Both the position numbers and the translations under genes were made by a program. Of a DNA stretch of 64,000 bases, positions 1-64,000 are shown piece after piece. Source of the DNA: Patescibacteria group bacterium (GTDB taxonomy: Bacteria > Patescibacteriota > Microgenomatia > Levybacterales > UBA12049); contig JBBTVD010000020.1 in assembly GCA_038063415.1 (NCBI GenBank), positions 11,629 to 75,628 of the forward strand, in the 5' to 3' direction. Positions within the stretch are counted from its first letter, which is position 1, and every line of letters starts with the position of its first letter. The notes below the pieces were generated by a model. It saw nothing but the letters and a program-made list of their open reading frames with translations, was not told the origin of the DNA and searched no databases.

Positions 1-395
1 ACACAAAGTTTTTTGGTGATCAAGATGGTGGAGAGAGAAATGCTTTCTCAGCTGCCAGAGATCGGTTGGAAGCACTTGCAGCAATGGACCCTGAAGAGCG
101 AGAATCACATCTAGTGGTAGTTGACAGAAAAGTTAAAGCGAAGCCAAAGAAGTATTCTGATAGTCAGTTGCTTGCTGAGTGGAGACGATTACAAGAAGGA
201 TTTGACGGGAGATCACCCTCACGAAGAGAGATGGAAGACCTCTATAGGCAGGGGGAAACTCCGTATAACGTCTTAGCTTATCAAAGGCGTTTTGGTACAA
301 GAGATGATGGGTCAACAAGCTTTTCTATGGCTCAGGCACATCTAGAAGCGCTAATAAACCAAGTGGGTGATGCTGGAGAGCAAGTTTTTCCGTAG
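1..395 (+). CDS. hypothetical protein, C-terminal part; the reading frame is open to the window start
   Basis: ORF 66..395 continues without a stop back to base 3 in the same frame. No recognisable motif. Confidence 0.3.
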   Translation, partial: TKFFGDQDGGERNAFSAARDRLEALAAMDPEERESHLVVVDRKVKAKPKKYSDSQLLAEWRRLQEGFDGRSPSRREMEDLYRQGETPYNVLAYQRRFGTRDDGSTSFSMAQAHLEALINQVGDAGEQVFP

Positions 396-438
396 CAACT
401 GTTGTGTTTTTGATATATTTTGATACAATTAGGTAACT

Positions 439-3306
439 ATGAATGAAAGAATCTTATCTTCGGATCTTTCTCGTGAGCGACCTAACAATATCGTTGTGCT
501 AGATGTTAATCAACTAATAGAAAGAAGCCCCACGTTTTTGGTTTTAGATGGAGAAATCCTGAATAAAATGAGAGGAAAAAAGTTTAATCCAAAGCGTTAT
601 GCTCGTGCTCTGCCTGAAGTTATTCGAATTGGTGATCCAAACAATACGGATGGGGAGGGCTTTCGGTATGAAATGCTTAATGGACATCATCGACTGGTAT
701 CAGCGCTTAGTTATAAAGTCCTGCATCCGGATTATGTAATTGAGGTACATGATAGTACTGATGATGTCCTCTCAGGTTATCCGGTACAAAGTGATATTGA
801 TGGAACTGAGGATCGTCTTACAAGACGTCCTGACCAAGAGCATCTTACCGAAGCACAACATTTTGCTGAATGTACTGATCCTGAAAGGGCACATCAGGAG
901 CTTGCCTCACCGCGAGTGGCGGCACAACTTTTGACTAAGTGGCCACGAATAGTTGGTGATGAGCTTGCTGAAGAATATACAGCATTAGCAGCATATCTTC
1001 GTATCGGTTGTGCTTTTTTAAGCCCACGTAATGCTACGGGTGTCTCTAAATTCCTTCAAGAAAGAGATCCGCAAGAACATGATAATCCTGCTGGAAGAAA
1101 GAGAAGATTCTTTGTCGGAGAGACCGATGAAAGAAGGGAAAAAATTGAAAAAGCATTAATCGGTATGGCTGAATCTATGGATAAAAGAAATGTAGCGTAC
1201 TCAGATGTACTTAAAGATTTATTTGCGTTTACAAGAGAAAGATTAGGGGAAAAAGATGTGCAAGATGTCCGTGATCAAGTTCGTGGATTTCTTGCATTTC
1301 CTGAAGTTAATGAAAAAATTGTCACGACAGCAACTGATGAGCAGGTTGTTTTAGACCGTCGTGTACAGTTAGGAGAGGTGTTGACTGCGGTGGTTCTGGA
1401 GGATATCGAGACAACTCGGGATATTCAAGCGCTGTATACAACACTTATAGATACAGACATCACGTATGCGCAAATGCTAACGATATTACATCCCCCACAA
1501 GTGGTAGATGGTAAAAAGAAAGAAACTATTAGAAAGCGATACGATGCGATGAAAAAAAAGATTGCAGTTGAGGCTCTGACTGTCGCCTATACAGAAGTGA
1601 GAGGAGATACTGTTAATGTTCTTGCTCCAGTAGAAGTTACGTTGCTCGATAAGCTTGCAGAAGCAGATACGCCTAACCGTCTTGTCGGTCCGCTTGCCGA
1701 GGCCGTTACCGTTTTTGCAGAAGCCGCGGTTGTTCCTGTGGGAGATGAGGCTTTGGATGCTGCTCGTGCTGCTTTACAAGGAGCCTCTACAAGAAATAAA
1801 CTAATCAAAAGAACGGAAGAACTTAGAGAACTGCTTGATGGACGAGAAGATGCCACTCCTGCCTCTACTGAGCTGGCAGCAGATCTGCCTGCCACAACAG
1901 TCTTTGAAAGTCAAAGCAAGTTCAATCTTGAAGAAATTACTGCATTTGTAAGAGGACTTTCAAAGCCATTATCAGCTGGTGATCGAGAGAGTCTAGAAGG
2001 GTTGCATGCGCTTATTAAAGAATGTCTTGCCGAGAGAGAGCCGGTTTCCGTAGCTGCTATGGTCGAGCCAACGAGTGAAACTGGAACTATTTTTACTGAA
2101 AGACCTAATCTCGAAGCTGTTGCAAATCTGATTAATACCCATGCCATAGAGCTTTTTGGAGATCAACTCGTCTCAAGAGTTCTCGATCTTGCTCAAAATA
2201 ATCAGGGACAGCGGGGAATTCAGTTAATAAAAAAAAATTATGCTCGAAGACTCAATTCTCTTGGGAGAATATTTAACGCTGCAAAGGATGATCCTCGGAT
2301 AAAGTATCTCAACGGCTGCTTTTATTTACGTGTCATAGATGAACACATTTCTGGTCGAGAGGTAGATTTAAAGAGAATGAAAACGGACATGCTTGTTCAG
2401 CTTGCATCTTTTGCAGGACAAGAAGAAAGTTTAGATGAAAATACGCAAGGGATTATTCAGGTAGCAGCAACTTTGACAGGCAAAGAATATAATAATTTTA
2501 CCTTAAGTGTTTCGGTAAGAGGCAGATCCTATAGTGATGAACTTGGAAAAAAGGCTAATTCTCCAGGAGTAGCAGAGCATGTGGAAAGAATCTATAGTAT
2601 GCCGCAAGAAAAAATGGAAGTTACAAAGCCGGAAGTAAGAGATGTTGGTTACGACAGAGAACGAGATGGGACACCAGGCTGGTTTTCTGGAATAGATATT
2701 TCTGATGAAGCAGACATGATGAAGGTTAATGCGATGATTTCTGAATCTATTCATGGAATGAATTTAGGTTCATTCGAAGAGCTTGTTGCATCAATACCAT
2801 CTGAATTTGTGGCAGTGAGCCTGACCAACTTTGCTGCTAAGTTGGCTGTTTTTGCCAAGACATGTGAATGGGGGAGAGCTGCTCCTCAATTCCAGTTTTT
2901 AGGAAGAATGTTTGCTCGTCGTCTCTTACAAGTGTATGCTCCTGATGAAACAGGGAAGATAGCTGCTATAGCAACTTCGCTTGCTAATTATAGAAAAAAT
3001 ACCTTTAGTGATAAAGATCAACGATATGCTGCCTTATTGGAATTCTTAGCATATATCGATCCTGATGATCCAGATTATGCTCATGCATATAATCATAATT
3101 TGAATAGTCCTTTTGAGGATAATCTTACTAAAGTAAAGCGATTCACCGGAGATGCACCTTGGCTAATCGCTAAAAGGGATATGGAACCGGTGAGAAAAGC
3201 AGAGGCTTTCAAACATACACAGTATCATGAAAATTTGCTATTAGAGCATTTTAAATTTGATGTTTTGGGTCTAGCTTCTAGAGAAGTGCCTGAGTCTATA
3301 GAGTAA
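439..3306 (+). CDS. large (955 aa) protein with an N-terminal ParB/Srx-like nuclease domain; remainder unknown
   Basis: The N-terminal ~100 aa contain 'FRYEMLNGHHRLVSALSYKV', resembling the ParB N-terminal domain core (DGHHR-type motif). There is no TM segment. A -10-like 'tacaat' sits just upstream. Confidence 0.5.
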   Translation: MNERILSSDLSRERPNNIVVLDVNQLIERSPTFLVLDGEILNKMRGKKFNPKRYARALPEVIRIGDPNNTDGEGFRYEMLNGHHRLVSALSYKVLHPDYVIEVHDSTDDVLSGYPVQSDIDGTEDRLTRRPDQEHLTEAQHFAECTDPERAHQELASPRVAAQLLTKWPRIVGDELAEEYTALAAYLRIGCAFLSPRNATGVSKFLQERDPQEHDNPAGRKRRFFVGETDERREKIEKALIGMAESMDKRNVAYSDVLKDLFAFTRERLGEKDVQDVRDQVRGFLAFPEVNEKIVTTATDEQVVLDRRVQLGEVLTAVVLEDIETTRDIQALYTTLIDTDITYAQMLTILHPPQVVDGKKKETIRKRYDAMKKKIAVEALTVAYTEVRGDTVNVLAPVEVTLLDKLAEADTPNRLVGPLAEAVTVFAEAAVVPVGDEALDAARAALQGASTRNKLIKRTEELRELLDGREDATPASTELAADLPATTVFESQSKFNLEEITAFVRGLSKPLSAGDRESLEGLHALIKECLAEREPVSVAAMVEPTSETGTIFTERPNLEAVANLINTHAIELFGDQLVSRVLDLAQNNQGQRGIQLIKKNYARRLNSLGRIFNAAKDDPRIKYLNGCFYLRVIDEHISGREVDLKRMKTDMLVQLASFAGQEESLDENTQGIIQVAATLTGKEYNNFTLSVSVRGRSYSDELGKKANSPGVAEHVERIYSMPQEKMEVTKPEVRDVGYDRERDGTPGWFSGIDISDEADMMKVNAMISESIHGMNLGSFEELVASIPSEFVAVSLTNFAAKLAVFAKTCEWGRAAPQFQFLGRMFARRLLQVYAPDETGKIAAIATSLANYRKNTFSDKDQRYAALLEFLAYIDPDDPDYAHAYNHNLNSPFEDNLTKVKRFTGDAPWLIAKRDMEPVRKAEAFKHTQYHENLLLEHFKFDVLGLASREVPESIE

Positions 3307-3308
3307 TG

Positions 3309-3524
3309 TTATTCGCCAGTTTTATGTTGAATGCCAAGAAGCCAGAGGACAGCTTCTTTTTTGTATCTTCGATCTCCACGAGAATTAGTGCGAATTGCAG
3401 GAAGCTTTCCTCGCTTTCCCCAGCGTTTGATAGTAAGGGGGGAGACATAGAGACTTTTTGTGTTGCCATAATTTTTGCTTATAATGTCAAGAATGAAAAC
3501 TAGCCCTGATGTCAGTGTGAGCAT
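3309..3524 (-). pseudogene. truncated, divergent copy of the excisionase-family HTH gene (C-terminal two-thirds only)
   Basis: The C-terminal 45 aa ('PLTIKRWGKRGKLPAIRTNSRGDRRYKKEAVLWLLGIQHK') are nearly identical to the 4248..4490 gene. The N-terminal HTH helix is replaced by unrelated sequence. It lies in the ~127-bp direct repeat 3320..3446 / 4262..4388. Confidence 0.4.
3320..3446. repeat. direct repeat copy 1 (~88% identical to 4262..4388)
   Basis: Manual alignment shows 46 identical nt followed by scattered mismatches. Confidence 0.7.
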
Positions 3525-3563
3525 TCATTGACAGTGTTATGAGAAAAAGTTTATCATCAGCAT

Positions 3564-4247
3564 ATGGCAAAAGAGGGAGAAATGATTCATGAAGAAGAGC
3601 GTACTTTACAGTCGCTTCCATCGGAAGTGCTTGTGCCAAGTATTACGCTTATTGATACCGTGGCTCGGTTAGTTGCTGCTAGAAGAAAAAGAGAGGACTC
3701 ACTCATCTCTTCAGATACTTCACCCCTACCTTTGCCAGTGCGTTTAGATGACCCTGAAAGTTTAGATAGATTTAATTTTTATTACCATTACCCCGCTTAC
3801 GATAATGATAAGGAAGTTATCGAAGACAATACCGAGGTAGCCGAGAAAAGGAAGCGTGATAATAATCTTGCGAAGCTTACAGCGATGAGAGAAGTAGTCC
3901 CTGGGTTGATAAGAGATCCCCGAGCGTATCTTTTGGGACATGCAGATTCAGTTAAGCCAGATCTGAAACAAAGAACTGCTAATTTGCTCGCAGGTTTTTC
4001 TGATGAAGCACTTGCTGATCGATACAGCGCAGCTGGTGAGTTAGAAGCTGTTGGTGTTTTGGGCAGTGCTGTGTATGATCTTGATGGAAAAACCTTTGCT
4101 CGGTTGGAAGCTAATGTCGCGAGCGCACATGCAGCCCTAACTCTTGAAGAAAAGAGAATTACTCCTGTCCGTACCCGCGATACTTTATTAGGAGGTCTAG
4201 TACGTAGATCTTTGAGGAGATTACCTCGAAGAAGAACAAGGCCTTGA
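3564..4247 (+). CDS. hypothetical protein (227 aa)
   Basis: Complete ORF between the two HTH gene copies. No recognisable domain. Arg-rich C-terminus. Confidence 0.4.
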   Translation: MAKEGEMIHEEERTLQSLPSEVLVPSITLIDTVARLVAARRKREDSLISSDTSPLPLPVRLDDPESLDRFNFYYHYPAYDNDKEVIEDNTEVAEKRKRDNNLAKLTAMREVVPGLIRDPRAYLLGHADSVKPDLKQRTANLLAGFSDEALADRYSAAGELEAVGVLGSAVYDLDGKTFARLEANVASAHAALTLEEKRITPVRTRDTLLGGLVRRSLRRLPRRRTRP

Positions 4248-4490
4248 TTACATCTCTGTGCTTTTATGTTGAATGCCAAGAAGCCAGAGGACAGCTTCTT
4301 TTTTGTAGCGGCGATCTCCACGAGAATTAATGCGAATTGCAGGAAGCTTTCCTCTTTTGCCCCAGCGTTTTATCGTAAGTGGAGAAACGCGGAGAATCTC
4401 TGCAACTTCCCGAACAGTCAACAGGTCTGGAAGGTCAGCAATACTTACTGAGGGTTTATTATTTTTTAGGGTGGTCATAGAAGGAATCAA
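4248..4490 (-). CDS. excisionase/MerR-like helix-turn-helix DNA-binding protein (HTH_17 type)
   Basis: 'LLTVREVAEILRVSPLTIKRWGKRGKLPAIRINSRGDRRYKKEAV' is a typical excisionase-family HTH domain. The protein is 80 aa. Confidence 0.6.
   Translation of the reverse strand: MIPSMTTLKNNKPSVSIADLPDLLTVREVAEILRVSPLTIKRWGKRGKLPAIRINSRGDRRYKKEAVLWLLGIQHKSTEM
4262..4388. repeat. direct repeat copy 2 (pairs with 3320..3446)
   Basis: See copy 1. Confidence 0.7.
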
Positions 4491-4551
4491 TATGATATAT
4501 AACTATATATACAGTAACAAACTAATACATGCTTTGTCAATGGGTTAAATA

Positions 4552-6366
4552 TTATTTCGAACAGGGGACATTGGCAAATCCTTTCGTAGCACTGGTAACG
4601 GTATTATTACATGAAATGATATTGCCTGTGACATTATTTTGCACCCAGAATCCATTTCCTTTGACATTGCTTATCGTATTGTACGTAAAAGTATTTTTGT
4701 TGCCCCAGCCAGGGTAGACACCATGAATCTGATAGCCGTCAAGCAAAGCATTGCTTCCTTTGTTTTCTGTAATCAGCCAATTATTACCTTTGATATCTAC
4801 CCACGAGTCAGCAAAGTTTGTCCCGGCAATTCCAGCATTATCAAAGGTATTTCCTCGGATGATCCCATCTTTGGTTCCTTCTTTGATATCGATACCTTCA
4901 CCTGCGGTGTAACTAACGGTATTTCCAAGGATGTAGTTCCTGTTTGATTCATCTATCTTGCCACCAGTATACGTTGCCCAGTTACTATTGGCGCTCCCGA
5001 CATAAATACCTTCGCCATAGCCGTTATCAAGCGCTCCTGTTCGTTTGTCTTCACCGGTATGATGCACATAGCTGTTTCTAATGACATTATCACTTGAAAA
5101 AGATCGGAAATGGACACCTTCGTCACGAATATTGCGGACTTCAACGCCATCAAGAATATTGTGGTTTGAACCGTCAAGCATAATGCCTTTCTTTGCATTA
5201 AAGACCGTAAAGCCTTTGAGCTGTATATAATTTGCATTGAACAGATGTAATCCATAGTCATTATCTCCATCAATGAGTGCTTTTCTGGTTCCCTGGAGAA
5301 TAATTGGTAGTGCTGAGGTTCCTGATTGGCTGAGTCTAAAAGCTGCTGAAACGTTTTGTTTGCCAATCACAACAGAGGCACTTTTTGTTTTGTAGGTACC
5401 ATCAGCCATAGTAATAACATCTCCTGGTTTTGCATCTGCAAGTGCTGCTGTCAGCTGAGCTGCAGTCGCAACAGTGATAGTTCGTGCACCACCTGATGAA
5501 AGCGGTGGGGTTGTTGGGATAACGACAGTAGTTGTTGGTGAAGGTTGTTGGACTGGGGGTTGTGTGGCTGTAGCAGCAGCAGTCGGCTGTGTAAAGGCGG
5601 TTGGACTTACTGATGGTATGGTCACGGCAGTATTTGCTGTTTCAATAACAATAACAGGAGCATTGGAACTTTCTTTTGATGAGATATAGAGATTATTATT
5701 ATTTTCAGGAGTCGCATCTATGGCAAAGCTTATGACCTTTCCAGCATTTTCGGCAACATAGTTGGTAATATCAATATCTTTCCAGGTATTTTTCTTCGTA
5801 TCGCTAATGCTAGCAATAGTCCTTGGACCGACAGCAGGTTTATTTGTTGCGTTTATAGCTAACTCAGTCCAGTTACTAGCAACAACTTCTTTAATTGTTT
5901 GGGTATCTTTTGAATCATTGGTTATATAGAGGCGAAGCGTTGCTTTGGTAAGTGGCTTATTTGCCAGTTGTGCTAGATTAAATTTGAGATAGGTAATTTT
6001 GTCTTCATCTATCTTATTTTCATTTTTATCGCCGTAGTTTTTATCAGTACTTGATTGGCTCACATGGGTATCTTCAAGGACTGGGATAGTGATGCCTGTG
6101 GTATTTGCTTTACTGCTAAGTTCTGTTGTTTGTCTGGCCAGCCAAACAGCCGTACCGGTAGTAGTTACCAGTAATGTAATCGCAATAACCAGAAAAAAAG
6201 AATATTTGTGTGGAGTTTTCCTCTTCGTTATATGATGCTGCGTTTTCGTTCCTTGAGCAGTTGTGTCTGATTTTATTTCTTTTTCCATATGCTCTCTTTC
6301 CTTATTAATACTGAAGTTTTTACAAAAAGTTGTCAAGTAGGAATAGGGGCACTTATCCCTTGGCAA
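4552..6366 (-). CDS. membrane-anchored secreted protein with a right-handed parallel beta-helix (pectate-lyase-like) domain and a Pro/Thr-rich linker
   Basis: N-terminal TM 'FFLVIAITLLVTTTGTAVWL', a linker 'PTAFTQPTAAATATQPPVQQPSPTTTVVIPTTPP', and C-terminal repeats rich in N/G/D typical of beta-helix proteins. It shares a ~110-aa module with the 10913..12004 protein. Confidence 0.55.
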   Translation of the reverse strand: MPRDKCPYSYLTTFCKNFSINKEREHMEKEIKSDTTAQGTKTQHHITKRKTPHKYSFFLVIAITLLVTTTGTAVWLARQTTELSSKANTTGITIPVLEDTHVSQSSTDKNYGDKNENKIDEDKITYLKFNLAQLANKPLTKATLRLYITNDSKDTQTIKEVVASNWTELAINATNKPAVGPRTIASISDTKKNTWKDIDITNYVAENAGKVISFAIDATPENNNNLYISSKESSNAPVIVIETANTAVTIPSVSPTAFTQPTAAATATQPPVQQPSPTTTVVIPTTPPLSSGGARTITVATAAQLTAALADAKPGDVITMADGTYKTKSASVVIGKQNVSAAFRLSQSGTSALPIILQGTRKALIDGDNDYGLHLFNANYIQLKGFTVFNAKKGIMLDGSNHNILDGVEVRNIRDEGVHFRSFSSDNVIRNSYVHHTGEDKRTGALDNGYGEGIYVGSANSNWATYTGGKIDESNRNYILGNTVSYTAGEGIDIKEGTKDGIIRGNTFDNAGIAGTNFADSWVDIKGNNWLITENKGSNALLDGYQIHGVYPGWGNKNTFTYNTISNVKGNGFWVQNNVTGNIISCNNTVTSATKGFANVPCSK

Positions 6367-6394
6367 CGTAACATATATAGGCTATAATAGCCTC

Positions 6395-7239
6395 ATGATA
6401 TTAAAAGAATTTTTAGCTAAATATTCATCAAGCGAGGCATGTTTGCAGAAGATTATGTCTATACGGTTTGGGTTCAAGCCGTATTGTGGTGAATGCAAAC
6501 GAAGGCGATCATTTAAGAAGATGAAAGATCGTCCAGTATATCAATGCGGTGGTGGTCATCAAGTGAGTCCACTTGCGGGAACTGTGTTTGAGAAGACAAC
6601 AACCCCATTACAATACTGGTTCTATGCAATGTGGCTTATGACTGCTACCCGTGGCGGTATTTCTGCTAAACAACTAGAGCGAGAGCTAGGAGTAACATAC
6701 AAAACCGCATGGAGAATGATGAAGCAAATCCGTATTCTGATGGGTAAAAGAGATGGAAGAAAGCTTAACGGTGTGGTTGAGGTGGACGAATCATTTTTTG
6801 GCGGGAGGGGTACAAATAGAAAATATGTCCCTCATTTCAACGAGAAACCAAAAGATATTATTATGGAATGATTGAAAGAGATGGACAAGTTATCATGAAA
6901 AAGATCGAAACAACTGGAAGACGTGCATTATGGGAACAATTAGAGAGACACGTTGACCCGACTGCCACAGTCATGACTGATCAATATATTGGCTATAAGA
7001 ATATTTACCAAATGGGATACGAGCATCATGCAGTAGATCACGGTAAGACCTATGTTGTCGGCAAGACGCACACAAATAATGTTGAAGGACTTTGGGGACG
7101 GATTAAGCCTGGTATTAAAGGTGTTTATCGCAAGGTCAGTTCAAAATATATTGAAAGCTACATGGATGAGTATTGCTTCCGTTATAACAATCGTAAGACA
7201 CCGAATCAAATGTTTGATTTGTTGTTGACTAAAGTCTAA
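6395..7239 (+). mobile_element. IS1595-family insertion sequence, transposase region; element ends not defined
   Basis: orfA (6395..6871) has the zinc-ribbon/HTH N-terminal part ('CGECKRRRS...CGGGH', 'VEVDESFFGGRGT'). orfB (6868..7239) has the ISXO2-like DDE part ('MIERDGQV...TDQYIGY...HTNNVEGLWGRIK'). Together they correspond to one IS1595-type transposase. Confidence 0.7.
6395..7239 (+). pseudogene. IS1595-family transposase disrupted by a 1-nt frameshift at ~6862-6870
   Basis: The sequence 'atggaatgattgaaagag' would read 'M G M I E R' (the conserved GxxERxG region) if it were 'atgggaatg...'. A single missing G splits the gene into 158-aa and 123-aa ORFs. Confidence 0.55.
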
Positions 7240-7301
7240 TGATAGTGTTTGTATTCTTGACTAGTAATTAGCCATGAGATACAGTATAATCATACCCCGA
7301 T

Positions 7302-7571
7302 ATGGCAATTAATCAAATTACTGAAAAAAAAGAAATAATCCCCTCTGAGGGGAAAATATATCTCGAAATAGATAATGGAGACTTGAAAGCTCTTAATCTT
7401 ATAAAAACAATTTTCCGTTTCAAAGATTTTGAAGGTATTCTTCGTTTTGCTTTAGTTATCTTATTGAGAGCAGATAATAATACCATCTATATTGACGAAA
7501 AAGGTAAGAGAGTTAAAATTACGCCTACGGAAGAGGTTACAGAATCAAAAAATGATCCTGAAACTTCTTAA
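7302..7571 (+). CDS. hypothetical small protein (89 aa)
   Basis: ORF only. Confidence 0.3.
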   Translation: MAINQITEKKEIIPSEGKIYLEIDNGDLKALNLIKTIFRFKDFEGILRFALVILLRADNNTIYIDEKGKRVKITPTEEVTESKNDPETS

Positions 7572-7573
7572 TA

Positions 7574-7909
7574 ATGGGACGAACACCAGCAGTAAAAATA
7601 GAAATACCAGAAGAACTTAGAAGTGCAGCAAAAACTGAGGCTGTAGATGCTTTAAGTGAAAAAGTAGATAAATGTTTTTCGGAAGATAGATTTGAGCATT
7701 TTCAGAAAAAAGTTAGGTCAATTGTGCTTGACACAATGGGACATGAAGACGGAATTGCAAAAATCAAAAAATATGGTAAAGAATCAGCAAAGGAATATTC
7801 CGAGGAAAATGGTAAAGAAAAAAGAAACTTCTGGACACCTAATGGTATTTCAATAATCGGGATTTTAGTAGGAATTGTCGCAGTGCTTGTCGCAATCCTT
7901 AAGCCTTAA
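7574..7909 (+). CDS. hypothetical small protein with a C-terminal TM helix (111 aa)
   Basis: ORF with C-terminal 'ISIIGILVGIVAVLVAIL'. Confidence 0.35.
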   Translation: MGRTPAVKIEIPEELRSAAKTEAVDALSEKVDKCFSEDRFEHFQKKVRSIVLDTMGHEDGIAKIKKYGKESAKEYSEENGKEKRNFWTPNGISIIGILVGIVAVLVAILKP

Positions 7910-8619
7910 TTACTTCTTCTTATCAAATGCCTCATGCTTCGTTGACTCTTTTACTAACTTCCCAAATTCTTTTTCGTCAACCTCTGCATTCTCAATCACC
8001 TTGTGTAACTCTTTGTCTTCTGGATGCTCTTGATGTAGTTTCTGTATCTGCTTCAATGTGAGGTTCTTCATGCCTTCATTTTACCACAAACCAACTAGTT
8101 TCATAAGAATAGCTGCACCAATAATTAATGGTGCGATATCGCAGGTTTTTGTATAGAAAATCTTTAGTCCAGTTACTAAAACTGTACTCCATTTTTCAGC
8201 ACGCAATTGCATATATAACTTGTTTAAGTTACAATAACTTTTAGTAAATATCTTCATATGATCTGGGTCGGTTAGCGCCGACCTTTGTCGTTTTAAGTCT
8301 TCATAAATTTCAAGTAAGTACCCCAAATACCAAAAAAGACACCTCACTCGTGGACAAAAATGTCCTAAAGATCGGTGTCCGCATCGTGCTAGTTGCCTAA
8401 GATCGGTACATCTGGCTCAATCTGCTCTCACAGATTAGTTACCATCATTGTATGCTTTTGGGGTGGGAAATACAAGGTAGCTTCTCGTGGCTAGGTGATT
8501 ACGTGGTGTGGGGATATATGCCGGAATAGGAGGTGGATAAAAAGACAAAAAAATAGTATCGAGCACTTATGACGTTTCACTGGGAAACATAATCAGTAAA
8601 TACCGGATACTATTTTTTG

Positions 8620-9009
8620 TTACTTGAGTTCTACTGTAGCACCTGCTGCAGTGAGTTTCTCTTTAGCTTCTTCAGCGGTCTTTTTGTTGACCTGTGTCAA
8701 AACCTCTTTTGGTGCCGCATCAACTAAATCTTTCGCTTCTTTCAGACCCAATGTTGGGGCGAGTTCACGAAGAGCTTTAATAACTGCGATTTTTTGTGCA
8801 CCTGCTGATGCAATAACAACGTTGAAGACTGTCTGTTCTTCTTTTGGTTCTTCATCTACTGCTGCACCGACTGCGGGAGCTGCTGCTACCATAGTTGCTG
8901 CTGCTGAAACACCAAATTTTTCTTCGAGAGCTTTCACCAATTCTGAAAGTTCAAGAACGGACATTTCTTCGATTGCTTGCATTAATTCTTCTTTTGTCAA
9001 TTTTGCCAT
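8620..9009 (-). CDS. rplL: 50S ribosomal protein L7/L12
   Basis: '[34 protein letters not shown]...[13 protein letters not shown]' is the canonical L7/L12. Confidence 0.95.
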
Positions 9010-9024
9010 AAACTTTCACCCCCT

Positions 9025-9567
9025 TTACGCTTTTTTATCTTTGATTGCGTTTAGTGTCAAAACAAGTTGTTGTAAATTCCAATTAAGTGCGCGGTGTAAA
9101 CCTGAGATAGGTGCTTTCATTTGTCCAAGTAATTGTGCCCGCAGGACTGGCAATGGGGCAATTTGTGAAAGTTTTACTACTTGTTGGTCAGAAATAATGG
9201 TATTTTCCAGAACACCAAATTTAATAACAGGAAGTTTTAATTCCTTGATCGTTTTTGCAAGTAACTTAAGTGGTGCAACAACGTCGTTGTATAAAAAGAT
9301 CGTTCCAGTTGGTTGCTTAAGTTTTGCTTTATCTTCGTCAGATAGGCCTTTTTCTGCAAGTGCGCGGAGTAACAGGGTATTTTTTGTTGCAACATATTCA
9401 GCATCGTTTGCTTTCATTGCCTTTTTGACACCTTCAATTTGTTGATGCGTAAGCCCTGTATAGTTAGTAAAAACAATCGCTTTCGCTTTTGCTACTTTTT
9501 CAAGAAATTTTTCAACAAGAACTTCCTTTTTTTGTCTATTTTGACTGGTAATTGTGTAACTATCCAT
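9025..9567 (-). CDS. rplJ: 50S ribosomal protein L10
   Basis: A 180-aa L10-like sequence immediately upstream of rplL on the same strand. Confidence 0.9.
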   Translation of the reverse strand: MDSYTITSQNRQKKEVLVEKFLEKVAKAKAIVFTNYTGLTHQQIEGVKKAMKANDAEYVATKNTLLLRALAEKGLSDEDKAKLKQPTGTIFLYNDVVAPLKLLAKTIKELKLPVIKFGVLENTIISDQQVVKLSQIAPLPVLRAQLLGQMKAPISGLHRALNWNLQQLVLTLNAIKDKKA

Positions 9568-9670
9568 AATTTTTAACGCTCATAACGAATTTTTTCTTGC
9601 TCTCAACGCGATCAGTACTTTATTTTTACTAGCTTCTCTTACTCGCTTTCCTTCTTATTCTATCCAAGAA

Positions 9671-9696
9671 ACAAAAAAACGCTCTCAAGGAGCGTT
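9671..9696 (-). terminator. rho-independent terminator-like hairpin (stem aacgctc/gagcgtt, 5-nt loop, then a U-run on the minus strand)
   Basis: Plus-strand sequence 'acaaaaaaacgctctcaaggagcgtt'. On the minus strand the hairpin is followed by 7 T. It lies between the IS481 copy and rplJ, in the L10 leader region. Confidence 0.5.
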
Positions 9697-9818
9697 ATAA
9701 ACACTTTCAGATGTCTGAAAGTAACATGTCGTGCTCCTCGGTAGGACTTATCAATGCCTACTTTCTTTGGATACAACTATTATAGCAGTGAATAGGTTAC
9801 CTGTCAAGAAAATGTCCT

Positions 9819-10880
9819 GGTTGCCTAGATAGAGAACGGTTGTCCTCCTTTCTTTTCTTGCAGGATAATAACACATTCAGCAGGAGTTTTGTAACCTAAC
9901 GAACGATGAAACCGTTGAGTATTATACTTTGTATTAAATGCCATACACCGCTCATTGATCATGTCCAATTCATCTAAAAGGTCTGTTTGGTAATTGAAGT
10001 ATTCGTACTCTGCTGTCTGGTGTAGCCGCTCAACTCGTCCGTTTTGTTTCGGACAGTGAGGGTTAGTAAAGTAGTGGGGAATGCCCCAATCTACAAGCTC
10101 TTTATGGAAGTTCAGCAAATATTCACTGCCATTGTCAGTATTCACAGCGTGGATTGGAAACGGGAAATACTCCCGTACTCGTCTGAGAAAATCTTGGCCT
10201 GAGGCACTTGAAATGGTCTTGTAACAATACAAAAAGCCATACCTAGATTTGCAATCTATCGCTGTGAACAGATAAAACTTTTTTGTTAACACATATAAAT
10301 ATTTTGTGTCTACCTGCACCAATGAACCAAGTGCTCTTTCTCGTAACTCTACGCTTGCTTTCACCCGTGCAATCGCATAATTCCTGTGTTTCTTCATCCG
10401 TTTCTTGTGTTGCATATTCTGAAGCTCTGCATGCCGATTAATCACTTTTTGGATACTTGTTTGCCCAACCTTCACACCTTCTCGCCTTAACTCTTCCTGG
10501 ATCTCGTATTTGCTCTTCTCTGGATCTGCTTTTCGAATCGCAACCACTCGCTGTTGTACCCACAGAGGTGTGGTCATCTCTCGTACCCTTTTCGGTCGTC
10601 TCGTTTTGCTATCAAACTCAAGGCTTTGCAAGTTCCTCTTGTCAAAACGGTTCTTCCATCGGTAAAACACACTCTTGGATAAACTAAAATGTCTGCACGT
10701 CGCTTCTGCATTCTTCCCATGTCCGTAGTACCAATCTATCCATTGCAGTCGCTTCAGGGCTTCCTTTGAAAGTGACGCTACCCTTATCTCTTCGGTCGGT
10801 AAAATGTTGTAGTGACGCATGACCGCGTCAGTATATCTCTTGCTCAACCTAGCTTCAACCGTTCTCTATGTATCGCAACC
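9819..10880 (-). mobile_element. IS481-family insertion sequence (~1.06 kb) with imperfect ~24-bp terminal inverted repeats
   Basis: Left end 'ggttgcctagatagagaacggttg' (9819-9842) matches the reverse complement of the right end (10856-10880, 'caaccgttctctatgtatcgcaacc'). The enclosed gene has an intact DDE integrase core. Confidence 0.7.
9825..10847 (-). CDS. IS481-family transposase (HTH plus rve/DDE integrase core), apparently intact, 340 aa
   Basis: Motifs 'VQVDTKYL', 'NTDNGSEY' and 'NPHCPKQNGRVERLHQT' are typical of the IS481/IS3 superfamily integrase core. Confidence 0.8.
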   Translation of the reverse strand: MSKRYTDAVMRHYNILPTEEIRVASLSKEALKRLQWIDWYYGHGKNAEATCRHFSLSKSVFYRWKNRFDKRNLQSLEFDSKTRRPKRVREMTTPLWVQQRVVAIRKADPEKSKYEIQEELRREGVKVGQTSIQKVINRHAELQNMQHKKRMKKHRNYAIARVKASVELRERALGSLVQVDTKYLYVLTKKFYLFTAIDCKSRYGFLYCYKTISSASGQDFLRRVREYFPFPIHAVNTDNGSEYLLNFHKELVDWGIPHYFTNPHCPKQNGRVERLHQTAEYEYFNYQTDLLDELDMINERCMAFNTKYNTQRFHRSLGYKTPAECVIILQEKKGGQPFSI

Positions 10881-10912
10881 TAGACAAGAATTATTACGGA
10901 GATCTTTTCTGA

Positions 10913-12004
10913 CTAGTAAGTAATGACAAGTTCAGGTTGATTTTTGAAGCTATCTCTTGATGCAAAGTCTAGTCCGTTATTGCCAGAAGATTCAAATGCT
11001 AAAGAGACAATATTTCCAGCGTTCTCTTTTACAAATTTGGTAAGGTCAATTTCTTTCCATGTATTTATCTTTCCTCCAGTAATAGATGTGATGGTAGCTG
11101 AGGTAGCAGGTCTGTTTTTGTACGTCAAGGTAGATTCTTGCCAATTTGTGTTTTTTACTTCCTTAAGCGATTGTTTTGAGTCTGAGCCATTTACCACGTA
11201 TAATCTAAGTTTTGCTGTATTAATACGCATGTTTTTGAATACCTTAAGATCAAATTTCATATAAATGATCTTATTATTGTCCTGATCAACTTCAAGCGTT
11301 TTTGCTTTGCCATAGCTCGTACTTGTCTTATCATTTCTCACAAACGTATCAGCTATTGGTTTAATAGAGAAGCTTCCTGTTGCAATCAGTGGCGTCGGGG
11401 TAGCGGATGGAATTGTTATTTTAGTAGGTGTTGGCAGATTGCTTGGTTTGATCGTTGGTAAAAAAGGTGTCGGCGTTATGGCAGATGGAGCGATAGTATT
11501 TGTGGGTTGAATGGTAGCGGTAGCTACAGAAGTAGGGGTTATAGGGGCTGTTGTGCAATTTTGACCGAGATTAAGCGGAATACAGGTAAGATCTTGAGTA
11601 AAGACTAGTTTATCAATTTTTACTCCTGGTTTGTTGCCGATAAGGGTAATCAGATGTGCTCCTTGGGTTAATTGTATGGTTGTTGGAATATTTAACCATG
11701 TCCAAACATTTGTTGGCATATCTTGTTTATCTCCAATGAGCATCCCGCACTTATTATCTATCTGAAGCCAGTAGGAATTATTTATGGTATCTGGGATCAT
11801 TATCCTGCTCCAAATGTTGTAGGTGCCTGAAGCCGTAATGTCTGTTGGTATTGTCACACTTCCGGTGTTCGTAGGTAGACTAGGGCAGGAGTTTGTTGGT
11901 ATTGATGTTTGAGCGTTTGCTTGTCCAACAATCCCCATCCCGAGCAAAAATATAACAGCAAAAAGCAAATTTTTGGTTAGAATAGTATCTGTTTTTTTAT
12001 GCAT
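10913..12004 (-). CDS. secreted/membrane-anchored protein with a Thr/Pro-rich linker and a C-terminal ~110-aa module shared with the 4552..6366 protein
   Basis: N-terminal signal/anchor 'LLFAVIFLLGMGIVGQANA'. Linker 'PTPFLPTIKPSNLPTPTKITIPSATPTP'. C-terminus 'AKLRLYVVNGSDSKQSLKEVKNTNWQES...NTWKEIDLTKFVKENAG' aligns with residues ~110-215 of the beta-helix protein. Confidence 0.5.
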   Translation of the reverse strand: MHKKTDTILTKNLLFAVIFLLGMGIVGQANAQTSIPTNSCPSLPTNTGSVTIPTDITASGTYNIWSRIMIPDTINNSYWLQIDNKCGMLIGDKQDMPTNVWTWLNIPTTIQLTQGAHLITLIGNKPGVKIDKLVFTQDLTCIPLNLGQNCTTAPITPTSVATATIQPTNTIAPSAITPTPFLPTIKPSNLPTPTKITIPSATPTPLIATGSFSIKPIADTFVRNDKTSTSYGKAKTLEVDQDNNKIIYMKFDLKVFKNMRINTAKLRLYVVNGSDSKQSLKEVKNTNWQESTLTYKNRPATSATITSITGGKINTWKEIDLTKFVKENAGNIVSLAFESSGNNGLDFASRDSFKNQPELVITY

Positions 12005-12010
12005 ATGGTA

Positions 12011-13132
12011 TTAGTTTATGTATCCTGGTGATAGATAACTTGTTCCATTCCAAAGCGAAGCTGGTACAAAATCCCCACCAGGAGGTGTCGCCCCCTGAAA
12101 AAGACCTGCACTCGGCCAAGAACCAAAGGAATCAGTGGAGTTAAACTTCGCACCAATTGTATAGACGCGATCGCTCGTCATTTTTGTTAGACTAGGTTCA
12201 CGGTCGGCCAAGAGATATTTTGCTCCACCAAGTCGATCATCTCCCTCCAGATTCACGCGTCGAGTAACCCAGGGTTCTCCACTACCACTGGGGACTGACC
12301 GTCCATCGGCTGGATCCAAATAGAAACCTTGGTATGTTGCGTGCTTGGCAGTGAGTCCATCAATGAGTAATGTTCTTGGACCACCCCATGCCTGGATGAC
12401 ATCAGCATGAACGGTGGCTTGTGTACCATAATTAATGGCATCAACACGGACATTCTGCACAATAGCGGTGGTACCATTGTTTGTACGGATTGCAAATTGA
12501 ATAGCATCAGATAAATACGTACCAGGCTTAAACCACAAACCTTCAAGAAATACGATGCGAACATCGGAACCATCAGAAATGCGAATCCCTCTATTTGGAC
12601 TATCATAGGAGCCAGAGGGAACGTTGGTTCGTCCACCAAAGGTGCCTCCAATCCATACGATATTTCGACCTCCGACCAGCGTTACTGGTCCGGTAATGGC
12701 GTTTGGCGCAAGAATTTGGTAATCGGTACCGTTAGTAAGATTTAAGGTGCCTCCTGTTGTTGGCACGGTGACTTTGGTATAATTCTCATATCCTACTGGA
12801 GGAGCCCATGAGAGTTTCTCTCCTGAGGTTGATGGCGTTTGTGTCAGACTCGGAGCAGTACTTGGTATGGATGTCGGTTGAATTCCTCCAAATTGGATAT
12901 ACTTGCCCCCTGATGCATTCTCGTCATTCCCGACAGCGATTTGAGCATTTGTTCCACCTGCTTCAGCTTCAATTTCAGCGAGGGAAAAAGCTGATGCGCT
13001 TAAATTGGTCTGTTTGTTTTGGTAGATAACAAAAACGGGTACAGAGAGAACCAGCAAGGTCAAAAAACCGGCGAGTAAAAGCTTCTTATCAATGAAAAAA
13101 CGATGGAATTTTTTTGTCTGTAAATGCATCAT
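12011..13132 (-). CDS. secreted/membrane-anchored hypothetical protein (373 aa)
   Basis: N-terminal TM 'LLLAGFLTLLVLSVPVFVIY'. No recognised catalytic motif. Confidence 0.4.
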   Translation of the reverse strand: MMHLQTKKFHRFFIDKKLLLAGFLTLLVLSVPVFVIYQNKQTNLSASAFSLAEIEAEAGGTNAQIAVGNDENASGGKYIQFGGIQPTSIPSTAPSLTQTPSTSGEKLSWAPPVGYENYTKVTVPTTGGTLNLTNGTDYQILAPNAITGPVTLVGGRNIVWIGGTFGGRTNVPSGSYDSPNRGIRISDGSDVRIVFLEGLWFKPGTYLSDAIQFAIRTNNGTTAIVQNVRVDAINYGTQATVHADVIQAWGGPRTLLIDGLTAKHATYQGFYLDPADGRSVPSGSGEPWVTRRVNLEGDDRLGGAKYLLADREPSLTKMTSDRVYTIGAKFNSTDSFGSWPSAGLFQGATPPGGDFVPASLWNGTSYLSPGYIN

Positions 13133-13139
13133 GTAATCG

Positions 13140-14648
13140 TTATTGTGTTTGTGTAAAGGTTATATCATCAACCCAAACAGTTCCTGCTTCAAGCCCTGCT
13201 TGAAATCCGACAAATACATTGTTTTGCGTATCTGATGCGGTAAACGTATACGTAAAATCTTGCCATTCAGGGGTAAGATCAAATGTCTTTCTATCGTAGA
13301 CAGTGAATGGACGGACAGATTGTTGGACAACGACGTCTATTTTTCGGTTAGCTGCGGCTTTTGCAGAAAATCCTACCATATACGTCTTTCCAGTAGTGAT
13401 CGCTAAACCATATTGGGCGATCTCTACATCCCAAGGATTTTGTGCGGCTTGTGCTATTTCAATTTTGGCTGCATTTGATCCATCTTCTTGCGCTTCGGTG
13501 GTAACACTGAAATTGCCGCTGGCACCGGCTCTTTGGTTAAATTGCCAATCAGACGTACCATCTTCAAACGATGCATTTTTAAGGGCACCAGTATTTCCTC
13601 CAAGAAAGTGAGCAAAGAGTTCTTTGAGCAGTTCCAGAAGACGTATAAGTAATCCCTTAAGTTCTTCGTCGCTTAGATAATCAGTATTACTATCAGTATT
13701 TGGTGTCCCCGTAATTGATGGCTGCATGTCTGTTGGGTCGGCTGTTGTCCCACTGGGAGATGCAAGTATCTCAGTTGATGGTTCTGCGCTAGGTTGCTGA
13801 GAAATAGCTTCTGTTATGGATGGCCCACTAGACGGTTCTGCCGATGGTTCAGCAGAAGGTGGTTGTGTCGATGCTTGAGGCACATCACACGCTATTGGCT
13901 TGCAGCCCTTACCAAGGGTATCTTGGAAGCATACGGCACCACTTCCACAATCAGCATCAACACTGCATGGTTTGGAACAAATAGTTGCATCGGTAAACTC
14001 AGCCGCACAAATAAATGCTTCCTTTCCAGCGCATTCACCGCCACCTTTGGTGCAGTATTTCCCAACCCCTTTTTCATTACCAGCATCACCAGGGGCTCCA
14101 CATCCTTGAACTGGTCCCTGGCTAATGACCGTAGATGGGGCAACCGATAGTTGTTGTGTATCTGAAGGTTCAGGATTTGTGTCACATGGTGTCGTAGAAG
14201 GTTCAGGATTATTGTTGTCGCCACCATTGTCGTTATTATTTCCTTCACTACCAAGTAATATCTTGATCAACTCTTCAAGAAATTTAAAGATTAATTCAAT
14301 CAATTTCCCAATAAAGCCATTTTCTGTTTTTCTTTCCCAACGTTCTTGCTGACCATCAGGGGTTGGCTGGTTACGTGTGACAGAAACAGGAGCAGCTTGT
14401 GTTGTTATACAAGGGTTAGTTGTTATGCTGGCAGCTTGTTCACTACTTGGAGATGCCTCTGCTGGGGAAAGGGATTCAGTAATATCCGCCACTGCTTGTT
14501 CCTTGACAACAGTTGGGCAGGTATTGCCAAGACAAAAAAATTGATCAGTAGGACTTACTTCAAGAGCTTTACTCTGTGATGTGAATGGTAGCACAAGGAA
14601 GAACGAAACGAGGAAAAAGATAAAACTGATGAATAGCTTAGAACGCAT
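13140..14648 (-). CDS. secreted Cys-rich protein with a C-terminal CBM4/9-like carbohydrate-binding module
   Basis: Signal/anchor 'LFISFIFFLVSFFLVL', a Cys-rich central region, and C-terminal 'LKNASFEDGTSDWQFNQRAG...AKIEIAQAAQNPWDVEIAQYGLAITTGKTYMVGFSAKAAANRKI...TVWVDDITF'. The C-terminal part is paralogous to the N-terminal module of 22373..24544. Confidence 0.55.
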   Translation of the reverse strand: MRSKLFISFIFFLVSFFLVLPFTSQSKALEVSPTDQFFCLGNTCPTVVKEQAVADITESLSPAEASPSSEQAASITTNPCITTQAAPVSVTRNQPTPDGQQERWERKTENGFIGKLIELIFKFLEELIKILLGSEGNNNDNGGDNNNPEPSTTPCDTNPEPSDTQQLSVAPSTVISQGPVQGCGAPGDAGNEKGVGKYCTKGGGECAGKEAFICAAEFTDATICSKPCSVDADCGSGAVCFQDTLGKGCKPIACDVPQASTQPPSAEPSAEPSSGPSITEAISQQPSAEPSTEILASPSGTTADPTDMQPSITGTPNTDSNTDYLSDEELKGLLIRLLELLKELFAHFLGGNTGALKNASFEDGTSDWQFNQRAGASGNFSVTTEAQEDGSNAAKIEIAQAAQNPWDVEIAQYGLAITTGKTYMVGFSAKAAANRKIDVVVQQSVRPFTVYDRKTFDLTPEWQDFTYTFTASDTQNNVFVGFQAGLEAGTVWVDDITFTQTQ

Positions 14649-14708
14649 AGTGCAAAAAATAATGGTCTACTATACTTAAGCAGAAAAGTTAGAAGGTTGT
14701 CAATATGC

Positions 14709-15524
14709 TTAGAGGGAGGTAATATCAAGGGTAACCGCTGGACTCATGGTAGATTTTATCGTCACTGTTTTAATGTTTTTTGTTTGGACTGCCTGCACAA
14801 AAGCCTTAACGTTTTCCTGTAGCTTCTTTTCACCAAATGACGCTTTACCAACAGTAAAGTGAAGAATAGGGAATTTAGCTTCTGTTTTGTAATGCATTTG
14901 TCCTCCGGCAAACTTTTTGGCTGCTTCATCTGGCTTTTGAGTAACGGTACCATTTTTTGGATTTGGCATAAGACCACGAGGGCCAAGCACTTTTGCTACC
15001 CGTGCAAGTTTTGGCATAGTGTCCGGGGTTGCGATAAGGACATCAAAGTTAATTTGTCCAGCTTCAATTGCTTTGACCAGCTCTTCAACTTTTTTGGCAT
15101 CAACTGTTTGGTTTGCAATTTCGACACGGATCGTTTTGCCAGTTCCATGTGGAAGCACAACTGCTCCTGAAATACCTTTTTCAACAGTATTGATGTGGAG
15201 TTCAACGGTTTCATCAAACTTTGCTCGTTGCAATTTGGATAAGAGAGACAATGATTCAGTCAGTGAATATTTTTTGTCTTTGTCAACGTATGCAGCAGCT
15301 GTTGTATAGCTTTTTGAGTGAGACTTTGTTTGTCCAACTTTTTTTTGTTGCTTCTTAACGGCTGGTTTTTCTGCAACTGCTTCTTTTACTTCACCATTTT
15401 TTTCTTCTTCAGAAGCATCAGCTGTTTTTTGTGCACGTTTTGCTTCGGCACGTTTTTTAGCCTTGAGTTGTTCGTCTTTTTCTTGTTGTTCGTCTCCGAT
15501 TGTTTTTACTCTAATTTTTCCCAT
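14709..15524 (-). CDS. rplA: 50S ribosomal protein L1 with a ~70-aa Lys/Glu-rich N-terminal extension
   Basis: L1 core 'GKTIRVEIAN...LGPRGLMPNPKNGTVT...' lies directly downstream of rplK. The N-terminus is K/E-rich low complexity. Confidence 0.9.
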   Translation of the reverse strand: MGKIRVKTIGDEQQEKDEQLKAKKRAEAKRAQKTADASEEEKNGEVKEAVAEKPAVKKQQKKVGQTKSHSKSYTTAAAYVDKDKKYSLTESLSLLSKLQRAKFDETVELHINTVEKGISGAVVLPHGTGKTIRVEIANQTVDAKKVEELVKAIEAGQINFDVLIATPDTMPKLARVAKVLGPRGLMPNPKNGTVTQKPDEAAKKFAGGQMHYKTEAKFPILHFTVGKASFGEKKLQENVKAFVQAVQTKNIKTVTIKSTMSPAVTLDITSL

Positions 15525-15528
15525 ATAA

Positions 15529-15948
15529 TTATTCTACTGCTACACCCATAGACCGAGCGGTTCCAGCAACTACACGAGTTGCCATTGCAACGTCATCAGT
15601 GTTTAAGTCTTCAAGCTTATCTTTTGCGATTTGTTCTGCTTGTGCCATTGTGAGCGTTGCAACTTTTTCACGGCCTGGTTTTTGGCTACCAGCTTTGCCG
15701 ATAACTTTTTTAATCATTTCAGCAACTGGTGGCTTCTTGGTAATAAAGGTAAAGGTACGATCTTCATAGACAGTAATAACAACGGGAAGGACGTTGCCTT
15801 TCATGTCGGAAGTCTTGTCATTGAATGCTTTGACAAACTCCATGATCGGCAGACCATGTTGTCCAAGAGCCGGTCCAACAGGTGGTGCTGGGGTTGCAGC
15901 TCCTGCAGGAATCGTTAATTTAATGATTGTTTTTACTTTCTTTGCCAT
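15529..15948 (-). CDS. rplK: 50S ribosomal protein L11
   Basis: '[34 protein letters not shown]' is the canonical L11. Confidence 0.95.
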
Positions 15949-15952
15949 AGGT

Positions 15953-16552
15953 TTAGAGTTTTTGTACTTGCAAAAAATCTAATTCGACAGGAGTTTCACG
16001 ACCAAAGATAGAAACGAGTACTTTCAGCTTCCCGTGTGCTTCGTCAATCGTATCAATCGTTCCCAGGAATTCACTGAATGGACCATCGATGATCTTCACA
16101 GCTTCACCCATAGAGAACGATACTTTATACATCGGCTCATCAGTATTCATAAACTGTTGAATTGCTTCAACTTCTTTTTCTGAGATTGGGGTTGGTTTGT
16201 TTCCTGCACCTATAAATGAAGTAACACCCTGGGTACTTCTGACCATAAACCAGGTTTCGTCATCAAGTACCATCTTCACAAGCACATATCCTGGAAAGAT
16301 CTTTTCTTTAACGGTTTCTTTTTTGCCTTGAGAAACTTTGATGGTATTGCGAGTTGGAACGATGATGTCAAAGATTCGGTCATCAAACTTCATTGCTTCA
16401 GCACGTTGTTTGAGTGAACGAGCGACTTTGTTTTCGTGACCAGCATAGGTATGAATGATGTACCATTTGCCTGCACTTGAATCTATTGCTGGCTTATCTG
16501 CGAGCACATCTTCTGCTTCTGTTTTTTGTACTGCTTCAGTTGGTTGATCCAT
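15953..16552 (-). CDS. nusG: transcription termination/antitermination factor NusG
   Basis: NGN domain '[15 protein letters not shown]' plus C-terminal KOW '[25 protein letters not shown]'. Gene order is secE-nusG-rplK. Confidence 0.9.
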
Positions 16553-16560
16553 AATTTTGA

Positions 16561-16752
16561 TTATTTAAGTAACATTTCTTGAATCTTTACAAAAATAAAG
16601 TCCAAGGCGCCGATATATAAACCGACAAAAACACTTATGGTAAGGACAATGATCGTTAATCTAAAGACATCCTGCTTACTTGGCCAGACAACTTGCTTAA
16701 GCTCGTCGTAGGTTTGCTGTAAAAAGGTGACCGGCTTTGTCATTACGAACAA
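16561..16752 (-). CDS. secE: preprotein translocase subunit SecE
   Basis: 63-aa single-TM protein 'WPSKQDVFRLTIIVLTISVFVGLYIGALDFIF' immediately upstream of nusG. Confidence 0.85.
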   Translation of the reverse strand: MFVMTKPVTFLQQTYDELKQVVWPSKQDVFRLTIIVLTISVFVGLYIGALDFIFVKIQEMLLK

Positions 16753-16812
16753 CCGCTTTCGCGGAGGTGAGAACTATTGTACCAAATCAAACCCTTCTTG
16801 ACAACTGGGAGG

Positions 16813-17100
16813 TTATTCATCTTCAGACTTTGGTATTTCTCTCATAAAGACAATTCGTGTATGAGGGATATTAATGGTAACGGTACTTCCTTCTTCCAAT
16901 GCTTCTCGGACAAGTGCCATAACTCCACGGGCGCGCATCGTGGGTAACGCGCCTGGCGGAAAGAGCATTGGTTCCAGAGATTGGGGAGTTACTCTCATCA
17001 CGCCTGGTTCTTTTGGTAGAAATTGATCTCCAGATCCTCTTGTCTGTCTGCTTTCTTTCCATTTCGCAAGAGAAATGACGCTACCTGTCCTTTTTTCCAT
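16813..17100 (-). CDS. hypothetical ORF of doubtful status (95 aa)
   Basis: An ORF with no recognisable domain. It overlaps a locally GC-rich hairpin (16929-16956). It could be a real small gene or non-coding. Confidence 0.2.
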   Translation of the reverse strand: MEKRTGSVISLAKWKESRQTRGSGDQFLPKEPGVMRVTPQSLEPMLFPPGALPTMRARGVMALVREALEEGSTVTINIPHTRIVFMREIPKSEDE

Positions 17101-17121
17101 GAGCGTAAGTATACTATATGA

Positions 17122-18900
17122 TTACTTTACTGTCACGCTTTTGGCAAGATTACGAGGTTTATCTGGATCAAGTTTCCTGGAAAGCGCCATAAAGTAGGAT
17201 AGTAGTTGCATCGGGACAATATCCGTCAATAGGGGAGCTCCCGTCGTCTTCACCTCAATCCATTCATCAAATGTCGGATGATCCTTGGCCGAGATACCAA
17301 TCATATACCCACCTCGTGATTTAATCTCAATTGCATTTGAGATGATAGCATCATAGGTCTCATCTTCTGGTGCTACGACGATACAGGGCGTTCCTTTTTC
17401 GATAAGTGCAATTGTTCCATGTTTGAGCTCTCCACCTGCCATTCCTTCGGTGTGAATATAACTCACTTCTTTAATCTTGAGAGCTCCTTCAAGTGCGGTT
17501 GCATAAGAAACACCTCGACCAATAATATAGAGGTGATCTTTTTTCGTCAGAATCTTTGCAATCTTTTTTATCTTTGCCAATGATTTTTCCTGCAGTAATC
17601 GCTCAATTTCTTGTGAAGCAGCAAGTAATAGCTTTTTTCCTTCGGGCAGTTTTCCCGCTAAAGTATAAGCAATAAGTGTCAAAATCGAAATCTTTGCCAG
17701 ATAAGCTTTGGTGGATGCCACCGCTTTCTCTGGGCCTGCGCCAATGAGTACTTTATAATCACTCATACGGTAGATCGTTGAGCCTAGGACATTAACGAGC
17801 GCCATAATCTTGCTTTTCTTTTGCTTCGCCCGAATAAGTGGCTCAATCACGTCAATTGTCTCTCCGCTTTGGGAGAGGGGGATAATAAGGCTGTCTTTGG
17901 TAAGGAAATCTTCCAGGTACATAAATTCGGATGCGGGAGCAGTGTTGACATGACGACTGGCGATTTTTGAAAAAAGGTACGTTCCAGCCAGACAAGCATT
18001 AAAGGCAGTGCCAGAACCAATCAAAAAAACACCTTTTGCTTTGGTAATAACGCCTGCTATCTCTTCAATTTGGTCCGTATAGGTTTTGGCTATTGTCTCG
18101 ATGATTGCTGGCTGTTCTGCAATTTCTTTGAGCATAAAATGTTTGTATTTTCCTTTAACCGCTTGTGCGATATCCCAGGAGATCGTTTCCCTCTCAGGAG
18201 TAAGCTTCTTTCCCGTAGTGAGCGAAACAAGCTCAATATCCTTTTGTAACGCAATCAATTCATTGTCTTTAAGAAAGAGTACGTCTTTTGTATAGGGGAG
18301 AATCCCCGCCAGATCTGAAGCAAGAAAGAATTCGTCTTGCCCGATACCAATAATAAGCGGAGAGCCGTTTTTGGCAGCAACAATTTCAGAAGATTTTGTG
18401 CTAATAGCAATAATTGCATTTAGGCCCTGAAGTTTAGCAAAAACCGTTTGTATACTTGTTTTGAGAGAAGCATTTACTTGCTTCATTTCTTCTTCCAATA
18501 GGTGGGCGATTACCTCAGTGTCAGTTTCGGAGGTAAATCGGTGTCCTTTTTTAAGTAGATCATTTTTTAATTCCTGAAAGTTTTCGACAATGCCATTGTG
18601 TAAGACCGCTATGTGGCGAGTGCAGTCATAATGTGGATGAGCGTTCTTTTGCGTTACACCACCATGCGTTGCCCATCGAGTATGCCCGATTGCAATCTGA
18701 GGTTGGAGAGATGCAAGTGCTCCATCAAGTTTTTTGTCGCCAATTTTGCCGATATGTTTTTCGATTGTTAGTTTGCCTTGACTATCACGCACCGCAATTC
18801 CCCAGGAATCATATCCTCGGTACTCAAGTGTTTTGAGCCCTTCCAGGACAATTTCGGAAGCATTAGTTTTCTGACCGATATAACCGAAAATACCACACAT
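17122..18900 (-). CDS. glmS: glutamine--fructose-6-phosphate aminotransferase (isomerising)
   Basis: The true start is 'MCGIFGYIG' (catalytic Cys2); the 34 upstream codons of the ORF are probably not translated. Two SIS domains are present. Confidence 0.9.
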   Translation of the reverse strand: MCGIFGYIGQKTNASEIVLEGLKTLEYRGYDSWGIAVRDSQGKLTIEKHIGKIGDKKLDGALASLQPQIAIGHTRWATHGGVTQKNAHPHYDCTRHIAVLHNGIVENFQELKNDLLKKGHRFTSETDTEVIAHLLEEEMKQVNASLKTSIQTVFAKLQGLNAIIAISTKSSEIVAAKNGSPLIIGIGQDEFFLASDLAGILPYTKDVLFLKDNELIALQKDIELVSLTTGKKLTPERETISWDIAQAVKGKYKHFMLKEIAEQPAIIETIAKTYTDQIEEIAGVITKAKGVFLIGSGTAFNACLAGTYLFSKIASRHVNTAPASEFMYLEDFLTKDSLIIPLSQSGETIDVIEPLIRAKQKKSKIMALVNVLGSTIYRMSDYKVLIGAGPEKAVASTKAYLAKISILTLIAYTLAGKLPEGKKLLLAASQEIERLLQEKSLAKIKKIAKILTKKDHLYIIGRGVSYATALEGALKIKEVSYIHTEGMAGGELKHGTIALIEKGTPCIVVAPEDETYDAIISNAIEIKSRGGYMIGISAKDHPTFDEWIEVKTTGAPLLTDIVPMQLLSYFMALSRKLDPDKPRNLAKSVTVK

Positions 18901-19146
18901 ATAAGCGTAAAATATTGGGGTTCTTTGGGGAGTAGTAATTGCTTGTTTTCCCTCTGGTGATACATTACTGTACTGTTTAAGAAAAACATCTAGACTCAAT
19001 CAAGCCTGAAGGTCTCCGCAGATACTTCTTTGCCGACTGGCAAAGAGTTCGAGCCCCCGATGCAATCGGGGATCCTTCTTCCTCGTATCCCTCTGTACTC
19101 GAGGGCCTTGCGCTCTTTATTCTTTACCTACTCTATTCAAAGAACT
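18901..19146 (-). ncRNA. candidate glmS ribozyme in the ~246-nt glmS 5' leader
   Basis: The minus-strand leader contains 'AAAG-A|GCGCA', then a hairpin (GGCCCUC...GAGGG), then 'ACGAGGA' and 'AGAAGG', then a CCCCGAUUGCAUCGGGG hairpin and a UUGCC-AGUC-GGCAA hairpin. The order resembles the glmS ribozyme core as I recall it from Bacillus examples. This was not verified against a covariance model. Confidence 0.35.
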
Positions 19147-19153
19147 AAAAGCA

Positions 19154-19183
19154 AGTATAGTCCTTTATTGACGTATGTGTCAA
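19154..19183 (-). promoter_or_regulatory. sigma70-like promoter for glmS and its leader (-35 TTGACA, 18-bp spacer, -10 TATACT)
   Basis: Read on the minus strand: 'ttgaca-catacgtcaataaaggac-tatact'. Confidence 0.5.
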
Positions 19184-19220
19184 CTTTCGCTGCAAGGAAA
19201 TTAGTATCACTTTGATGTTG

Positions 19221-19248
19221 TTGTCAACAAAAAAAAAGATGCTATAAT
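19221..19248 (+). promoter_or_regulatory. sigma70-like promoter for galU (-35 TTGTCA, 16-bp spacer, -10 TATAAT), very short leader
   Basis: 'ttgtca-acaaaaaaaaagatgc-tataat' ends 9 nt before the ATG at 19258. Confidence 0.5.
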
Positions 19249-19257
19249 GAGTGCCAT

Positions 19258-20145
19258 ATGGCAAAAAAAATCCGTAAAGCAGTGATCCCCGCAGCTGGTT
19301 TTGGTACCCGCTTTCTTCCTCAGACAAAGTCTATTCCGAAGGAAATGCTTCCAATTGTTGATAAGCCAGTGATCCAATATGTCGTCGAAGAAGCTGTTAA
19401 ATCAGGCATTCAGGATATCATTATTGTCACTGGCGCACTTAAGCGGGCGATTGAAGATCATTTTGATGTACCAAACGCTGATCTTATCCAGAATCTTGAA
19501 ATGGGTAAAAAAGAGAAATTGCTTGAGCAAGTAAAAGCTATCTCTGAGATGGCAAACTTTATTTATATCCGGCAAAAAGGTCTGTATGGCAACGGTACTC
19601 CTGTGCTTTCCGCAGCATCAGTGATCGATAATGAATTTTTTGCTGTGCTTTGGGGAGATGAATTTATCTACAGTGATCCACCACGACTTGCACAGATGAT
19701 GGAAGTCTATGAAAAATATGGTGGGGCAGTTATTTCAGGTGTTCGTATCCCAAAGAAAGCAGATCTGAAGCGTTATGGTATTGCTGATGTAGAGACGGTT
19801 GAGGGCAATGTGTATAAGATCAAAAACATCGTTGAGAAACCTGATCCAGACAAAGCTCCTTCAAATCTTGCAACGCATGGTGCTTATATCTTGCCACCAG
19901 AAATTTTTGATATCCTGCGAGATCAGAAACCTGGAACCGGGGGAGAGATCTATCTTCCTGAAGCAATCGATGCCTTGATTAAGACAGGTTATCCAGTCTA
20001 TACCTGTGAGATCAAAGACGCCCATTATTATGACACCGGGAACAAGCTTGAATATATGAAGACCATTGTCCAATTCGCGCTCAAGCATCCAGATATCAGT
20101 GATGACTTCAAAACATTCCTCAAGACAGTAAATCTTGACCGCTAG
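19258..20145 (+). CDS. galU: UTP--glucose-1-phosphate uridylyltransferase
   Basis: 'KAVIPAAGFGTRFLPQTKSIPKEMLPIVDKPVIQYVVEEAV' and overall collinearity with GalU. Confidence 0.85.
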   Translation: MAKKIRKAVIPAAGFGTRFLPQTKSIPKEMLPIVDKPVIQYVVEEAVKSGIQDIIIVTGALKRAIEDHFDVPNADLIQNLEMGKKEKLLEQVKAISEMANFIYIRQKGLYGNGTPVLSAASVIDNEFFAVLWGDEFIYSDPPRLAQMMEVYEKYGGAVISGVRIPKKADLKRYGIADVETVEGNVYKIKNIVEKPDPDKAPSNLATHGAYILPPEIFDILRDQKPGTGGEIYLPEAIDALIKTGYPVYTCEIKDAHYYDTGNKLEYMKTIVQFALKHPDISDDFKTFLKTVNLDR

Positions 20146-20206
20146 CGGATAGAGGCGAGAACGTAATTTACAACTCCACCTCTGTATCATTATACTAAAT
20201 ATCATT

Positions 20207-21616
20207 ATGAGTGCAGAAGACCCCCCAGAACCACCACCAAGCGAAGAGGAGAGAAGAGCTGCGTTAGATGCTGCTCATCAGCAGATTGTAAAAGCTGGCC
20301 GTGATCCCCGATTAAATCTATTTAGATTTCGTCGTGGTCGATTTGGAAGACCAAAGGTTCTTAACGAATTTAATCCTAGTACCCGGCTTTGGTTAGCCGA
20401 TCAAGAACTTAAGCTTGATGCTCCTGATGAGGATGGTCAACAACGCGTCACAGAACTTGCGGATATCTCTCGTCCAGAAGGATCACCTCCTCCACTTCTT
20501 ACAACAGAAGAGCCGAGGCGTGAGAAATTTTGGTCAGAGTATCTTCCTCGCGAAAAGAGAGAAGCAGTGTTAGGCATTATTAGTGATAGAGCAAAGGAAA
20601 AGCTGACAAGTCGGTCTGAATTTGCGCAAGCAGCTGAAGCAGGCAGACTTGGCCCTTTTCTTGCAGAATCCTTTGCTGCGGTATCAGAAATTCATGCTAC
20701 AAATATGTATGAAGAAAAACTTACTATCGATAAAAAAGAAGAGAGTATTATCGTCGCTGGGAAAATGAGATTTATGGTTTCAAATAGAGATGAAGCAAGA
20801 AGGCTCTCAAAAATTTTTCAAGACCTACTTCCTTCAGTTAACCCAGCGAAATATAAGCTCTTGGTAGATACTGGTACGACCGATGCTGGACAGCATTATT
20901 TTGAAGTAGAGAATTTCAATGAACATCAAGCTCGTACGCTTGCACGAACGATAGAAGACATACAGGCGGAAGAAGAAAGTCAATTTACTATGCCTGAGCT
21001 TAAGTGGACAATGTTGGGGTTGGCAGAGCGGGGAGAAACAATGTCTAAGGAAGTCAGAGGACGAATGCTTGCTGCAGCGGTTAACTATCGCCAATTAAAA
21101 TTATTTGTTAATGGCGCTGATATGAGCGATCAAATTCTCAAAGCATTACTGGCAAGGGAAGCTGATCCTTCATTACAGGGTATACGAAATATTTTTAATC
21201 ATGGAGCCTCTGTTGCTGGTAGAACTACCCCAAACCAAGAACAGCATCCTGATCCAGAACAACGATCATGGTTAGAAGAAGGCATCACGTTAAAGCGTGA
21301 TGCTGATGAATCTCCTGATGATATTTCTCAGGGTCCCAGTACTTCTCGTATCTTAAAACCTCATGAACGAGCTGGAAGGAAAATAAAACAGAGAGTCTCA
21401 TATGTAAAAAAGCATCCTCTTGAATCGGTTGTGCAAGCAGGGCTAAAAGTGTATGCCGGGGCTGAAATTACCGGAGCATCAATATTAAAGATTCCTGATA
21501 CTGCAAGAGCAGTAAAAAAGGGAGGTAAGAATGTGATTGAATGGAGACGAAATACAAAAGAAGCCATTGCTGCAGGAACAAAATTAGATGAAAGAGTAGA
21601 GGAAACTGCTGCGTAA
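20207..21616 (+). CDS. hypothetical protein (469 aa), soluble, charged
   Basis: ORF only. No TM and no recognised motif. Confidence 0.4.
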   Translation: MSAEDPPEPPPSEEERRAALDAAHQQIVKAGRDPRLNLFRFRRGRFGRPKVLNEFNPSTRLWLADQELKLDAPDEDGQQRVTELADISRPEGSPPPLLTTEEPRREKFWSEYLPREKREAVLGIISDRAKEKLTSRSEFAQAAEAGRLGPFLAESFAAVSEIHATNMYEEKLTIDKKEESIIVAGKMRFMVSNRDEARRLSKIFQDLLPSVNPAKYKLLVDTGTTDAGQHYFEVENFNEHQARTLARTIEDIQAEEESQFTMPELKWTMLGLAERGETMSKEVRGRMLAAAVNYRQLKLFVNGADMSDQILKALLAREADPSLQGIRNIFNHGASVAGRTTPNQEQHPDPEQRSWLEEGITLKRDADESPDDISQGPSTSRILKPHERAGRKIKQRVSYVKKHPLESVVQAGLKVYAGAEITGASILKIPDTARAVKKGGKNVIEWRRNTKEAIAAGTKLDERVEETAA

Positions 21617-21681
21617 GATTCTATCTGTGTGCTAATCTAAATATTTTTGCAAAAAAGAGAAAGAGCCGATACAATAGAAAC

Positions 21682-22332
21682 ATGGTGCGCTCTCTACAAC
21701 TTTTTTTTCTCGGAGCAGTTTTCTTTTTTGCCTTCGTCTTTTTCTCCTATCTTGTCCACGAAAACCTTTTTACCAAGATTGATTTTAATACCACCGTCCG
21801 TTTGCAGGACAATATCGGCCGCAATTGGGATCGAGAGTTCTCTTGGTTTAGTGAGCTTGGGAGTTTTGAATTCATGCTTATTTTCTTGGTGTTGCTCTTT
21901 GCCTTGCTTCGTAAATGGGTTGCTGGCTGTATCGCTTTTGTTTTGTTTGGGATGCTTCATGTCGTTGAGCTTTTTGGCAAATATATGGTGAATCATCCAC
22001 CACCCATGCAGTTTATGCTCAGGACTGAAAATATGCTGGATTTCCCTCAATTTCATGTCAGGGCTGAATACTCGTATCCTTCAGGTCATGCAGGTCGTGC
22101 TTTTTTCCTTTCTGCCATTTTGCTTGTCCTGCTTTGGCAAGTTAAAAAATTTCCTTTATGGATAAAAGTAGGCTTATCGGGAGCCATTGTTGGTTATGAT
22201 CTTGCAATGATTGTTTCTCGTGTTACCCTGGGAGAGCATTGGATGACTGATGTTGTTGGGGGCGCGTTACTTGGAATGAGTTTGGGTCTTCTCACAAGCA
22301 TCTTTTTGGTAAAAACAAAAAATAGTTCTTGA
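21682..22332 (+). CDS. PAP2-superfamily membrane phosphatase
   Basis: PAP2 motifs 'YSYPSGHAGRAF' and 'SRVTLGEHWMTDVVGG'. Multiple TM helices. Confidence 0.7.
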   Translation: MVRSLQLFFLGAVFFFAFVFFSYLVHENLFTKIDFNTTVRLQDNIGRNWDREFSWFSELGSFEFMLIFLVLLFALLRKWVAGCIAFVLFGMLHVVELFGKYMVNHPPPMQFMLRTENMLDFPQFHVRAEYSYPSGHAGRAFFLSAILLVLLWQVKKFPLWIKVGLSGAIVGYDLAMIVSRVTLGEHWMTDVVGGALLGMSLGLLTSIFLVKTKNSS

Positions 22333-22372
22333 CACAAATAAGACAAACTGGTCTACTATAAATGGAGTTATT

Positions 22373-24544
22373 ATGTTGGAACGAGGTATGAAGCTAAACG
22401 GATTTAATCAATTTTTTACTACTTCTAAATCTTCGTTCATCCTGATCGGTATACTGCTCGTTACGATGGTTGTTGCGGTTAGTGTGTCGCTAACTCCTCA
22501 GGGACAACCAAGTCAGGCAGCTTTGGGAGCCAACATCGTTAAAAACCCTTCATTTGAGAGCGGCAAAACATCATGGCAGTTAAATCAACGATCACCTGGG
22601 AAGGGAACTTTTGCTACCACGACAAGCACAAAAAATGAAGGCAACAATTCCGCGCAGATTACGGTTACAAGAACTTCTTCAAATCCTGCAGGTGTAGAAC
22701 TAGCTCAATATGGTTTGCCTCTCACAGCAGGCAAGACATATACTGTTAGCTTTTGGGCGAAGGCATCAGCTAATCGTTCGATTAGAAATGTTATCCAACT
22801 TTCTTCTAGTCCTTATACTCTTTATTCAGACAAGACGTTTTCTCTTACATCAAACTGGCAACAGTTTTCTTATACTTTTAACTCTACTGTAACCAAAACA
22901 AACATATTGCTTGGCTTTCAAATGGCACAGGCAACGGGAACAGTGTGGATAGATACGGTGCAATTTGCGGAAGGTACAGTAACGAGTGCGACCCCTACCG
23001 TAACGCCTACTCCCATAGCGAACGCTACTTTATATGGTAAAGAAGGGACATTTGGACAATTGGCAACTGCTACAACACTTCCTTCAGGGCAGACTTTTAA
23101 GGCTGTCCCTGTCACTAATTGGGGTTTTCTTCCTGGCGAATCTGGATTCTTCTCCAATATTGCTTCAAATGGAGAAATTGTTATAGGAACGACTCCTTTA
23201 ACTGATAATCAAGTTTATTCTACCGGAGACACGATGGATATCGGTGTCTTTAACCCTGCAACAAATTCCTTCCGTAATATTATGGTTCCGACTACTACTG
23301 GTAAAACCAATGTAACTAATCCCTTCCATCCAGTTGGTGGGGCAAGTGTTGAAAGTCTTGTACCTGTTACGGTTGCTGGGCAATCTCGTTTGGCTTTTAT
23401 TTCTCTTGTTCCCTATCATGGATGGGATATTGCACAAAATGGTGAATTTCCAAGTCTAGGCTATCTAGATGTCGTTAATGGAAGTGTTCAATACAATCCA
23501 ACTTTATCCAAGTCTGCGAATCAGATTTATGGCAATGGTGGTGCTAGTGCTGTCGCCTGTCCACAAAGCGCGAACATTTTTGGACAACAAGTTGCAAACT
23601 GCCGAGGGTTTGGTGAAATGAGCTTATTACCACTCTCTCAAAAGTTTGTCATCACACAATATTTTCCTGATACTGCAAAAGGAGAGTATAGTGGCCGTAT
23701 CATTGTGATGAATACTGATGGATCAGTTGCCGCAAGTTATACCTATCCAAATATCCCGAACTCGAGTGGTGGCTATCTCACTGTCAATCCTCGCGAGGTT
23801 GTTGTTGATCCAACAGCAACTGGTTCGCTGGAATACTTTACCATAATTTCTGATGTAGCAGACAATGGTGTACAGCATCATTTCCCATTGCAGGAATTTG
23901 CCTATAACAGAAGTACCAATCAGATCACGCCAATATCTGCGCCTGTCTTTAGTGGACAGAAAGCTTCCAATGGCCAGATCTATCGTTTTGAGACAGCGAT
24001 GTACGACTCTTTAGGAAATCTTTGGGCAACACAAGCTCTCTCCGGCTCTCTTGCGGGAGGACCGATTGTTGTTTACACAAAAAATTCTGGGGTACGCAAG
24101 CTTGAAACTGCAACATGTACTGTGACGTTGCCTTGGACAGGTATTGATTGGGGAAAGACCTGTACTCCTGACCGTAGCGTGGCGGGTACGGGTGAATATG
24201 GTCAAACGAGAAGTTTTACGCAGGATCCCACAACTAAAACAGTCTTTGCCACGACACTTTCAGGATATTTATTGCGAGTAAAGCAATCAGGCAGCGGAAC
24301 AGGCTTAACTTTGACAAACCTCTCACCAATTACTATTGGTATGGATCAGTTAGTCGATCGGAATCAAAAAGCTATTGGTGTTAGAAAAGGAGTTGTTGAT
24401 GTGAAAAATCGAGCCCTTTATATCCCAGTAGTTCAAGTATACAACCAAACAGACTGTCCTACTTGGCCAGGAAGTACACCCTGTGCGCTGCAATCTTTCG
24501 ATCAGTGGCTTTATCGGTTTAATCTGGATGCAATTTCTTCCTAA
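22373..24544 (+). CDS. secreted/membrane-anchored protein with an N-terminal CBM4/9-like module and a large uncharacterised C-terminal domain (723 aa)
   Basis: TM 'FILIGILLVTMVVAVSVSL'. 'NIVKNPSFESGKTSWQLNQRS...AQITVTRTSSNPAGVELAQYGLPLTAGKTYTVSFWAKASANRSI...TVWIDTVQFAEG' is paralogous to the C-terminus of 13140..14648. Confidence 0.55.
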   Translation: MLERGMKLNGFNQFFTTSKSSFILIGILLVTMVVAVSVSLTPQGQPSQAALGANIVKNPSFESGKTSWQLNQRSPGKGTFATTTSTKNEGNNSAQITVTRTSSNPAGVELAQYGLPLTAGKTYTVSFWAKASANRSIRNVIQLSSSPYTLYSDKTFSLTSNWQQFSYTFNSTVTKTNILLGFQMAQATGTVWIDTVQFAEGTVTSATPTVTPTPIANATLYGKEGTFGQLATATTLPSGQTFKAVPVTNWGFLPGESGFFSNIASNGEIVIGTTPLTDNQVYSTGDTMDIGVFNPATNSFRNIMVPTTTGKTNVTNPFHPVGGASVESLVPVTVAGQSRLAFISLVPYHGWDIAQNGEFPSLGYLDVVNGSVQYNPTLSKSANQIYGNGGASAVACPQSANIFGQQVANCRGFGEMSLLPLSQKFVITQYFPDTAKGEYSGRIIVMNTDGSVAASYTYPNIPNSSGGYLTVNPREVVVDPTATGSLEYFTIISDVADNGVQHHFPLQEFAYNRSTNQITPISAPVFSGQKASNGQIYRFETAMYDSLGNLWATQALSGSLAGGPIVVYTKNSGVRKLETATCTVTLPWTGIDWGKTCTPDRSVAGTGEYGQTRSFTQDPTTKTVFATTLSGYLLRVKQSGSGTGLTLTNLSPITIGMDQLVDRNQKAIGVRKGVVDVKNRALYIPVVQVYNQTDCPTWPGSTPCALQSFDQWLYRFNLDAISS

Positions 24545-24601
24545 GGAAATCTGGTCTCTGTTGATAGTCGAGGCAACGTTTGTTTGGGAAAACGAGTACG
24601 A

Positions 24602-25405
24602 TTAATAGCTATTGATCTCAGACATGGAGTCGCGATTTTTTTGCGGGTTCTCGTATTCGTACTGATATTCATAATTGTTATTACGGTAAGTCTTTTTATC
24701 TTCCTGCAGAGAATCATTCCAATTATAAGCTGTTAAGAGTGCTCCCGCAATAATTAATGCTATTTTGACATTTTGGTGATTCATTGAGATTGAGAAACTT
24801 GGATATTTGTCTGATAATCCAACAAGATAAGCTGTCTGGGCAAGCGATACTCGAAGAGTATCATGTTCAAATTCATACAGGCTTTCAGGGAAGGATTTTT
24901 TGAAGAGAACAGTAAACCAGGAGATTATCATAGCAAGAGAGCTTCCATTACTTAGTACTTGGGAAAAGATCTGATAAGGCACAAGTAGAATAAATCGCAC
25001 AATAAATCCTAGAATTGGTATCGCTAACCATTTGTTTGGATGAGCTGGCTTTGGCATATCAAGTGCAAAATGCCCATCTGTTTTGAGGCTAAATCCTGGA
25101 TATTTGTCTGACAGTCCATAAATAAAGACGGAAATTTTGGTCGAAAATCGCATCACGCCGATGAAAAAACGATAGCCTGGATCCCAGTATTTTCCAGTAA
25201 ACTGAACAACAAACCAGGCAATAAGCAGAACAAATGGGAAAGCGATTGCAAGAACAATACTTTCAATAAAGACGGGGATAAGGATGATGAGTTTTATAAG
25301 GAGACCGAAAAAAGGAAATGCATAAAAGCGATTAGGTTTTTTGTTTGGCGGGATAACCAGATGTGGATAGAAGGTTTTTGCTGTCTTTGTTCCTTGCTCT
25401 TCCAT
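24602..25405 (-). CDS. membrane protein with two DUF4389-like repeats
   Basis: Internal duplication ('...FIYGLSDKYPGFSL...' and '...YLVGLSDKYPSFSI...'), each following TM hairpins. Confidence 0.45.
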   Translation of the reverse strand: MEEQGTKTAKTFYPHLVIPPNKKPNRFYAFPFFGLLIKLIILIPVFIESIVLAIAFPFVLLIAWFVVQFTGKYWDPGYRFFIGVMRFSTKISVFIYGLSDKYPGFSLKTDGHFALDMPKPAHPNKWLAIPILGFIVRFILLVPYQIFSQVLSNGSSLAMIISWFTVLFKKSFPESLYEFEHDTLRVSLAQTAYLVGLSDKYPSFSISMNHQNVKIALIIAGALLTAYNWNDSLQEDKKTYRNNNYEYQYEYENPQKNRDSMSEINSY

Positions 25406-25453
25406 ATTTCAACCGTATATCAATCGTGAATCCTTGTCAAGCAGTACTTTTAT

Positions 25454-26233
25454 TTAGGTGATAAATATTTGTAACCAACCGGGATGGTGGGCATTGATAA
25501 GTGCCAGATAGAGGATAAGATCAAGTGTCAGATGGATCGTTATGACATAGAGAAGTGAATCGGTTTTTCTAAAGATATATCCTTGAGCAAGAGCAAATGG
25601 ATAAATGGCAAATGGTGCCCATCCGATAAATCCTAGCTCAAAGAGGAACGAGGTAAAAAGTACCGCTTGTGCCGCGTTTGCCATCCAGAAAGAGAAATGC
25701 TTTCTGAGGATGGCCAGTACCGTGCTCACAAAAAAGAATTCATCCCACGTACCAAGGCCGTTGGTTCCGAGAAAAAGCATGAAGAGGTTGTCAGCACCTG
25801 GTTCAACTGTCCAATTAAGATACGCGCCCGTATTCCTCAGATAAAAGGGGAGAATTAGATACGCAATAGCCGCAGTGATGAAGATATACATAATTTCTTT
25901 GCGATACCATTTGCGGCCATGATGGAAAGGGAAGCGAATGGTATTTTCTTTGAACATATATCTGGTAATAATGAAGGGGAGGATAATCGCCAAAAGTAGC
26001 GGTGTCCCCATTTGCAAAATATGAAGCAAGCTTATATCGGTATTAATTTCGGTAAGGCCGAGGATGCCAAGTGCCCCAACGACAAGCAACATATCCCGAC
26101 GGAAATGCTTTTCTGTAAAAAGAAGGAGTATGGTAGTTGTTCCAAGAAGTATCCAACCAAGAGACTTCATTTGCAAGGCAATAAGGACAATTGCGTTAAC
26201 TGCAAGAAGTAAAAGAACAATATATCTTTTCAT
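25454..26233 (-). CDS. polytopic membrane protein, possibly a CPBP (CAAX-protease)-family member
   Basis: 7-8 predicted TM helices. There are weak matches to CPBP motifs (a 'DEFFF' region and a His in 'RKHF'). The assignment is tentative. Confidence 0.3.
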   Translation of the reverse strand: MKRYIVLLLLAVNAIVLIALQMKSLGWILLGTTTILLLFTEKHFRRDMLLVVGALGILGLTEINTDISLLHILQMGTPLLLAIILPFIITRYMFKENTIRFPFHHGRKWYRKEIMYIFITAAIAYLILPFYLRNTGAYLNWTVEPGADNLFMLFLGTNGLGTWDEFFFVSTVLAILRKHFSFWMANAAQAVLFTSFLFELGFIGWAPFAIYPFALAQGYIFRKTDSLLYVITIHLTLDLILYLALINAHHPGWLQIFIT

Positions 26234-26262
26234 TACGAAATTATTGTAGCAAAAACATCAGA

Positions 26263-27777
26263 TCATTCCCATTCCATCGTTGCTGGAGGCTTCGTCGTTA
26301 TATCATAGACCACGCGTGAGACATGTGGCACCTCATTCACAATACGAGAAGAGATTTTTTGTAAAACCTCATAGGGGATATTTGCCCAGTGAGAGGTCAT
26401 CACATCAACTGATTCATACGCTCTGATGCCTACAACCTCGGCAAAGACCCGTTCGTCACCTTTGACAGCGGTACTATACGCGCCAGTCATGAGGGCAAAA
26501 CATTGAAAGAGTTGGTCGTAGATTCCTGCCTGTTTGATCTCATCAAGCACAATTCGATCAGCTATTTTAACTTGCTCAAGACGTTCTTCAGTTACCTCAC
26601 CTCGTATGCGAACTGCATAACCTGGTCCTGGGAATGGATGCTGCATCACTACTTCTTCAGGTAGTCCTGCGAGTCGTCCGATTTCTCTCACTTCATCTTT
26701 GTAATAATTTCTGACAGGCTCAAGAAGTTGGAGTTTCATCTCTTTGGGAAGACCTCCTACGTTGTGATGTGACTTGATGTGTGATGCATGCTTGCTCCCT
26801 TTGCTTTCAATGACGTCTGAATAAATCGTTCCCTGTCCAAGAAAAGTTGCATCTTTGTGGAGTGCTGCCTGTTCGTCAAAGATCTCAATATATATTTTCC
26901 CAATTGTTTTCCTTTTTTCTTCAGGATCTGTGAGTCCTTTGAGAGCATCAAGAAATCGTTTTTTTGCGTCAATAACGACCAGATCTGCTTTGACAAGCTT
27001 GGAGAAAATGTAGCGGACAAGGTCGTCTGTCTCTGGGCGCATCAGTCCAGAAACATAGACGGGGATTAAGTTCTGTCCAATTGCTTTCCCGATCAAAAAT
27101 GCAGCAACACTTGAATCAACCCCGCCGGATACTGCACAAATGACTTTGTTACTTCCGACTTTTATTTTGATTTCATCAATAATACTTTGGGGGTCAAGAC
27201 GCATTGGATGCAGTTCTTCATCACAAATAGTTGCAAAGTTTCGAAGAACCTCCAGGCCATATTCGGTATGATTGGCTTCTGGGTGAAACTGGATACCATA
27301 AAGCTTCTCTTTTTCATTTATTACAGCGGTATATTCGACAGCTTTGGTACGAGCAAGTGTTTCAAAACCAGCAGGCAAAGACATGACCGTATCACCATGG
27401 GAAACAATCACGGTAAACTCTTTTTCAGGGAGGTTTTGCAACACCCCTTTTGTTTTGCCGATATGGATTTTTTCAGGACCGTATTCTTTGGCGGTATTTT
27501 TGACGTCGCCACCAAGGAGCTTTGCCATCAGTTGCCAGCCGTAACAAATGCCGAGTATCGGAATGCCAAGCCTAAGAATCTCTTTTTCAATAACCGGAGA
27601 ATTTTTTTCATTTACCGACCGGGGGCTTCCAGAAAGGATAATACCAGCAGGTTTAAGATCTGTTATTGTTTGGAGTGCTTCTTCGGGAGTGGTATAGTGA
27701 ACGTTGACGCCAAGTTGCCTGAGTCTTCGACCGATAAGATGTGCTGTTTGGGAGCCGAAATCAACAACGACTAACAT
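26263..27777 (-). CDS. guaA: GMP synthase (glutamine-hydrolysing)
   Basis: N-terminal class-I glutamine amidotransferase domain ('ILGICYGWQLM', 'SHGD'), an ATP-PPase 'SGGVDSSV' motif and a C-terminal dimerisation domain. Confidence 0.9.
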   Translation of the reverse strand: MLVVVDFGSQTAHLIGRRLRQLGVNVHYTTPEEALQTITDLKPAGIILSGSPRSVNEKNSPVIEKEILRLGIPILGICYGWQLMAKLLGGDVKNTAKEYGPEKIHIGKTKGVLQNLPEKEFTVIVSHGDTVMSLPAGFETLARTKAVEYTAVINEKEKLYGIQFHPEANHTEYGLEVLRNFATICDEELHPMRLDPQSIIDEIKIKVGSNKVICAVSGGVDSSVAAFLIGKAIGQNLIPVYVSGLMRPETDDLVRYIFSKLVKADLVVIDAKKRFLDALKGLTDPEEKRKTIGKIYIEIFDEQAALHKDATFLGQGTIYSDVIESKGSKHASHIKSHHNVGGLPKEMKLQLLEPVRNYYKDEVREIGRLAGLPEEVVMQHPFPGPGYAVRIRGEVTEERLEQVKIADRIVLDEIKQAGIYDQLFQCFALMTGAYSTAVKGDERVFAEVVGIRAYESVDVMTSHWANIPYEVLQKISSRIVNEVPHVSRVVYDITTKPPATMEWE

Positions 27778-27884
27778 GTATCTATTATAAAGATTTTTAT
27801 GTGCTTTGCAATCCTGAAATTACCATTGGATATAAATAGGTCTTGACAAACGTATAAAAAGTTTTCTATTCTATATGTAAGAGT

Positions 27885-28343
27885 ATGAAGAAGAAAACTG
27901 CCCCAAAAGCTGAAATCAAAAAAACAGCTTCCAAGTCAAAAGCACGTCGTACTTCCAGAACATTGTTTCCAGTTATTACCATCCACCGTTTTATTATTGT
28001 GAGTGCAGTTATCATTGCGCTTGGCGCTCTCTTTATCATCCCGCAGAAAAGAGATTTACAGCAAGCTGTTGCTGGTCTTTCTATCGCTAAGCCACTCTAT
28101 TCACAAGCGATTGTCGGTTGGGATGTTGAACCAAAAGCGACAGCGTACAATGTGTATTATAAAGAAGTAGGAGATGATGCTTTCTCAAATGCAGTCCAAG
28201 TCCCAGCTCCGTCAAACACGCATACAATCCAGTTCCTAAAGAAAAATGGCAATTACCTCTATCGGGTAGCAGCAGTTGATGCCAAGGGCAGCGAATATCG
28301 TTGGTCAGACGTAAAAGAAATTGATAATCTCCAGGGGATGTAA
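27885..28343 (+). CDS. membrane-anchored hypothetical protein with a fibronectin-III-like beta domain
   Basis: TM 'FIIVSAVIIALGALFII'. 'YNVYYKEVGDDAF...YLYRVAAVDAKGSE' has an FN3-like pattern. Confidence 0.35.
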   Translation: MKKKTAPKAEIKKTASKSKARRTSRTLFPVITIHRFIIVSAVIIALGALFIIPQKRDLQQAVAGLSIAKPLYSQAIVGWDVEPKATAYNVYYKEVGDDAFSNAVQVPAPSNTHTIQFLKKNGNYLYRVAAVDAKGSEYRWSDVKEIDNLQGM

Positions 28344-28388
28344 CTATTAAATCCTAAATTTAGATATTAGTGCTTATTATATCTTCTG

Positions 28389-28853
28389 CTAGAAAACCTC
28401 AACTCTCGTCCCGATATCTGACCAGGCAAAGAGCCATTCAGCTGAAGCAACGGAGACATTGACGCAACCATGACTTGCTGGTCTTCCTAAATTGTAATTC
28501 CATGGTGCTCCATGAATAGCATAGGCTCCACTATAGTACATAACATACGGAACATCCTTGATGTAGTACTTACCACTTGGATAAATATATTTATATGGAG
28601 AAGACCCTCGCATATCTTGCTTGGCATATTTGCTTTTAATACTAAAAGAGCCTTTTAAGGTAGGAGTAAGGTGCATACCTGTTGAGACTTTTGTTTGATG
28701 TTGGATCTGCCCATTTTGCCAAGCTGTCAAAGTCTGGCTCCCTCGATCAACCGTAATTAACTTATCTGTCGTCGAAATTTGTGCCTGAGCAGGAGAGACT
28801 GAAAAAACAAAAAAAAGTACAAAAGAGGTAAAAAGGAGAGCAATCCGTTTCAT
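28389..28853 (-). CDS. L,D-transpeptidase (YkuD family), secreted
   Basis: Signal peptide plus catalytic motif 'YAIHGAPWNYNLGRPASHGCVNV'. Confidence 0.75.
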   Translation of the reverse strand: MKRIALLFTSFVLFFVFSVSPAQAQISTTDKLITVDRGSQTLTAWQNGQIQHQTKVSTGMHLTPTLKGSFSIKSKYAKQDMRGSSPYKYIYPSGKYYIKDVPYVMYYSGAYAIHGAPWNYNLGRPASHGCVNVSVASAEWLFAWSDIGTRVEVF

Positions 28854-28904
28854 AACTCAAGCATACCATGTTTTTTGGCAGATTGTCCAGGAGCTTTTAA
28901 AAGA

Positions 28905-29432
28905 CTAGCCTCTTGGCACAACAGCCACGCTGCTTACCCTCGTCAATCGTTGGTGGCCTCTTTTGGGATTGTGGTGTTTAACTTCTCCAATAGTAATAGG
29001 GATCTGGCCAATTGACGGGCGGGTAAAAATGCCAATCTTAGGACGTATGGCACCTGTTACCTCATCTCTTCTCAATTCAAATCCGACAACATATAAGTGT
29101 TGCGTCTTTGGTGCCTGGACAACTCTTCCTAAGGTCGATCTATCAGAGGTAAGGGTCAGTCTCCTCCTCCCTTCACGTATTTCATCAAAACGTACTCGTA
29201 CAACGGTCCCTGGGAATGGATCTGCATAGGTATCTCCTTCTTTTTCTAATTTTGTTTGTGAGCTGAGTAATTCGCTTTGGTTCTTGGCTGTTGCACGAAG
29301 CTGGAATCTGGTCTTAGCCATTTGTTCATCCGTGATATCTTTAACTCCAGGAAAGGCAAGAGGCCCACATTGGTCGGTAAAGGTATGATCATTCCATCCG
29401 TCTGGAATCTCTTGAAGATATTCTATTTCCAT
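28905..29432 (-). CDS. hypothetical protein (175 aa)
   Basis: ORF only. Confidence 0.35.
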   Translation of the reverse strand: MEIEYLQEIPDGWNDHTFTDQCGPLAFPGVKDITDEQMAKTRFQLRATAKNQSELLSSQTKLEKEGDTYADPFPGTVVRVRFDEIREGRRRLTLTSDRSTLGRVVQAPKTQHLYVVGFELRRDEVTGAIRPKIGIFTRPSIGQIPITIGEVKHHNPKRGHQRLTRVSSVAVVPRG

Positions 29433-29480
29433 CAGGATATTATAGAAGATAAGCCCATAGTTGTAAAGGGGGGTGGTGGA

Positions 29481-30998
29481 CTAGTGCTTACGATACCGTT
29501 CGTACAGGGAGATAAAGATAGCTGCTGACCAGCTAAAGTCAGCAAAGCCAAAATGGAGGGTAGGCTCTTTAATTTCTTTTTGGTTAAACTTTTCTCCTTT
29601 TCCATGTGTTGGATCATAGTATTCATAAAAGTCATTTTGGATCATCATTTCCAGGGTTGAATCAATCAGTTGTTCTGCCAATTGCTCTGCTTTTGGATGA
29701 CGGTCTTTGTAGCGGAGTAGTCCTTCAATAATAAACATATTGGTGATTGGCCAAGTAGGACCACGCCAATACCTTGCAATTTCAAATTTTGGGCTATTAA
29801 TGGCCGTTGAGGGAATAGGGTAGGGTGTCCAAAATGTTTTGGGGTCAGTAAGGTTCTCGATAAGTTTTGGTAGTTGTGTGTCTGTGACGGCTTCTGCCCA
29901 GAGCGGTACAAAGGTCGCAATGGTAGGTTCAGCAATTTTTTCTTTTCTCCCTTGACTGACATCGATATCCGTATACTGTTTTTTTTCTGCATCCCAGGTT
30001 CCGGCTATGGCTTGTTTGGTTTGTTTGGCCCATTCTTTATACAGAGCTGCTTCTTCATACCTGCCGACCTTTTTGAGTAGTCTGGCAAGAGATTCATTGG
30101 CTCGTGCCCAAATCGAACTAAAGAGAATGTCTTTTACTGCAAAAGGAGATCTGGCAACAATCTTGTGATAATCCCAATCCCATTTGGCATACATATCGAT
30201 AAGCCCCATAAAACGATAGTAGTTTTCTCTGGTTGGCCGATGTGATACTTCACCAATCTGGTCATCTACCCGGTGCAGATTCACATCTTCTTTGACTGAT
30301 TGTGGGATCTTGTCCAGATCCACATGAGCATACACACTATCCCAGCGTGGAGAGTTGTCGGTGCCACTTTCCCAGGAATGGATAATTGTCATCAGTCCCT
30401 TATCTTCAGGATCACGGTAGGTCTTGAGATGCTCATGGAAGCGAATAATTGCTGGAAGCATCTCTTCAAGGAATGCTTCAGCTGCTTGTTTGTCTGGAGA
30501 ATGATCGTACACATATTCAACACCGATGGCAAACACTGGAGGTTGTGTGATGCCAGATGTTGGTACGCCATTTTGCCAGAATTGTTGCGTGCGCCACTTA
30601 TCTGCTTGTGGATAGTAGAGTTCTTCATCCGGGTTGTAGGTGATATGAGCAATCAGCCCATTCTCCCATTGTCCAGAAATAAGTGCCCGTAGTTCATCGT
30701 AGGCAGCTTGTGGGTGAAAATGAACCAGCCCCATAGCAACGGTTGCGCTATCCCAGTTCCACTGATGGGTATAATATTGTTTGGATGGAACGGTTCGACA
30801 GTACGTCTTTCCATGATGTTTGACGAGTACAAGGTTATGGTTGAGAATACGTTGTGCTTTTTGTTCTACTTCGGAGAGGATACTACGAGATTGGTGAGGA
30901 ATAATCTGCTGGATGGTACCAGCTGATGAAGAAGTGTTCTTTTTCATCGGGCGTGTATTTGTCTGCCTGTGATGATTTTCTTCTGTGCGTCGTTGCAT
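29481..30998 (-). CDS. (alpha/alpha)6-barrel glycoside hydrolase, GH63/GH37-like (mannosylglycerate/glucosylglycerate-hydrolase-like)
   Basis: About 500 aa with the Trp/Tyr/Asp-rich signature of six-hairpin glycosidases ('WNWDSATVAMGL', 'WESGTDNSPRWD', 'YYDPTHG'). The family-level call is from memory of these enzymes. Confidence 0.45.
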   Translation of the reverse strand: MQRRTEENHHRQTNTRPMKKNTSSSAGTIQQIIPHQSRSILSEVEQKAQRILNHNLVLVKHHGKTYCRTVPSKQYYTHQWNWDSATVAMGLVHFHPQAAYDELRALISGQWENGLIAHITYNPDEELYYPQADKWRTQQFWQNGVPTSGITQPPVFAIGVEYVYDHSPDKQAAEAFLEEMLPAIIRFHEHLKTYRDPEDKGLMTIIHSWESGTDNSPRWDSVYAHVDLDKIPQSVKEDVNLHRVDDQIGEVSHRPTRENYYRFMGLIDMYAKWDWDYHKIVARSPFAVKDILFSSIWARANESLARLLKKVGRYEEAALYKEWAKQTKQAIAGTWDAEKKQYTDIDVSQGRKEKIAEPTIATFVPLWAEAVTDTQLPKLIENLTDPKTFWTPYPIPSTAINSPKFEIARYWRGPTWPITNMFIIEGLLRYKDRHPKAEQLAEQLIDSTLEMMIQNDFYEYYDPTHGKGEKFNQKEIKEPTLHFGFADFSWSAAIFISLYERYRKH

Positions 30999-31061
30999 GA
31001 AAGAAAAGATTTGTTTATTTAAACACTAACGTCTCTATCTGTCAACAGCTGAGTAAAGCAA

Positions 31062-31961
31062 TCAATGGACAAAGGTAATGACAACAGAATCTGGCACTCC
31101 TTCATCTGCATCTTGTTCTGTTCGGATCACATGGTCGGTCTGATCACCATTTATGGCGGGTGAAGCTATTTGCTTTTTGTTTCCTTTATGCGGTAGAGAA
31201 GTGTCAATGAATCCATGAACATCGGTAAGGTTTACCTGTGATGTCGTGGAGCTGATACACAGGTAGTCTGGAGGAAGAGCAAAGCGGGGGTCATCAATAG
31301 CAACAAATAAGTCATTGACTGCTTCGCGACGATTTGTTTCTCCTTTAGTGTCGATTAAGATTGGTTCATCATTATCTCTTGGTGGTATCCACATTCTACT
31401 TCTTGGATCAAGCCTAAGCTCAATACCATAGGGTTCTTCTGGATGATCTGGATGAGTCCAAAATTCCCAGTCAGTGCCTTTTTCCCCTGTTAGATCAATC
31501 ATTCTCTTTGTTAGTAACTCTTTTAATGCTTCTCCAGTAATGGGAGGTCCAGCAAATCGGTAGGGTCTGACAATATCTGTATTATCTTCTATAAGAATTG
31601 GCCTCGCACAATGATTTTCAACAAGAACAAAAATGCCAGTATCTTCTGTCTGGTTTTCTTTAGTAAACGTTTCGAGCCAATTTGCATTTGGGTCAGGCAA
31701 ATGAAGTCCTAGATGAGCATACCTGCTACGTACATGAAAATTAATATCCTGATCAGATCTATCTGCTCTAAAAAGATGTGCTACGTCTTTTAATTCTGGT
31801 GCTCGTAGTTTGACAAAAGCCATTCCTCTTGCCGGGAGGACAACTTCACCTATAGTTGCCAAGTCTTTCTTTCCAAGAAGTAGAGAGCTTTCTTTTTTAT
31901 TCCCGGCAATCTCCTGGCGAATGCTATTTGCTTGAGAACATGTTTCTAAACGCATAGACAA
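31062..31961 (-). CDS. hypothetical protein (299 aa)
   Basis: ORF only. Confidence 0.35.
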   Translation of the reverse strand: MSMRLETCSQANSIRQEIAGNKKESSLLLGKKDLATIGEVVLPARGMAFVKLRAPELKDVAHLFRADRSDQDINFHVRSRYAHLGLHLPDPNANWLETFTKENQTEDTGIFVLVENHCARPILIEDNTDIVRPYRFAGPPITGEALKELLTKRMIDLTGEKGTDWEFWTHPDHPEEPYGIELRLDPRSRMWIPPRDNDEPILIDTKGETNRREAVNDLFVAIDDPRFALPPDYLCISSTTSQVNLTDVHGFIDTSLPHKGNKKQIASPAINGDQTDHVIRTEQDADEGVPDSVVITFVH

Positions 31962-32015
31962 ACCACATTATAAAGCAATAGTTATTGTTTGCAACAAATT
32001 TGCTAAAATGACAGT

Positions 32016-32729
32016 ATGATTGCACAATTACGAAAGGAAATCCAAAAAGCAGCAGATCCCAGGAAAGCTACATTTGTTGCACGGTTTTTTAAAACAGATC
32101 CAGGAGACTACGGAGAAGGGGATGTGTTTATTGGATTAACCGTTCCCCAATGTCGAAAGATAGTTGCTGCATATCATGATCTATCGCTTGAAGAGATTGG
32201 CCAGTTGTTGCAATCAAAGATTCATGAAGAGCGTTTAATTGCTTTACTATTGTTGGTTCACCAATTCCAAAAAGGGGATCAATCTCAAAAAAAAGATATC
32301 TATACGTTTTATCTTGCTCATACCAAGTTCATCAATAATTGGGACTTGGTTGATCTTTCTGCGGATAAGATTGTTGGAGAGTATCTTTTTTCTCAATCCG
32401 TCATTGCGAGCGAAGCAAAGCAATCTCATCGTGAGGGGATTGCCACGTCGTCTTTGACTCCTCGCAATGACGATATTTTGGTAATCCTTGCTCAGTCAGA
32501 CAGTCTTTGGGAGCGAAGAATTGCAATGATTGCAACCTATGCTTTTATTAAAAATGGTGAATCTGATTTGACGTTTAAGATTGCAGATATTCTCTTACAT
32601 GATAGTCATGATCTCATCCAAAAAGCTGTGGGGTGGATGCTTCGAGAGAGTCTCAAAAGAACAAGAAGAAGTATTTCTCAAACCAAGATATCACAAGATG
32701 CCGCGTACCATGCTGCGATATGCTATTGA
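32016..32729 (+). CDS. DNA alkylation repair protein (AlkD-like HEAT-repeat family) carrying an in-frame ~25-codon insertion from a palindromic mini-element
   Basis: The family signature 'ARFFKTDPGDYGEGDVFIGLTVPQCRKIVA...HEERLIALLLL...FINNWDLVDLSADKIVGEYLF' and C-terminal 'HDLIQKAVGWMLRE' flank the inserted segment 'SVIASEAKQSHREGIATSSLTPRNDDI', which is encoded by 32399..32472. Confidence 0.65.
   Translation: MIAQLRKEIQKAADPRKATFVARFFKTDPGDYGEGDVFIGLTVPQCRKIVAAYHDLSLEEIGQLLQSKIHEERLIALLLLVHQFQKGDQSQKKDIYTFYLAHTKFINNWDLVDLSADKIVGEYLFSQSVIASEAKQSHREGIATSSLTPRNDDILVILAQSDSLWERRIAMIATYAFIKNGESDLTFKIADILLHDSHDLIQKAVGWMLRESLKRTRRSISQTKISQDAAYHAAICY
32399..32472. repeat. palindromic mini-element copy 1 (12-bp perfect terminal inverted repeat cgtcattgcgag/ctcgcaatgacg with a nested inner hairpin), located inside a CDS
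   Basis: Read directly from the sequence. It is homologous to the 56890..56959 copy. Confidence 0.75.
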
Positions 32730-32778
32730 ACGGTTCCCAGATGTAGAACGGAGGCATTATTTACAGAAGTAATTCCTG

Positions 32779-34680
32779 TTAAATCCCTTCCCATACGATT
32801 GTTTCTCTTTGTGTCGGGATACCATACCCTTCCAGCTCTCTTTGTATTTGCTGTATGTCTGCGGTGCTGATAAATTCTTTATATGTTGTTGTTTTATCTG
32901 GGTGTGCTCCAGAATGCGCAAGTAAACCTAGGAAGAGAATATATGCGTCATTATCGTTAATCCAATCAGGTCTTGTGAATCGTTCGTAAAAGGCATCTCC
33001 CAAGGCTTCAGATGTTAGGGTAGAGGAGATATATGCCATGCCATTATAGTGATCAAGTGGATCAAGATTGGTCAATAATGTCTCATGCGGATGATTTATC
33101 CCTGTGCCTTTTTTATATAATGCACTGATGCGAGGTTGCATCTGATCAACAAGTTCTCCTGCTTGCTCACTACTGAGGTGCGTTTGTCCAGATTTTAATC
33201 TTCTTTCAAGCTCTTGTGCTACTGTTTGTTGGGTTAATGCTTCGACAATATTTCTTCGGATAATAATTGCCTTCTCAAGATCTGGTGACTCCTGGTGCGT
33301 TGTGGCAGATGAGTTTCCCATGATAATTCTCATTTGTGTTTCCAATAATTCAGCAATTTCTTCTTGAATACGAGGAGCGATTTCATGATAGGAACCTTTC
33401 TGATAGACGCCGTTGGTTTCTAATTGTTGTAAAAGAAAAGAGTGCGCTTTATGCGTCAGTTCATGGAGGTGGGCTGCCGCGAAACGTTCTTTTGAACGTC
33501 GTGGATTGTTGTTTACCACATTTACGGGAAGCCCTGCGGTATTGGTATAGCTGAAGTTCCAGGCTCGCATAGCACCTGTCCTGCTGGCAGTTGCTTCTAC
33601 ATGGCTTGTTTCAAGAGAAACATCTGCCAATGGTAAGAGGCTGTATGCATGATCCTCCACTTCTCTTATTTTTCTTGTAATTTGTTCTGCTGATTCAGCT
33701 TCTTCAGGAAGCCTGTGAGTGATTGCTCTTTCAAGCTGTACTTCTGCATAGTTTATTTTTCCCTCTTGCTCTCTCTTTTCTCTGGCGCGAGGAGTTTCTG
33801 TTTGCATATGAGCTAAGAGGTTTTGTGTCTCTGCGCTATCAGATTCGAGCGCGTTCTCCAGATTTATTGCTAAATTTTTAGGGTCAGGAAAGTCATATAT
33901 TTCTAAATACGTTTCCCAATCAATTCCCATTTGTAGCAGAAATGCATGCGTTTTCCAGGTTAATTGCAAATGTTTGATCTGGAGCTCTCTATCACTCAAT
34001 CTTTGTTCGACAACTCCAGAAAGAACATCTCTCACTTTTTTATCTCCGCGATGATTATCCAAAAAGTTTTTCGCGAAAGGGAAATGAGCGTTGTCAGTAG
34101 TTTGAAGAGCTCTTTGATACAGCTCATCAGCTTCTCCTTCATCAGCAGCTTTTTTTGCAGCTTCTTGCTTAAATAATGTAAGTATTTCTGGTGTCGGGGC
34201 TATTTCTCCCGACGCTCGACCTTGCGCAGTGACCCCATTTATTTCATCTTCCAGAACATAAAATTCCTGAGAAAAAAGATTCCATAACGCATATGAGCTG
34301 AATTTTCGAAGTTTTCTTGCGGTAGATTTTTTTTCAGTCTTATCCGTTGCGTGGTCATACTTTAGCTTCAAATAGCTGCCGATAGTAGCGAGTTGTTCTT
34401 TTCTTGCTTCGTGATTGTGCTCCAGTTGGATAGCACTTTTAAAAGGTTGACGCGCTTGATGAGAGAAAAATTTATCCGCGGTATCTTGTGACCAACCTAA
34501 GATATGTGCGATACGCGGGATCGTTGTTGTTGCATCAATTTCATCACCAACATCAGAGATGAGTCGATCAATGCCTTGTTCTCTATATGCTTCTGCACCT
34601 GACAGTCTCCAAACTTTTCTTTCTGCTTGTCTTACTCTCACCTCTGGAGACTTTAAAAAGGATATTCGCTCGATTGTCAT
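32779..34680 (-). CDS. hypothetical 633-aa protein with an HExxH zinc-metallopeptidase-like motif
   Basis: 'AAAHLHELTHKAHS' fits HExxH. No TM. Otherwise unrecognised. Confidence 0.4.
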   Translation of the reverse strand: MTIERISFLKSPEVRVRQAERKVWRLSGAEAYREQGIDRLISDVGDEIDATTTIPRIAHILGWSQDTADKFFSHQARQPFKSAIQLEHNHEARKEQLATIGSYLKLKYDHATDKTEKKSTARKLRKFSSYALWNLFSQEFYVLEDEINGVTAQGRASGEIAPTPEILTLFKQEAAKKAADEGEADELYQRALQTTDNAHFPFAKNFLDNHRGDKKVRDVLSGVVEQRLSDRELQIKHLQLTWKTHAFLLQMGIDWETYLEIYDFPDPKNLAINLENALESDSAETQNLLAHMQTETPRAREKREQEGKINYAEVQLERAITHRLPEEAESAEQITRKIREVEDHAYSLLPLADVSLETSHVEATASRTGAMRAWNFSYTNTAGLPVNVVNNNPRRSKERFAAAHLHELTHKAHSFLLQQLETNGVYQKGSYHEIAPRIQEEIAELLETQMRIIMGNSSATTHQESPDLEKAIIIRRNIVEALTQQTVAQELERRLKSGQTHLSSEQAGELVDQMQPRISALYKKGTGINHPHETLLTNLDPLDHYNGMAYISSTLTSEALGDAFYERFTRPDWINDNDAYILFLGLLAHSGAHPDKTTTYKEFISTADIQQIQRELEGYGIPTQRETIVWEGI

Positions 34681-34767
34681 TAAACTAATTATAGGCTAGA
34701 ATACTCGCTTATGCATTGACAGCATCGTCACTAGAGATAGTATTTCTTTTATACTATACTTAGCGGT

Positions 34768-35883
34768 ATGTCTGACATTACAAAAATTAAACTCTCCACC
34801 ATCCTTGCAAGCAGCCAATTCTGGTGGCCGACTATTATTCTGTATTATCAGTGGCAGGAAATTCCAACAGAACAGATTTATCTCATGCTTGCTATTTATT
34901 CCGTTTGTGCCTTACTGTTTGAATATCCCACAGGCGTTGTTGCTGATTATTTCTCTCCAAAAATTTCACTGATCATCGGCTACTTTATTATGACGACAAC
35001 GTTCTTTTTCCAGACATTACATCTGCCACTGATGTATTATATTAGTTTTTTTGTGATTAATGCAGCGGCATATACCTTGACTTCAGGGAGCAATACGGCG
35101 CTTCTTCATTCTGTCTCAACCAACTTTAAACATGACTTTGCGCAAGTAAAAATGTATTCACTGATGATGACTGTTTTTTCAACCATCGTTGGAGGATTAA
35201 CGATTGCATTCGATCTACGGTGGTCACTTTATCTTAGCGGGTTTTGTTTTTTTCTTTCGGGGGTACTGCTTTTGCTTGCGAAGCCACATTCCTACACTCG
35301 TATTAGTGGTAATATTTTCAAAGGGGGACTGATTGGCCTTCAACATGTTAAAGCAAATACCCAATTACTCTACTTGCTGGTTATTGCCTCACTTATCAGC
35401 GGGTTTTTTATGAGCTTTAAGTTTTTCTACACACCACTTTTTTCGGCAATGAAACTGGATGAGACCAGTTGGGGGTTCTATATTGCTATTGGTGTGCTGA
35501 GTAGTGCGTTTGGTGTCCACCTCTTCAAAAAGTATTCCGATTGGGATACTCGTTTATTACTCCTGCTATTTCTTGGTTCATTTTTGCTTATTGGACTCGT
35601 GACGCATCCAATTATTGCGCTTGTTGGCATGTTTATTGCCTATTTCTTCAGGGGATATCTTGAAGCAAAACTGGGGGTAGAGATTAATCAGGCAATCTCT
35701 TCTCATGCACGGGCAAGCATCCTGTCTCTGGAAAGCTTTTTGACAAGAATTGTTTCAACGATTTTTACGCTGGTACTTGGGGTACTTACTGCACAGGTGT
35801 CCTTTTCTCTCCTGATGGTTGGTTCAGCCGTCTTCTTACTGCTTGTGGGAAGTTATCCGTTACTTCGGTTAAAAAAGATATAG
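34768..35883 (+). CDS. multi-pass membrane transporter, MFS-like
   Basis: About 12 hydrophobic helices across 371 aa. Confidence 0.45.
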   Translation: MSDITKIKLSTILASSQFWWPTIILYYQWQEIPTEQIYLMLAIYSVCALLFEYPTGVVADYFSPKISLIIGYFIMTTTFFFQTLHLPLMYYISFFVINAAAYTLTSGSNTALLHSVSTNFKHDFAQVKMYSLMMTVFSTIVGGLTIAFDLRWSLYLSGFCFFLSGVLLLLAKPHSYTRISGNIFKGGLIGLQHVKANTQLLYLLVIASLISGFFMSFKFFYTPLFSAMKLDETSWGFYIAIGVLSSAFGVHLFKKYSDWDTRLLLLLFLGSFLLIGLVTHPIIALVGMFIAYFFRGYLEAKLGVEINQAISSHARASILSLESFLTRIVSTIFTLVLGVLTAQVSFSLLMVGSAVFLLLVGSYPLLRLKKI

Positions 35884-37071
35884 CTACTGTTCTTTACTCA
35901 AGGCAAATCCAACAGCTGGAATGATCGCCAGAAGTGCAGCGATGGCCATAACAAAAAAGGCAGTAGTGATACTAAATTCATCTGAAATAAATCCAAGGAG
36001 TATCGGGGCAATAGTACCTCCAATACGAGCAATCATGGAATTAAAACCAAAGGCTTTTTCAAAGTTCCCATGATGTTCGACTGATTCTGAGACCATGGTT
36101 TGGACGACTGGCACCGTGCCTTTGGTAAAGACTCCCAGGACTATTGAACTCACGATAATAAGAGGCAGGAATGGTGTACTTGCCATAATGGTAATAAAAA
36201 CAGCCATCAGTAGCTGTGAAACAATAAAAATTTTGGTATTACCAAACCTATCGACAAGTCTACCCAAAGCTGTCTTACCGACAAAATTACCGGCAAAGTA
36301 TGCAGCCGAAAGCAGACCCAACAGAGCCGGTTCAGTCCCTCTCTCGAGTAATAAAAAGGGAAGGAAGATAAAAAGAGAAGTACTGGCAAAACTGTCAAAA
36401 AGGCTTGTGGCATTCACAAAGAGAAACCGCTTCTGAGCGATAATTTCTCTCAGTCTCATTGGCAGTGCTGGCTTTTCTTTAAGTGTCATTTTTTCTGTCT
36501 TTTTGAGTAAAAAGAAGAAAAAGAAGAAGCCAATGACTATTGCTATAATTGCATAAAGAAACGCGGTTGAGCGCCATCCAACAGCGGCAATAATAATCGT
36601 TACCAGTGAGGCAATCCCTATTCTTCCAACCTCGCCTAGCGCGGTGAAATTACCCATTTGTCTGCCCCGTGTTTCTTTGGTCGACCACTTGGCGATAAGT
36701 GCAAAGGCCACTGGATGAAATATTCCAAGTCCCACACCCGCAAGAATAACGGCAGGGAACAACCCCAAATAATTGGGGGAAAAAGAAGTTGCGAGATACC
36801 CTAGGGCATAAAAGAACATGCCAAATACCAATAGTCGAAGACCACCTATTTTGGCTGCGATATATCCTGAGGGAAGGGCGAGAAAAAAACCAAGAGAGCT
36901 GAGAATTGTGCCAAGTAATCCTACGTCAGTAAGACTTATGTGCATATCTTTGGCAATAAAGGGAAGAAACAGTGCGAAACTAGCAAAGTAACCATCATTA
37001 AGAATATGCAAGAGATTAAGTTGGAAAAAGGGATGGGTATGTTTTTGTATGAATCTATGGAGTATTTTCAT
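35884..37071 (-). CDS. MFS transporter
   Basis: 12-TM architecture with an MFS-like N-terminus 'LNLLHILNDGYFASFALFLPFIAKDM' and 'GRQMG' loop motifs. Confidence 0.55.
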   Translation of the reverse strand: MKILHRFIQKHTHPFFQLNLLHILNDGYFASFALFLPFIAKDMHISLTDVGLLGTILSSLGFFLALPSGYIAAKIGGLRLLVFGMFFYALGYLATSFSPNYLGLFPAVILAGVGLGIFHPVAFALIAKWSTKETRGRQMGNFTALGEVGRIGIASLVTIIIAAVGWRSTAFLYAIIAIVIGFFFFFFLLKKTEKMTLKEKPALPMRLREIIAQKRFLFVNATSLFDSFASTSLFIFLPFLLLERGTEPALLGLLSAAYFAGNFVGKTALGRLVDRFGNTKIFIVSQLLMAVFITIMASTPFLPLIIVSSIVLGVFTKGTVPVVQTMVSESVEHHGNFEKAFGFNSMIARIGGTIAPILLGFISDEFSITTAFFVMAIAALLAIIPAVGFALSKEQ

Positions 37072-37131
37072 ACGCTTTAGTATAGCATAGCGCTTGACAG
37101 GGACATGTTTGTGTTATAACATAATTATATT

Positions 37132-37371
37132 ATGCAAATGCAGCAATCAGTTATTCAAATAGGAAATTCTCTGGGTATTGTGATCCCAAAAGGTCTTCGT
37201 GGTGAATTACAAGCAGGAGATAAGGTACTTATTACCGGAAAGCCAACCAATATTTTGATTACACCCGCAAAAACGAATAAAACAGGCGGTGTGGATGCAA
37301 AGTTTATGCAAATGGTTGACGAATTTATTACCGAGCACGAAGATGTCCTTAAGGAATTAGCAAAACGGTGA
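37132..37371 (+). CDS. AbrB/MazE-fold antitoxin (SpoVT/AbrB domain)
   Basis: 'VIQIGNSLGIVIPKGLRGELQAGDKVLI' is the swapped-hairpin AbrB domain. It overlaps the downstream Doc gene by 4 nt. Confidence 0.65.
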   Translation: MQMQQSVIQIGNSLGIVIPKGLRGELQAGDKVLITGKPTNILITPAKTNKTGGVDAKFMQMVDEFITEHEDVLKELAKR

Positions 37372-37757
37372 ATTATTTGACTCCACAACAAGTTTTGGCA
37401 ATTCATGATGCTGTCATCAAGCGGACAGGTGGTTCTCACGGCTTGCGTGATGTAGGGCTTTTGGAATCAGCTGTCTACCGTCCACAGGCAAGTTATGATG
37501 GAGGGGATCTCTATCCGACACTTTTTGAAAAGGCTGCTGCTTTGTTCCATTCATTACTTAAAAATCATCCCTTTGTTGACGGCAACAAACGCACATCGTT
37601 GGCTTCTGCTGGATTATTTTTGCAGATAAATAACTTGCAATTAGTGAATACACATGAGAAGGAGCTGGAGTTTGCTCTGAAGGTAGAGAATGCAAGTTTG
37701 ACGTTTGAGGAAATAACTCTTTGGTTTAAGCAAAATACAAAAAAGTTATCTACATAA
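37368..37757 (+). CDS. doc: Doc (death-on-curing) toxin, Fic/Doc family
   Basis: Canonical Doc motif 'HPFVDGNKRT'. 129 aa. Confidence 0.8.
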   Translation: MNYLTPQQVLAIHDAVIKRTGGSHGLRDVGLLESAVYRPQASYDGGDLYPTLFEKAAALFHSLLKNHPFVDGNKRTSLASAGLFLQINNLQLVNTHEKELEFALKVENASLTFEEITLWFKQNTKKLST

Positions 37758-37795
37758 AAATAACTGGTCTGACCAAAATAAAGCTTTTAATAAAA

Positions 37796-38227
37796 TTATA
37801 AAAATTTTGTCATTTCAACAAAGTCCGTGTGGAAATAATGGTTTGGAAGATCAGCTGTTTTTTTGTACCCTTGTGATACATAAAAGGTAACGGATTCCCA
37901 ATCTTTTCCAGTTTGTAAATATATTTTATGCACACCATGTTCTCTGGCAAGCTTTTCTGCTTTTGCGATGAGAACTCTCCCTATACCTTGACTCCTTTTG
38001 CCGTCGGCCACCAGAAAGATGTCGATGTAGGCGACATCTGCATTAATCGTAAAAGTAAGTGATCCGATAATTTCTTTGTCTTCACATACTTCCAGTGTGA
38101 AGTCTTTTTTCTGCCACCTGTCCCAAGGGATTGGTTTTCCATAATGTTTTACATCTTCAGAAGCCCACTCTTTCTTATGGAATGCTTCAAGTTTTTTACT
38201 GCCTTTTTTGGTAATTTTTATATTCAT
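37796..38227 (-). CDS. GNAT family N-acetyltransferase
   Basis: 'VADGKRSQGIGRVLIAKAEKLAREHGVHKIYL' is GNAT motif A. The likely start is the internal Met 'MNIKITKK', not the ORF's first Met at 38362. Confidence 0.6.
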   Translation of the reverse strand: MNIKITKKGSKKLEAFHKKEWASEDVKHYGKPIPWDRWQKKDFTLEVCEDKEIIGSLTFTINADVAYIDIFLVADGKRSQGIGRVLIAKAEKLAREHGVHKIYLQTGKDWESVTFYVSQGYKKTADLPNHYFHTDFVEMTKFL

Positions 38228-38411
38228 CGCTCTCTCGAATACTTTATCCCTAGAATGCCAACATTCATAATAATAACATACATTTGGATCCTGAATTAGA
38301 TCATCAGGAAGAACCCGTTCCACAGGTTGTCTGCATATCGTTATTATACATGAGATAACCAAATACCAGCTTGTCAGTGTCTCAAAAGATTGTTATTATT
38401 GCTAAACATCT

Positions 38412-38990
38412 ATGGCACAGCAAACATTTACCGAGAGTAACTTTAAAACCCAAGTGCTTAGCGCTGAGAATATCTCATTTCGAAGAGTACAAATGGAGGA
38501 TTTGCCACTTCTTCATAGGTGGTTAAATGAACCCCATGTCCATGCGTGGTACGATAAAGATGAAGAGCAAACCTTCGATCATGTTTCCAAAGAGTATCTA
38601 CCAAAAATAACTGGTGAAGAACCAACCAAAGGCTATATTGTCCTGTATGATACGTATCCTGTTGCCTATATACAAAGTTATAGAGCGGGAGACTGGCCAG
38701 AATTTTCTCATATAACAGGCTATGGGGCTTCAGATGCAGGAGTTGATCTTTTTGTTGGAGATCCAAAACTGATGGGTAAAGGTTTCGGGACTATGATGAT
38801 AAAAAAATTTTTACAAGAGATTATTTTTGTCGATCCAGGTATTAAAAAATGTTTCATTGACCCTGAACCCAATAATAAGCGAGCAATTAGAGCCTATGAA
38901 AAAGCAGGATTCAGGTATGTCAAAACAGTACAAATGCCTGACGAGCCAGACCCCTCCTATTTCATGGAGATTAATAAAGAAGAGCAGTAA
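38412..38990 (+). CDS. aminoglycoside 6'-N-acetyltransferase-like GNAT, AAC(6')-Ib family-like
   Basis: Collinear similarity to AAC(6')-Ib as recalled: 'LLHRWLNEPHVHAWY', 'YLPKI', 'AYIQSY', 'KLMGKGFGTMMIKKFLQEIIFVDPGIKKCFIDPEPNNKRAIRAYEKAGFRYVKTVQMPDEPDPSYFM' against 'QLGKGLGTKLVRALVELLFNDPEVTKIQTDPSPSNLRAIRCYEKAGFERQGTVTTPDGPAVYM'. Confidence 0.65.
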   Translation: MAQQTFTESNFKTQVLSAENISFRRVQMEDLPLLHRWLNEPHVHAWYDKDEEQTFDHVSKEYLPKITGEEPTKGYIVLYDTYPVAYIQSYRAGDWPEFSHITGYGASDAGVDLFVGDPKLMGKGFGTMMIKKFLQEIIFVDPGIKKCFIDPEPNNKRAIRAYEKAGFRYVKTVQMPDEPDPSYFMEINKEEQ

Positions 38991-39005
38991 TACATTGTAG
39001 CCGTC

Positions 39006-39440
39006 TTACGCCTCTTTTTTGGTTTGCCATAATATTCTATCTATAGGTCCGTCTTGGGACTTTGACTTTATATGTTCATAAGACTGTTGCAAGATTTTCT
39101 CAAGGATTGGCAGCTCTATATCATGAACCTGCTTGATATACAGACAATACCCGGTAGTCGTATGTTTACCTAGCGTAGCCAGGAGTTCAGAGTAACGTGC
39201 CGTGCCGTCCATCAGGTAAATAGTAATCTTACCTTTCCTTGGATAAAAGCCAATAACAAGACCGTCACCTTCACGTCCGCTATCGTATTTGTAATGGTAG
39301 GTATCAAATCCGATAGTGCCTACATTCCACATCTTTGGTGCCTGGTCGCTTATCCGCTGCATCATTGCAATAAGCACTTGGCTATCTTTTACGGTTTGTC
39401 CGTCTAGTGAAGTAAGGTAGTCTTTTGTCCATGAATCCAT
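39006..39440 (-). CDS. DUF1801 (YdhG-like) domain protein
   Basis: About 140 aa with the typical 'GFYPRKGKITIYL' core. Confidence 0.5.
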   Translation of the reverse strand: MDSWTKDYLTSLDGQTVKDSQVLIAMMQRISDQAPKMWNVGTIGFDTYHYKYDSGREGDGLVIGFYPRKGKITIYLMDGTARYSELLATLGKHTTTGYCLYIKQVHDIELPILEKILQQSYEHIKSKSQDGPIDRILWQTKKEA

Positions 39441-39445
39441 TATAT

Positions 39446-40288
39446 CTACTTTGGTTGACCAACTTCATGATTCAATAAAAAAATTACGCCTTCTGTTTGT
39501 CTAAATGAATTTGGCCAGGAAGTCCTTCGGTCCACACGAGCTCTGATTTCATCACCAGCTTGGGGACTTGGATAGACTAACGAGCCCTTTGGAGATCTCA
39601 ATTCAGTATAGCTACAAACTAATGTCGCTGGGCTTGTTCGTGGACCTAAATCTAGCGGAGTATGATAGTAATCTGACGGTGTTGTATCCTCGACTACGGT
39701 ACCCTGAATGTATCCTACTTTACCAGATGCTGCTAGATTACGATAATAACCCCGAGAATTCGGGGTAGAAATTGGTTGTTCTATACCTAGTACACGAGTA
39801 ATTTTAGCCCTTCTTGATGGTGCATAGATGTTTTTTTCTGGGCTTAATTCGACTTGCAGTGCAACGTTTACTCCCGCCAGTTGTTGCCATGCCGCCGCTT
39901 CCTGAGCATCTTCCATCTTGAAATACAAACGGTAGCTAGGAGAGTGTCGTCGATCATCTCTTACGTTCATCCAGGCAGTTTCTATTCCTCCAAATAGCAT
40001 TTCTCCTAATACTAAAGCTCGTGATTGGTCTGGAGCGTTTAAGCCTGCTGCTTCTGGATTGTATTTAGGAGTATATAGATTTTCGTTCGCCATGGATCCA
40101 AATGGCCAATGCGTTACAACGCTATCGCTATCTTCAACACGTGCCACAAATGTTTCCGATGATAATCCACGTTTTTTAAATTCAGCTGTCATGGAGGGAT
40201 TATAACGAATTTTGAAGAGATGATCAACTATCTGTACTATCGGATGTAATAGGCTCTTGTGAAAGACGTTAGAACTCTTTACGCACAA
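39446..40288 (-). CDS. hypothetical protein; start uncertain (possibly the internal Met 'MTAEFKK')
   Basis: ORF only. The annotated N-terminus overlaps motif-1 copy a. Confidence 0.35.
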   Translation of the reverse strand: MCVKSSNVFHKSLLHPIVQIVDHLFKIRYNPSMTAEFKKRGLSSETFVARVEDSDSVVTHWPFGSMANENLYTPKYNPEAAGLNAPDQSRALVLGEMLFGGIETAWMNVRDDRRHSPSYRLYFKMEDAQEAAAWQQLAGVNVALQVELSPEKNIYAPSRRAKITRVLGIEQPISTPNSRGYYRNLAASGKVGYIQGTVVEDTTPSDYYHTPLDLGPRTSPATLVCSYTELRSPKGSLVYPSPQAGDEIRARVDRRTSWPNSFRQTEGVIFLLNHEVGQPK

Positions 40289-40305
40289 AATGGTGAGTTT
40301 TACGG
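40254..40305. repeat. motif-1 copy a (promoter-like 5' flanking repeat, core 'GTTAGAAyTyTTTACGCACArAAT...')
   Basis: Aligned by eye with the copies at 43054, 47186, 48584 and 51004. Confidence 0.6.
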
Positions 40306-40381
40306 CCCCATATTGAATACTAACTAGATTTTATCCTTTAATGTTTTAATTGTGCTATAAATAATGTAAAATACACTTCTT

Positions 40382-41134
40382 ATGGCACGACCAGAAGGAA
40401 ATCCTATTGAAGGTTTAAGAAAGCTTATTCACGCAGCTTTTATGGAAGTAGTTCGTTCTTTTGCAGGGATTCTTGCATCTCTAAAAGTGCAAAAGAGGAA
40501 ACGCAGGATGTTCGTTATTTCTAGTAGTATAGGATTTGGCATTACCTATATATTATTTCTTCTTACCTATGGAATTCTCCCCCAATTTGATCGAACAAAT
40601 GTAAGACTGCCTGTATTCTGCGAAGGGACTCAAGGCGACCTTACGATACCTTCTCGATTGAGATATGCATTGCCTAATGGAGAGATTGGTATATTGATAA
40701 AGAGTAACGCTGAAACTGCTGTTGTAGCCACTATTGATACAAGTAATCCATCTGATGCAAGCACGGTCTTTGTGGTAAGCAAAGATGGCAATAAAATGCT
40801 GAGAACGATGCATTTTGAGAACGATGTTATTAGTGCCGCTATCGATGAGGGAATTGTTTACATTTTCAATGACAAGTTAGGGTATCTTCTGGACGAACAT
40901 ACTGGCGAGGATGAAAAAACATTTCTTAAAATAGATAACTATGGTGGTCTTTCCCAATCTAATAACCCCATTCTTCCATTTGGTTCTGATGGTTATTGGT
41001 ATATGGAAACGACTGGTATCATCTCAAGTTGGCATATTGATGGGAAAGTCAAATCACGACCTCGTTTGGTGTTTAATGGCATTGCGCGAGGTTGTTTTAT
41101 ATCAGGTGAGACTGGTCAGGTTATTAACCTCTGA
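40382..41134 (+). CDS. membrane protein with a C-terminal soluble domain (paralogue A, 250 aa)
   Basis: TM 'FVISSSIGFGITYILFLLTYGIL'. From 'NGEIGILIKSNAET' onward it is identical to 44454..45266. The N-terminal ~100 aa are only ~65% identical. Confidence 0.5.
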   Translation: MARPEGNPIEGLRKLIHAAFMEVVRSFAGILASLKVQKRKRRMFVISSSIGFGITYILFLLTYGILPQFDRTNVRLPVFCEGTQGDLTIPSRLRYALPNGEIGILIKSNAETAVVATIDTSNPSDASTVFVVSKDGNKMLRTMHFENDVISAAIDEGIVYIFNDKLGYLLDEHTGEDEKTFLKIDNYGGLSQSNNPILPFGSDGYWYMETTGIISSWHIDGKVKSRPRLVFNGIARGCFISGETGQVINL

Positions 41135-41192
41135 GAAGTAATTATGCATTCACTTGAAAAGCCCATAGTTTTATGATAAGATTTACGACTCT

Positions 41193-42548
41193 ATGGCGAG
41201 AGTAGATCATGAATCAGGAAGAACCAGTGTACTCGATCTAAATCGAGCAAAAGCAGTTGGATTCTTGGATTATAACTTGAGAGGACAAAGACATAAAACT
41301 TCAGTCATGCATGATTGGCGTGATTTTTTGGCAAGTGGAAGGACCGGAGGTTATCTTGAATTACCTACAGGCGCAGATAAGACCATTGTAGCTGAATTTG
41401 TGGCACTTGGTCTGAAGACAATTGTTACCTCATCAACAAGAGAGACCTTAGATGAAACGAAAGCAACAATTGAGAGTCATGCAGGGGGGATTGAGGTAAC
41501 TAATTATGATGGCCGCCTAACAGGTGTAAGAGGAAATGTCATCAACACAACATTACCTTCCCTTGAAACATTATCAGATATTCCAGCGGTTGCAAAAGGA
41601 GTAGAATTGATCATTGTTGATGATGATACATTGGGAAGACAACGCCAGGAACTGTGGCGGAGATTTCCAAATGCGCTTTTTGTAGGACTTACCACTACAT
41701 CGGATTTTTCTCAACGTGATCAATTAGAACGCAGAGGGACGGTAGATCCGGGTGAACGTTGGACGGGAATGTTTAAAAATCGTATTCATAGGCTTAGCAG
41801 AGAGGAATTAGTGACAAAAGCTAAAATAGGAGAAAGAATAGCAGCAGCAACTGACCTTCCATCAATAAATAATGTCCTTGATGATATGGTAATAATGGTA
41901 CGCAAACGTAATCAAGCAGGATCAGTTTTAGATTTTTATAGAATGATGGCAGAACTCCTTCCAGACACGCTTCGTCTAGATAAACAAGAAATACTTTTAG
42001 AAGGAATAAGTAATACGAATGTTGATCAACAAAAAATGGGAAAAAAAGCCTTGTTGTTCCTTAATCTGAGATCTGTCTTTACCGTAGTACAACCGCATTT
42101 TTCTGCTGATGAAGAGACAAATGTAGAGATCTTGCAAACAGCATTATTGCAATGTTATGAGAAAATGAAAAATAAAAAAACAACTCCGCAACAAATATTA
42201 AGGGAAGGGGCGACTGCTTCATTGGTAAGAAAGCAAAGAGAGATGCAGGAGGTAATCGTCTATCGGGATACGAGAGAGCCCGATAGGGAAGATGGAAGAC
42301 AAGCTGATCTTATGAGCGCTGTTGAGGAGAGGGCTATGATTGCTTCTGTTTTAGGAGAACTTTCTGAAAGAGAAAGAAAAGTGATAGAATTACGTTTTGG
42401 GATTGGAACTAATGATTGGAGAGAACAAACTCTGGAGGAAGTCGGTCATGTAGTTGGTGTATCAGGGAGAAGAATTAGCGTAATTGAGACAAAAACATTA
42501 AGTAAGTTACGAGACACGAGATTAAGGAAGTTTCTCGATGATTTATGA
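41193..42548 (+). CDS. fusion protein: degenerate SF2-helicase/ResIII-like N-terminal domain plus C-terminal sigma-70 region-4 HTH (451 aa)
   Basis: N-terminal 'GYLELPTGADKTIVAEFVA' resembles a Walker A/motif I with Gly-to-Ala/Asp substitutions. 'ELIIVDDD' sits in the DExH position. C-terminal 'LSERERKVIELRFGIGTNDWREQTLEEVGHVVGVSGRRISVIETKTLSKLR' is a classic sigma-70 region 4. Sigma regions 2 and 3 are not evident. Confidence 0.5.
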   Translation: MARVDHESGRTSVLDLNRAKAVGFLDYNLRGQRHKTSVMHDWRDFLASGRTGGYLELPTGADKTIVAEFVALGLKTIVTSSTRETLDETKATIESHAGGIEVTNYDGRLTGVRGNVINTTLPSLETLSDIPAVAKGVELIIVDDDTLGRQRQELWRRFPNALFVGLTTTSDFSQRDQLERRGTVDPGERWTGMFKNRIHRLSREELVTKAKIGERIAAATDLPSINNVLDDMVIMVRKRNQAGSVLDFYRMMAELLPDTLRLDKQEILLEGISNTNVDQQKMGKKALLFLNLRSVFTVVQPHFSADEETNVEILQTALLQCYEKMKNKKTTPQQILREGATASLVRKQREMQEVIVYRDTREPDREDGRQADLMSAVEERAMIASVLGELSERERKVIELRFGIGTNDWREQTLEEVGHVVGVSGRRISVIETKTLSKLRDTRLRKFLDDL

Positions 42549-42643
42549 TAGTACAAAGGTTTGAGTCTGTCTACCGTGAGCCATATTTAGCTCATATTAT
42601 ATCAAGAAAGTCTTTATACAACTCTACTGATTTCTGCTAAAAT

Positions 42644-42955
42644 ATGGCAATGAGTCAAAAGTTGAGTTTCAAACCATCGGATATTGAAAAAGTATATAAA
42701 GATCAGGCCAAAAGATATTCAGGCTTTGCTAATGATTCTTTCAGTTGGCTTTATCTTGAAAAGCCATGGGGCACAACATCACCGCTATTTTTGAGACCAG
42801 TTGCTGATATTGTAAATGAAACAATAAAAGCGGGTTTTACTATAAAGTCATTAGAAGAACCCTCTGTTCCATTGGCAGCAAAAAAAGCAGACCATGTGAA
42901 TTATTTGAAGTATTCTTTTTGCCCATCACGAATTGCTGTCATTGCCACAAAATAA
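42644..42955 (+). CDS. small hypothetical protein (103 aa), possibly a remnant of a methyltransferase C-terminus
   Basis: ORF with a weak resemblance to the C-terminal beta strands of class I methyltransferases. Low confidence. Confidence 0.25.
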   Translation: MAMSQKLSFKPSDIEKVYKDQAKRYSGFANDSFSWLYLEKPWGTTSPLFLRPVADIVNETIKAGFTIKSLEEPSVPLAAKKADHVNYLKYSFCPSRIAVIATK

Positions 42956-43053
42956 AAATGATGAATCAACCACAAAGCTTGTTGGTGCAACGTAGGGGGC
43001 TAAGGAGTTTTGTTGCAATGATCCAAATGCTCATGAGAAGAGTATATCATTAA

Positions 43054-43100
43054 GTTAGAATTTTTTACGCACAGAATCAGGAGTTTAAATTCCAAGCTTT
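43054..43100. repeat. motif-1 copy b (upstream of the Fic gene)
   Basis: 'GTTAGAATTTTTTACGCACAGAATCAGGAGTTTAAATTCCAAGCTTT'. Confidence 0.6.
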
Positions 43101-43198
43101 ATATGAATTACTTTAGGGATGGTGTTAAATGTTAAAATGGCAATTGTTAAATGTTCGATAGTGTGATATTCTCTTTTTAGCTTCAAATTTAGCTAAAT

Positions 43199-44371
43199 AT
43201 GTTAAATATTGAAAATAAAATGAGTAAGTATTCATACGACAAATTATTACTAGTACAGCCCAAATTTAACTCTACTTTGACAGATTTAATTATTGAGTTA
43301 GATTATTTAAGGAAAAAGCCTTTAGGTGGTAGCACTCCACCTCGGATATTTTTCCAATTAAAAAGTATATTTCATACCTTAGAAAGTATTGGGTCTGCAC
43401 GTATTGAAGGAAATCATACGACTATTGCTGAGTTTATTGAAACGAAGTTAGAGAAACATAAGAGTAAAGACGAAAAAATAAATGAAATTCAAAATATAGA
43501 AGCAGCAATGGATTTTATTGATAATTCTATAGATGCAACACCTATAAATGACGCTTTCATACGTGAGTTACATAAGAGAGTTGTGGGTGGTTTATCTCCT
43601 CATGAAGAAGGAGATACTCATCCTGGTGAATATCGAAAAGGAAATATTAAAATTGCTGGTACACAACATGTACCCCCAGAATCTCTGCAAGTCATTGATT
43701 ATATGCAGGAGTTAAATGGATTTATTAATAATGACGATCCACATAAATATGATCTGCTTAAAATTGCATTAGCACATCATCGTTTTGTATGGATTCACCC
43801 CTTTGGAAATGGTAATGGTCGTACTGTTAGATTACTTACCTACGCACAACTTATAAAGTCAGGTTTTAATGTTCACGTAGGAAGAATTATTAACCCTACT
43901 GCAATTTTTTGTAGCGATCGAGAGAAATATTATTCGTATTTATCGAAAGCAGATGCAGGGGATAGTACTGGCCTCTTAAATTGGAGTGAGTATGTGTTAT
44001 CTGGATTGAAACAGGAGATAGAAAAAATTGACCATTTGTTAGATTATAGTTATTTATCTGAAAAAATATTACTTCCTGCCATTAGTTTCTCACTTGATAG
44101 AAAAGTTATTACTCAGCTTGAGGCGGATATTTTAAAAATTGCGGTTAAAAAACAATTATTTCAAGCATCAGACTTAAAAGAACTATTTCCCAACACAATT
44201 CCGGCTCAAGTTTCTCGTTATATCAGTCGTTTGAAAGAAAAAAAGATGATTGCTCCGGAAAATAAAAATAGTAGAAAGTACCTTATAGATTTTGGTAATA
44301 ATTACTTACTTCGGGGTGTTATTAAAATGTTAGATCAACATGGTTTTTTACCTCTTAAAGGAGAGTCTTAA
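43199..44371 (+). CDS. Fic family protein, class II (N-terminal inhibitory helix), with a C-terminal winged-helix-like domain (390 aa)
   Basis: Fic motif 'HPFGNGNGRTVRLL', in which Asn occupies the usual D/E position. An inhibitory-helix motif (S/T)xxxE(G/N) is present as 'SARIEGN'. Confidence 0.75.
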   Translation: MLNIENKMSKYSYDKLLLVQPKFNSTLTDLIIELDYLRKKPLGGSTPPRIFFQLKSIFHTLESIGSARIEGNHTTIAEFIETKLEKHKSKDEKINEIQNIEAAMDFIDNSIDATPINDAFIRELHKRVVGGLSPHEEGDTHPGEYRKGNIKIAGTQHVPPESLQVIDYMQELNGFINNDDPHKYDLLKIALAHHRFVWIHPFGNGNGRTVRLLTYAQLIKSGFNVHVGRIINPTAIFCSDREKYYSYLSKADAGDSTGLLNWSEYVLSGLKQEIEKIDHLLDYSYLSEKILLPAISFSLDRKVITQLEADILKIAVKKQLFQASDLKELFPNTIPAQVSRYISRLKEKKMIAPENKNSRKYLIDFGNNYLLRGVIKMLDQHGFLPLKGES

Positions 44372-44374
44372 AAG

Positions 44375-44428
44375 GTTCGAGTCCGTCCGTCGTAAAGCTA
44401 GAGTTCGAGGCTGAAATGTTGGGCAGGA
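44375..44428. repeat. motif-2 copy A (3' flanking repeat 'GGTTCGAGTCCGTCCGyCGTrAGGCTAGAGTTCGAGGCTrAAT...')
   Basis: Starts 4 nt after the Fic stop codon. Aligned with the copies at 48506 and 52507. Confidence 0.6.
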
Positions 44429-44453
44429 CAAACGTCTGCTATACTTATTAAGG

Positions 44454-45266
44454 ATGACGCCTTTACAAATAGGACTTGGTACCAGTATATTTATCAATCT
44501 AATAATTGGGCTACTCTATATCGCTATCCTACAAGAGCCAGGTTCAGCATATTATTTTTTTCTCTTTCTTACTTTCTTCAGCGGTTCCTTTCTTGCAGGA
44601 ATTCTTGCATCTCTAAAAGCGCAAAAAAGGAAACGCAGGGAGTTCGTTGTTTCTAGTAGTATAGGGTTTGGCATTACCTGTATGTTATTTCTTATTACCT
44701 ATGGAGTTCTTCCCCAATTTGATCGAACAAATGTTAGATTACCTGTATTCTGCGAAGGAAATCAAGGCGACCTTAAGATACCTTTTCAATTGAGATACAC
44801 TTTACCCAATGGAGAGATTGGTATATTGATAAAGAGTAACGCTGAAACTGCTGTTGTAGCCACTATTGATACAAGTAATCCATCTGATGCAAGCACGGTC
44901 TTTGTGGTAAGCAAAGATGGCAATAAAATGCTGAGAACGATGCATTTTGAGAACGATGTTATTAGTGCCGCTATCGATGAGGGAATTGTTTACATTTTCA
45001 ATGACAAGTTAGGGTATCTTCTGGACGAACATACTGGCGAGGATGAAAAAACATTTCTTAAAATAGATAACTATGGTGGTCTTTCCCAATCTAATAACCC
45101 CATTCTTCCATTTGGTTCTGATGGTTATTGGTATATGGAAACGACTGGTATCATCTCAAGTTGGCATATTGATGGGAAAGTCAAATCACGACCTCGTTTG
45201 GTGTTTAATGGCATTGCGCGAGGTTGTTTTATATCAGGTGAGACTGGTCAGGTTATTAACCTCTGA
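44454..45266 (+). CDS. membrane protein paralogue B (270 aa); N-terminus diverged from 40382..41134, remainder identical
   Basis: See 40382..41134. Confidence 0.5.
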   Translation: MTPLQIGLGTSIFINLIIGLLYIAILQEPGSAYYFFLFLTFFSGSFLAGILASLKAQKRKRREFVVSSSIGFGITCMLFLITYGVLPQFDRTNVRLPVFCEGNQGDLKIPFQLRYTLPNGEIGILIKSNAETAVVATIDTSNPSDASTVFVVSKDGNKMLRTMHFENDVISAAIDEGIVYIFNDKLGYLLDEHTGEDEKTFLKIDNYGGLSQSNNPILPFGSDGYWYMETTGIISSWHIDGKVKSRPRLVFNGIARGCFISGETGQVINL

Positions 45267-45324
45267 GAAGTAATTATGCATTCACTTGAAAAGCCCATAG
45301 TTTTATGATAAGATTTACGACTCT

Positions 45325-46680
45325 ATGGCGAGAGTAGATCATGAATCAGGAAGAACCAGTGTACTCGATCTAAATCGAGCAAAAGCAGTTGGATTCTTGG
45401 ATTATAACTTGAGAGGACAAAGACATAAAACTTCAGTCATGCATGATTGGCGTGATTTTTTGGCAAGTGGAAGGACCGGAGGTTATCTTGAATTACCTAC
45501 AGGCGCAGATAAGACCATTGTAGCTGAATTTGTGGCACTTGGTCTGAAGACAATTGTTACCTCATCAACAAGAGAGACCTTAGATGAAACGAAAGCAACA
45601 ATTGAGAGTCATGCAGGGGGGATTGAGGTAACTAATTATGATGGCCGCCTAACAGGTGTAAGAGGAAATGTCATCAACACAACATTACCTTCCCTTGAAA
45701 CATTATCAGATATTCCAGCGGTTGCAAAAGGAGTAGAATTGATCATTGTTGATGATGATACATTGGGAAGACAACGCCAGGAACTGTGGCGGAGATTTCC
45801 AAATGCGCTTTTTGTAGGACTTACCACTACATCGGATTTTTCTCAACGTGATCAATTAGAACGCAGAGGGACGGTAGATCCGGGTGAACGTTGGACGGGA
45901 ATGTTTAAAAATCGTATTCATAGGCTTAGCAGAGAGGAATTAGTGACAAAAGCTAAAATAGGAGAAAGAATAGCAGCAGCAACTGACCTTCCATCAATAA
46001 ATAATGTCCTTGATGATATGGTAATAATGGTACGCAAACGTAATCAAGCAGGATCAGTTTTAGATTTTTATAGAATGATGGCAGAACTCCTTCCAGACAC
46101 GCTTCGTCTAGATAAACAAGAAATACTTTTAGAAGGAATAAGTAATACGAATGTTGATCAACAAAAAATGGGAAAAAAAGCCTTGTTGTTCCTTAATCTG
46201 AGATCTGTCTTTACCGTAGTACAACCGCATTTTTCTGCTGATGAAGAGACAAATGTAGAGATCTTGCAAACAGCATTATTGCAATGTTATGAGAAAATGA
46301 AAAATAAAAAAACAACTCCGCAACAAATATTAAGGGAAGGGGCGACTGCTTCATTGGTAAGAAAGCAAAGAGAGATGCAGGAGGTAATCGTCTATCGGGA
46401 TACGAGAGAGCCCGATAGGGAAGATGGAAGACAAGCTGATCTTATGAGCGCTGTTGAGGAGAGGGCTATGATTGCTTCTGTTTTAGGAGAACTTTCTGAA
46501 AGAGAAAGAAAAGTGATAGAATTACGTTTTGGGATTGGAACTAATGATTGGAGAGAACAAACTCTGGAGGAAGTCGGTCATGTAGTTGGTGTATCAGGGA
46601 GAAGAATTAGCGTAATTGAGACAAAAACATTAAGTAAGTTACGAGACACGAGATTAAGGAAGTTTCTCGATGATTTATGA
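45325..46680 (+). CDS. helicase-like/sigma-70 region-4 fusion protein, second identical copy
   Basis: Identical 451-aa translation to 41193..42548. Confidence 0.5.
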   Translation: MARVDHESGRTSVLDLNRAKAVGFLDYNLRGQRHKTSVMHDWRDFLASGRTGGYLELPTGADKTIVAEFVALGLKTIVTSSTRETLDETKATIESHAGGIEVTNYDGRLTGVRGNVINTTLPSLETLSDIPAVAKGVELIIVDDDTLGRQRQELWRRFPNALFVGLTTTSDFSQRDQLERRGTVDPGERWTGMFKNRIHRLSREELVTKAKIGERIAAATDLPSINNVLDDMVIMVRKRNQAGSVLDFYRMMAELLPDTLRLDKQEILLEGISNTNVDQQKMGKKALLFLNLRSVFTVVQPHFSADEETNVEILQTALLQCYEKMKNKKTTPQQILREGATASLVRKQREMQEVIVYRDTREPDREDGRQADLMSAVEERAMIASVLGELSERERKVIELRFGIGTNDWREQTLEEVGHVVGVSGRRISVIETKTLSKLRDTRLRKFLDDL

Positions 46681-46775
46681 TAGTACAAAGGTTTGAGTCT
46701 GTCTACCGTGAGCCATATTTAGCTCATATTATATCAAGAAAGTCTTTATACAACTCTACTGATTTCTGCTAAAAT

Positions 46776-47087
46776 ATGGCAATGAGTCAAAAGTTGAGTT
46801 TCAAACCATCGGATATTGAAAAAGTATATAAAGATCAGGCCAAAAGATATTCAGGCTTTGCTAATGATTCTTTCAGTTGGCTTTATCTTGAAAAGCCATG
46901 GGGCACAACATCACCGCTATTTTTGAGACCAGTTGCTGATATTGTAAATGAAACAATAAAAGCGGGTTTTACTATAAAGTCATTAGAAGAACCCTCTGTT
47001 CCATTGGCAGCAAAAAAAGCAGACCATGTGAATTATTTGAAGTATTCTTTTTGCCCATCACGAATTGCTGTCATTGCCACAAAATAA
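46776..47087 (+). CDS. small hypothetical protein, second identical copy
   Basis: Identical to 42644..42955. Confidence 0.25.
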   Translation: MAMSQKLSFKPSDIEKVYKDQAKRYSGFANDSFSWLYLEKPWGTTSPLFLRPVADIVNETIKAGFTIKSLEEPSVPLAAKKADHVNYLKYSFCPSRIAVIATK

Positions 47088-47185
47088 AAATGATGAATCA
47101 ACCACAAAGCTTGTTGGTGCAACGTAGGGGGCTAAGGAGTTTTGTTGCAATGATCCAAATGCTCATGAGAAGAGTATATCATTAA

Positions 47186-47232
47186 GTTAGAATTTTTTAC
47201 GCACAGAATCAGGAGTTTAAATTCCAAGCTTT
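47186..47232. repeat. motif-1 copy c (duplicate of copy b inside unit 2)
   Basis: Offset 4132 from copy b. Confidence 0.6.
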
Positions 47233-47330
47233 ATATGAATTACTTTAGGGATGGTGTTAAATGTTAAAATGGCAATTGTTAAATGTTCGATAGTGTGATA
47301 TTCTCTTTTTAGCTTCAAATTTAGCTAAAT

Positions 47331-48503
47331 ATGTTAAATATTGAAAATAAAATGAGTAAGTATTCATACGACAAATTATTACTAGTACAGCCCAAATTTA
47401 ACTCTACTTTGACAGATTTAATTATTGAGTTAGATTATTTAAGGAAAAAGCCTTTAGGTGGTAGCACTCCACCTCGGATATTTTTCCAATTAAAAAGTAT
47501 ATTTCATACCTTAGAAAGTATTGGGTCTGCACGTATTGAAGGAAATCATACGACTATTGCTGAGTTTATTGAAACGAAGTTAGAGAAACATAAGAGTAAA
47601 GACGAAAAAATAAATGAAATTCAAAATATAGAAGCAGCAATGGATTTTATTGATAATTCTATAGATGCAACACCTATAAATGACGCTTTCATACGTGAGT
47701 TACATAAGAGAGTTGTGGGTGGTTTATCTCCTCATGAAGAAGGAGATACTCATCCTGGTGAATATCGAAAAGGAAATATTAAAATTGCTGGTACACAACA
47801 TGTACCCCCAGAATCTCTGCAAGTCATTGATTATATGCAGGAGTTAAATGGATTTATTAATAATGACGATCCACATAAATATGATCTGCTTAAAATTGCA
47901 TTAGCACATCATCGTTTTGTATGGATTCACCCCTTTGGAAATGGTAATGGTCGTACTGTTAGATTACTTACCTACGCACAACTTATAAAGTCAGGTTTTA
48001 ATGTTCACGTAGGAAGAATTATTAACCCTACTGCAATTTTTTGTAGCGATCGAGAGAAATATTATTCGTATTTATCGAAAGCAGATGCAGGGGATAGTAC
48101 TGGCCTCTTAAATTGGAGTGAGTATGTGTTATCTGGATTGAAACAGGAGATAGAAAAAATTGACCATTTGTTAGATTATAGTTATTTATCTGAAAAAATA
48201 TTACTTCCTGCCATTAGTTTCTCACTTGATAGAAAAGTTATTACTCAGCTTGAGGCGGATATTTTAAAAATTGCGGTTAAAAAACAATTATTTCAAGCAT
48301 CAGACTTAAAAGAACTATTTCCCAACACAATTCCGGCTCAAGTTTCTCGTTATATCAGTCGTTTGAAAGAAAAAAAGATGATTGCTCCGGAAAATAAAAA
48401 TAGTAGAAAGTACCTTATAGATTTTGGTAATAATTACTTACTTCGGGGTGTTATTAAAATGTTAGATCAACATGGGTTTTTGCCTCTTAAAGGTGAGTCC
48501 TAA
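47331..48503 (+). CDS. Fic family protein, class II, second copy
   Basis: Identical 390-aa translation to 43199..44371. A few silent or near-terminal nucleotide differences occur in the last ~30 bp. Confidence 0.75.
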   Translation: MLNIENKMSKYSYDKLLLVQPKFNSTLTDLIIELDYLRKKPLGGSTPPRIFFQLKSIFHTLESIGSARIEGNHTTIAEFIETKLEKHKSKDEKINEIQNIEAAMDFIDNSIDATPINDAFIRELHKRVVGGLSPHEEGDTHPGEYRKGNIKIAGTQHVPPESLQVIDYMQELNGFINNDDPHKYDLLKIALAHHRFVWIHPFGNGNGRTVRLLTYAQLIKSGFNVHVGRIINPTAIFCSDREKYYSYLSKADAGDSTGLLNWSEYVLSGLKQEIEKIDHLLDYSYLSEKILLPAISFSLDRKVITQLEADILKIAVKKQLFQASDLKELFPNTIPAQVSRYISRLKEKKMIAPENKNSRKYLIDFGNNYLLRGVIKMLDQHGFLPLKGES

Positions 48504-48505
48504 AA

Positions 48506-48560
48506 GGTTCGATTCTATCTGCCGTGAGGCTAGAATTCGAGGATAAATTATTGGGCAAGG
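48506..48560. repeat. motif-2 copy B
   Basis: 'GGTTCGATTCTATCTGCCGTGAGGCTAGAATTCGAGGATAAATTATTGGGCAAGG'. Confidence 0.6.
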
Positions 48561-48583
48561 GTACGCGCGCGGCGTTAGAACTC

Positions 48584-48620
48584 TTTACGCACAAAATTGT
48601 GAGTTTTATATTCCAGCTTT
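48584..48620. repeat. motif-1 copy d (best sigma70 match: -35 TTTACG, 17-bp spacer, -10 TATATT), not followed by a gene
   Basis: 'GTTAGAACTCTTTACGCACAAAATTGTGAGTTTTATATTCCAGCTTT' contains the palindrome CACAA-AA-TTGTG. Confidence 0.55.
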
Positions 48621-48700
48621 TATTCAAATCATTCAAGAAGACATGTACTTCAGCTTGTGTAAGGCATATTCATATACGGTGCAATACGAAGCTAATAAGC

Positions 48701-49069
48701 CTATTTAATTACGCGGACTTGTCTGTGTTGATCGAGTTCATCTGCGTTAGTGATAGCCCATTGCTGTAATCCTTGTAAAGGTTCAACGAGACTAATTCCG
48801 AGCTTTGTTAGTGAATAGGAAACCTTTGTAACGTTCCCTTTTATGACTTTACGTTCAATAAAGCCATCTGTTTCGAGCTTGCGTAACGTTTGCGTCAACA
48901 TTTTTTGAGAAATACATTCAATTTTTCGTTTGAGTTCCCCAAAATAATAGGGCTGTTCCGAAAGTGCTGCTAGAACCAAAATAGTCCACTTATCTGCAAT
49001 TTTCATAAGTGCATAGCGGGTAATGCATACTGCGGAAAATATATTAAATTTAGAAGTTGGTTTCATCAC
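48701..49069 (-). CDS. HxlR-family winged-helix transcriptional regulator
   Basis: 'CISQKMLTQTLRKLETDGFIERKVIKGNVTKVSYSLTKLG' is the typical HxlR core. It is divergent from a reductase gene. Confidence 0.65.
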   Translation of the reverse strand: MMKPTSKFNIFSAVCITRYALMKIADKWTILVLAALSEQPYYFGELKRKIECISQKMLTQTLRKLETDGFIERKVIKGNVTKVSYSLTKLGISLVEPLQGLQQWAITNADELDQHRQVRVIK

Positions 49070-49148
49070 TAGTTACCTTTTAGTGCCTTCTTGAAAAAAA
49101 GAAGGTAGTCACTTATAGTAACTATATGATAACACAAGGAGACTGTAT

Positions 49149-49814
49149 ATGAAAATAGCAATTATTGGAGCGGGTAATATCGGTGGATATCTCGCAACAC
49201 AGTTAAGTAAAGTTGGCCATGGAGTCACTATCTGTTTTACACGAAATGAAGAAAAGCTTAAAGAACGAGCTAGTAAAATTGGCAATGGTGTTCAGGGCTC
49301 TTCTGTACGTGAAGCGGTAAAAAAGAGTGAGCTAGTGATTTTATCTACCAGGTGGGAAGATATTGATGCCGCCTTGTTACAAGCGAAAGATTTATCAGAC
49401 AAAATAGTCATAGATGCAACAAATCAATATGGAGCAACAGGTCTTATAGATATTGGTACAAGCGTCGCAGTATTTAACCAAGCTCGTATGCCCGGAGTAA
49501 AACTCGTCAGGACTTTTAATATGTTCTTTGCAACGTATCTGTCCGAAGTTGGTCGTGGTCAACATCGACCGGTCGCTATGTTTTTTGCTTCCGAAGATAA
49601 ATACGCAAAAGAAGTTGCCACCCAGATTATAGCTGACATAGGTTTTGAACCAGTATATTTAGGTGGTTTGGATGTTGCTAAGTTTATTGAGATGCCGAAT
49701 GGAATGCTTGTCGGAAAAATATATCGACCCAAACAGGCACAAGCAATTGCTAAAGCTGTACAACAAGGTGATCTTGCTTTGGCTTCTCAACTGGCTAAAA
49801 ATGTAAGCGAGTAG
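49149..49814 (+). CDS. NADP-binding oxidoreductase, F420-dependent NADP reductase (Npd)-like family
   Basis: Rossmann motif 'MKIAIIGAGNIGGYLATQL'. About 220 aa, typical of PF03807-type proteins. Confidence 0.55.
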   Translation: MKIAIIGAGNIGGYLATQLSKVGHGVTICFTRNEEKLKERASKIGNGVQGSSVREAVKKSELVILSTRWEDIDAALLQAKDLSDKIVIDATNQYGATGLIDIGTSVAVFNQARMPGVKLVRTFNMFFATYLSEVGRGQHRPVAMFFASEDKYAKEVATQIIADIGFEPVYLGGLDVAKFIEMPNGMLVGKIYRPKQAQAIAKAVQQGDLALASQLAKNVSE

Positions 49815-49897
49815 CCGCATTTTCTTTTAGGAAAAGGAGATCTTGTCCGCAGTTCGTAATTAGTGGTAGTAATTTTTCGGTCGTATATAGATACTTT

Positions 49898-50845
49898 TTA
49901 GAAACTATACCTGCCATTTACTGCGAGTTTAGCACCGTTAACAATTGCGGTTGTTCCATCATATTTATATACGAATGTACGTCCTGCTGAATCAGCTGCC
50001 ACAGAAAGAGCAAAAGAGCTTGAGGTATTTTGCCCAGAGCCCGTTTCAAACTGATCTTTTGCTGCAACCGGAAGATTAATTTGCGTATATCCTGACCCTC
50101 CGGAGTTAGCATCATATGTGAAATCAACCCAATAGAACATTACGTTCCCTAAAATGAAAAACGTTGCTTTGTTAGTTGTTGGATTATTAGTAAAAGCACC
50201 TCCACCCGAAGTATAAGTTGGTGTGAAATTAAAGGTTCCAGGATAGCCTTGTGGACTTGCTTCATAAGAATAGTAGGGATTTGTTATTGCCGAATTGGCA
50301 AGAGAATAATCATTATTAGCAAAAAGAGTTACAGTTGTATCGGTTGAATAGCTACTTGAGAGTACAACACCATAATAAGTTGTAGAATTATTAGTAAGTT
50401 TCACACGTGTACCTTTAGTAAAGATTGCTGTTCGGTCAGTACCTGATATTTTGAAGCTATTTGCAGAAACATATGTCCATGTATCATTCGCTGTAGTCCA
50501 ACCATCTTGATTAGCTAAAGACAATGTTGCTCCAGAACTACTTCTGGATATAGTCAAACCATTGCCCGCATTAACATCTTTGAGCCAAGTTACTTGAGTT
50601 AAACCGGTATCGCAGCTTGCCCCCGGTGACACTAGTGTGACGATTCCGCGAGAGTCTTCGCATGCATTAATCAGACTACTATCACCCCAACTTCCAAAAC
50701 TAGCATGTACCAAACGAACAAAGTAGGGTCCAAAAAGTGTAAACGTAATTCCGAAGAGAATCACAAGAAGAGGAATACCAAAAGAGAAAATAAGACGGGT
50801 TCGCTTAACGATATGAAGGTATGATGTAATCTTAAGACGGTTCAT
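49898..50845 (-). CDS. membrane-anchored Ser/Thr/Gly/Asn-rich secreted hypothetical protein
   Basis: TM 'LIFSFGIPLLVILFGITFTLFG'. Low-complexity beta-rich body. Confidence 0.4.
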   Translation of the reverse strand: MNRLKITSYLHIVKRTRLIFSFGIPLLVILFGITFTLFGPYFVRLVHASFGSWGDSSLINACEDSRGIVTLVSPGASCDTGLTQVTWLKDVNAGNGLTISRSSSGATLSLANQDGWTTANDTWTYVSANSFKISGTDRTAIFTKGTRVKLTNNSTTYYGVVLSSSYSTDTTVTLFANNDYSLANSAITNPYYSYEASPQGYPGTFNFTPTYTSGGGAFTNNPTTNKATFFILGNVMFYWVDFTYDANSGGSGYTQINLPVAAKDQFETGSGQNTSSSFALSVAADSAGRTFVYKYDGTTAIVNGAKLAVNGRYSF

Positions 50846-51003
50846 ATTATATTTATTAACTTAATTCAATCTAATAATAAATGTAACTGTAAGTCAATAG
50901 GAAAAATAAATTTGTACATTGTGATAAGGACGTTCGATTCCATTTATCCGTTAGAATATTTTAGCAATTTTTGAGGCTAAAAATGAAATAAAACCGTGGC
51001 AGG

Positions 51004-51065
51004 TTCTCGTGAAGGACATTAGAATTTTTACGCACAAAATCCTGATTTTTAGATTTCCAGCTTTT
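51004..51065. repeat. motif-1 copy e (upstream of the 453-aa gene; -35 TTTACG, 17-bp spacer, -10 TAGATT)
   Basis: 'CTCGTGAAGGACATTAGAATTTTTACGCACAAAATCCTGATTTTTAGATTTCCAGCTTTT'. Confidence 0.6.
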
Positions 51066-51099
51066 AGATTAAAATTTGTTACTATCAGCCATGATATAA

Positions 51100-52461
51100 T
51101 TGAAATATATGAGTGAGATACCTCGTCCTACAGACGTAACCCCTACAGACTATCAGAGGGAGATAGTATCATTATTAGGATCAGATGGTTCTGAACAGAA
51201 TAAATATGAGCTAACTCTTGTGAACAGGCCAGATTGGCTTCCTCCTGAGAGTGGGGTATATTTTTTTCAGGATTCAGGAAAATGTAGCCAAATTCATACT
51301 ATACAGAGCGAGGATAATATAGAATATCAGGTTTCTTCTAATGCTGATCCGACCTTTCCTGGTTTCCAGGTTGGTGTGCCATGGTCAATTGGCAGAAGAT
51401 TAGCACCCAACGATCGTATATTTCTCAATAGCTCTTCATTCGTTGTCGTGCATACACCTGACGTTGAACCTATTCTCTATGATATTTCTCCTGAAGAAGT
51501 AGCTGTACCACCTCAAAGGAGTGAAAGAACATTCTCTTCTAAAGATATGATGTCTGGAATCCTTTCCAGAGAGATTTTTACTCAGACTTCACTGCCTGGT
51601 GTTGTGCGAGATCCACTAGTTGTAGCTGCAATGATTGCTGAGGAAAAAGAACGATCCAAGAGGGAGAGTAGGGGCGCGAGACCAGAAGCTCAATTTACTG
51701 CCATAGAGCCAGCGGTGGTCACTGAAGTAGATCTCAATGCTCCAAGGACAAAAATACTTAGTATCACCAAAGACTTCGATGGAAGTGCTATGGGGTTCCA
51801 TATATATATAATCACTGTTGCTGGTGAGAATAAAAGAGAGCTTAGAGTCCCTAATACTGGTGTATTTATACACATTGATGAGGATACGTCTCTTGTACGC
51901 AGACTTCAAACTTCATCATTATCACCACACATCTCAACCGAAGATGCTCCTACAGAATATATTGTTATGTTAGGTAAAGAACTCTCTGATGGTGAAGATT
52001 GGATGCGTGAGTGGCAGTTAAAGAATGAGCTTGCTTCTTCTGCAAGTGAACAATCTGGTACCTCATCAGCGCTTTTAGTTCAAAAGAGTGTAACACCAAA
52101 TGATCCGGCTCATCCTCAAGAAGCAAGAGTTGTTCCAGCGCAACTATCCTTTGGAAGCATTAGCTTTACTGGTCAATTTCTTGCAAGACATATAGGTGGC
52201 TCATATAGACAAATGATTTTAGAGGCACTTTTTGAAGCTAGCATGCCAGGGTATGAATCGACCCTATATAAGGCAAAGGACATACTGGAAGAGGTTATAA
52301 GAAACGCTTTACAAGGTGAAGCTGAAAGAATTTTTTCTGATGAGCAGAGTCCGCAGCCGGTAGCTAGAGGGTTTACATCAGTAATTGCAGAAGTAAAGAA
52401 AATTGTTGAAGGAAATAGAAGGCAAAAAGCTTGGGATGATCAGGTTGGAATGTATAGATAG
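51100..52461 (+). CDS. hypothetical protein (453 aa), bracketed by motif-1 and motif-2 like the Fic genes
   Basis: ORF only. Confidence 0.4.
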   Translation: MKYMSEIPRPTDVTPTDYQREIVSLLGSDGSEQNKYELTLVNRPDWLPPESGVYFFQDSGKCSQIHTIQSEDNIEYQVSSNADPTFPGFQVGVPWSIGRRLAPNDRIFLNSSSFVVVHTPDVEPILYDISPEEVAVPPQRSERTFSSKDMMSGILSREIFTQTSLPGVVRDPLVVAAMIAEEKERSKRESRGARPEAQFTAIEPAVVTEVDLNAPRTKILSITKDFDGSAMGFHIYIITVAGENKRELRVPNTGVFIHIDEDTSLVRRLQTSSLSPHISTEDAPTEYIVMLGKELSDGEDWMREWQLKNELASSASEQSGTSSALLVQKSVTPNDPAHPQEARVVPAQLSFGSISFTGQFLARHIGGSYRQMILEALFEASMPGYESTLYKAKDILEEVIRNALQGEAERIFSDEQSPQPVARGFTSVIAEVKKIVEGNRRQKAWDDQVGMYR

Positions 52462-52506
52462 ATACGTTTTCTTCCATTGTTTTTCGATGTTAGAAAGGGG
52501 TTCGAG

Positions 52507-52548
52507 TCCGTCCGCCGTGAGGCTAGAGTGCGAGGCTAAATTTATCAG
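52507..52548. repeat. motif-2 copy C, directly abutting the 3' end of tRNA-Trp
   Basis: 'GGGGTTCGAGTCCGTCCGCCGTGAGGCTAGAGTGCGAGGCTAAATTTATCAG'. Confidence 0.6.
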
Positions 52549-52620
52549 CAGGGGCGCACAGATTCGAACTGTGAAAAGCAGTTTTGGAGACTGCTGTGAT
52601 AGCCATTTCACCACACCCCT
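52549..52620 (-). tRNA. tRNA-Trp (anticodon CCA)
   Basis: Minus-strand fold: acceptor AGGGGTG/CGCCCCT (one G.U pair), D arm GTGA-AATGGCTA-TCAC, anticodon arm GCAGT-CTCCAAA-ACTGC, 4-nt variable loop, T arm CACAG-TTCGAAT-CTGTG, discriminator G. No CCA is encoded. Confidence 0.8.
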
Positions 52621-52628
52621 ATACAACG

Positions 52629-52640
52629 TTAGATTATACT
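52629..52640 (-). promoter_or_regulatory. -10-like 'TAGTATAAT' upstream of tRNA-Trp (minus strand)
   Basis: The minus strand reads 'tttttagtataatctaacgttgtat' immediately 5' of the tRNA. Confidence 0.35.
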
Positions 52641-52676
52641 AAAAAAGCGTATGGATCGCTAGTTTAACCATACGCT
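52641..52676 (-). terminator. rho-independent terminator downstream of rpmG (9-bp stem agcgtatgg/ccatacgct, then 6 U on the minus strand)
   Basis: Plus strand 'aaaaaagcgtatggatcgctagtttaaccatacgct'. Confidence 0.65.
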
Positions 52677-52703
52677 ATTTGCTATACCCCAACCTTTGCA
52701 TTA

Positions 52704-52880
52704 TTACTTTAACTTATCTACTTGCTTATGCTCAGTTACTTTGCGGCAGTGGCTACAAAACTTGTTGAGCTTCAATTTCTCAGGATTTTCCATTTTGTTT
52801 TTCTCGGTAACATAGTTTCTGTTTTTACAAACAGAACAAGTAAGTCCAATTTTGATTCGGTGTTCGCCTTTTTTTGCCAT
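52704..52880 (-). CDS. rpmG: 50S ribosomal protein L33 (58 aa; absent from the supplied ORF track because it is under 60 aa)
   Basis: Manual translation of the minus strand gives 'MAKKGEHRIKIGLTCSVCKNRNYVTEKNKMENPEKLKLNKFCSHCRKVTEHKQVDKLK'. This has the zinc-ribbon L33 pattern (C..C...C..C and RNY.T.KNK). Confidence 0.8.
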   Translation of the reverse strand: MAKKGEHRIKIGLTCSVCKNRNYVTEKNKMENPEKLKLNKFCSHCRKVTEHKQVDKLK

Positions 52881-52930
52881 ATGGACAATTATACACTATT
52901 TGAGGCAGGATTGAAAGAGTTCTTTACGTG

Positions 52931-53002
52931 AGCCTCGAGTGAGAATCGGACTCACGACCTCCATCTTACCAAGATGGCGTTCTGCCACTGAACTATCGAG
53001 GC
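52931..53002 (-). tRNA. tRNA-Thr (anticodon GGU); the T-loop reads UCCGAUU (C at position 55)
   Basis: Minus-strand fold: GCCTCGA-TA-GTTC-AGTGGCA-GAAC-G-CCATC-TTGGTAA-GATGG-AGGTC-GTGAG-TCCGATT-CTCAC-TCGAGGC-T. All stems are Watson-Crick. Confidence 0.7.
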
Positions 53003-53007
53003 GCTAG

Positions 53008-53092
53008 TGCCGGGTGAGAGATTTGCACTCCCGTAGGCCATACGGCCGTCTCGTCTACAGCGAGGTGCGATTGACTACTCCGCCAACCCGGC
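53008..53092 (-). tRNA. tRNA-Tyr (anticodon GUA), long variable arm; the T-loop reads UGCAAAU
   Basis: Acceptor GCCGGGT/ACCCGGC, discriminator A, anticodon loop CUGUAGA, variable-arm hairpin GGCC-GTAT-GGCC, 85 nt. The D arm and the top of the anticodon stem are slightly irregular. Confidence 0.6.
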
Positions 53093-53109
53093 TTAAATAT
53101 AAAACAAAA

Positions 53110-53184
53110 TGGAGCCGTCTGTCGGATTCGGACCGACGACCTGCTGTTTACAAAACAGCTGCTCTACCGCTGAGCTAAGACGGC
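53110..53184 (-). tRNA. tRNA-Thr (anticodon UGU) with encoded CCA; the T-loop reads UCCGAAU
   Basis: Minus-strand fold: GCCGTCT-TA-GCTC-AGCGGTA-GAGC-A-GCTGT-TTTGTAA-ACAGC-AGGTC-GTCGG-TCCGAAT-CCGAC-AGACGGC-T-CCA. Confidence 0.75.
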
Positions 53185-53512
53185 GAGTGCGATCAGACAA
53201 CTCGTAGGGATAATTTTATCAAACGCAAGAGGCTACGGCAAGCCGTAAAATAGAACAACAAGAAAAAGAGATAATTTTTGCTCTTTAATACGGGATTGAT
53301 TGCTTTTTTCCCTAAGCTAAATAATTAGGAAAATGCTTTCTGTTACCTCGGTAACAGAGAAAAAACATTTCGTCCCCTGATTGCTCAGGGTACCTCGGGA
53401 ATGGTGTATGTAGAGAAAAAACACACAACCAATTCCCAATATCAAAGAGCACGAATAGTATATGTTTGGAGTGAAAAAAAGTCAATAGAGGAATATTCGA
53501 GGCTAACTTGCC

Positions 53513-54814
53513 TTACATAATGCAGGTGAAGTCTTTGTGTTTTTCGTCAGCTTTGAAAAGCCCTCCCCATTCGGTAACGGTGAAGCCTTTTCTCTCAAAT
53601 CCTGTGAGTTTTGGTTCAGACACAGTAATTTTTTCATCAAGTGTCTTAAAGTAGAGCGTCACTCTTCCGATAGTTTCTGGTTTTGGATTGATTGCCAATG
53701 GTGCCCAGGCATCTACTTTTGCTTGAGGTATGACTCCGACGAAATAGTAAGGAGAAGCGGGAAGGGTTTCTTGCCAGTAGACAGTAAAGGCAAAGGTCTC
53801 TTTATCATTAAGCCCCAATTTTGGAAGAATATTTTCAAGTAGGTTATCAAGTTCTGCACGGGTTACCACATACCCTTCTTTTGGTTCAGTAATTAGATTA
53901 TCTGGGATACTTGATTCCCAATACAGATACGGGTAAGAAGCATTTTGATACTCAATGTTCCCATCAGGATTTGCTGTCACATCCCAACCTCCCTGTGGAT
54001 ATCGTGGGATGGTAATGGTAAAAGGTTGTTCTGGTTTAACCTGGACATTTACCTTCGTCTGTTCTTCAGGATAGAGGTAGATGGCCGGCTTACACCAAGC
54101 CCCAAGCCAGGTATATGGTTGTTTGTCCTCTTCCACAAGGAAAGTCTCAAGTTGGAGATTGTCTTGACCCTGAGGATCTTGGACATTAATGACTTGTTGT
54201 CCTCGTTCGGTAAGCGAGGTCTCAGGCTTTGGACAGAAGGTAGAAATTTCTGCTGGAACGGTTCCATCATCGACACGATAATAAACATCAAAGGGTACGC
54301 CCTCAGTCACCACATTTTGAGAACACTTTTCCTGAGTGTCACGACAAATATAGATCAAAGAATCATCTTCTACCCCAAAGCATCGGTTGCCAGTTGCTGG
54401 ATCATTAATCTCGACAAGATCTTTCCCATGCTCACAACCCGGGATATCATAATCTGCTTGCGTATCTGAGAGATTAATAAAAATCCTTTCTCCTGCTGGT
54501 GTATATTGATTAGTTGGTCCAATATGAAATGCCTCTCCTTGGGCAATGTTTGACTTAAGGAGCGCATATGTTTTGCCGTTATAGACAATCGACTTATCAA
54601 GAATTGGCTCACAAGCCTCAGCATCACCGGTATCACAACAACTGTAGAGCGAAGGATTTGGGGGAGGGTTCTTCATTTTTTGCACATTTGGTAGAGCTCC
54701 ACCTGCCATTACTCCTGCAAACGCTGTAGCTATAGCGAGAATCGCGACAGCATAGAGAGCTCCACTCTGTGCTTCTCCTTTTTGTTTTTTCTTACGTCGT
54801 ATACGGATTTTCAT
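53513..54814 (-). CDS. secreted/membrane-anchored hypothetical protein with a Cys-rich N-terminal region (433 aa)
   Basis: Anchor 'ALYAVAILAIATAFAGVMAGG', then 'YSCCDTGDAEACEP'. Confidence 0.4.
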   Translation of the reverse strand: MKIRIRRKKKQKGEAQSGALYAVAILAIATAFAGVMAGGALPNVQKMKNPPPNPSLYSCCDTGDAEACEPILDKSIVYNGKTYALLKSNIAQGEAFHIGPTNQYTPAGERIFINLSDTQADYDIPGCEHGKDLVEINDPATGNRCFGVEDDSLIYICRDTQEKCSQNVVTEGVPFDVYYRVDDGTVPAEISTFCPKPETSLTERGQQVINVQDPQGQDNLQLETFLVEEDKQPYTWLGAWCKPAIYLYPEEQTKVNVQVKPEQPFTITIPRYPQGGWDVTANPDGNIEYQNASYPYLYWESSIPDNLITEPKEGYVVTRAELDNLLENILPKLGLNDKETFAFTVYWQETLPASPYYFVGVIPQAKVDAWAPLAINPKPETIGRVTLYFKTLDEKITVSEPKLTGFERKGFTVTEWGGLFKADEKHKDFTCIM

Positions 54815-54864
54815 GAAAAGTACCTATTCTATTGTTGTCTCAAATGAAAAACTTTGTCAAGAGG

Positions 54865-55515
54865 TTAAAATCCTAAAATAGAGAGGGCGAAGCCGATTAA
54901 TGTCGAAACCAGACCCATGAGAGAAAAACCTCCAATCGGGAAGAAAAGGAGTACCATCAGAATCACCATTCCGAACGTCCCCATCGATAAATAAATGGCA
55001 GCTTCACGTTTGGGAAGGAGTAGCGCAAAGATCTTTGAACCATCAAGTGGGGGGATTGGGACGAGGTTAAAAATTGCAAGGACGAGGTTCCATTCAACTG
55101 TTTTGGTAAGAATAAAGCCGATGATATCGTTACTTCCAACTAACATAAAAGGTACATCTGGATAAAAAAGATGAATGAAAATGCTTGCAATGACAGCAAG
55201 TGAGATATTGGTTAATGGTCCAACGAGCGAAACTAATGCAAGATCCTTTATCCCATCACGAAGATTAAAAGAATCAACAGGTACGGGTTTGGCTCCTCCA
55301 AAAATAAATCTCCCACCAGTTGAAAGATACAAAACAACAGGCAATAGGACACTCATATACCAGTCAATATGTTTGAGGGGATTGAGCGTCAGTCGTCCTT
55401 GGAGTTTGGCTGTTGGATCTCCAAGACGATACGCCACATAACCATGAGCAATTTCATGAAGAACAGACGAGTAAACAAGCACCCCAATACTGAGAATAGC
55501 ACCAAATATATCCAT
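54865..55515 (-). CDS. site-2 protease family (peptidase M50) intramembrane metalloprotease
   Basis: 'HEIAHG' HExxH in TM1, plus a 'LDG' motif ('PIPPLDGSK') in a later helix. Confidence 0.7.
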   Translation of the reverse strand: MDIFGAILSIGVLVYSSVLHEIAHGYVAYRLGDPTAKLQGRLTLNPLKHIDWYMSVLLPVVLYLSTGGRFIFGGAKPVPVDSFNLRDGIKDLALVSLVGPLTNISLAVIASIFIHLFYPDVPFMLVGSNDIIGFILTKTVEWNLVLAIFNLVPIPPLDGSKIFALLLPKREAAIYLSMGTFGMVILMVLLFFPIGGFSLMGLVSTLIGFALSILGF

Positions 55516-55579
55516 GGAATGTAGCGTAGATAACCCTTGAGATTACACTGGTGATATGATATCATACTTTTCTATGGGA

Positions 55580-55828
55580 ATGAAATGCGCAAATTGTGGA
55601 AAAGGTGTAATGTATGGGCACAATGTGTCTCATTCAAAACGCCGCACCCGCAAAATTTTTAAACCAAATCTACATAGTACCCGTATTCTGGTTTCAGGTC
55701 GGTTTGTCCGGGTCAAACTTTGTACCAAATGTCTTCGTATGGTAAAAAAAGTAATGATGCCAAAAGAAGAAGTTATTACTGAAGAAGTCGATACAACTAC
55801 ATCCTCAATGCCTGTTGCTACTGCTTAA
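55580..55828 (+). CDS. rpmB: 50S ribosomal protein L28 with a C-terminal extension
   Basis: 'MKCANCGKGVMYGHNVSHSKRRTRKIFKPNLH...VRVKLCTKCLR'. The ORF's upstream Met at 55556 is probably not the true start. Confidence 0.7.
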   Translation: MKCANCGKGVMYGHNVSHSKRRTRKIFKPNLHSTRILVSGRFVRVKLCTKCLRMVKKVMMPKEEVITEEVDTTTSSMPVATA

Positions 55829-55843
55829 TAAAGCTATCTATTC

Positions 55844-56878
55844 TCAAAAAAGAGAACTTTCTTCCTCTTCCTGCTCTTTTTTGAATGCTTCATCAGCACA
55901 ATTGTTGCAAACGGGTTCTCCACAATGGCTACAATATTCAGGTTCTGTCGGATTAAGATCGGCCCCAGCCATCTCAAAGAGGGCATCATCAAGTGGTCGG
56001 AACGGCTTCATGCGTGCCTCTTTGTTTCTTTTGTCAAAGAGTTTGGTGATAAGCTCCTGTTGCTCAGGATAGCCATTTAAAAAGTCTTTGAACGTCATAA
56101 TCTTTTTTCCTTCTACCTGCAATTTCCCCCCAGGAAAGAATTTCACTATTTTTTCTTCATCAGTAAGCAAGAGCTTTGTCCAGACAATTGGCCAGGGGTA
56201 ATACGCCCTGATCATTCGATCAAGTTGTTTTGGAGATGGGGGGTTTATCACATCAATAAAACTGTCTTTTTTGGTGAATTGTTTTGTGTAGGTCGCTTGT
56301 GATGCATCTTGTACTGTTGGTTTGGCGGTACCTTTTATATAATCCTGTATGATTGGGATGATGATCTCTCCACCGATTTGATTGAGTACTCTAAGAAGAG
56401 AATCGGTTGTTTCATCAGGTTTTACTGCATATTCCTGTTGCGTCAAAATTGCTCCAGCATCGACTTTTTTGGCCATGGTAATAACACTTACTCCGGTCTT
56501 TTTCTCTCCTGCAAGTATCGCTGATGGGGCAGGGGAAGCACCTCTATACTTGGGAAGTAAAGAATGGTGAATATTAAGACTCGCATATTTGGGGAGCTCA
56601 AGGAGTTTTTCGGGTAAAATGAGGCCATAATCTTCGACAATAAGAAAATCTGGTTGAAGTATCGCGAGGTTTTGAATGGTCGCATCATCCAGCTTATTGA
56701 TCATAAAGAGCGTCAGACCTTGTTCTTCGGCAAATGAACGGAGAGGATTTGGTGTACTGTTGCCTCGTTTGTCAGGTCGGTCGGGAAGGGTGACAACGGC
56801 CGAGAGTCCAATCTTGTCATGAAGAATTCGTGCACCGATAAGGGAATATTTACTGCTACCAAAAAAAATAATATTCAT
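55844..56878 (-). CDS. fmt: methionyl-tRNA formyltransferase with a C-terminal CxxC...CxxC extension
   Basis: 'NIHHSLLPKYRGASP' is the formyltransferase signature. The extra C-terminal ~60 aa end in 'CSHCGEPVCNNC'. Confidence 0.85.
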   Translation of the reverse strand: MNIIFFGSSKYSLIGARILHDKIGLSAVVTLPDRPDKRGNSTPNPLRSFAEEQGLTLFMINKLDDATIQNLAILQPDFLIVEDYGLILPEKLLELPKYASLNIHHSLLPKYRGASPAPSAILAGEKKTGVSVITMAKKVDAGAILTQQEYAVKPDETTDSLLRVLNQIGGEIIIPIIQDYIKGTAKPTVQDASQATYTKQFTKKDSFIDVINPPSPKQLDRMIRAYYPWPIVWTKLLLTDEEKIVKFFPGGKLQVEGKKIMTFKDFLNGYPEQQELITKLFDKRNKEARMKPFRPLDDALFEMAGADLNPTEPEYCSHCGEPVCNNCADEAFKKEQEEEESSLF

Positions 56879-56889
56879 AGTTGATTAAA

Positions 56890-56959
56890 CGTCATTGCGA
56901 AGAGCGAAGCGACGAAGCAATCTCTTATGAGGATCGCCACGCTTCGTCCGCGATGACGG
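56890..56959. repeat. palindromic mini-element copy 2 (intergenic, between def and fmt)
   Basis: 'cgtcattgcgaagagcgaagcgacgaagcaatctcttatgaggatcgccacgcttcgtccgcgatgacgg' shares its arms and internal blocks with 32399..32472. Confidence 0.7.
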
Positions 56960-57523
56960 TTACAAAGTGATCTCTTCAAATGCTGTTTCTCCCTCTGCAT
57001 TTTTTCGTGAACGATAGAGATGATTATGTTGCTCAAAAACTCTTTTGGGAAAGAGAATTCCTTCAAGGTGGTCGCATTCGTGTTGAATGATGGTTGCCAA
57101 AAAGCCATCAAATGTTTTTTTATGCTGTTCACCTGTCTCATCCTGATAAGAGAGGATAACCCCATGGGCTCTTTTGACTACTCCCCAAATGTCCTGAATA
57201 GAAAGGCATCCCTCAAGCTGTACTCCTTTTTTATTTTTCGTTTTTGTTTTCCCTCCATGTACCTCATGTGGCGCTTGCATCCTCGATTCAATTTTGGGAT
57301 TAATAAAGGTAAGCAAGGGAGATTTAGGACTCTGTTTTACGATAAAAATTTGCACTGCTTTGCCGACCTGTGGGGCTGCAAGTCCAACGCCCTCAGGATC
57401 TTGTGCACTAAGAAGTGTTTCCTCCATCTCACGTAGCAGATCTCGAATGCGCTTATCAATGCTCGTTACGGGTTTTGCTTTTTGTGACAAGACTTTATTT
57501 GGTGATTGAACTATCGATAACAT
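56960..57523 (-). CDS. def: peptide deformylase
   Basis: Motifs 'GVGLAAPQVG', 'EGCLS' and 'QHECDHLEG'. Confidence 0.9.
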   Translation of the reverse strand: MLSIVQSPNKVLSQKAKPVTSIDKRIRDLLREMEETLLSAQDPEGVGLAAPQVGKAVQIFIVKQSPKSPLLTFINPKIESRMQAPHEVHGGKTKTKNKKGVQLEGCLSIQDIWGVVKRAHGVILSYQDETGEQHKKTFDGFLATIIQHECDHLEGILFPKRVFEQHNHLYRSRKNAEGETAFEEITL

Positions 57524-57537
57524 ACTGGGTATTATAC

Positions 57538-59805
57538 TTATTTATCTTCCCATGTGGCAAGTGACTCTTTCACTTCAGCATCGTTGGGGTTAATCTCCTC
57601 AAGGATATACTGATAGGTCTCAATTGCTTTTTGGTTAAGTTCGGGGTTTGTGACATTCTCACTGTCGTCAACGGCTAGCTCTCGGTAGAAAAGTCCAAGT
57701 GCATAATAAGCATCCCGATAGTCAGGTTTCACTGTAACTGTTTTTTGCAGCAGTTCGAGCGCCTTCTCCTGATTTCCTGTTTGTCCGAGCAGCACCGCAT
57801 AGTTATACATTATTTTTGCATCATTGGGTGCAAGCTCGTATGCCTTTTCGATTGCTTGCAGTGCATTTGTCAGATATACTTGTTGGTTTTGTGGATCTCC
57901 TTGAGCGAGTGTGTAAAAGAGACGTACTCTGTTTTTCCAGTAGACGACGTTATTAGGATGCTTCATGACGACTTGATCGCTGAGTCGGATAGCTTCCTTA
58001 CTGAGTGCTTGGGCAGTGGTAGCATCTTTTTGCATATACAGCGCAGTTGCCAATGTTGCGAGAGCGATAGACAGTTCATCGCTATACACTGGTTCATTTG
58101 TTTCTGTTTGCGTAGCTTGGGTCAAGAGAGAGTAGGCTTCTTGCGGGCTACCTGCTTTATTGAGGTTTGCCCCAAGAGCATAAGAAATATCAGCAAACCA
58201 ATAACGAGTTAATCCGATAATCATTGATCCCACAAAGATCATAAGGATAACAATTGCTGTCCATTGGTAGGCGTTTAAATCACTGCCACGTTTTGTTGTT
58301 TCTTCGCCAAAAACATACTGTAATTTATTTTCTGCAACAATTTTGCCAGCAAGAATAAGCATCCAAGCAGGAAAAAGAAAGAAGAAGAGATTAATAATCA
58401 CAACCGAAAAGCCAAAGAAGTTAGAAACCAAAATCGCAACAAATCCTGCTACAAGACCAAGAATGAGTAGATTAGCTGTAAGCAGTGAAGTGTCTTTGCT
58501 ATCTTCATAAAGCAATTTCTTGGTACGGATTCGTTTAATGAACCAAAGCACTGTCTGAAAAAGGAAGAAAACAATAATGGAGAGATAGGTGAGGAGTCCA
58601 AAAACCCCTGTAGTTGTCAAATAGTTAAGGTATTCGTTGTGTGCTTTGTTATAGAGGAAATCCCATTCAGACGTAAGGTTATGCTCTGCCGGTTTGTGTT
58701 TGTAATAGGCAAAAGCAAAGGTTTCGACCCCCGTTCCAAAGAGCGGACTACTTTTCCAAGCGTCAATAGCTCCTTGCCAGACGAGTAAACGAATCTTTCC
58801 TGAGTCGGTAATATTGACGCCACTGATACTATCAAGAGGTGCTTGCTGTTCTATCTCGACTTTTTGTTCAGAAGTTGTTGTCTGTGCAACTGGCATTTGT
58901 TGTTTCGTTAGTTCGTTCAGGGTAAAGCTATTCCAACTGCCAACTGGCATACCAAAGAAGAAACTTGAACTTGCGAGAAGTAAATGAAACGCTAGCCCGT
59001 AAACAAGAACTTTCTTCCAGGGGGAAAATTTGGCAAAAAGAAAGCCACCCCAAAAGACAACGTCAGCAGCAAAGAAAGAGAGAAATCCTGCTCGAGTGTT
59101 GGCAAAAACAATACTTATATAAAAAAGGACGGTGAATCCAGCAAGAAGGGCAAATTTCCATTTGACCCCATTGATAAAGCTAAGTGTATAAGCAAGCGCT
59201 ACTGGAAGCAGTGCAGCCAGATATGCAGCAAGCCAAGCTGGCTGTCCAAGCGTTGAGAAGGTTCGTATGGTTGGTTTAAATGCTTCTGTCCAGCAGGAGG
59301 TATCAAACGTCCCTCGGAAGACAAAACAGGTTGGATCGGCTCCAAAGTGAGAAGGAATTCCCCAGAGAATAACACCAAATGCAGAAATCATCGTAAGCGC
59401 TATTGCGCGAATCGTTTGGCTTTTGTTAAGGTTAGTGACAAAGGCATAGTACAGAAAAATGTAACAGATACTAGACAGAAGTCCGCCATTAAAACGGGAG
59501 TAGTATCCCCACCAAGAGACATGTTGATCCATCGAAAAAATAGTTGCCGTGATCTGCGAAAGGAGAAATAGCAGCAGGGGAATATCAAAAAAGGTTCGTT
59601 GTATGACAATCTTTTTCTCCGCGATCATTTTGATACCCCAGGCTGCGAGGATAATTGCACTCATGCCAAACGTTAGCCACATCTTGTTAAATTCGAAGAG
59701 TTCTGAGGTGCTACCGTTGAAGGTGAGTGGGACGAGGAGGAGAAGTGTATAAAAGGAGAATGCAATTATTTTATTACAAAAAGGAATAAGCTTCATTTTT
59801 TTCAT
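57538..59805 (-). CDS. O-antigen ligase (Wzy_C)-like polytopic membrane protein with C-terminal TPR repeats
   Basis: More than 10 TM helices, a Wzy_C-like loop 'WQGAIDAWKSSPLFGTGVETFAFAYYKH', and a TPR-like C-terminus. The start is taken at 'MKKMKLIPF'; the ORF extends to 59925. Confidence 0.6.
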   Translation of the reverse strand: MKKMKLIPFCNKIIAFSFYTLLLLVPLTFNGSTSELFEFNKMWLTFGMSAIILAAWGIKMIAEKKIVIQRTFFDIPLLLFLLSQITATIFSMDQHVSWWGYYSRFNGGLLSSICYIFLYYAFVTNLNKSQTIRAIALTMISAFGVILWGIPSHFGADPTCFVFRGTFDTSCWTEAFKPTIRTFSTLGQPAWLAAYLAALLPVALAYTLSFINGVKWKFALLAGFTVLFYISIVFANTRAGFLSFFAADVVFWGGFLFAKFSPWKKVLVYGLAFHLLLASSSFFFGMPVGSWNSFTLNELTKQQMPVAQTTTSEQKVEIEQQAPLDSISGVNITDSGKIRLLVWQGAIDAWKSSPLFGTGVETFAFAYYKHKPAEHNLTSEWDFLYNKAHNEYLNYLTTTGVFGLLTYLSIIVFFLFQTVLWFIKRIRTKKLLYEDSKDTSLLTANLLILGLVAGFVAILVSNFFGFSVVIINLFFFLFPAWMLILAGKIVAENKLQYVFGEETTKRGSDLNAYQWTAIVILMIFVGSMIIGLTRYWFADISYALGANLNKAGSPQEAYSLLTQATQTETNEPVYSDELSIALATLATALYMQKDATTAQALSKEAIRLSDQVVMKHPNNVVYWKNRVRLFYTLAQGDPQNQQVYLTNALQAIEKAYELAPNDAKIMYNYAVLLGQTGNQEKALELLQKTVTVKPDYRDAYYALGLFYRELAVDDSENVTNPELNQKAIETYQYILEEINPNDAEVKESLATWEDK

Positions 59806-59928
59806 CCTATCATATTGGCAAACGGTGGGCAAGCTGGTAGAATGAACAGGCTTGGTACGAGGAGGGATCACTGCTTTTTCGTTCGCGAATAAAATTTTTT
59901 CCGGGCGTAACTCACTTCGCTCCACTCT

Positions 59929-61035
59929 ATGAAAATACTCAACAAATTTTTTAGCCTTTTCTCACATGACATTGGTATTGATTTGGGAACTGCAAATACC
60001 TTGGTTTTTGTACGGGGTAAAGGTATTGTTATCCGTGAACCATCCGTCGTTGCGCGTCATAAGAAAACCAAACAGATTCTTGCCATTGGAACCGAAGCCA
60101 AAAAAATGCTTGGTAAGACGCCGGCTTCGATTATTACTGTCCGGCCTCTTCGCGGGGGAGTCATTGCAGATTTTGATGCGACTCAAGCAATGATTGAGCA
60201 TTACATCAAACAAGTGCACGAAATGGGGAATCCTCTGACTACGATGCTTGCCCGCCCAAAAGTAGTTATCGGGATTCCCTCAGCGGTAACTGAAGTAGAA
60301 CGAAGAGCTGTGTGGGAGGCTGCACTTGGTGCTGGAGCCCGGGAAGCATATCTCATTGAAGAGCCAATGGCTGGAGCGATAGGCGAGGGGATTTCTGTTT
60401 TCCAGTCAAAAGGAGTAATGGTTGTCGATATTGGTGGTGGGACAACAGAAATTGCTGTCATTTCTCTCGGTGGCATTGTGGTTGGTCAATCCCTCAAAGT
60501 AGCAGGCGACGACATGGATCAGAGTATTTTGCACTACATTCGTTTGCGTCATGGACTCCTTCTTGGAGAACGAACTGCTGAAGAAATCAAATTAAAAGTA
60601 GGTAGTGCCTATGAAAGAAGGGGAAAGGGGAAAGGGGAAAAGGGAAAGGAAGATGAACGTGAAAAGGAAAAGACGGAAAAATCAATGATCGTACGAGGGA
60701 GATATCTGGAAACAGGTCTTCCCAAAAGTATTCGAATTACTGAAGCCGAAATACGGGAAGCATTAACCCCTATCCTGACGCAAATTATCCAAGGGGTAGC
60801 AGATGTGCTTGAAGAAACGCCACCTGAACTGATTCCCGATATTCTTGAACATGGTATTCTTCTTACCGGTGGTGGTGCAAATCTTTCTGGGCTAGATCAA
60901 TTGCTCGTTGAGCGAGTACATATGCCAGTAGTTGTGTCGAGTGATCCTCTTACTTCTGTAGTACGGGGAACCGGTCGAGTGCTTGAGCGTGAAGATTTGC
61001 TTGAAAAAGTACGGGTTATTGGAGGGTTAAAATAA
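59929..61035 (+). CDS. mreB: rod-shape-determining protein MreB with a ~30-aa K/E/G-rich insertion
   Basis: 'GIDLGTANTLVFVRGKGIVIREPSVVA', 'MVVDIGGGTTEIAVISLGG'. Insert 'RRGKGKGEKGKEDEREKEKTEKS'. Confidence 0.85.
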   Translation: MKILNKFFSLFSHDIGIDLGTANTLVFVRGKGIVIREPSVVARHKKTKQILAIGTEAKKMLGKTPASIITVRPLRGGVIADFDATQAMIEHYIKQVHEMGNPLTTMLARPKVVIGIPSAVTEVERRAVWEAALGAGAREAYLIEEPMAGAIGEGISVFQSKGVMVVDIGGGTTEIAVISLGGIVVGQSLKVAGDDMDQSILHYIRLRHGLLLGERTAEEIKLKVGSAYERRGKGKGEKGKEDEREKEKTEKSMIVRGRYLETGLPKSIRITEAEIREALTPILTQIIQGVADVLEETPPELIPDILEHGILLTGGGANLSGLDQLLVERVHMPVVVSSDPLTSVVRGTGRVLEREDLLEKVRVIGGLK

Positions 61036-61040
61036 AGATA

Positions 61041-61958
61041 ATGAAAAAGAAAAAAGAACAAAAATCATCGCTTATTCAGATAGAAACTTCTGATGGACTA
61101 ACCCTTCCGGGGATATTCTATGAAGTTCCTCAGTCAAAAAAAGCAGCTATTTTTTTACATGGTAACGGAAGCGCGTCGGTATTTTATAAAGATGATTTTC
61201 GGGGAGGACAAGCAAAAGCTTTACAGGCACAAAGTATTGCTACATTATTATTTAATAACCGTGGAGCACACTATATAAAAAGTCTTCATGTGAAAAAAAA
61301 GAATGGGGAAGAAGAACGGGAATTATTTGGGATGACTTTTGAAAAGATTAAGGATTGTGTGTTTGATATTGACGCAGCGGTTACCTTTCTCAAGAAGCTT
61401 GGATACACCGAATTTTACCTCGTTGGTGAATCAACGGGAGCAAATAAAATTTGTGTGTATGATCACTACAAAAAAGATAATCTCATTGCTAAGTATATCT
61501 TGCTCGGAGGAGGGGATGATACCGGAATTTACTACGATATCCTTGGAAAAGAGTGCTTTAATCGTCTCCTAAAAGAAGCAAAAGAAAAAATTGCACAGAA
61601 AAAAGGGAAAGAGCTAATCGCCGAGTTATTGCCTGATGATTTTTTCTCGTATCAGGCTTTTTATGATACGGCAAATCCTGATGGAGACTATAATACGTTT
61701 CCTTTTCTGGAAGCATTGCGCGGGGTAAAGCTTTCTCAGAAGAAAAGGTTCCGTTATTTTCAAGCAATTAGGAAACCAACACTTGTTGTCTATGGTGAAA
61801 GCGATCAATATCTTTGGGGAGAGTTACCACGAATTATTTCGATACTGCGAGAAAAACAACCTGATGCCACGTATGCTACCATCCCGAATGCCGATCATGG
61901 TTTATCGGGTCATCAAAAAGAAGTCGGGAAGCTTATTGCACAGTGGCTTAGCAAATAA
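61041..61958 (+). CDS. alpha/beta-hydrolase-fold protein (GxSxG 'GESTG')
   Basis: 'FLHGNGSAS', nucleophile elbow 'LVGESTGAN', C-terminal 'NADHGLSGH'. It lies between mreB and mreC. Confidence 0.5.
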   Translation: MKKKKEQKSSLIQIETSDGLTLPGIFYEVPQSKKAAIFLHGNGSASVFYKDDFRGGQAKALQAQSIATLLFNNRGAHYIKSLHVKKKNGEEERELFGMTFEKIKDCVFDIDAAVTFLKKLGYTEFYLVGESTGANKICVYDHYKKDNLIAKYILLGGGDDTGIYYDILGKECFNRLLKEAKEKIAQKKGKELIAELLPDDFFSYQAFYDTANPDGDYNTFPFLEALRGVKLSQKKRFRYFQAIRKPTLVVYGESDQYLWGELPRIISILREKQPDATYATIPNADHGLSGHQKEVGKLIAQWLSK

Positions 61959-62138
61959 AGCAAAATCCCCATAGCACAGACAAACTACGGGGATTTATTT
62001 CTATCACTTCTGATCAGAAAAAGATAGTAAAACAACTATAGAAAAAAGACGTGAGAATAAAATAGGAAGTATGTAAGGATCGCGCAAGAAACTTCGACTC
62101 AGGTTGCCAGGAGGTGGCAAAGAGGCTACAATAGCCCT

Positions 62139-62924
62139 ATGCAACAGCGTGTTAGCTTTATTCGTTTTTTTCTCCTTTTTTTCTTCCTTTCTCTTAGTGT
62201 TTTTCTCCTTGCACGGATAGGTGTGCTTACCCCAATAACAGGCTTTTTTGAACAGGGGACAACTTCTCTACAAAAAGGAATGTTTGGTTTTTCTCATACG
62301 ACAGAAAAGTCTGATGAAATAACACTTCTTAAAGAAGAAAACAGAAAATTACGGACACAACTCGTCCAACAGAGCGAACTAAAAAAGGAAAATGAAGCAT
62401 TTCGTGATCAATTTGCAAAGACAACACTTCCAGCGAAAAAACTTATCCCGGCAACAGTTATTGGATTGTTAGAGTTCATCCCTGGAGAGTCAGTCAGTAC
62501 AAAGATGGTAATTGACAAGGGGAGTGCTGATGGTATTATCGTCGGAGACGTTGTTGTCTCTGAAGAGAATCTTTTGGGACGTGTGCAGCAAGCGTCTGTA
62601 CACCTCTCTATCGTTAGCCTGATTAGCAATCATGACAGTGTGATTACTGCTAAAACTCAGAAGACCAACGCTCTTGGCCTTATACAAGGGCAAGATAGCC
62701 CCAGCTTGCTCCTTGGTAATGTCATCCTCTCTGATAAGCTGGAAAAAAATGAGTTGGTTTTGACCAAAGGAGACGTTGATCAAAAAGGCGAGGGATACCC
62801 TCCTGATCTTATCATTGGCAAAATTGTTTCAGTAAATAAAAAAGCGAGTGATCTTTTCCAAGGAGCACAAGTGCAAAGTTTGGTTGATTTCTTAACATTA
62901 GAAACGGTTTTTATACTAAAGTAA
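62139..62924 (+). CDS. mreC: rod-shape-determining protein MreC
   Basis: N-terminal TM, a coiled-coil 'LKEENRKLRTQLVQQSELKKENEAFRDQ', then a beta domain. It sits between the hydrolase and mreD. Confidence 0.7.
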   Translation: MQQRVSFIRFFLLFFFLSLSVFLLARIGVLTPITGFFEQGTTSLQKGMFGFSHTTEKSDEITLLKEENRKLRTQLVQQSELKKENEAFRDQFAKTTLPAKKLIPATVIGLLEFIPGESVSTKMVIDKGSADGIIVGDVVVSEENLLGRVQQASVHLSIVSLISNHDSVITAKTQKTNALGLIQGQDSPSLLLGNVILSDKLEKNELVLTKGDVDQKGEGYPPDLIIGKIVSVNKKASDLFQGAQVQSLVDFLTLETVFILK

Positions 62925-62927
62925 ATT

Positions 62928-63350
62928 TTGAAAATAAAGAATATGTTTATTTTTCTTCTTATTTTTCTCTTCATGAGCATCTTTCTTGAAGGTACGGTTA
63001 CAACCATGCCATTAGTTCTCATAACGCTGATTCTTGCAAGCATTTACTTTCGAGATTGGCGGGTATTTCCTTTGGCATTCTTCAGTGGTATGGTTTTGGA
63101 CATTTTTACCTTTAGGATAGGTGGATCTTCAAGCATCTTCTTTCTCTGTTGTGTCTTTTTGATACTTTTGTACCAACGAAAGTATGAAATACAAACAGTA
63201 TATTTTGTTGCTGTTGCTTCTTTTATCGCAGCTTTTTTGTACCTACTGCTTTTTGGATATGATGATAGCTTGCTGCAAGCCCTTGCCAGTGCTATAACAG
63301 GGGTAGTTATATTCACACTGCTGCAATATGTTCTGCGTAAAAAACACTAA
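62928..63350 (+). CDS. mreD: rod-shape-determining protein MreD (membrane)
   Basis: 140-aa 4-5 TM protein directly after mreC. Confidence 0.55.
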   Translation: MKIKNMFIFLLIFLFMSIFLEGTVTTMPLVLITLILASIYFRDWRVFPLAFFSGMVLDIFTFRIGGSSSIFFLCCVFLILLYQRKYEIQTVYFVAVASFIAAFLYLLLFGYDDSLLQALASAITGVVIFTLLQYVLRKKH

Positions 63351-63353
63351 CCT

Positions 63354-64000
63354 ATGAAACCTGGACTCGCTTTTGGTGATCATATTAGAACAGAAAAAAT
63401 AAAACGACGTCATTATCGGGATGACTCAATCTCTGAAATGCCGTTGCGATTTCGTGGATTTTTATTTCCTGTAGTATTGGTGTTATTTGGTTTGCTCCTT
63501 TTGGGGAAACTTTTTTCGTTGCAAGTCGTTCACGGGGGAAAATATCAAACCCTTGCTGATTCCAATAGAATTCGTGCACAAGTTATTGGTGCTCCCCGAG
63601 GTGTTATTTTTGATAGACATGGATCGCCACTTGTTTACAATATTCCAGGATTCCGTCGTACCACATTTGATAAAAAGACTGGTGAAGTACGAGAAACCGA
63701 AGTAATACAAGCAGAAGAAGCGTTGGCTCAGATTGCAAAAGGCGATCATACAATTTCTGTTGATTCACTGCGAGAATATCCGTATAAAGACGCGATGAGT
63801 CATATTCTTGGCTATATTGGGCAAATTTCAGCTGAGGAGATAAAAACAGCTTCTTTTGTTGGCTATCCTTCAGATGCATGGATCGGTAAAAGTGGTATTG
63901 AAAAAGAATATGAACATGTTCTCAGGGGAGAAAACGGGCAACAACTAATTGAAGTAGACGCGATGGGCAAAAAAGTTCGCGCTTTAGGAGCATCAGATCC
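63354..64000 (+). CDS. mrdA: penicillin-binding protein 2 (peptidoglycan D,D-transpeptidase), N-terminal part; runs off the window
   Basis: Manual translation: 'MKPGLAFGDHIRTE...RGFLFPVVLVLFGLLLLGKLFSLQVVHGGKYQTLADSNRIRAQVIGAPRGVIFDRHGSPLVYN', the typical PBP2 N-terminus. It follows mreCD. Confidence 0.7.
   Translation, partial: MKPGLAFGDHIRTEKIKRRHYRDDSISEMPLRFRGFLFPVVLVLFGLLLLGKLFSLQVVHGGKYQTLADSNRIRAQVIGAPRGVIFDRHGSPLVYNIPGFRRTTFDKKTGEVRETEVIQAEEALAQIAKGDHTISVDSLREYPYKDAMSHILGYIGQISAEEIKTASFVGYPSDAWIGKSGIEKEYEHVLRGENGQQLIEVDAMGKKVRALGASD

Follow-up and report, generated by a model that had tools for sequence, protein, structure and literature searches.

In its classical form, the bacterial cluster that carries secE, nusG and the genes for ribosomal proteins L11, L1, L10 and L7/L12 runs tRNA/rpmG/tRNA-Trp/secE-nusG-rplKA/rplJL/rpoBC. 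Within the 64,000-nucleotide stretch of patescibacterial DNA analysed here (the window), this order is interrupted between rplA and rplJ, and a first-pass annotation had read the interruption either as an unusually permissive organisation of the lineage or as the product of a recent rearrangement mediated by an insertion sequence (IS). Which of the two applies is the question that this locus raises. The split of secE-nusG-rplKA from rplJL and its coordinates were borne out by open reading frames and Pfam matches (Table 1). The conserved upstream module ends with rplA, whose product carries an N-terminal extension rich in lysine and glutamate and scores 176 bits against TIGR01169, under the cut-off of 216; the 5,141 bp between it and rplJ hold three same-strand genes, which we call cargo, and an IS481-like element. 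Two other features that had been reported for this locus were also recovered: there is no rpoB-sized ORF downstream of rplL within the window, and rpmG and tRNA-Trp lie about 36 kb from secE according to ARAGORN, Rfam and the TIGR01023 and NF001764 models. Those 36 kb from tRNA-Trp to secE consist of ordinary chromosomal genes (guaA, PAP2, glycoside hydrolase, MFS, GNAT).

Table 1. Features of the divided cluster, its neighbors and the displaced rpmG/tRNA-Trp module, with positions in the window.
Feature	Position	Strand	Evidence
604-aa protein, CBM96 and right-handed beta-helix	4552-6366	-	Pfam CBM96, Beta_helix, NosD
IS1595-family transposase gene, two overlapping ORFs through frameshift	6395-7239	+	NF033547, Pfam DDE_Tnp_IS1595
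rplL (L7/L12)	8620-9009	-	Pfam Ribosomal_L12 and Ribosomal_L12_N
rplJ (L10)	9025-9567	-	Pfam Ribosomal_L10, E=6.3e-19
Putative L10 leader (L10/L12-binding stem-loop, antiterminator, terminator)	9664-9788	-	RF00557
rplJ promoter TTGACA-17-TATAAT, TG before -10 box	9779-9807	-	12/12 consensus positions
IS481-like insertion sequence, 1,074 bp	9813-10886	-	Pfam rve, rve_3, HTH; NCBIfam IS481; inverted repeats
Transposase ORF, full-length DDE (rve)	9825-10847 (TTG start) or 9825-10820 (ATG start)	-	Pfam, NCBIfam
Cargo gene 3, 363-aa secreted protein, C-terminal CBM96 (DNRLRE)	10913-12004	-	Pfam CBM96, E=4.3e-34; NCBIfam DNRLRE_dom
Cargo gene 2, 373-aa N-terminally anchored protein, uncharacterised family	12011-13132	-	Hydrophobic N-terminus
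Cargo gene 1, 502-aa secreted/anchored protein, C-terminal CBM_4_9	13140-14648	-	Pfam CBM_4_9, E=1.7e-14
rplA (L1)	14709-15524	-	Pfam Ribosomal_L1, E=3.5e-35
rplK (L11)	15529-15948	-	Pfam Ribosomal_L11_N and Ribosomal_L11
nusG	15953-16552	-	Pfam NusG, E=3.6e-30
secE	16561-16752	-	Pfam SecE, E=3.7e-16
Module tRNA-Thr, tRNA-Tyr, tRNA-Thr, rpmG, tRNA-Trp	52548-53184	-	ARAGORN, Rfam
tRNA-Trp	52548-52620	-	ARAGORN, Rfam
rpmG	52704-52880	-	TIGR01023 and NF001764, both above cut-offs

The three cargo genes had been described as encoding secreted or anchored proteins, one of them with a carbohydrate-binding module (CBM). All three products do have hydrophobic N-termini, as judged by a crude hydropathy heuristic, and two of them rather than one carry a CBM (CBM_4_9 and CBM96). 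The product of cargo gene 1 combines its N-terminal hydrophobic segment with a cysteine-rich middle region, and that of cargo gene 3 has a signal-like N-terminus and a Pro/Thr linker. The product of cargo gene 2 has no match in Pfam or NCBIfam, and none of its 59 homologues is named; its AlphaFold2 model reaches pLDDT >90 across residues ~110-373, with a C-terminal domain (~265 aa) that is predicted to be all-beta. The nearest PDB folds to this model are parallel beta-helix polysaccharide lyases, at a level that is not significant (best E=0.16). Cargo gene 1 starts 60 nt past rplA, in a spacer where a terminator scan predicted none and where a candidate promoter, TTGACA-18-TTAAGT, is present; the gaps between cargo genes 1 and 2 and between 2 and 3 are 7 and 6 nt. 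Given this spacing on one strand and the lack of a predicted terminator, we infer that the cargo genes are probably transcribed by read-through from the secE-nusG-rplKA unit, or else from a weak promoter in the spacer.

On the other side of rplJL, a long hairpin (inverted repeat I1) followed by TTTTTTT at 8548-8618, 3' of rplL, looks like the terminator of the unit. Beyond it, the IS1595-family gene (NF033547 matches its two ORFs at model positions 2-77 and 101-215) and two small ORFs (7302-7909) lie within an insert of about 2.3 kb that separates rplL from the 604-aa CBM96/beta-helix gene, the first conserved neighbor downstream of rplJL. In the relative L046, a homologue of the 604-aa protein (54% identical, tblastn) is encoded directly after rplL and is followed by a conserved HTH_17/MerR gene.

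The IS copy that had been reported as an intact IS481 proved to be a complete IS481-like element with a full-length transposase and inverted repeats. IS481 (NF033577) is the best family match of the transposase, which aligns over its full length with 186.9 bits, below the NCBI curated cut-off of 224; its nearest plasmid-borne relatives, annotated as IS481 family, are at most 32% identical. The ends of the element were set by comparison with a copy whose protein is 77% identical and with further full-length copies, which measure 1,066-1,076 bp. The inverted repeats are imperfect and about 30 nt long, the left one running from 10886 (TGTCTAGG...) and the right one ending at 9813 (...CCAGGACA). 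There is no matching target-site duplication around the window copy or around eight others among the 13 full-length copies with a readable right flank. Such absences are unexpected for simple insertions, and in metagenome contigs chimeric joining at repeated copies of the IS may account for them.

In order to place the split in the history of the lineage, gene order was compared in 11 informative relatives from Candidatus Levybacteria (CPR/Patescibacteria), the clade to which the host, a groundwater bacterium, appears to belong. In 10 of them rplA and rplJ are apart, with 2.2-9.5 kb of cargo between (2.6, 7.5, 2.4, 4.0, 6.1, 9.5, 7.8, 5.6, 5.2 and 2.2 kb). The sole contiguous genome (L008, with 0.35 kb between the two genes) forms the basal branch in a neighbor-joining tree of NusG, L11, L1, L10 and L12, a rough tree built without bootstrap from relatives that are 65-75% identical over the five concatenated proteins. 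Cargo differs from genome to genome and is common only to two sister pairs (L004/L044 and L005/L045). An N-terminal hydrophobic segment is found in 25 of the 42 cargo ORFs that reach 100 aa, versus 24 of the 159 non-gap ORFs of such length from the same loci (Fisher p=2.6e-8). Neither rpmG nor tRNA-Trp occurs upstream of or near secE in any of the 11 relatives where upstream sequence is available; NTP-transferase and/or glmS genes are found there instead. No rpoB follows rplL in any of the 10 relatives with downstream sequence (the L044 contig ends in rplL), and the small HTH_17/MerR gene is a recurrent conserved neighbor downstream of rplL in seven relatives and in the window. This IS is absent from all 11, as are recognisable remnants of its ends. 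Since relatives free of the IS have the same split, the rplA/rplJ separation appears to be old, clade-wide and ancestral rather than caused by the IS, and parsimony favors one split in a common ancestor. The permissive organisation considered in the first-pass annotation is supported by these genomes, where unrelated cargo separates the two genes in all but one, and a recent origin is contradicted by the same comparison.

A recent IS-mediated rearrangement, whether transposition, inversion or delivery by a composite transposon, would have split rplKAJL and moved rpmG/tRNA-Trp and rpoB. It draws on the intact element at the rplJ side of the gap, on the degraded IS1595 downstream of rplL, and on the missing target duplication, a typical sign that an IS has taken part in a deletion or recombination (PMC11708052). 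However, the three breaks (upstream of secE, between rplA and rplJ, and downstream of rplL) are also present in relatives that have no IS or remnants, the upstream synteny of PAP2, NTP-transferase, glmS and secE is conserved, and the distance to tRNA-Trp is filled with ordinary genes. We therefore consider this rearrangement very unlikely, and for the split itself largely refuted. A role of the IS is still plausible only in a local deletion to its left: as the window copy has no matching duplication, the stretch from cargo gene 3 to the promoter probably lost DNA afterwards, through a deletion next to the element or recombination with another IS copy, a loss that may have changed the content of the cargo but not the split itself. 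The best explanation, and in our judgment a likely one, combines an ancient modular cluster, a self-contained rplJL unit and a later, separate insertion of a promoter-targeting IS. The classical cluster would long have been broken at transcription-unit boundaries into independent modules, and the rplA/rplJ slot would be an old permissive site that takes up lineage-specific cargo, most of it encoding glycan-binding proteins that are secreted or anchored in the membrane.

The rplJL unit has signals of its own. The rplJ promoter, whose -35 hexamer starts 5 nt past the right end of the IS, aligns in its -35 and TGnTATAAT elements with the 11 IS-free Levybacteria loci (alignment A2), and conservation begins exactly at the -35 hexamer. 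On this alignment the promoter is taken to be native, being present in IS-free relatives. The putative L10 leader downstream of it spans the full RF00557 model with 34.6 bits (E=4.3e-4), short of the gathering score of 44, and the homologous leader of L008 scores 58.4 bits, above gathering; the core motifs of the leader are kept in all 12 loci (the window and 11 relatives). The leader contains a terminator hairpin with a T-run (9678-9696) and has a fold z-score of -4.9, and a pairing of CGAGGAGC with GCUCCUUG competes with the terminator. By analogy with the known L10 leader mechanism of Bacillus and E. coli, this antiterminator/terminator switch would serve L10(L12)4 feedback on rplJL. With its own consensus sigma-70 promoter, leader switch and terminator after rplL, the unit would be self-contained and so insensitive to upstream content. 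The right end of the IS had been placed about 250 bp upstream of rplJ, inside the leader, with a possible effect on autoregulation. The distance is correct (246 bp from the start codon); the location is not, because the -35 box lies 5 nt beyond the end of the element and the RF00557 match further downstream. Promoter, leader core and terminator/antiterminator are all downstream of the IS and align with IS-free relatives, and a disruption of the leader is not supported.

The position of the IS at this promoter seems to be typical of its lineage. Insertion sites were gathered by one exact 25-nt right-end motif, which samples one IS lineage, and gave 36 unique right flanks. TTG is found at +6 to +8 past the right end in 33 of them (p=4e-51; the background per position is 2.3%), and TTGAC in 25 (background 0.15%), while positions +1 to +5 are unconserved. 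A -10 box (TANNNT) lies 16-18 nt beyond the hexamer in 28 of the 36 flanks, compared with 9.8% at other TTGAC sites of the same loci (p=7e-22). Perfect 5-bp target duplications are present in four copies (L050, L070, L081 and L098), and the 5-nt spacer between the right end and the -35 box is the 5-bp target duplication. The genes downstream of the targeted promoters include rpoB, rpsB, rpmF, greA and thrS. Together, the right-flank TTG, the -10 box and the duplication pattern argue that the lineage targets sigma-70 promoters, integrating in a fixed orientation directly upstream of the -35 hexamer, with the transposase gene co-directional with the promoter, with the duplication as spacer, and with the promoter left intact. 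Such targeting would explain why the strongest consensus promoter of the region lies 5 nt away from the element, with promoter and leader undamaged. We found no description of -35-box targeting by an IS in the literature searched. In a gene-dense genome it would act as a safe-haven strategy.

Purifying selection alone could be invoked instead, with no target choice by the transposase and with random insertions that survive only where genes and promoters are spared. CPR genomes are compact, most random insertions would be harmful, and every observed site is a survivor. Survivorship, that is the loss of harmful insertions, does contribute to the pattern, yet it cannot yield the exact 5-nt phasing. 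The single-base register of TTG, the element's constant orientation with respect to the promoter, and the lack of insertions at other intergenic sites (downstream of terminators, or further upstream of promoters) are unexplained by it, and as a complete account it has little probability.

An assembly artefact, either a chimeric join across the repeated 1-kb IS or a mis-binned contig, is marginally less probable still. The missing target duplication could be taken in its favor, as could the fact that short-read Logan contigs break inside both IS ends, where the conserved inverted repeats are common to other IS variants of the community. Single-run Logan contigs nevertheless cover the region at 100% identity (16022 to 12713, 15515 to 10858, 12206 to 9825, and 9854 to 8773). 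The order rplA-cargo 1-cargo 2-cargo 3 is contiguous in independent single-run assemblies (L099 and L100), so that rplA is not followed by rplJ whatever the IS joins. Other contigs identical to the window run from the left flank into the IS body as far as the transposase stop codon (L041 and L042) and from the right IS end into rplJ (L002 and L003). A contig from ENA reads through the complete IS and into the same flanks at 99.89% identity, and its 14 mismatches mark it as a separate assembly; the exact transposase sequence was found in this context only. The least credible proposal, that TTGACA is carried by the IS and rplJL is driven by a hybrid IS-borne promoter, is suggested by the recurrence of TTGAC 5 nt past the conserved ...ACA terminus in most copies and by the outward -35 boxes common in right ends of copy-out-paste-in ISs (bioRxiv 10.1101/2022.12.17.520857), but no conservation is seen in the five bases in between, which four copies have in duplicate at their left end, so the element ends at ...ACA, the hexamer varies like natural -35 boxes (TTGACA, TTGCAA, TTGAAA, TTGATC, TTGTAA, GTGACT), the sequence beyond it continues with unrelated spacers and then site-specific -10 boxes and genes, and a -35 box occupies the corresponding place in the rplJ promoter of IS-free relatives.

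Other bacteria are also known in which rplKA and rplJL, as well as rplJL and rpoBC, have come apart in a lineage-specific manner. In Mycobacterium tuberculosis, rplA and rplJ are several genes apart, as are rplL and rpoB. As in Levybacteria, the break elsewhere falls at the boundary of the L11 and L10 operons, the units keep their own promoter and leader, and unrelated genes fill the slot. Levybacteria differ in that, for a class-level clade of CPR, 10 of the 11 members sampled have the slot filled, that the cargo turns over fast and is enriched in secreted proteins, and that rpmG/tRNA-Trp and rpoB are unlinked as well, making the whole super-cluster modular. The putative leader shares with the L10 leader family (RF00557) the conserved stem-loop CCAAAGA.AGUAGG...CCUACCGAGG, which mimics the L10 binding site, and an intrinsic terminator with a competing upstream helix between promoter and rplJ; in score it falls below the gathering threshold, which only the most basal relative passes.

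Precise insertion beside expression signals also has precedents. Tn7 uses the attTn7 site downstream of glmS, and the yeast element Ty3 integrates at Pol III start sites; both resemble the present lineage in precise, oriented insertion by a conserved gene-expression signal with genes spared, and differ in their enzymes and hosts. Classical members of the IS481 family prefer NCTAGN-type targets. The element has the family features (IS481, IS1002) of a single DDE (rve) transposase with an N-terminal HTH, a length of about 1 kb, TGT...ACA termini and short terminal inverted repeats, and is set apart by its sub-threshold score and low identity to annotated transposases. Its 5-bp duplication lies within the 2-15 bp range of the family, most members of which make 6-bp duplications (PMC10045372). 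A close parallel in targeting comes from the IS1202 family, whose ISAba32 subgroup inserts at XerCD recombination sites (Siguier et al., bioRxiv 10.1101/2022.12.17.520857). The present lineage differs from this subgroup in targeting a sigma-70 -35 hexamer and not an xrs/dif site, in abutting the target by its transposase-distal (right) end and not the left inverted repeat, and in its transposase of about 335 aa with IS481 as best match, the larger IS1202-type ISNCY_2 model giving just 27.7 bits. In both, the IS has a DDE transposase with links to the IS481/IS3 group and inserts in fixed orientation, a 5-bp duplication sets one end at a distance of exactly 5 bp from a short DNA site that binds protein, and some copies have no duplications; a safe-haven rationale has been proposed for that subgroup as well.

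The genes of the secE-nusG-rplKAJL block lie on the minus strand of the window, as the first-pass annotation had called them and as the ORF listing and the Pfam/NCBIfam scans confirmed. Their order departs from the canonical arrangement at three points. The canonical adjacency of rplK-rplA and rplJ-rplL is replaced by a gap of 5,141 bp between rplA and rplJ, which contains three same-strand genes for proteins with hydrophobic N-termini (cargo genes 1-3) and a full-length DDE transposase gene belonging to an IS481-like element, hereafter the IS. The rpmG and tRNA-Trp genes, canonically located directly 5' of secE, are encoded about 36 kb away, and the intervening DNA carries ordinary chromosomal genes (guaA, PAP2, glycoside hydrolase, MFS transporters, GNAT). 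Finally, no rpoB-sized ORF follows rplL in the window, where rpoB-rpoC would canonically be placed. All three departures had been noticed in the first-pass annotation, which attributed them either to a permissive organization in this lineage or to recent IS-mediated rearrangement.

Features of the ribosomal protein locus, its insertions and related regions (window positions unless a relative's locus is named)
Feature	Position	Strand	Description
secE	16561-16752	-	ORF listing, Pfam/NCBIfam
nusG	15953-16552	-	ORF listing, Pfam/NCBIfam
rplK	15529-15948	-	ORF listing, Pfam/NCBIfam
rplA	14709-15524	-	ORF listing, Pfam/NCBIfam
Cargo gene 1	13140-14648	-	502 aa; C-terminal CBM_4_9 domain; hydrophobic N-terminus
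Cargo gene 2	12011-13132	-	373 aa; no family match; hydrophobic N-terminus
Cargo gene 3	10913-12004	-	363 aa; C-terminal CBM96/DNRLRE domain; hydrophobic N-terminus
IS	9813-10886	-	IS481-like element
Transposase ORF	9825-10847 or 9825-10820	-	TTG start or ATG start
rplJ promoter	9807-9779		TTGACA-17-TATAAT with upstream TG; perfect sigma-70 promoter, starts five nt past IS right end
L10 leader (RF00557)	9664-9788		full model, 34.6 bits, E=4.3e-4 (401-nt search)
Intrinsic terminator	9678-9696		attenuator between promoter and rplJ
rplJ	9025-9567	-	ORF listing, Pfam/NCBIfam
rplL	8620-9009	-	ORF listing, Pfam/NCBIfam
Long hairpin with T-run	8548-8618		after rplL; closes the rplJL unit
Two small ORFs	7302-7909		between rplL and the CBM96/beta-helix gene
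IS1595-family transposase gene	6395-7239	+	frameshift giving two overlapping ORFs
tRNA-Trp	52548-52620		behind a tRNA-Thr/Tyr/Thr array
rpmG	52704-52880		behind a tRNA-Thr/Tyr/Thr array
Tandem duplication	~40680-44280 and ~44810-48410		~3.6 kb, 100% identical, period 4,132 bp
Extra nusG-rplK ORF or spacer	L048 3094-3360; L049 6252-6512		also in relatives L004, L006, L008, L009, L044

An L10 scan of species-representative genomes, combined with look-ups of L10 homologs, placed the window in Candidatus Levybacteria and yielded 11 informative loci from relatives. In ten of these rplA and rplJ are separated by 2.6, 7.5, 2.4, 4.0, 6.1, 9.5, 7.8, 5.6, 5.2 and 2.2 kb; a short distance (0.35 kb) is found only in L008, the locus of RIFCSPLOWO2_02_FULL_37_18. 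In a rough neighbor-joining tree built from NusG, L11, L1, L10 and L12, this genome is the basal Levybacteria branch and all split genomes together form its sister clade. The other two breaks recur as well. Relatives with sequence 5' of secE carry NTP-transferase and/or glmS genes there, as the window does, with no rpmG or tRNA-Trp within up to 10 kb, and rpoB is absent after rplL in all ten relatives with sequence downstream. A small, conserved HTH_17/MerR gene lies 3' of rplL in seven relatives, in some cases preceded by one variable gene or a few, and the interval from rplL to this gene is a second variable slot. In the window the slot downstream of rplL holds a frameshifted IS1595, two small ORFs and a CBM96/beta-helix protein, a homolog of which is encoded directly 3' of rplL in one relative (L046). 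The IS1595 copy and the small ORFs belong to an insert of about 2.3 kb that separates rplL from the CBM96/beta-helix gene.

Because all three breaks are clade-wide, we regard the super-cluster as modular in this clade, with a variable slot at each module boundary. The rplKA/rplJL split is ancestral in Levybacteria and is therefore no sign of a recent rearrangement or an assembly problem. Of the two explanations offered earlier the permissive lineage was the right one, while a recent IS rearrangement fails as the cause of the split, since the split relatives lack the IS and decayed ends of it. The literature searched offered nothing relevant on gene order in Levybacteria.

The nusG-rplK junction is another variable point, located inside a conserved module: the two genes are 4 nt apart in the window, and in several relatives an additional ORF of 86-88 aa or a spacer of 150-450 nt lies between them. 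The rplA product, L1, bears a Lys/Glu/Ala-rich N-terminal extension of about 70 aa, the length of which is conserved in the Levybacteria loci, where the whole protein has 268-303 aa, and L1 of the window scores below the TIGR01169 cut-off.

The region 5' of rplJ contains its own regulatory elements. Between the promoter and rplJ lies an L10 leader that contains a conserved mimic of the L10 site and a terminator acting as attenuator. Its score in the window is below the RF00557 gathering threshold (34.6 versus 44 bits) and it was seen only in a permissive local search, Rfam at gathering thresholds reporting four tRNAs only in the whole window; the homologous leader of the basal locus L008 reaches 58.4 bits, above the gathering score. 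In the predicted fold the helix CGAGGAGC/GCUCCUUG competes with the terminator (z=-4.9). When the rplJ upstream regions of 12 loci were aligned (alignment A2), the -35 hexamer proved to be conserved as TTGACA, TTTACA, TTGCCA or TTGAAA, together with a TGnTATAAT -10 element, the leader core UCCAAAGACAGUAGG...UAAGUCCUACCGAGG and the terminator, and conservation starts exactly at the -35 hexamer. The rplJL unit is thus predicted to be autonomous in all 12 loci, and feedback by L10(L12)4 would act through the leader as in Bacillus and E. coli. Possession of a conserved promoter and leader accounts for the tolerance of unrelated DNA, or of an IS, directly upstream of rplJL. The IS had been placed within the L10 leader in the first-pass annotation; however, the promoter begins only beyond its right end and the leader lies further on, so the IS is upstream of the promoter and outside the leader, and the native promoter, leader and terminator are intact.

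Separation of rplKA from rplJL is also known in mycobacteria. Published examples are Bradyrhizobium diazoefficiens and Actinomyces israelii (PMC12993453). With such precedents for a break at this operon boundary and with rplJL regulation undisturbed, the split taken alone is ordinary and means very little.

The content of the rplA-rplJ slot is far less constant than its position. None of the three cargo genes of the window is present in the 11 relatives. Among the products of their cargo are glycosyltransferases, a polysaccharide lyase, a GH1 glucosidase and surface-type proteins with fn3, CARDB, Big and DUF11 domains; apart from the sister pairs L004/L044 and L005/L045, no two genomes have related cargo. 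By a crude heuristic, an N-terminal hydrophobic segment is present in 25 of 42 cargo ORFs versus 24 of the 159 other ORFs of these loci (p=2.6e-8). We conclude that the slot is a clade-wide island of fast turnover, enriched in secreted glycan-binding proteins and adjoining highly expressed genes, which bears on surface diversification of reduced, probably host-attached CPR cells. The product of cargo gene 2 belongs to an unnamed family with 59 homologs, including CPR and Nanopelagicales entries. Its C-terminal domain is modeled confidently as all-beta, and a Foldseek comparison of the model with the PDB gave no significant match; parallel beta-helix polysaccharide lyases top the list at E values of at least 0.16, and the description "beta-helix-related" therefore stays only a hint. 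The spacer between rplA and the cargo contains a candidate weak promoter (TTGACA-18-TTAAGT), and the cargo would be expressed either from it or by read-through from rplKA.

The ends of the IS, TGTCTAGG (10886) and CCAGGACA (9813), were fixed by comparison with a copy from another genome, whose protein is 77% identical, and with about twelve more full-length copies. The element is 1,074 bp long (1,066-1,076 bp in other full-length copies) and has two traits of the IS481 family, a length of about 1-1.3 kb and TGT...ACA termini within terminal inverted repeats, the 17-nt arm core being 94% complementary. The transposase contains rve, rve_3, HTH_28 and HTH_32 domains; its best model is NF033577 (IS481), with 186.9 bits versus a cut-off of 224 and positions 1-283 of 284 aligned, and the second best is IS3 (92 bits). 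Its nearest plasmid-borne relatives, at most 32% identical, are annotated as IS481 family. The 331-aa version with the ATG start is present in databases, and no record was found for the 340-aa version with the TTG start. No second copy of the IS ends occurs in the window.

The junctions are supported by independent assemblies. Single-run Logan contigs reproduce at 100% identity the segment rplK-rplA-cargo 1-cargo 2 (L100), rplA to 29 nt inside the IS (L099), cargo 3 and the IS as far as the stop codon of the transposase gene (L041, L042), and the right end of the IS into rplJ-rplL (L002, L003). An ENA contig covers the whole IS and both flanks with 14 mismatches to the window. The breaks of the short-read contigs fall within the conserved inverted repeats of the IS, which is expected if other variants of the element occur in the community, and contig look-ups found no IS-free allele of the locus. 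A chimeric join at the IS is unlikely, and rplA is followed by cargo and not by rplJ whatever happens at the IS. Elsewhere in the window, the copies of a perfect tandem duplication each contain three ORFs, of 451 aa (with sigma-70 region 4), 103 aa and 390 aa (with a Fic domain); this duplication could be a real recent event or an assembly artefact.

In order to determine where related copies are inserted, we searched metagenome contigs for the exact 25-nt right-end motif. The 48 loci obtained, together with the window and L050 (a further copy of the lineage), gave 36 different right flanks with a length of 45 nt or more. The positions +1 to +5 after the terminal ...ACA are unconserved in these flanks. 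Positions +6 to +11 read T34 T34 G35 A29 C27 A22 (counts of 36), and positions +29 to +34 read T23 A26 A22 A22 A23 T25, which corresponds to a -10 box after a 17-nt spacer. TTG is found at +6 to +8 in 33 of the 36 sites versus 2.3% per position in distal flanks (p=4e-51), TTGAC in 25 of 36 versus a background of 0.15%, and TANNNT at a distance of 16-18 nt in 28 of 36 versus 9.8% of the remaining TTGAC sites of these loci (p=7e-22). The sites differ in spacer, -10 box and downstream gene; the genes at the targets include rpoB, rpsB, rpmF, greA, thrS, an M16 peptidase, an AAA ATPase and a methyltransferase. The transposase-distal (right) end faces the promoter at all sites, and the window copy fits the same rule at the rplJ promoter (TTTTC|TTGACA). 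Placement of this IS lineage, 5 bp upstream of -35 boxes, is therefore precise to the base and oriented. At many of the target promoters a start codon follows 5-13 nt past the -10 box, at +39 to +47 counted from the IS end, which points to leaderless mRNAs as a common feature of these, probably CPR, genomes.

One could suppose that the -35 box is carried by the IS itself. This is rejected by target duplications: four copies (L050, L070, L081, L098) are flanked by perfect 5-bp repeats (TTCAT, GCTGA, CATGA and CTCGT), and because the duplicated bases are those at +1 to +5, the terminal ...ACA is the end of the element and the hexamer is host DNA. No matching duplication was found in the window copy and eight others (L054, L065, L069, L071, L076, L077, L084, L091) of the 13 full-length copies with a readable right flank; with the exception of L054, the right flank of every duplication-less copy still follows the -35 rule. 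The flanks of the window copy, AATTCT on the left (10887-10892) and TTTTC on the right (9808-9812), do not match, and shifting the IS ends in search of a 4-, 5- or 6-bp duplication yielded only a common TTCT, out of register. Missing duplications may result from adjacent deletions or IS-IS recombination and, for metagenome contigs, also from chimeric joins. The window copy, in its well-supported assembly, is most simply explained by a deletion beside the element or by IS-IS recombination at the left side. Both events are documented for ISs generally (PMC11708052), and the same routes have been noted for IS1202-family copies (bioRxiv 10.1101/2022.12.17.520857). Such a deletion would have trimmed cargo between the CBM96 gene and the promoter, leaving the present non-IS spacer of 26+5 nt.

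The IS lineage that seeks promoters is the part of this outcome worth following up. The transposase could find the -35 box by reading TTGAC DNA directly or via the sigma factor or polymerase, and a site beside a promoter would offer the IS a safe haven. We tentatively propose, as a scheme that we ourselves consider doubtful, that an IS481-related lineage in CPR recognizes active sigma-70 promoters through the -35 DNA or bound RNA polymerase/sigma and integrates 5 bp upstream of the -35 box in one orientation, and that repeated docking (at rplJ, rpoB, rpsB and rpmF) followed by adjacent deletion or recombination could help create and turn over the variable islands upstream in Levybacteria. A search allowing up to 7 mismatches found no decayed IS ends in the 11 relatives and hence gives no direct support for the IS having built the island in other lineages.

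Yeast Ty3 targets the transcription machinery, and promoter recognition by this IS lineage would, if true, be a bacterial counterpart of such targeting. Base-precise insertion by the lineage at 5 bp from -35 boxes would, if confirmed, add a new mode of target selection to those of DDE transposases. In uncultured bacteria it would naturally mark true promoters, many of which apparently drive leaderless genes, and it could give rise to tools for insertion close to promoters. We found no report of -35-box targeting by ISs in the open-access literature searched. The closest resemblance in behavior is to the ISAba32 subgroup of the IS1202 family, which generates a 5-bp duplication and has one end 5 bp from XerCD sites (bioRxiv 10.1101/2022.12.17.520857); the lineage described here likewise inserts in a fixed orientation 5 bp from a defined motif. 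However, its target is a promoter -35 box and not an xrs site, and the end involved and the type of transposase also differ: the protein, of about 335 aa, scores 27.7 bits against the ISNCY_2 model versus a cut-off of 250. The IS therefore works like the ISAba32-type group but is not a member of it.

Follow-up and report, generated by a model that had tools for sequence, protein, structure and literature searches.

Two super-families of REPs have been distinguished, one with the unpaired tag GTAG at its end and the other with CGTC (Di Nocera, De Gregorio & Rocco 2013, BMC Genomics 14:522; PMC3733652). As described there, the stem of a CGTC unit is 8-9 bp long and opens with A-T and T-A pairs; it is closed by a loop of 4-5 nt, a CCA tail follows, and the tag also occurs in the variants TGTC and CCTC. 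Such units are arranged mainly as head-to-head dimers, often heterodimers, which can form one large hairpin; they usually lie just 3' of ORFs and have no associated transposase. Members of this super-family are RPE-6 (CGTC-1) and RPE-4 (CGTC-4) of R. conorii and dRS3 of Neisseria. Additional file 3 of the same study lists in-frame intragenic copies of 20-30 aa, notably in uvrA/B/C/D, recBCD, polA and dnaE/dnaE2, and its authors pointed out that bulged or unusual units were possibly missed. RPEs of Rickettsia, as summarised from Ogata et al. (2000/2002) in PMC10969869 and PMC3733652, are palindromic repeats that sit in frame in housekeeping genes and are translated. Repair genes contain an unexplained surplus of such insertions, REPs and MITEs alike, according to both PMC3733652 and PMC5896051.

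We analysed a window of 64 kb, that is 64,000 nucleotides of contig JBBTVD010000020.1 from a Patescibacteria group bacterium, an uncultured groundwater organism (assembly GCA_038063415.1), where an earlier note had described a palindrome with 12-bp terminal arms and an inner hairpin, inserted in frame in an AlkD-like gene. This element, e1, is a 74-base palindrome at positions 32399-32472, and its 12-bp arms, CGTCATTGCGAG (32399-32410) and CTCGCAATGACG (32461-32472), are fully complementary. The whole element reads CGTCATTGCGAG-CGAAGCAAAGCAATCTC-ATCGTGAG-GGGATTGCCACGTCGTCTTTGACTC-CTCGCAATGACG and is the sole perfect G+C-rich inverted repeat of such length within 130 nt to be seen in the entire window. 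With at most one mismatch allowed, the arm 12-mer occurs three times in the window (both e1 arms and position 56890), against 0.15 occurrences expected from shuffles, and three or more were reached in none of 100 shuffles. An 82-nt stretch folds as RNA at -34.3 kcal/mol (z = -5.0), with an inner helix formed by pairing of GCAATCTC and GGGGATTGC; as DNA, the whole element folds at -19.1 kcal/mol. Complementarity, shuffles and fold thus bear out the palindromic structure. The same holds for the insertion in frame: the core GTC...GAC (32400-32471) comprises 72 nt, or 24 codons in phase 0, corresponding to V129-D152 of the ORF at 32016-32729 and to the peptide VIASEAKQSHREGIATSSLTPRND, and the loop that accommodates it is 42 aa long, compared with 18-19 aa in orthologues.

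The host ORF (32016-32729, forward strand) matches PF08713, 'DNA alkylation repair', with a Pfam E-value of 3.6e-47, at profile positions 1-187 only; the last 27 profile positions were found in another frame, in the ORF at 32581-32772. Alignment with orthologues shows that W109, D110, D113 and W207 are all present, within the motifs NNW109D110LVD113 and GW207MLRE of the region that is coding as far as the lesion (32016-32650). When intact orthologues were used as tblastn queries, the frame switched directly after GWMLRE, where 11 nt are missing at about 32648. Orthologues read LRE-VGKR-VSE at this place and the window reads LRE, one extra base and VSKE, so that the near-invariant V-G-K-R is lost. 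The conserved C-terminal part (RVSKEQEEVFLKPRYHKMPRTMLRYAIERFPDVERRHYLQK) runs on in the other frame, on the same strand, at 32644-32772. Thus e1 itself keeps the phase, as had been claimed, but the ORF around it is not intact. The lesion is real, since it is present in two independent assemblies: an ENA contig that was assembled separately, from a different sample of Hainich groundwater (L001), is 99.97% identical to the window over 11.5 kb with no gaps and carries the same lesion, the same e1 insert and the same 237-aa product. Judging from its sequence, the AlkD gene of the window is probably a pseudogene. Close orthologues (P0002, P0003, P0004, P0007 and P0010) have the insert in an unbroken gene, so that it is compatible with full-length AlkD; the 11-nt deletion would have broken the gene of the window later and would be unrelated to the insertion of e1.

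Arms, fold and a unit profile HMM trained on 498 units, all from other organisms, resolve e1 (32399-32472, forward strand) into a head-to-head heterodimer of two CGTC-tagged units. Unit A (32399-32427, forward strand; HMM E-value 3e-7) consists of the tag CGTC (32399-32402), the 22-nt body ATTGCGAGCGAAGCAAAGCAAT (32403-32424) and the tail CTC (32425-32427). Unit B lies on the reverse strand (32436-32472; 2e-6), with its tag CGTC at 32472-32469, a 30-nt body at 32468-32439 and the tail CCC at 32438-32436. The spacer ATCGTGAG between them (32428-32435) is the loop of the long hairpin.

A second copy had been claimed at 56890-56959, between def and fmt. The copy is real, its left unit being recognised by the HMM (E-value 9e-5), but it ends at 56958. 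This element, e2 (56890-56958, reverse strand), is a diverged heterodimer according to its fold and the HMM, built of a 28-nt ATTGC...GCAAT unit (56890-56924) and a 22-nt ATCGC...GCGAT unit (56930-56958), with the tags CGTC at 56890-56893 and GACG at 56955-56958 and the tails CTC and CCT. In mRNA sense the 22-nt unit leads, as it does in e1. The element fills the spacer between the genes for peptide deformylase (def, 56960-57523) and methionyl-tRNA formyltransferase (fmt, 55844-56878), both on the reverse strand: it begins 1 nt past the def stop codon (56960-56962), and 11 nt separate its other end from the fmt ATG (56878). Its fold amounts to -31 to -32 kcal/mol as RNA (z about -3.9), with -31.1 kcal/mol for the whole element, and to -16.2 kcal/mol as DNA. 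Location straight after def is the usual placement of REPs. No terminator-like tail or U-tract was found at e2, so any role of e2 would be that of an mRNA 3'-end or processing structure; the window and eight further loci gave no gathering-level match in Rfam, and e1 and e2 themselves none at E<=1. Most likely, the e2 hairpin behind def is passive or has a mild stabilising effect on the 3' end of the def mRNA. Apart from the two e1 units and the left unit of e2, the HMM detected no further units in the 64-kb window. The search for additional copies proposed in the earlier note accordingly had two outcomes, just two copies in the window and huge numbers in other genomes.

Searching one genome per species for the exact arms (GTCATTGCGAG-N40-70-CTCGCAATGAC) returned at least 120 stretches, and the matches listed from genome contigs belong to at least ten phyla. 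Among those listed are alphaproteobacteria (Bradyrhizobium, sphingomonads, Rickettsiales and others), gammaproteobacteria (Legionellales, Coxiellaceae and others) and representatives of Bacteroidota, Chloroflexota, Planctomycetota, Cyanobacteria, Deltaproteobacteria, Zixibacteria, Margulisbacteria, Patescibacteria and Berkelbacteria, as well as a Clostridiaceae MAG. Copies in Rickettsiales MAGs and in Candidatus Tisiphia (L027, L084, L105 and L110) belong to the same family, which we refer to as the ATTGCGAG family. Viral contigs of IMG/VR also gave many exact-arm matches, with at most three copies per contig of about 10 kb among those listed. Family copies typically lie just downstream of genes and occasionally inside them.

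All share a common architecture. The first half consists of the outer arm, a variable segment (often GCGAAGC) and the inner arm [GAA/GTG/GCG]GCAATC; after a variable loop, the second half continues with GATTGC[TTC/CAC/CGC], another variable segment and the second outer arm. The conserved terminus is one base longer than the arm and reads [C/T]GTC...GAC[G/A]: of 127 copies, 85 have C and 35 have T ahead of GTC, which gives a CGTC or TGTC tag. The units take the form tag-AT...AT-tail, with ATTGCGAG...GCAAT bodies of 22 nt in one and 28-30 nt in the other. Tails are CCA in 64 of 126 copies, CTC in 24, CTT in 11 and CCC in 9. Unequal units, that is heterodimers, were present in 183 of 231 copies (79%), most often as 22+28 nt; e1 is 22+30 and e2 is 28+22.

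These traits agree with how CGTC REPs are defined and with the dimer counts given for them (PMC3733652). With such REPs, e1 and e2 share the CGTC/TGTC terminal tag, the AT start of the body, the CCA-type tail, the head-to-head heterodimer, the single long hairpin and the lack of target-site duplications and of a transposase. They differ in the unit stem: instead of 8-9 bp closed by a 4-5-nt loop, pairing within a unit is limited to 5 bp of ATTGC/GCAAT plus a GC-GAA-GC mini-stem. By length alone, their 22-nt body, which starts and ends with AT, would fit a 9+4+9 arrangement. As DNA, units fold at -2.7 to -5.4 kcal/mol (unit A of e1, whose body contains GCGAAGC, at just -2.7); such weak folds of single units imply that the stable form is the dimer hairpin. 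We regard both e1 and e2 as likely copies of a CGTC-tagged REP-type repeat, e1 being carried in the AlkD loop as a passenger that has passed the filter of the reading frame.

Judged from the text and five supplements of PMC3733652, the ATTGCGAG family is apparently not listed there and may lie outside CGTC-1 to CGTC-4: they contain neither the strings ATTGC, GCAAT and CGTCAT nor the peptides VIAS, ARND, PRND, LAMT, VIASEAKQS... and RHCE..., and the intragenic peptides given there are all of other types. A literature search for the DNA arms and the peptide strings returned unrelated primers or nothing. The survey of PMC3733652 covered five phyla, Patescibacteria not among them; the host phylum is new here, and the family is far wider in spread than the mainly alphaproteobacterial picture drawn in that work. 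With Rickettsia RPEs it shares the in-frame, translated palindrome in housekeeping ORFs (AlkD in six orthologues, UvrA and GuaA). RPEs of the RPE-1 type are, by their description, about 100-150 bp long and restricted to Rickettsia, which sets them apart from the cross-phylum ATTGCGAG family, whose sequence is probably different as well. The likeness to RPEs drawn in the earlier note, that of a selfish hairpin inserted in frame, nonetheless fits well, the element being a CGTC-tagged dimer and hence of the super-family that includes RPE-4 and RPE-6 (PMC3733652). QMITE1 and QMITE2 of Coxiella (PMC5896051) are likewise small repeats that overlap ORFs and are biased towards repair genes (ogt, recN, mutT, ruvB), but they measure 150-400 bp, carry 2-11-nt direct repeats and in most cases change the 3' ends of genes, not their interior in frame. 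REPINs and BIMEs with their RAYTs, which belong to GTAG REPs, resemble e1 and e2 in the inverted REP doublet, the long hairpin and the absence of target-site duplications; they differ in the tag, GTAG versus CGTC, and neither a RAYT nor any recurrent gene was found near copies of the present family. REPIN populations are reported to be lineage-specific, and the ATTGCGAG family is by contrast common to several phyla. Two further candidates were dropped. The idea of a 23S-rRNA-IVS-like element with ORF-bearing long forms was abandoned, no long arm pairs having been found and orphan arms being rare. For a folded site resembling integron attC, suggested by the four ATTGC/GCAAT boxes, no support was found beyond the analogy; attC core motifs are unlike those of the ATTGCGAG family.

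Next, we consider the AlkD loop across orthologues, measured from ...IVG to LWERRI. Among the best 120 protein matches to AlkD, all of them Patescibacteria-like, about half have a loop of 18-19 aa and the remainder a longer one. The share of inserts among top matches is biased by the e1-bearing query, and a sample of JGI metagenomes was used as a correction: here 73 of 76 AlkD loci have a plain loop, and no CGTC-type insert occurs in any of the 76. Loop contents were read from the DNA of nine orthologues. Inserts of the ATTGCGAG family occupy the loop in six cases (the window, L002, L003, L328, L329 and L330), with cores of 72, 72, 66, 72, 81 and 75 nt. Every one is a multiple of 3; in the family overall, lengths modulo 3 are distributed 47:45:35, with no frame bias. 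Native loop residues preceding and following the insert number 4/1, 1/2, 3/0, 3/0, 6/3 and 5/3, and these differing counts imply at least three separate insertion points. A syntenic remnant (L331) shares the left junction and has lost about 48 nt from its interior, between GCAAAG and GCAATG. Other loops hold other repeats. A canonical CGTC-1-like dimer is present in L124, its stem being 8 bp long and its loop GAAA; the dimers of L125 and L127 are CGTC-2-like, with stems of 8 bp and loops of 5 nt (CTTGA or CTCGA), and L127 additionally holds a second GGATGAC remnant. The unit stems of these three sister inserts are thus of the kind described for CGTC REPs. An unrelated long palindrome (GGGGTCC...) in L126 marks one clade. 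No insertions were seen at other internal positions of AlkD in the orthologue alignment (A2).

Carriers of inserts are interspersed with plain-loop sequences in a neighbour-joining tree. Such scattering, together with the plain loops at 73 of 76 loci and the shifting junctions, tells us that the AlkD insert is not ancestral; as far as these sequences go, it is lineage-restricted and recurrent. The alignment of orthologues proposed earlier as a check on a lineage-specific insert therefore agrees with this origin, 73 of the 76 JGI metagenomic loci being plain. Orthologues do share the encoded residues, a pattern which, in distant taxa, the earlier note would have taken as a sign of an ancestral part of the protein, but the sharing is superficial, the residues being a translated DNA repeat at varying codon positions.

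An AlphaFold (AF2) model of the intact orthologue P0004 (pLDDT 94.2, pTM 0.90) has the AlkD fold, with TM-scores of 0.65-0.78 to 2b6c, 3jxz and 5clb (E. faecalis and B. cereus AlkD structures); a direct sequence search of the PDB with P0004 gave no match, while profile and fold searches did. In this model, the first third of the insert prolongs the helix located after the W-D...D motif (residues 106-125). Confidence drops in the insert only, to block means of 83 and 61, and then returns to at least 97. According to the model, the insert is a surface excursion between two helices; whether it sits in a surface loop of the HEAT-repeat fold was a question that the earlier note had put to modelling.

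AlkD is not the only gene with an in-frame copy. Flanking open frames are no guide to coding location in high-GC genomes because of their long spurious ORFs, and low-GC, Pfam-checked cases were retained. Two copies, both from low-GC Gammaproteobacteria MAGs and both confirmed by Pfam, lie in frame in UvrA (L044; peptide VIASKAKQSHSTGSANNGIATSPLAPRND, 87 nt) and in the GATase domain of GuaA (L038; VIARPRSGAAISKNSEIASEGAPRND, 78 nt). When the core is a multiple of 3, phases 0 (VIA...RND) and 2 (RHCE...LAMT) are open and phase 1 is closed by the TGA of AATGAC. The short unit leads in mRNA sense in all seven well-supported in-gene copies, six in AlkD and one in UvrA.

Comparison of insert-bearing orthologues reveals that the element is more conserved than its surroundings: identity amounts to 74-89% in the element against 64-73% in 324 flanking coding nucleotides, whose third codon positions are only 38-51% identical. 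The conserved positions are the four arms, and the loop is variable. A passenger that is purely neutral would not be expected to be conserved above the synonymous background. The conservation may reflect either constraint at the level of nucleic acid or insertion or conversion after the lineages had split. The first of these would agree with the view that the hairpin is kept for a function and that adaptation accounts for its repeated presence in the AlkD loop and in repair genes. As a nucleic acid, the hairpin could be a site of processing by RNase III or otherwise, could stabilise the mRNA or couple translation of def and fmt, or could be a DNA target of gyrase or of a recombinase; as part of a protein, it could modulate repair enzymes. 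The contrast between arms and third codon positions would be accounted for in this way, and so would the leading position of the short unit in seven of seven in-gene copies, the fit of e2 exactly between a stop and a start codon and the excess of REP/MITE inserts in repair genes (PMC3733652, PMC5896051). However, the insert is missing from most AlkD orthologues, has decayed by deletion in L331 and, in the case of e1, resides in a gene which is itself broken; neither the lack of an Rfam match nor that of a terminator-like tail at e2 favours a function, and re-insertion from a conserved pool explains the conservation equally well. We consider such a functional role unlikely.

The perfect 12-bp terminal inverted repeats, the small size and the many dispersed copies are also what a classical MITE would show, that is a deletion derivative of an IS with a DDE transposase, mobilised through its terminal inverted repeats. 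Yet 127 copies showed no excess of target-site duplications at any length of 2-8 nt or offset of 0-3. No transposase is among the recurrent neighbours, which comprise only the ABC, response-regulator, SDR, HlyD, LysR and ACAD families, and about 1 Mb of flanking loci contained no longer, ORF-bearing forms and few orphan arms. Since the interior, moreover, is made of two REP-like units and not of IS ends, a MITE origin is very improbable. That the 24 residues are ancestral or convergent in a clade of AlkD and the palindrome incidental, as the presence of similar residues in the same loop of several orthologues (57-66% identity) might suggest, is hardly credible, given that the same DNA is non-coding in e2 and present in unrelated genes and phyla, that native-residue counts flanking it vary among carriers scattered in the tree among plain-loop sequences, and that 73 of 76 metagenomic AlkD loci are without it.

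We return to the preferred reading, that of a CGTC-tagged REP-type repeat. To our knowledge, no mobilising enzyme has been identified for any CGTC repeat, so the word mobile refers to the distribution of copies, not to observed transposition. Paired inverted units, each with a CGTC tag, an AT...AT body and a CCA-like tail, would form one long hairpin around a short spacer, in single-stranded DNA or in RNA, and a trans-acting activity that recognises the tag, the hairpin or single-stranded DNA may spread them. Copies that land inside genes would be subject to purifying selection, the survivors being those with a length divisible by 3, free of stop codons and located in a solvent-exposed loop. 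The e1 element of AlkD may be such a survivor, which would make the helix behind the catalytic W-D motif longer and add a flexible excursion. Its arms would be kept by constraint or by repeated re-insertion, with drift in the loop and in the protein context. Copies decay through internal deletion between short repeats, as in L331.

It is rather doubtful that the helix-helix loop of AlkD is a true hot spot of insertion, more than a permissive site. Such a reading would fit the entry of unrelated palindromes into this one loop in different lineages of Patescibacteria (the ATTGCGAG family at three or more codon positions, CGTC-1-like and CGTC-2-like dimers and the GGGGTCC... palindrome), and also the arm conservation above synonymous sites. 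If it were, some targeting would be implied, for example by single-stranded DNA associated with the repair enzyme or by transcription-coupled capture of hairpins; alternatively, the encoded peptide or the RNA hairpin would be of benefit to repair genes. The loop would then offer a test system for the mobilisation of CGTC REPs without a known transposase and for the excess of inserts in repair genes.

Both the phenomenon and the class of repeats have been published before, and e1 is a new example, not a new kind. What is new here is that several repeat families use a single AlkD loop, that the arms are conserved above background and that the host gene is broken. Our results extend in-frame 'protein decoration' by REP/RPE-type repeats to the Candidate Phyla Radiation and document a very widespread, apparently unlisted family of CGTC-tagged sequences, present in at least ten phyla and in many viral contigs. 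In predicted proteomes, such repeats appear again and again as junk-like peptides (VIASEAKQS..., ...LLRFARND, ...DCFASLAMT), and inserts shared between proteins can inflate homology scores, as illustrated by the insert-rich top AlkD protein matches when set against the JGI metagenome sample. The recurrence in the AlkD loop, together with the case of UvrA, provides more data for the unexplained link between REPs and DNA repair genes.

Among the well-supported in-gene ATTGCGAG-type elements, the order of the two REP units is uniform. In all well-supported in-gene copies, namely the copy in the AlkD-like gene of the window (32399-32472), those in five AlkD orthologue loci (L002, L003, L328-L330) and that in a UvrA gene (L044), as well as in the diverged copy between def and fmt (56890-56958), the short unit (22-23 nt) lies 5´ and the long unit (28-36 nt) 3´ in the mRNA sense. 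Phase 0 is open in either orientation of the element. Since only few independent events are represented, this short-unit-first order is not significant.

Both window copies contain the heptamer GCGAAGC (32409-32415 and 56904-56910, respectively). Of 126 family copies, 62 have this heptamer and 63 have its complement. As DNA, d(GCGAAGC) forms a mini-hairpin of unusual stability; it may stand in for the unit stem that this family is missing.

In a syntenic AlkD orthologue (L331 1001-1714, protein P0005), only GTCATTGCAAGCAAAG joined to ACGAT is left of the element, encoding the peptide SVIASKDD. The left junction of this remnant is identical to that in the window, and two short repeats, GCAAAG and GCAATG, border the element interior that was lost. 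The remnant is an example of a decay route of in-gene copies. Another orthologue (L127 506-640, P0071) bears a CGTC-2-like dimer in the AlkD loop, the helix-helix loop where inserts recur, with a second GGATGAC 18 nt further on (peptide ...RVQDDILKKDDIL...), which may mark where a previous insertion into this site had its right end.

The window AlkD-like gene itself is damaged. At 32644-32650, 11 nt are missing relative to orthologues, so that LRE-VGKR-VSE is replaced by LRE, one nucleotide and VSKE, and the gene is frameshifted directly 3´ of the catalytic-Trp motif GWMLRE. An independent assembly of the region (L001) has the identical lesion. The frameshifted product, 237 aa long, is given as a normal protein in the NCBI annotation. 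Elsewhere in the window, a 3975-bp tandem duplication (40451-44425 and 44584-48557, 98.9% identity) encodes two proteins in each copy, one of 451 aa that has a sigma-70 region-4 domain and one of 390 aa that has a Fic domain, and 118-bp direct repeats (3320-3437 and 4262-4379, 92% identical) lie on both sides of an ORF (3564-4247).

When an insert-bearing protein served as query in a homology search, other insert-bearing AlkDs were ranked top, the same repeat family occurring in 16 of 110; a pattern-based metagenome sample contained it in none of 76 AlkDs. Translated REPs can bias similarity rankings.

CGTC-type repeats were also seen in other genomes. Candidatus Levybacteria GCA_016204565.1 (L126) carries a canonical CGTC-2-like head-to-head dimer between rpsF and ssb, immediately 3´ of the rpsF stop codon (13759-13821), and a lone unit within the YchF-like GTPase gene region (~8440); the AlkD gene of this contig holds another, unrelated palindrome. 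Three predicted viral contigs of 8-12 kb from IMG/VR (L166, L179, L193) contain three ATTGCGAG-family copies each. In a Candidatus Tisiphia endosymbiont (L084 2128-2833 and 4794-5088), several ATTGCGAG-type elements are clustered and adjoin minimal 50-nt CGTC-1-type dimers (GTCATTCCTGCGAAAGCAGGAATCTAGATTCCCGCCTACGCGGGAATGAC). Different CGTC families live side by side, and cluster, in one Rickettsiales genome.

Follow-up and report, generated by a model that had tools for sequence, protein, structure and literature searches.

Integrase-less blocks lying between direct att-like repeats are known from the ICE/IME islands of Streptococcus, where such CIMEs (cis-mobilizable elements) undergo tandem accretion, stand in tandem by the 3' end of a target gene and are mostly decayed, and where the target-proximal site receives the newcomers (Guedon et al., 2017; PMC5704250). 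The tycheposons of Prochlorococcus occupy variable islands at conserved tRNA positions of a streamlined genome, with elements stacked side by side among degraded remnants and subpopulations that carry excised forms or tandem-repeat junctions; they encode a tyrosine recombinase and a replication module, and partial tRNA copies serve as their separators (Hackl et al., bioRxiv 10.1101/2020.12.28.424599). In Dehalococcoides, ssrA-specific tandem islands are reported to hold horizontally acquired cargo at one small-RNA gene of a small genome (PMC3146451). The array described below resembles these systems in several respects and departs from each in others. Unlike the Streptococcus CIMEs, it resides in a CPR host from a lineage with no known cognate ICE/IME or integrase, its repeat (D4) has just 5 nt of tRNA, and a second, conserved motif, D3, marks the other end of each block. 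Membership among the tycheposons was rejected, since no tyrosine recombinase, replication module or partial tRNA-Trp was found, and D4 and D3 stand as the separators instead. The target in Dehalococcoides is the tmRNA gene ssrA; here it is tRNA-Trp, with no recombinase gene.

The source genome is that of an uncultivated member of the Patescibacteria (CPR) assembled from Hainich groundwater, and every sequence compared (the window, by which we mean the whole 64-kb stretch of DNA analysed, the contigs of the same population and the relatives) is a metagenome assembly. An earlier note on this DNA had proposed a single 15-kb island reaching from an AbrB/Doc gene pair to tRNA-Trp. All the genes that it named in this interval were found, orphan ORFs included, and the region does end at a tRNA 3' end, the array abutting that of tRNA-Trp at 52548; its left border at 37132, however, is not natural, as the GC content at third codon positions (GC3), motif architecture and synteny place the borders elsewhere. 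The architecture of D3 and D4 together with GC3 sets the left boundary of a tRNA-proximal array at about 40.25 kb, and only this stretch of ~12.3 kb (about 40.25-52.55 kb) is motif-bounded and compositionally deviant, whereas the lineage-variable segment, delimited by synteny with five relatives, spans from tRNA-Trp to about 32.7 kb. The eight array genes (40.3-52.5 kb) have a GC3 of 0.272, below the 0.342 of 33 others (Mann-Whitney p = 0.0006); between 32.7 and 40.2 kb, nine genes show a GC3 of 0.347 (p = 0.99) and a native tetranucleotide composition. Because the array genes deviate while these nine do not, the compositional step coincides with junction J0, at the left end of the array. The composition check that the note had suggested for 37-52.5 kb was thus answered in two parts, deviant at 40.3-52.5 kb and native at 37.1-40.2 kb, and the single island does not stand. 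The array and its right flank comprise:

40240..40315, plus: junction J0, left array end; weak core-like sequence and D3a (40267-40302), nhmmer E 9e-17
40382..44371, plus: Fic module copy 1 (ORF250, ORF451, ORF103, internal D3b, Fic/HTH)
40382-41134, plus: ORF250, the 5'-replaced version of membrane protein ORF270
41193-42548, plus: ORF451, decayed SF2 helicase fused to sigma-70 region 4
42644-42955, plus: ORF103
43053-43088, plus: D3b, inside module copy 1
43199-44371, plus: Fic/HTH protein (390 aa)
44374..44427, plus: D4(1), beginning 3 nt past the Fic stop codon; E 3e-18
44428..44592, plus: unique 165-nt joint J, copy 1 to copy 2
44454..48503, plus: Fic module copy 2 (ORF270, ORF451', ORF103', D3b', Fic')
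47185-47220, plus: D3b', inside module copy 2
47331-48503, plus: Fic'
48506..48622, plus: composite junction J2; D4(2), core-like GCAAGG, D3a'
48506-48559, plus: D4(2), part of J2
48573-48608, plus: D3a', 35/36 identical to D3a
48701..50845, both strands: Block E3 (HxlR, oxidoreductase, ORF315)
48701-49069, minus: HxlR regulator, divergent from the oxidoreductase
49149-49814, plus: F420/NADP-type oxidoreductase
49898-50845, minus: ORF315, orphan, secreted/membrane-anchored
50931..51066, plus: composite junction J2.5; degenerate D4-like stretch, core GCAGG, D3c
51001-51066, plus: D3c, part of J2.5
51100..52461, plus: orphan ORF453, tRNA-proximal cassette, convergent with tRNA-Trp; probable start 51109
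52499..52552, plus: D4(3), third full copy
52548-52620, minus: tRNA-Trp (CCA), intact, 58.6 bits
52704-52880: rpmG, beyond tRNA-Trp on its minus-strand upstream side
52930-53184: tRNA-Thr/Tyr/Thr, beyond rpmG

D4 is a 54-nt direct repeat with three copies (at 44374, 48506 and 52499) and D3 a motif of 36-65 nt with five copies in the window; both are restricted to 40.2-52.6 kb and occur nowhere else in the 64 kb, and shuffles give 0 expected matches, so that the two short motifs that the note had seen bounding hypothetical genes are real and non-random. D4 begins 3-38 nt past cargo stop codons, and D3 sits 58-130 nt ahead of cargo starts. Neighbouring elements are joined by D4-core(GCAGG)-D3; on the left the array ends in core-D3, on the right in D4-core-tRNA. 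Direct repeats of D4 bound the second module copy (E2 below) and, jointly, Block E3 and the ORF453 cassette (E4), which are divided only by a fourth, degenerate D4-like copy (50931-51005) recognisable by eye only; D3c is supported by alignments of 40251-40302 with 51001-51051 (83%) and of 48584-48622 with 51027-51066 (87.5%). The note had reported no att duplication, yet D4 is directly repeated, in three copies, and the final 5 nt of the last copy are the tRNA-Trp 3' end. D4 is no ancestral trailer, since relatives show no conservation of the sequence 3' of tRNA-Trp. The strict D3 and D4 patterns had no match in viral contigs, where D4 was sought beyond the window, and D3 was found in one other genome only (L014, a relative considered below).

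A classical tRNA att repeat would include the 3' half of the tRNA; no partial tRNA-Trp was found in the window at E<=1. The locus adjoins a tRNA 3' end, is atypical in GC3 (at 40.3-52.5 kb only) and is absent from five relatives, but it was rejected as a classical tRNA-integrated island, there being no integrase near either end and the direct repeat having no more of the tRNA than its final 5 nt. Among the ORFs at 32.7-52.5 kb, searches with Pfam, NCBIfam, PADLOC and PHROGs found no tyrosine or serine recombinase, transposase, relaxase or conjugation gene in or beside the array, in agreement with the note, and five cargo ORFs are orphans in these library searches. The array gives the impression of a decayed island assembled in tandem, not of a single classic one. 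Cassette accretion via both motifs, which the note had offered as its alternative, is the best fit to the motif architecture, and we give tandem accretion of integrase-less cassettes at tRNA-Trp, in the manner of CIMEs or tycheposons, roughly an even chance. The array would then consist of three or four small integrase-less elements in tandem, each made up of a D3 motif, cargo and a D4 motif: E1 and E2 would be the 4.13-kb Fic module (membrane protein, decayed helicase-sigma4 fusion, ORF103 and Fic), E3 the HxlR regulator, reductase and ORF315, and E4 ORF453. Successive site-specific insertions at the tRNA-proximal site would yield this junction pattern, with J0 as an attL-type and D4(3)-tRNA-Trp as an attR-type junction, and D3 would be an element-side arm that may double as a promoter. 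We infer site-specific recombination by a recombinase encoded elsewhere or now lost, acting on elements that would be largely decayed today. Besides the missing recombinase, several features count against accretion: joint J, between E1 and E2, is without D3, the left end is without a clear D4, the fourth D4 copy is visible by eye only, and the tRNA share in the repeat is small.

The Fic module, which the note had already described as duplicated, repeats with a 4,132-bp period (40461-44425 versus 44593-48557, 98.97% identical); the central 3.64 kb of the two copies (40700-44343 and 44832-48475) are 100% identical, while their ends have diverged to 90% (left) and about 80% (right) identity. Joint J contains the ORF270 start together with the first transmembrane segments of that protein. 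Other contigs of the same population hold one module copy (L009 and L012) or stop exactly at the last base distinguishing both left ends (L010 and L011), and because these assemblies hold one copy or break at the fork, the duplication is a copy-number polymorphism, whether as a tandem or as a circle junction. The module is still unstable, the population having a one-copy form and a form with the copy-to-copy joint (tandem duplicate or excised circle). It is possible, if rather unlikely, that the second copy is not chromosomal and that the window, as assembled, threads a 4,132-bp circle (L2-core-R1-J), an excised or episomal element, into one integrated copy. In a de Bruijn graph, a single shared core with two edges in and out would suit a tandem and, equally well, a circle beside one integrated copy; the one-copy paths and the breaks at the fork, the exact identity of a core whose ends differ by 10-20% and the occurrence of the ORF270 product on no other contig searched all agree with a circle. 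The module, however, has no recognisable replication or recombination protein; ORF451, what is left of a helicase, lacks a Helicase_C domain, and its Walker A motif is mutated (GADKT).

ORF451 was rejected as MzaA of the MZA defence system, which it matches only in the region-4 end (52 bits versus a cut-off of 800), and PADLOC and NCBIfam found no Mza partner genes. The SoFic model of PADLOC and the 390-aa Fic protein match along almost the entire length (E 5.7e-48), yet the protein scores only 42 bits against the NCBIfam equivalog NF046030 (cut-off 550), and SoFic membership was rejected; with this cut-off missed and the Fic family very broad, a defence function cannot be inferred. The Fic protein has >6000 homologues, which span CPR phyla, Planctomycetes and Bacteroidota at 62-76% identity, adjoin TrbC/VirB4-like genes in Levybacteria and are found on Pasteurella and Photobacterium plasmids (about 70% DNA identity). 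By this spread and these neighbours, the array cargo is of a mobile kind, which speaks for accretion. In the rest of the array, the HxlR and reductase pair recorded by the note is present (Pfam); ORF315 has no matches in the libraries searched (PADLOC, NCBIfam and PHROGs among them), and ORF453 matches nothing in Pfam, NCBIfam, PADLOC, PHROGs or PDB, its AF2 model being unusable (pLDDT 36).

The junctions could also be regulatory repeats shaped by ordinary recombination, a reading that we consider unlikely. On this reading D3 would act as a conserved promoter or operator, D4 would be an element of the 3'-UTR or gene end, both would have spread by local segmental duplication, and the cargo from D3 to tRNA-Trp would be swapped by homologous recombination via conserved flanks with no site-specific system. 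D3 contains sigma-70-like hexamers (TTTACG-17-TATATT), spaced by 17 nt in three copies as well as in L014, and it faces a gene, with the start codon at the distance given above, in 4/5 window copies and likewise in L014; a purely regulatory role of D3 is therefore possible. The position of D4 after stop codons and the lack of a recombinase among the genes searched are in keeping with this, and the 4.1-kb duplication shows that segmental duplication happens here. Against this, D3a' (48573) has no plus-strand gene after it to drive, the next gene being convergent; gene orientation in Block E3 is mixed; D4 does not fold as a terminator or otherwise (z-scores +1.3 to -1.6); and the array-wide GC3 shift argues for import. 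The D3 of L014 weighs in the same direction. Orthologous proteins of this relative are about 57% identical to those of the window and the coding DNA about 64%, whereas its D3 is 83-92.5% identical, and D3 is conserved over the whole 60 nt, spacer and 20 nt upstream included, at the level of tRNAs. In L014 it occupies the same slot, in the same orientation, 69 nt ahead of an unrelated gene, for an alpha-L-fucosidase, which fills the space from D3 to tRNA-Trp. Flanking this D3 is a copy (16/18) of the tRNA end and trailer, a repeat that is not significant over the whole 10 kb (29/200 shuffles).

Tandem accretion would also accord with a locus that is variable throughout the lineage. Five relatives (L013, L014, L096/L097, L098 and a JGI contig) share the backbone def-fmt-L28-M50-433aa-tRNA(Thr/Tyr/Thr)-L33-tRNA-Trp, and the cargo beyond tRNA-Trp/L33 is wholly different in each. 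The genes at 32.7-52.5 kb have no homologue in the matching interval of L013, L014, L096/97 and L098, and the synteny comparison thus bears out the note in regarding the region as accessory. The DNA-alkylation-repair gene, directly after L33 in one relative, and the GH gene, 6 kb past the tRNA in another, place the left limit of the variable segment at ~32.7 kb. On these gene contents, the stretch that follows rpmG-tRNA-Trp is a hot spot of gene gain and loss across the lineage. In L096, 21 nt past a different tRNA-Trp, lies what remains of the 3' half of a window-type tRNA-Trp (34-35/39 identical, 0/1000 shuffles); recombination within this tRNA has therefore occurred in the lineage. It is very improbable that the region is ancestral core content, inherited vertically and merely adjoining a tRNA; the native GC3 and tetranucleotides at 32.7-40.2 kb would suit this, but the gene content of the relatives and the deviant GC3 of the array genes contradict it.

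Least probable of all is an integron-like array of promoterless cassettes with attC-type sites and an IntI-type integrase: small gene units, mostly co-oriented, do alternate with repeated junctions of about 60-135 nt (about 115-135 nt for the composite ones), and the first bases of D3, GTTAGAA, resemble the attC R' core GTTRRRY, but no intI or attI was found, the inverse core site is absent, some units are multi-gene with both orientations (three genes in E3), and the junctions form no imperfect, attC-like hairpins on either strand (z-scores -1.6 to +1.3 versus shuffles), which together with the missing integrase effectively refutes it.

The remainder of the lineage-variable segment lies to the left of the array:

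32730..37131, no strand: leftward extension of the segment, not in the relatives' matching interval, of native composition
32779-34680, minus: orphan 633-aa protein
34768-35883, plus: MFS transporter
35884-37071, minus: MFS transporter
37132-37371, plus: MazE/AbrB-fold antitoxin (79 aa; Pfam PF04014, E 1.8e-5)
37368-37757, plus: Doc toxin (129 aa; Pfam PF02661, E 4e-22)
37796-38362, minus: GNAT acetyltransferase 1 (Pfam)
38412-38990, plus: GNAT acetyltransferase 2, Acetyltransf_8, distantly AAC(6')-like (Pfam, NCBIfam)
39006-39440, minus: DUF1801 protein (Pfam)
39446-40192, minus: orphan ORF248 (gene calls in L001/L009)

These genes (MFS, toxin-antitoxin pair, GNATs, DUF1801) may represent older accessory DNA of the same hot spot that has ameliorated in composition. 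Doc and the MazE/AbrB-fold antitoxin (37132..37757) form a standard toxin-antitoxin pair, in which a small Fic/Doc-fold toxin follows a small antitoxin gene that overlaps it by 4 nt; their GC3 z-scores (-0.6 for the antitoxin and +0.4 for Doc) are native, and the pair lies outside the motif-bounded array. Both GNATs and the DUF1801 protein of the note are present, but its AAC(6')-Ib-like label for the second GNAT amounts to a distant likeness, the protein scoring 97 bits against AAC(6')-Ib (cut-off 400) and 124 bits against AAC_6p_set_A (cut-off 280); AAC(6')-Ib identity was rejected in favour of a generic Acetyltransf_8 GNAT. ORF248 had no match in any library searched, and its mechanical ORF continues to a TTG at 40288.

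The proteins encoded in the window are also found on contigs from Hainich groundwater well H14 (ENA ERZ1292645 and ERZ1292660; Logan ERR3858139 and ERR3858141) at 99.6–100% DNA identity, and, since the same proteins occur both in a MAG and on these contigs, the window represents a CPR genome assembled from metagenomes. A flanking 433-aa protein used as query had no match among the contigs of the GTDB representative genomes, so the lineage is absent from these representatives. An earlier note, made from the sequence alone, had described ~15 kb of accessory genes (37132–52548) lying against tRNA-Trp, and all of the genes it listed were recovered by ORF listing, ARAGORN, Rfam, Pfam and NCBIfam.

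Features of the tRNA-Trp region (window positions)
37132–37757: overlapping genes for a MazE/AbrB-fold antitoxin and a Doc toxin
40461–44425 and 44593–48557: two copies of the Fic module, with a period of 4,132 bp
41193–42548 and 45325–46680: ORF451, decayed SF2 helicase with sigma-70 region 4
52548–52620, minus strand: tRNA-Trp, preceded by rpmG and a tRNA-Thr/Tyr/Thr cluster

The remaining genes include two GNATs, the second only distantly AAC(6')-like (124 bits versus a cut-off of 280), a DUF1801 gene, an HxlR gene divergent from an F420/NADP-type reductase, and two identical Fic proteins of 390 aa. Variable regions next to tRNA genes, toxin–antitoxin pairs, GNATs, Fic genes and HxlR–reductase pairs are all commonplace. 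None of the ORFs at 32.7–52.5 kb matched recombinase, transposase, relaxase or T4SS families in Pfam, NCBIfam, PADLOC or PHROGs, which bears out the previously noted lack of recombinase and conjugation genes. Five orphans are present (ORF248, ORF250/270, ORF103, ORF315 and ORF453). Searches of ORF453, ORF248 and ORF103 against PDB sequences, and of these three, ORF270 and ORF315 against Pfam at E≤10, returned nothing credible, and the exact ORF270 product had no other record. Single-sequence AlphaFold (AF2) models were too poor for use (pLDDT 36 for ORF453 and 29 for ORF248). A by-eye impression of ORF103 as an internally deleted methyltransferase was unsupported by the same PDB-sequence and Pfam searches.

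Relatives were reached through homologues of ribosomal protein L33 (84–90% identical), which gave five independent contexts. All five share the backbone MreB/Wzy-def-fmt-L28-M50-(433/446-aa protein)-tRNA-Thr/Tyr/Thr-L33, with orthologous proteins 52–70%, mostly ~57%, identical to those of the window, and the genes following tRNA-Trp differ in every genome.

Genes after tRNA-Trp in contigs of relatives
L014: fucosidase, choline kinase/APH-family kinase, glycolipid-binding protein and others
L013: NUDIX, DUF1697, HxlR, SnoaL and flavodoxin-like genes
L096/L097: DUF2079, ADH, MBL-fold protein and ClpP

No gene of the window at 32.7–52.5 kb recurs after tRNA-Trp in these relatives, and two backbone genes resume further on: an MGH1-like glycoside hydrolase (29481–30998) lies 6 kb past tRNA-Trp in L014 (54% identity), and a DNA-alkylation-repair gene (32016–32729) directly follows L33 in the relative's contig L098 (60% identity, relative orientation kept). 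Comparative gene order thus points to a lineage-variable segment at ~32.7–52.5 kb, which refutes ancestral core content and places the start of the accessory DNA to the left of 37132, the border given in the earlier note. Contig L096 (10608–10646; also L097) carries a 38-nt remnant of the tRNA-Trp type seen in the window and L014, spanning the anticodon loop through the 3' end (34–35/39 identical; 0/1000 shuffles) and located 21 nt past an intact tRNA-Trp of the L013/L096 type. Recombination inside tRNA-Trp has therefore happened in the lineage, and the L096 tRNA-Trp gene itself appears to have been replaced in this way. An HxlR-MFS-NUDIX insertion, absent from the window, lies between the 446-aa gene and tRNA-Thr in L013 and L014, on the opposite flank of the tRNA/L33 cluster, so that the cluster has variable DNA on both sides in the lineage.

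In sliding profiles, GC and tetranucleotide composition depart from the rest only near the Fic genes; the per-gene values, which told more, are also most extreme for Fic (GC 0.32, GC3 0.21). Mean GC3 is 0.272 in the eight different genes at 40.3–52.5 kb versus 0.342 in 33 genes outside the variable segment (Mann–Whitney p = 0.0006), and 0.347 in the nine genes at 32.7–40.2 kb (p = 0.99). These values place a compositional step at ~40.25 kb, exactly at the leftmost D3 motif, rather than at 37132; of the 37–52.5 kb for which the earlier note had suggested a composition check, only 40.3–52.5 kb deviates in GC3.

Two repeated motifs, D3 (core GTTAGAAyTyTTTACGCACAAAAT; ~60 nt by profile) and D4 (54 nt), are restricted to 40.2–52.6 kb, and shuffled sequence gives zero matches. 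Downstream of the ORF451 stop codon lies an incomplete 5' half of D4, and a fourth, degenerate D4 copy was recognised only by eye at 50931–51005. All junctions were aligned on the plus strand on a short GCAGG-like core.

Motif copies and junctions (window positions unless stated)
40267, 43053, 47185, 48573 and 51016: D3
44374, 48506 and 52499: D4, GGTTCGAGTCCGTCCGCCGTGAGGCTAGAG...
44374–44393, 48506–48525 and 52499–52518, and 6919–6938 of viral contig L109: 20-nt start of D4, GGTTCGAGTCCGTCCGCCGT
Junction 40253: unrelated sequence, core, D3a
Junction 44424: D4(1), core, joint J
Junction 48556: D4(2), core, D3a'
Junction 50999: degenerate D4, core, D3c
Junction 52549: D4(3), core, tRNA-Trp (reverse complement)

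Cargo stop codons lie 3–38 nt before D4 and cargo start codons 58–130 nt after D3. This layout matches the expected remains of [D3-cargo-D4] units added serially at the tRNA-proximal site, with an attL-type junction farthest from the tRNA, attP-like composites separating the units and an attR-type junction at the tRNA. The best-supported reading of the array is that small elements, now without integrase, accreted in tandem at tRNA-Trp, and we give it an even chance of being correct; the cassette accretion through two motifs that the earlier note offered as an alternative best fits the junction layout. The accreted elements would sit within the larger, older variable segment, and their recombinase may be encoded elsewhere or have been lost. 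This reading corresponds both to the CIME/accretion model (PMC5704250) and to the tRNA islands of streamlined genomes.

The earlier statement that no att duplication is present needs qualifying, because the third D4 copy overlaps the tRNA-Trp 3' end by 5 nt, so that a direct repeat touches the tRNA; it stands insofar as D4 is not a tRNA copy and the region shows no detectable partial tRNA. Strict D3 and D4 patterns had no matches in viral contigs. The T-arm-like 20-nt start of D4 matched two of them, once in a phage tRNA cluster and once in a tRNA-3'-end-like fragment ending in CCA, and is therefore itself tRNA-3'-end-like; the first ~20 nt resemble a tRNA T-arm and acceptor 3' strand, on the strand opposite to tRNA-Trp. 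Two derivations from tRNA-Trp were rejected: that of D3 as a decayed tRNA-Trp 3' half is unsupported, local alignments being no better than shuffles, and D4 is not an ancestral tRNA-Trp trailer, since trailers from four relatives cannot be aligned. Doc (37615–37635) and each Fic gene (44048–44068 and 48180–48200) share a 21-nt inverted repeat with 95% complementarity (blastn-short E 0.006), probably a chance match in AT-rich coding sequence.

Outside the window, the D3 profile found one strong copy, in L014 (E 3e-13), whose slot and orientation with respect to L33 and tRNA-Trp match those in the window. It precedes the fucosidase gene by 69 nt, and this gene occupies the whole interval between D3 and the tRNA. 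The L014 copy is 83–92.5% identical to the window copies, whereas coding DNA of the two genomes is ~64% and their tRNAs 77–91% identical. The fucosidase cassette is not clearly atypical in GC3. In the main rival reading, D3 would be a conserved promoter or operator: it has sigma-70-like hexamers and is oriented towards genes, and it could have spread by segmental duplication together with D4 as an end-of-gene element, the cargo being swapped by homologous recombination between conserved flanks. We consider this less likely than tandem accretion. Several observations speak against it: no gene lies where the D3 copy at 48573 could drive it, the genes of the HxlR/reductase/ORF315 block are in mixed orientation, the entire D3 is conserved at the tRNA level, and GC3 is shifted across the entire array; D3 in L014 also adjoins a tRNA-end copy, AGAGTTTAG|CAGGGGC, with a 16/18 match to the L014 tRNA-Trp end and trailer that is not significant against the whole 10 kb. 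The junctions fold no better than shuffled sequence on either strand, without significant attC-like or terminator-like folds, and are therefore neither attC-like hairpins nor terminators; an integron-like reading is effectively excluded, as is that of ancestral core.

The 3.64-kb core of the Fic module (40700–44343) is 100% identical between the copies, the left 240 nt are ~90% and the right 84 nt ~80% identical, and similarity ends beyond these. ORF270 of copy 2 has extra N-terminal transmembrane segments and ORF250 of copy 1 a different, shorter N-terminus; the left ends were thus replaced rather than merely diverged. Contigs L009/L001 and L012 from the same population carry a single copy, with the left end of copy 1 and the right end of copy 2, whereas the ends of L010 (40710/44842) and L011 (40676/44808) fall immediately after 40675, the last base distinguishing the left ends. 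Those samples therefore contain both left ends, and this is where the assembly graph forks. The joint from the right end of copy 1 through the unique 165-nt J (44428–44592) to the left end of copy 2 measures 357 nt core to core and has no long k-mers in common with other copies; it is thus physically real, and is part either of a tandem on the chromosome or of a circle of 4,132 bp that coexists with a single integrated copy. That the cores match exactly may in part be due to a collapsed repeat node. In either case the population is polymorphic for the copy number or the junctions of the module, as reported for tycheposons (bioRxiv 10.1101/2020.12.28.424599).

The Fic protein matched the broad PADLOC SoFic model (E 5.7e-48) and missed the NCBIfam equivalog (42 bits versus 550). 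It has more than 6000 homologues, with 62–76% identity in several CPR phyla, Scalindua and one Bacteroidota isolate; a 75%-identical Fic adjoins TrbC/VirB4-like genes in Levybacteria, and plasmid-borne relatives share ~70% DNA identity. Fic clearly spreads by horizontal transfer. ORF451, an orphan by word-indexed search, was placed by exhaustive HMMER in a family of ResIII/DEAD + Helicase_C + sigma-70-region-4 fusions of 700–1100 aa. It is 52% identical to the 784-aa member P0125 over the first 217 residues, is without the ~250-residue Helicase_C part, has GADKT for GSGKT and VDDD for VDEVD, and gave only a local MzaA match in region 4 (52 bits versus a cut-off of 800); it is a decayed derivative of the fusion family. 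The family (P0125–P0182) is little known and comprises 84 clusters at 50% identity (E<1e-10). Its alignment retrieved from metagenomes only the 4.2-kb contig of P0125 itself (L015), where the full-length member is accompanied by a GNAT and a glyoxalase-like gene but not by Fic, and from genomes only generic SF2 helicases of ~25% identity.

Less ordinary than the gene content, in one CPR genome, are the two motifs at the block boundaries, a D3 that is conserved across genera to the degree of a tRNA and heads unrelated cargo, and a 4.1-kb polymorphic unit that has no recombinase. A bolder extension, which we regard as rather improbable, is that D3 and D4 mark either end of small cargo cassettes, a Patescibacteria family not described before, which are inserted beside tRNA-Trp by a trans-acting recombinase encoded elsewhere in the genome. 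D3, conserved between genera as strongly as a tRNA, would then be the recognition arm of the recombinase, and the 4,132-bp Fic module would have been caught mid-process as a circle or tandem junction; such a capture system would be an analogue of integrons or CIME mobilisation in function, with no relation to them in sequence. To our knowledge, the gain and turnover of accessory genes in the tiny, streamlined genomes of CPR/Patescibacteria are poorly understood, and recognisable integrative elements are rare there. If the blocks are site-specifically inserted cassettes, they provide a concrete, testable handle: the target (tRNA-Trp) and the junction sequences are defined, and a public time series of the groundwater covers the polymorphic 4.1-kb unit. 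The locus could then serve to track down the recombinase and to quantify gene flux in situ. Should D3 and D4 be regulatory repeats and nothing more, the locus is an ordinary variable region with a segmental duplication.

Three further loci of the window were noted. A non-coding block of ~200 nt between the 433-aa gene and tRNA-Thr(tgt) (53215–53440, minus strand; L014 7982–8186; L013 7018–7236) is ~70% identical in two relatives versus ~57% for proteins, is preceded by TTGACT-17-TATACT, and lies between the MFS and NUDIX genes in the relatives. RNAalifold predicts a long closing helix with internal hairpins and compensatory double changes in 13 of 49 pairs, from three sequences only, and Rfam gave no match even at E≤10; the block is a candidate new structured small RNA of the lineage.

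tRNA-Trp usually precedes secE. Here the secE–rplL region (8620–16752) lies 36 kb from tRNA-Trp, and no relative has secE after tRNA-Trp. Within it, secE-nusG-rplK-rplA (14709–16752, minus strand) is ~5 kb apart from rplJ-rplL (8620–9567), the insert holding CBM96/CBM_4_9-type secreted proteins and an rve-family transposase (9825–10847). Finally, a 141-nt direct repeat (3320–3460 and 4262–4402; 87% identical, 942 nt apart) brackets an orphan 227-aa ORF (3564–4247), near small MerR/HTH_17 (excisionase-like) genes and an IS1595-type DDE fragment (6868–7239), and this locus (3320–4402) may be another small insertion.
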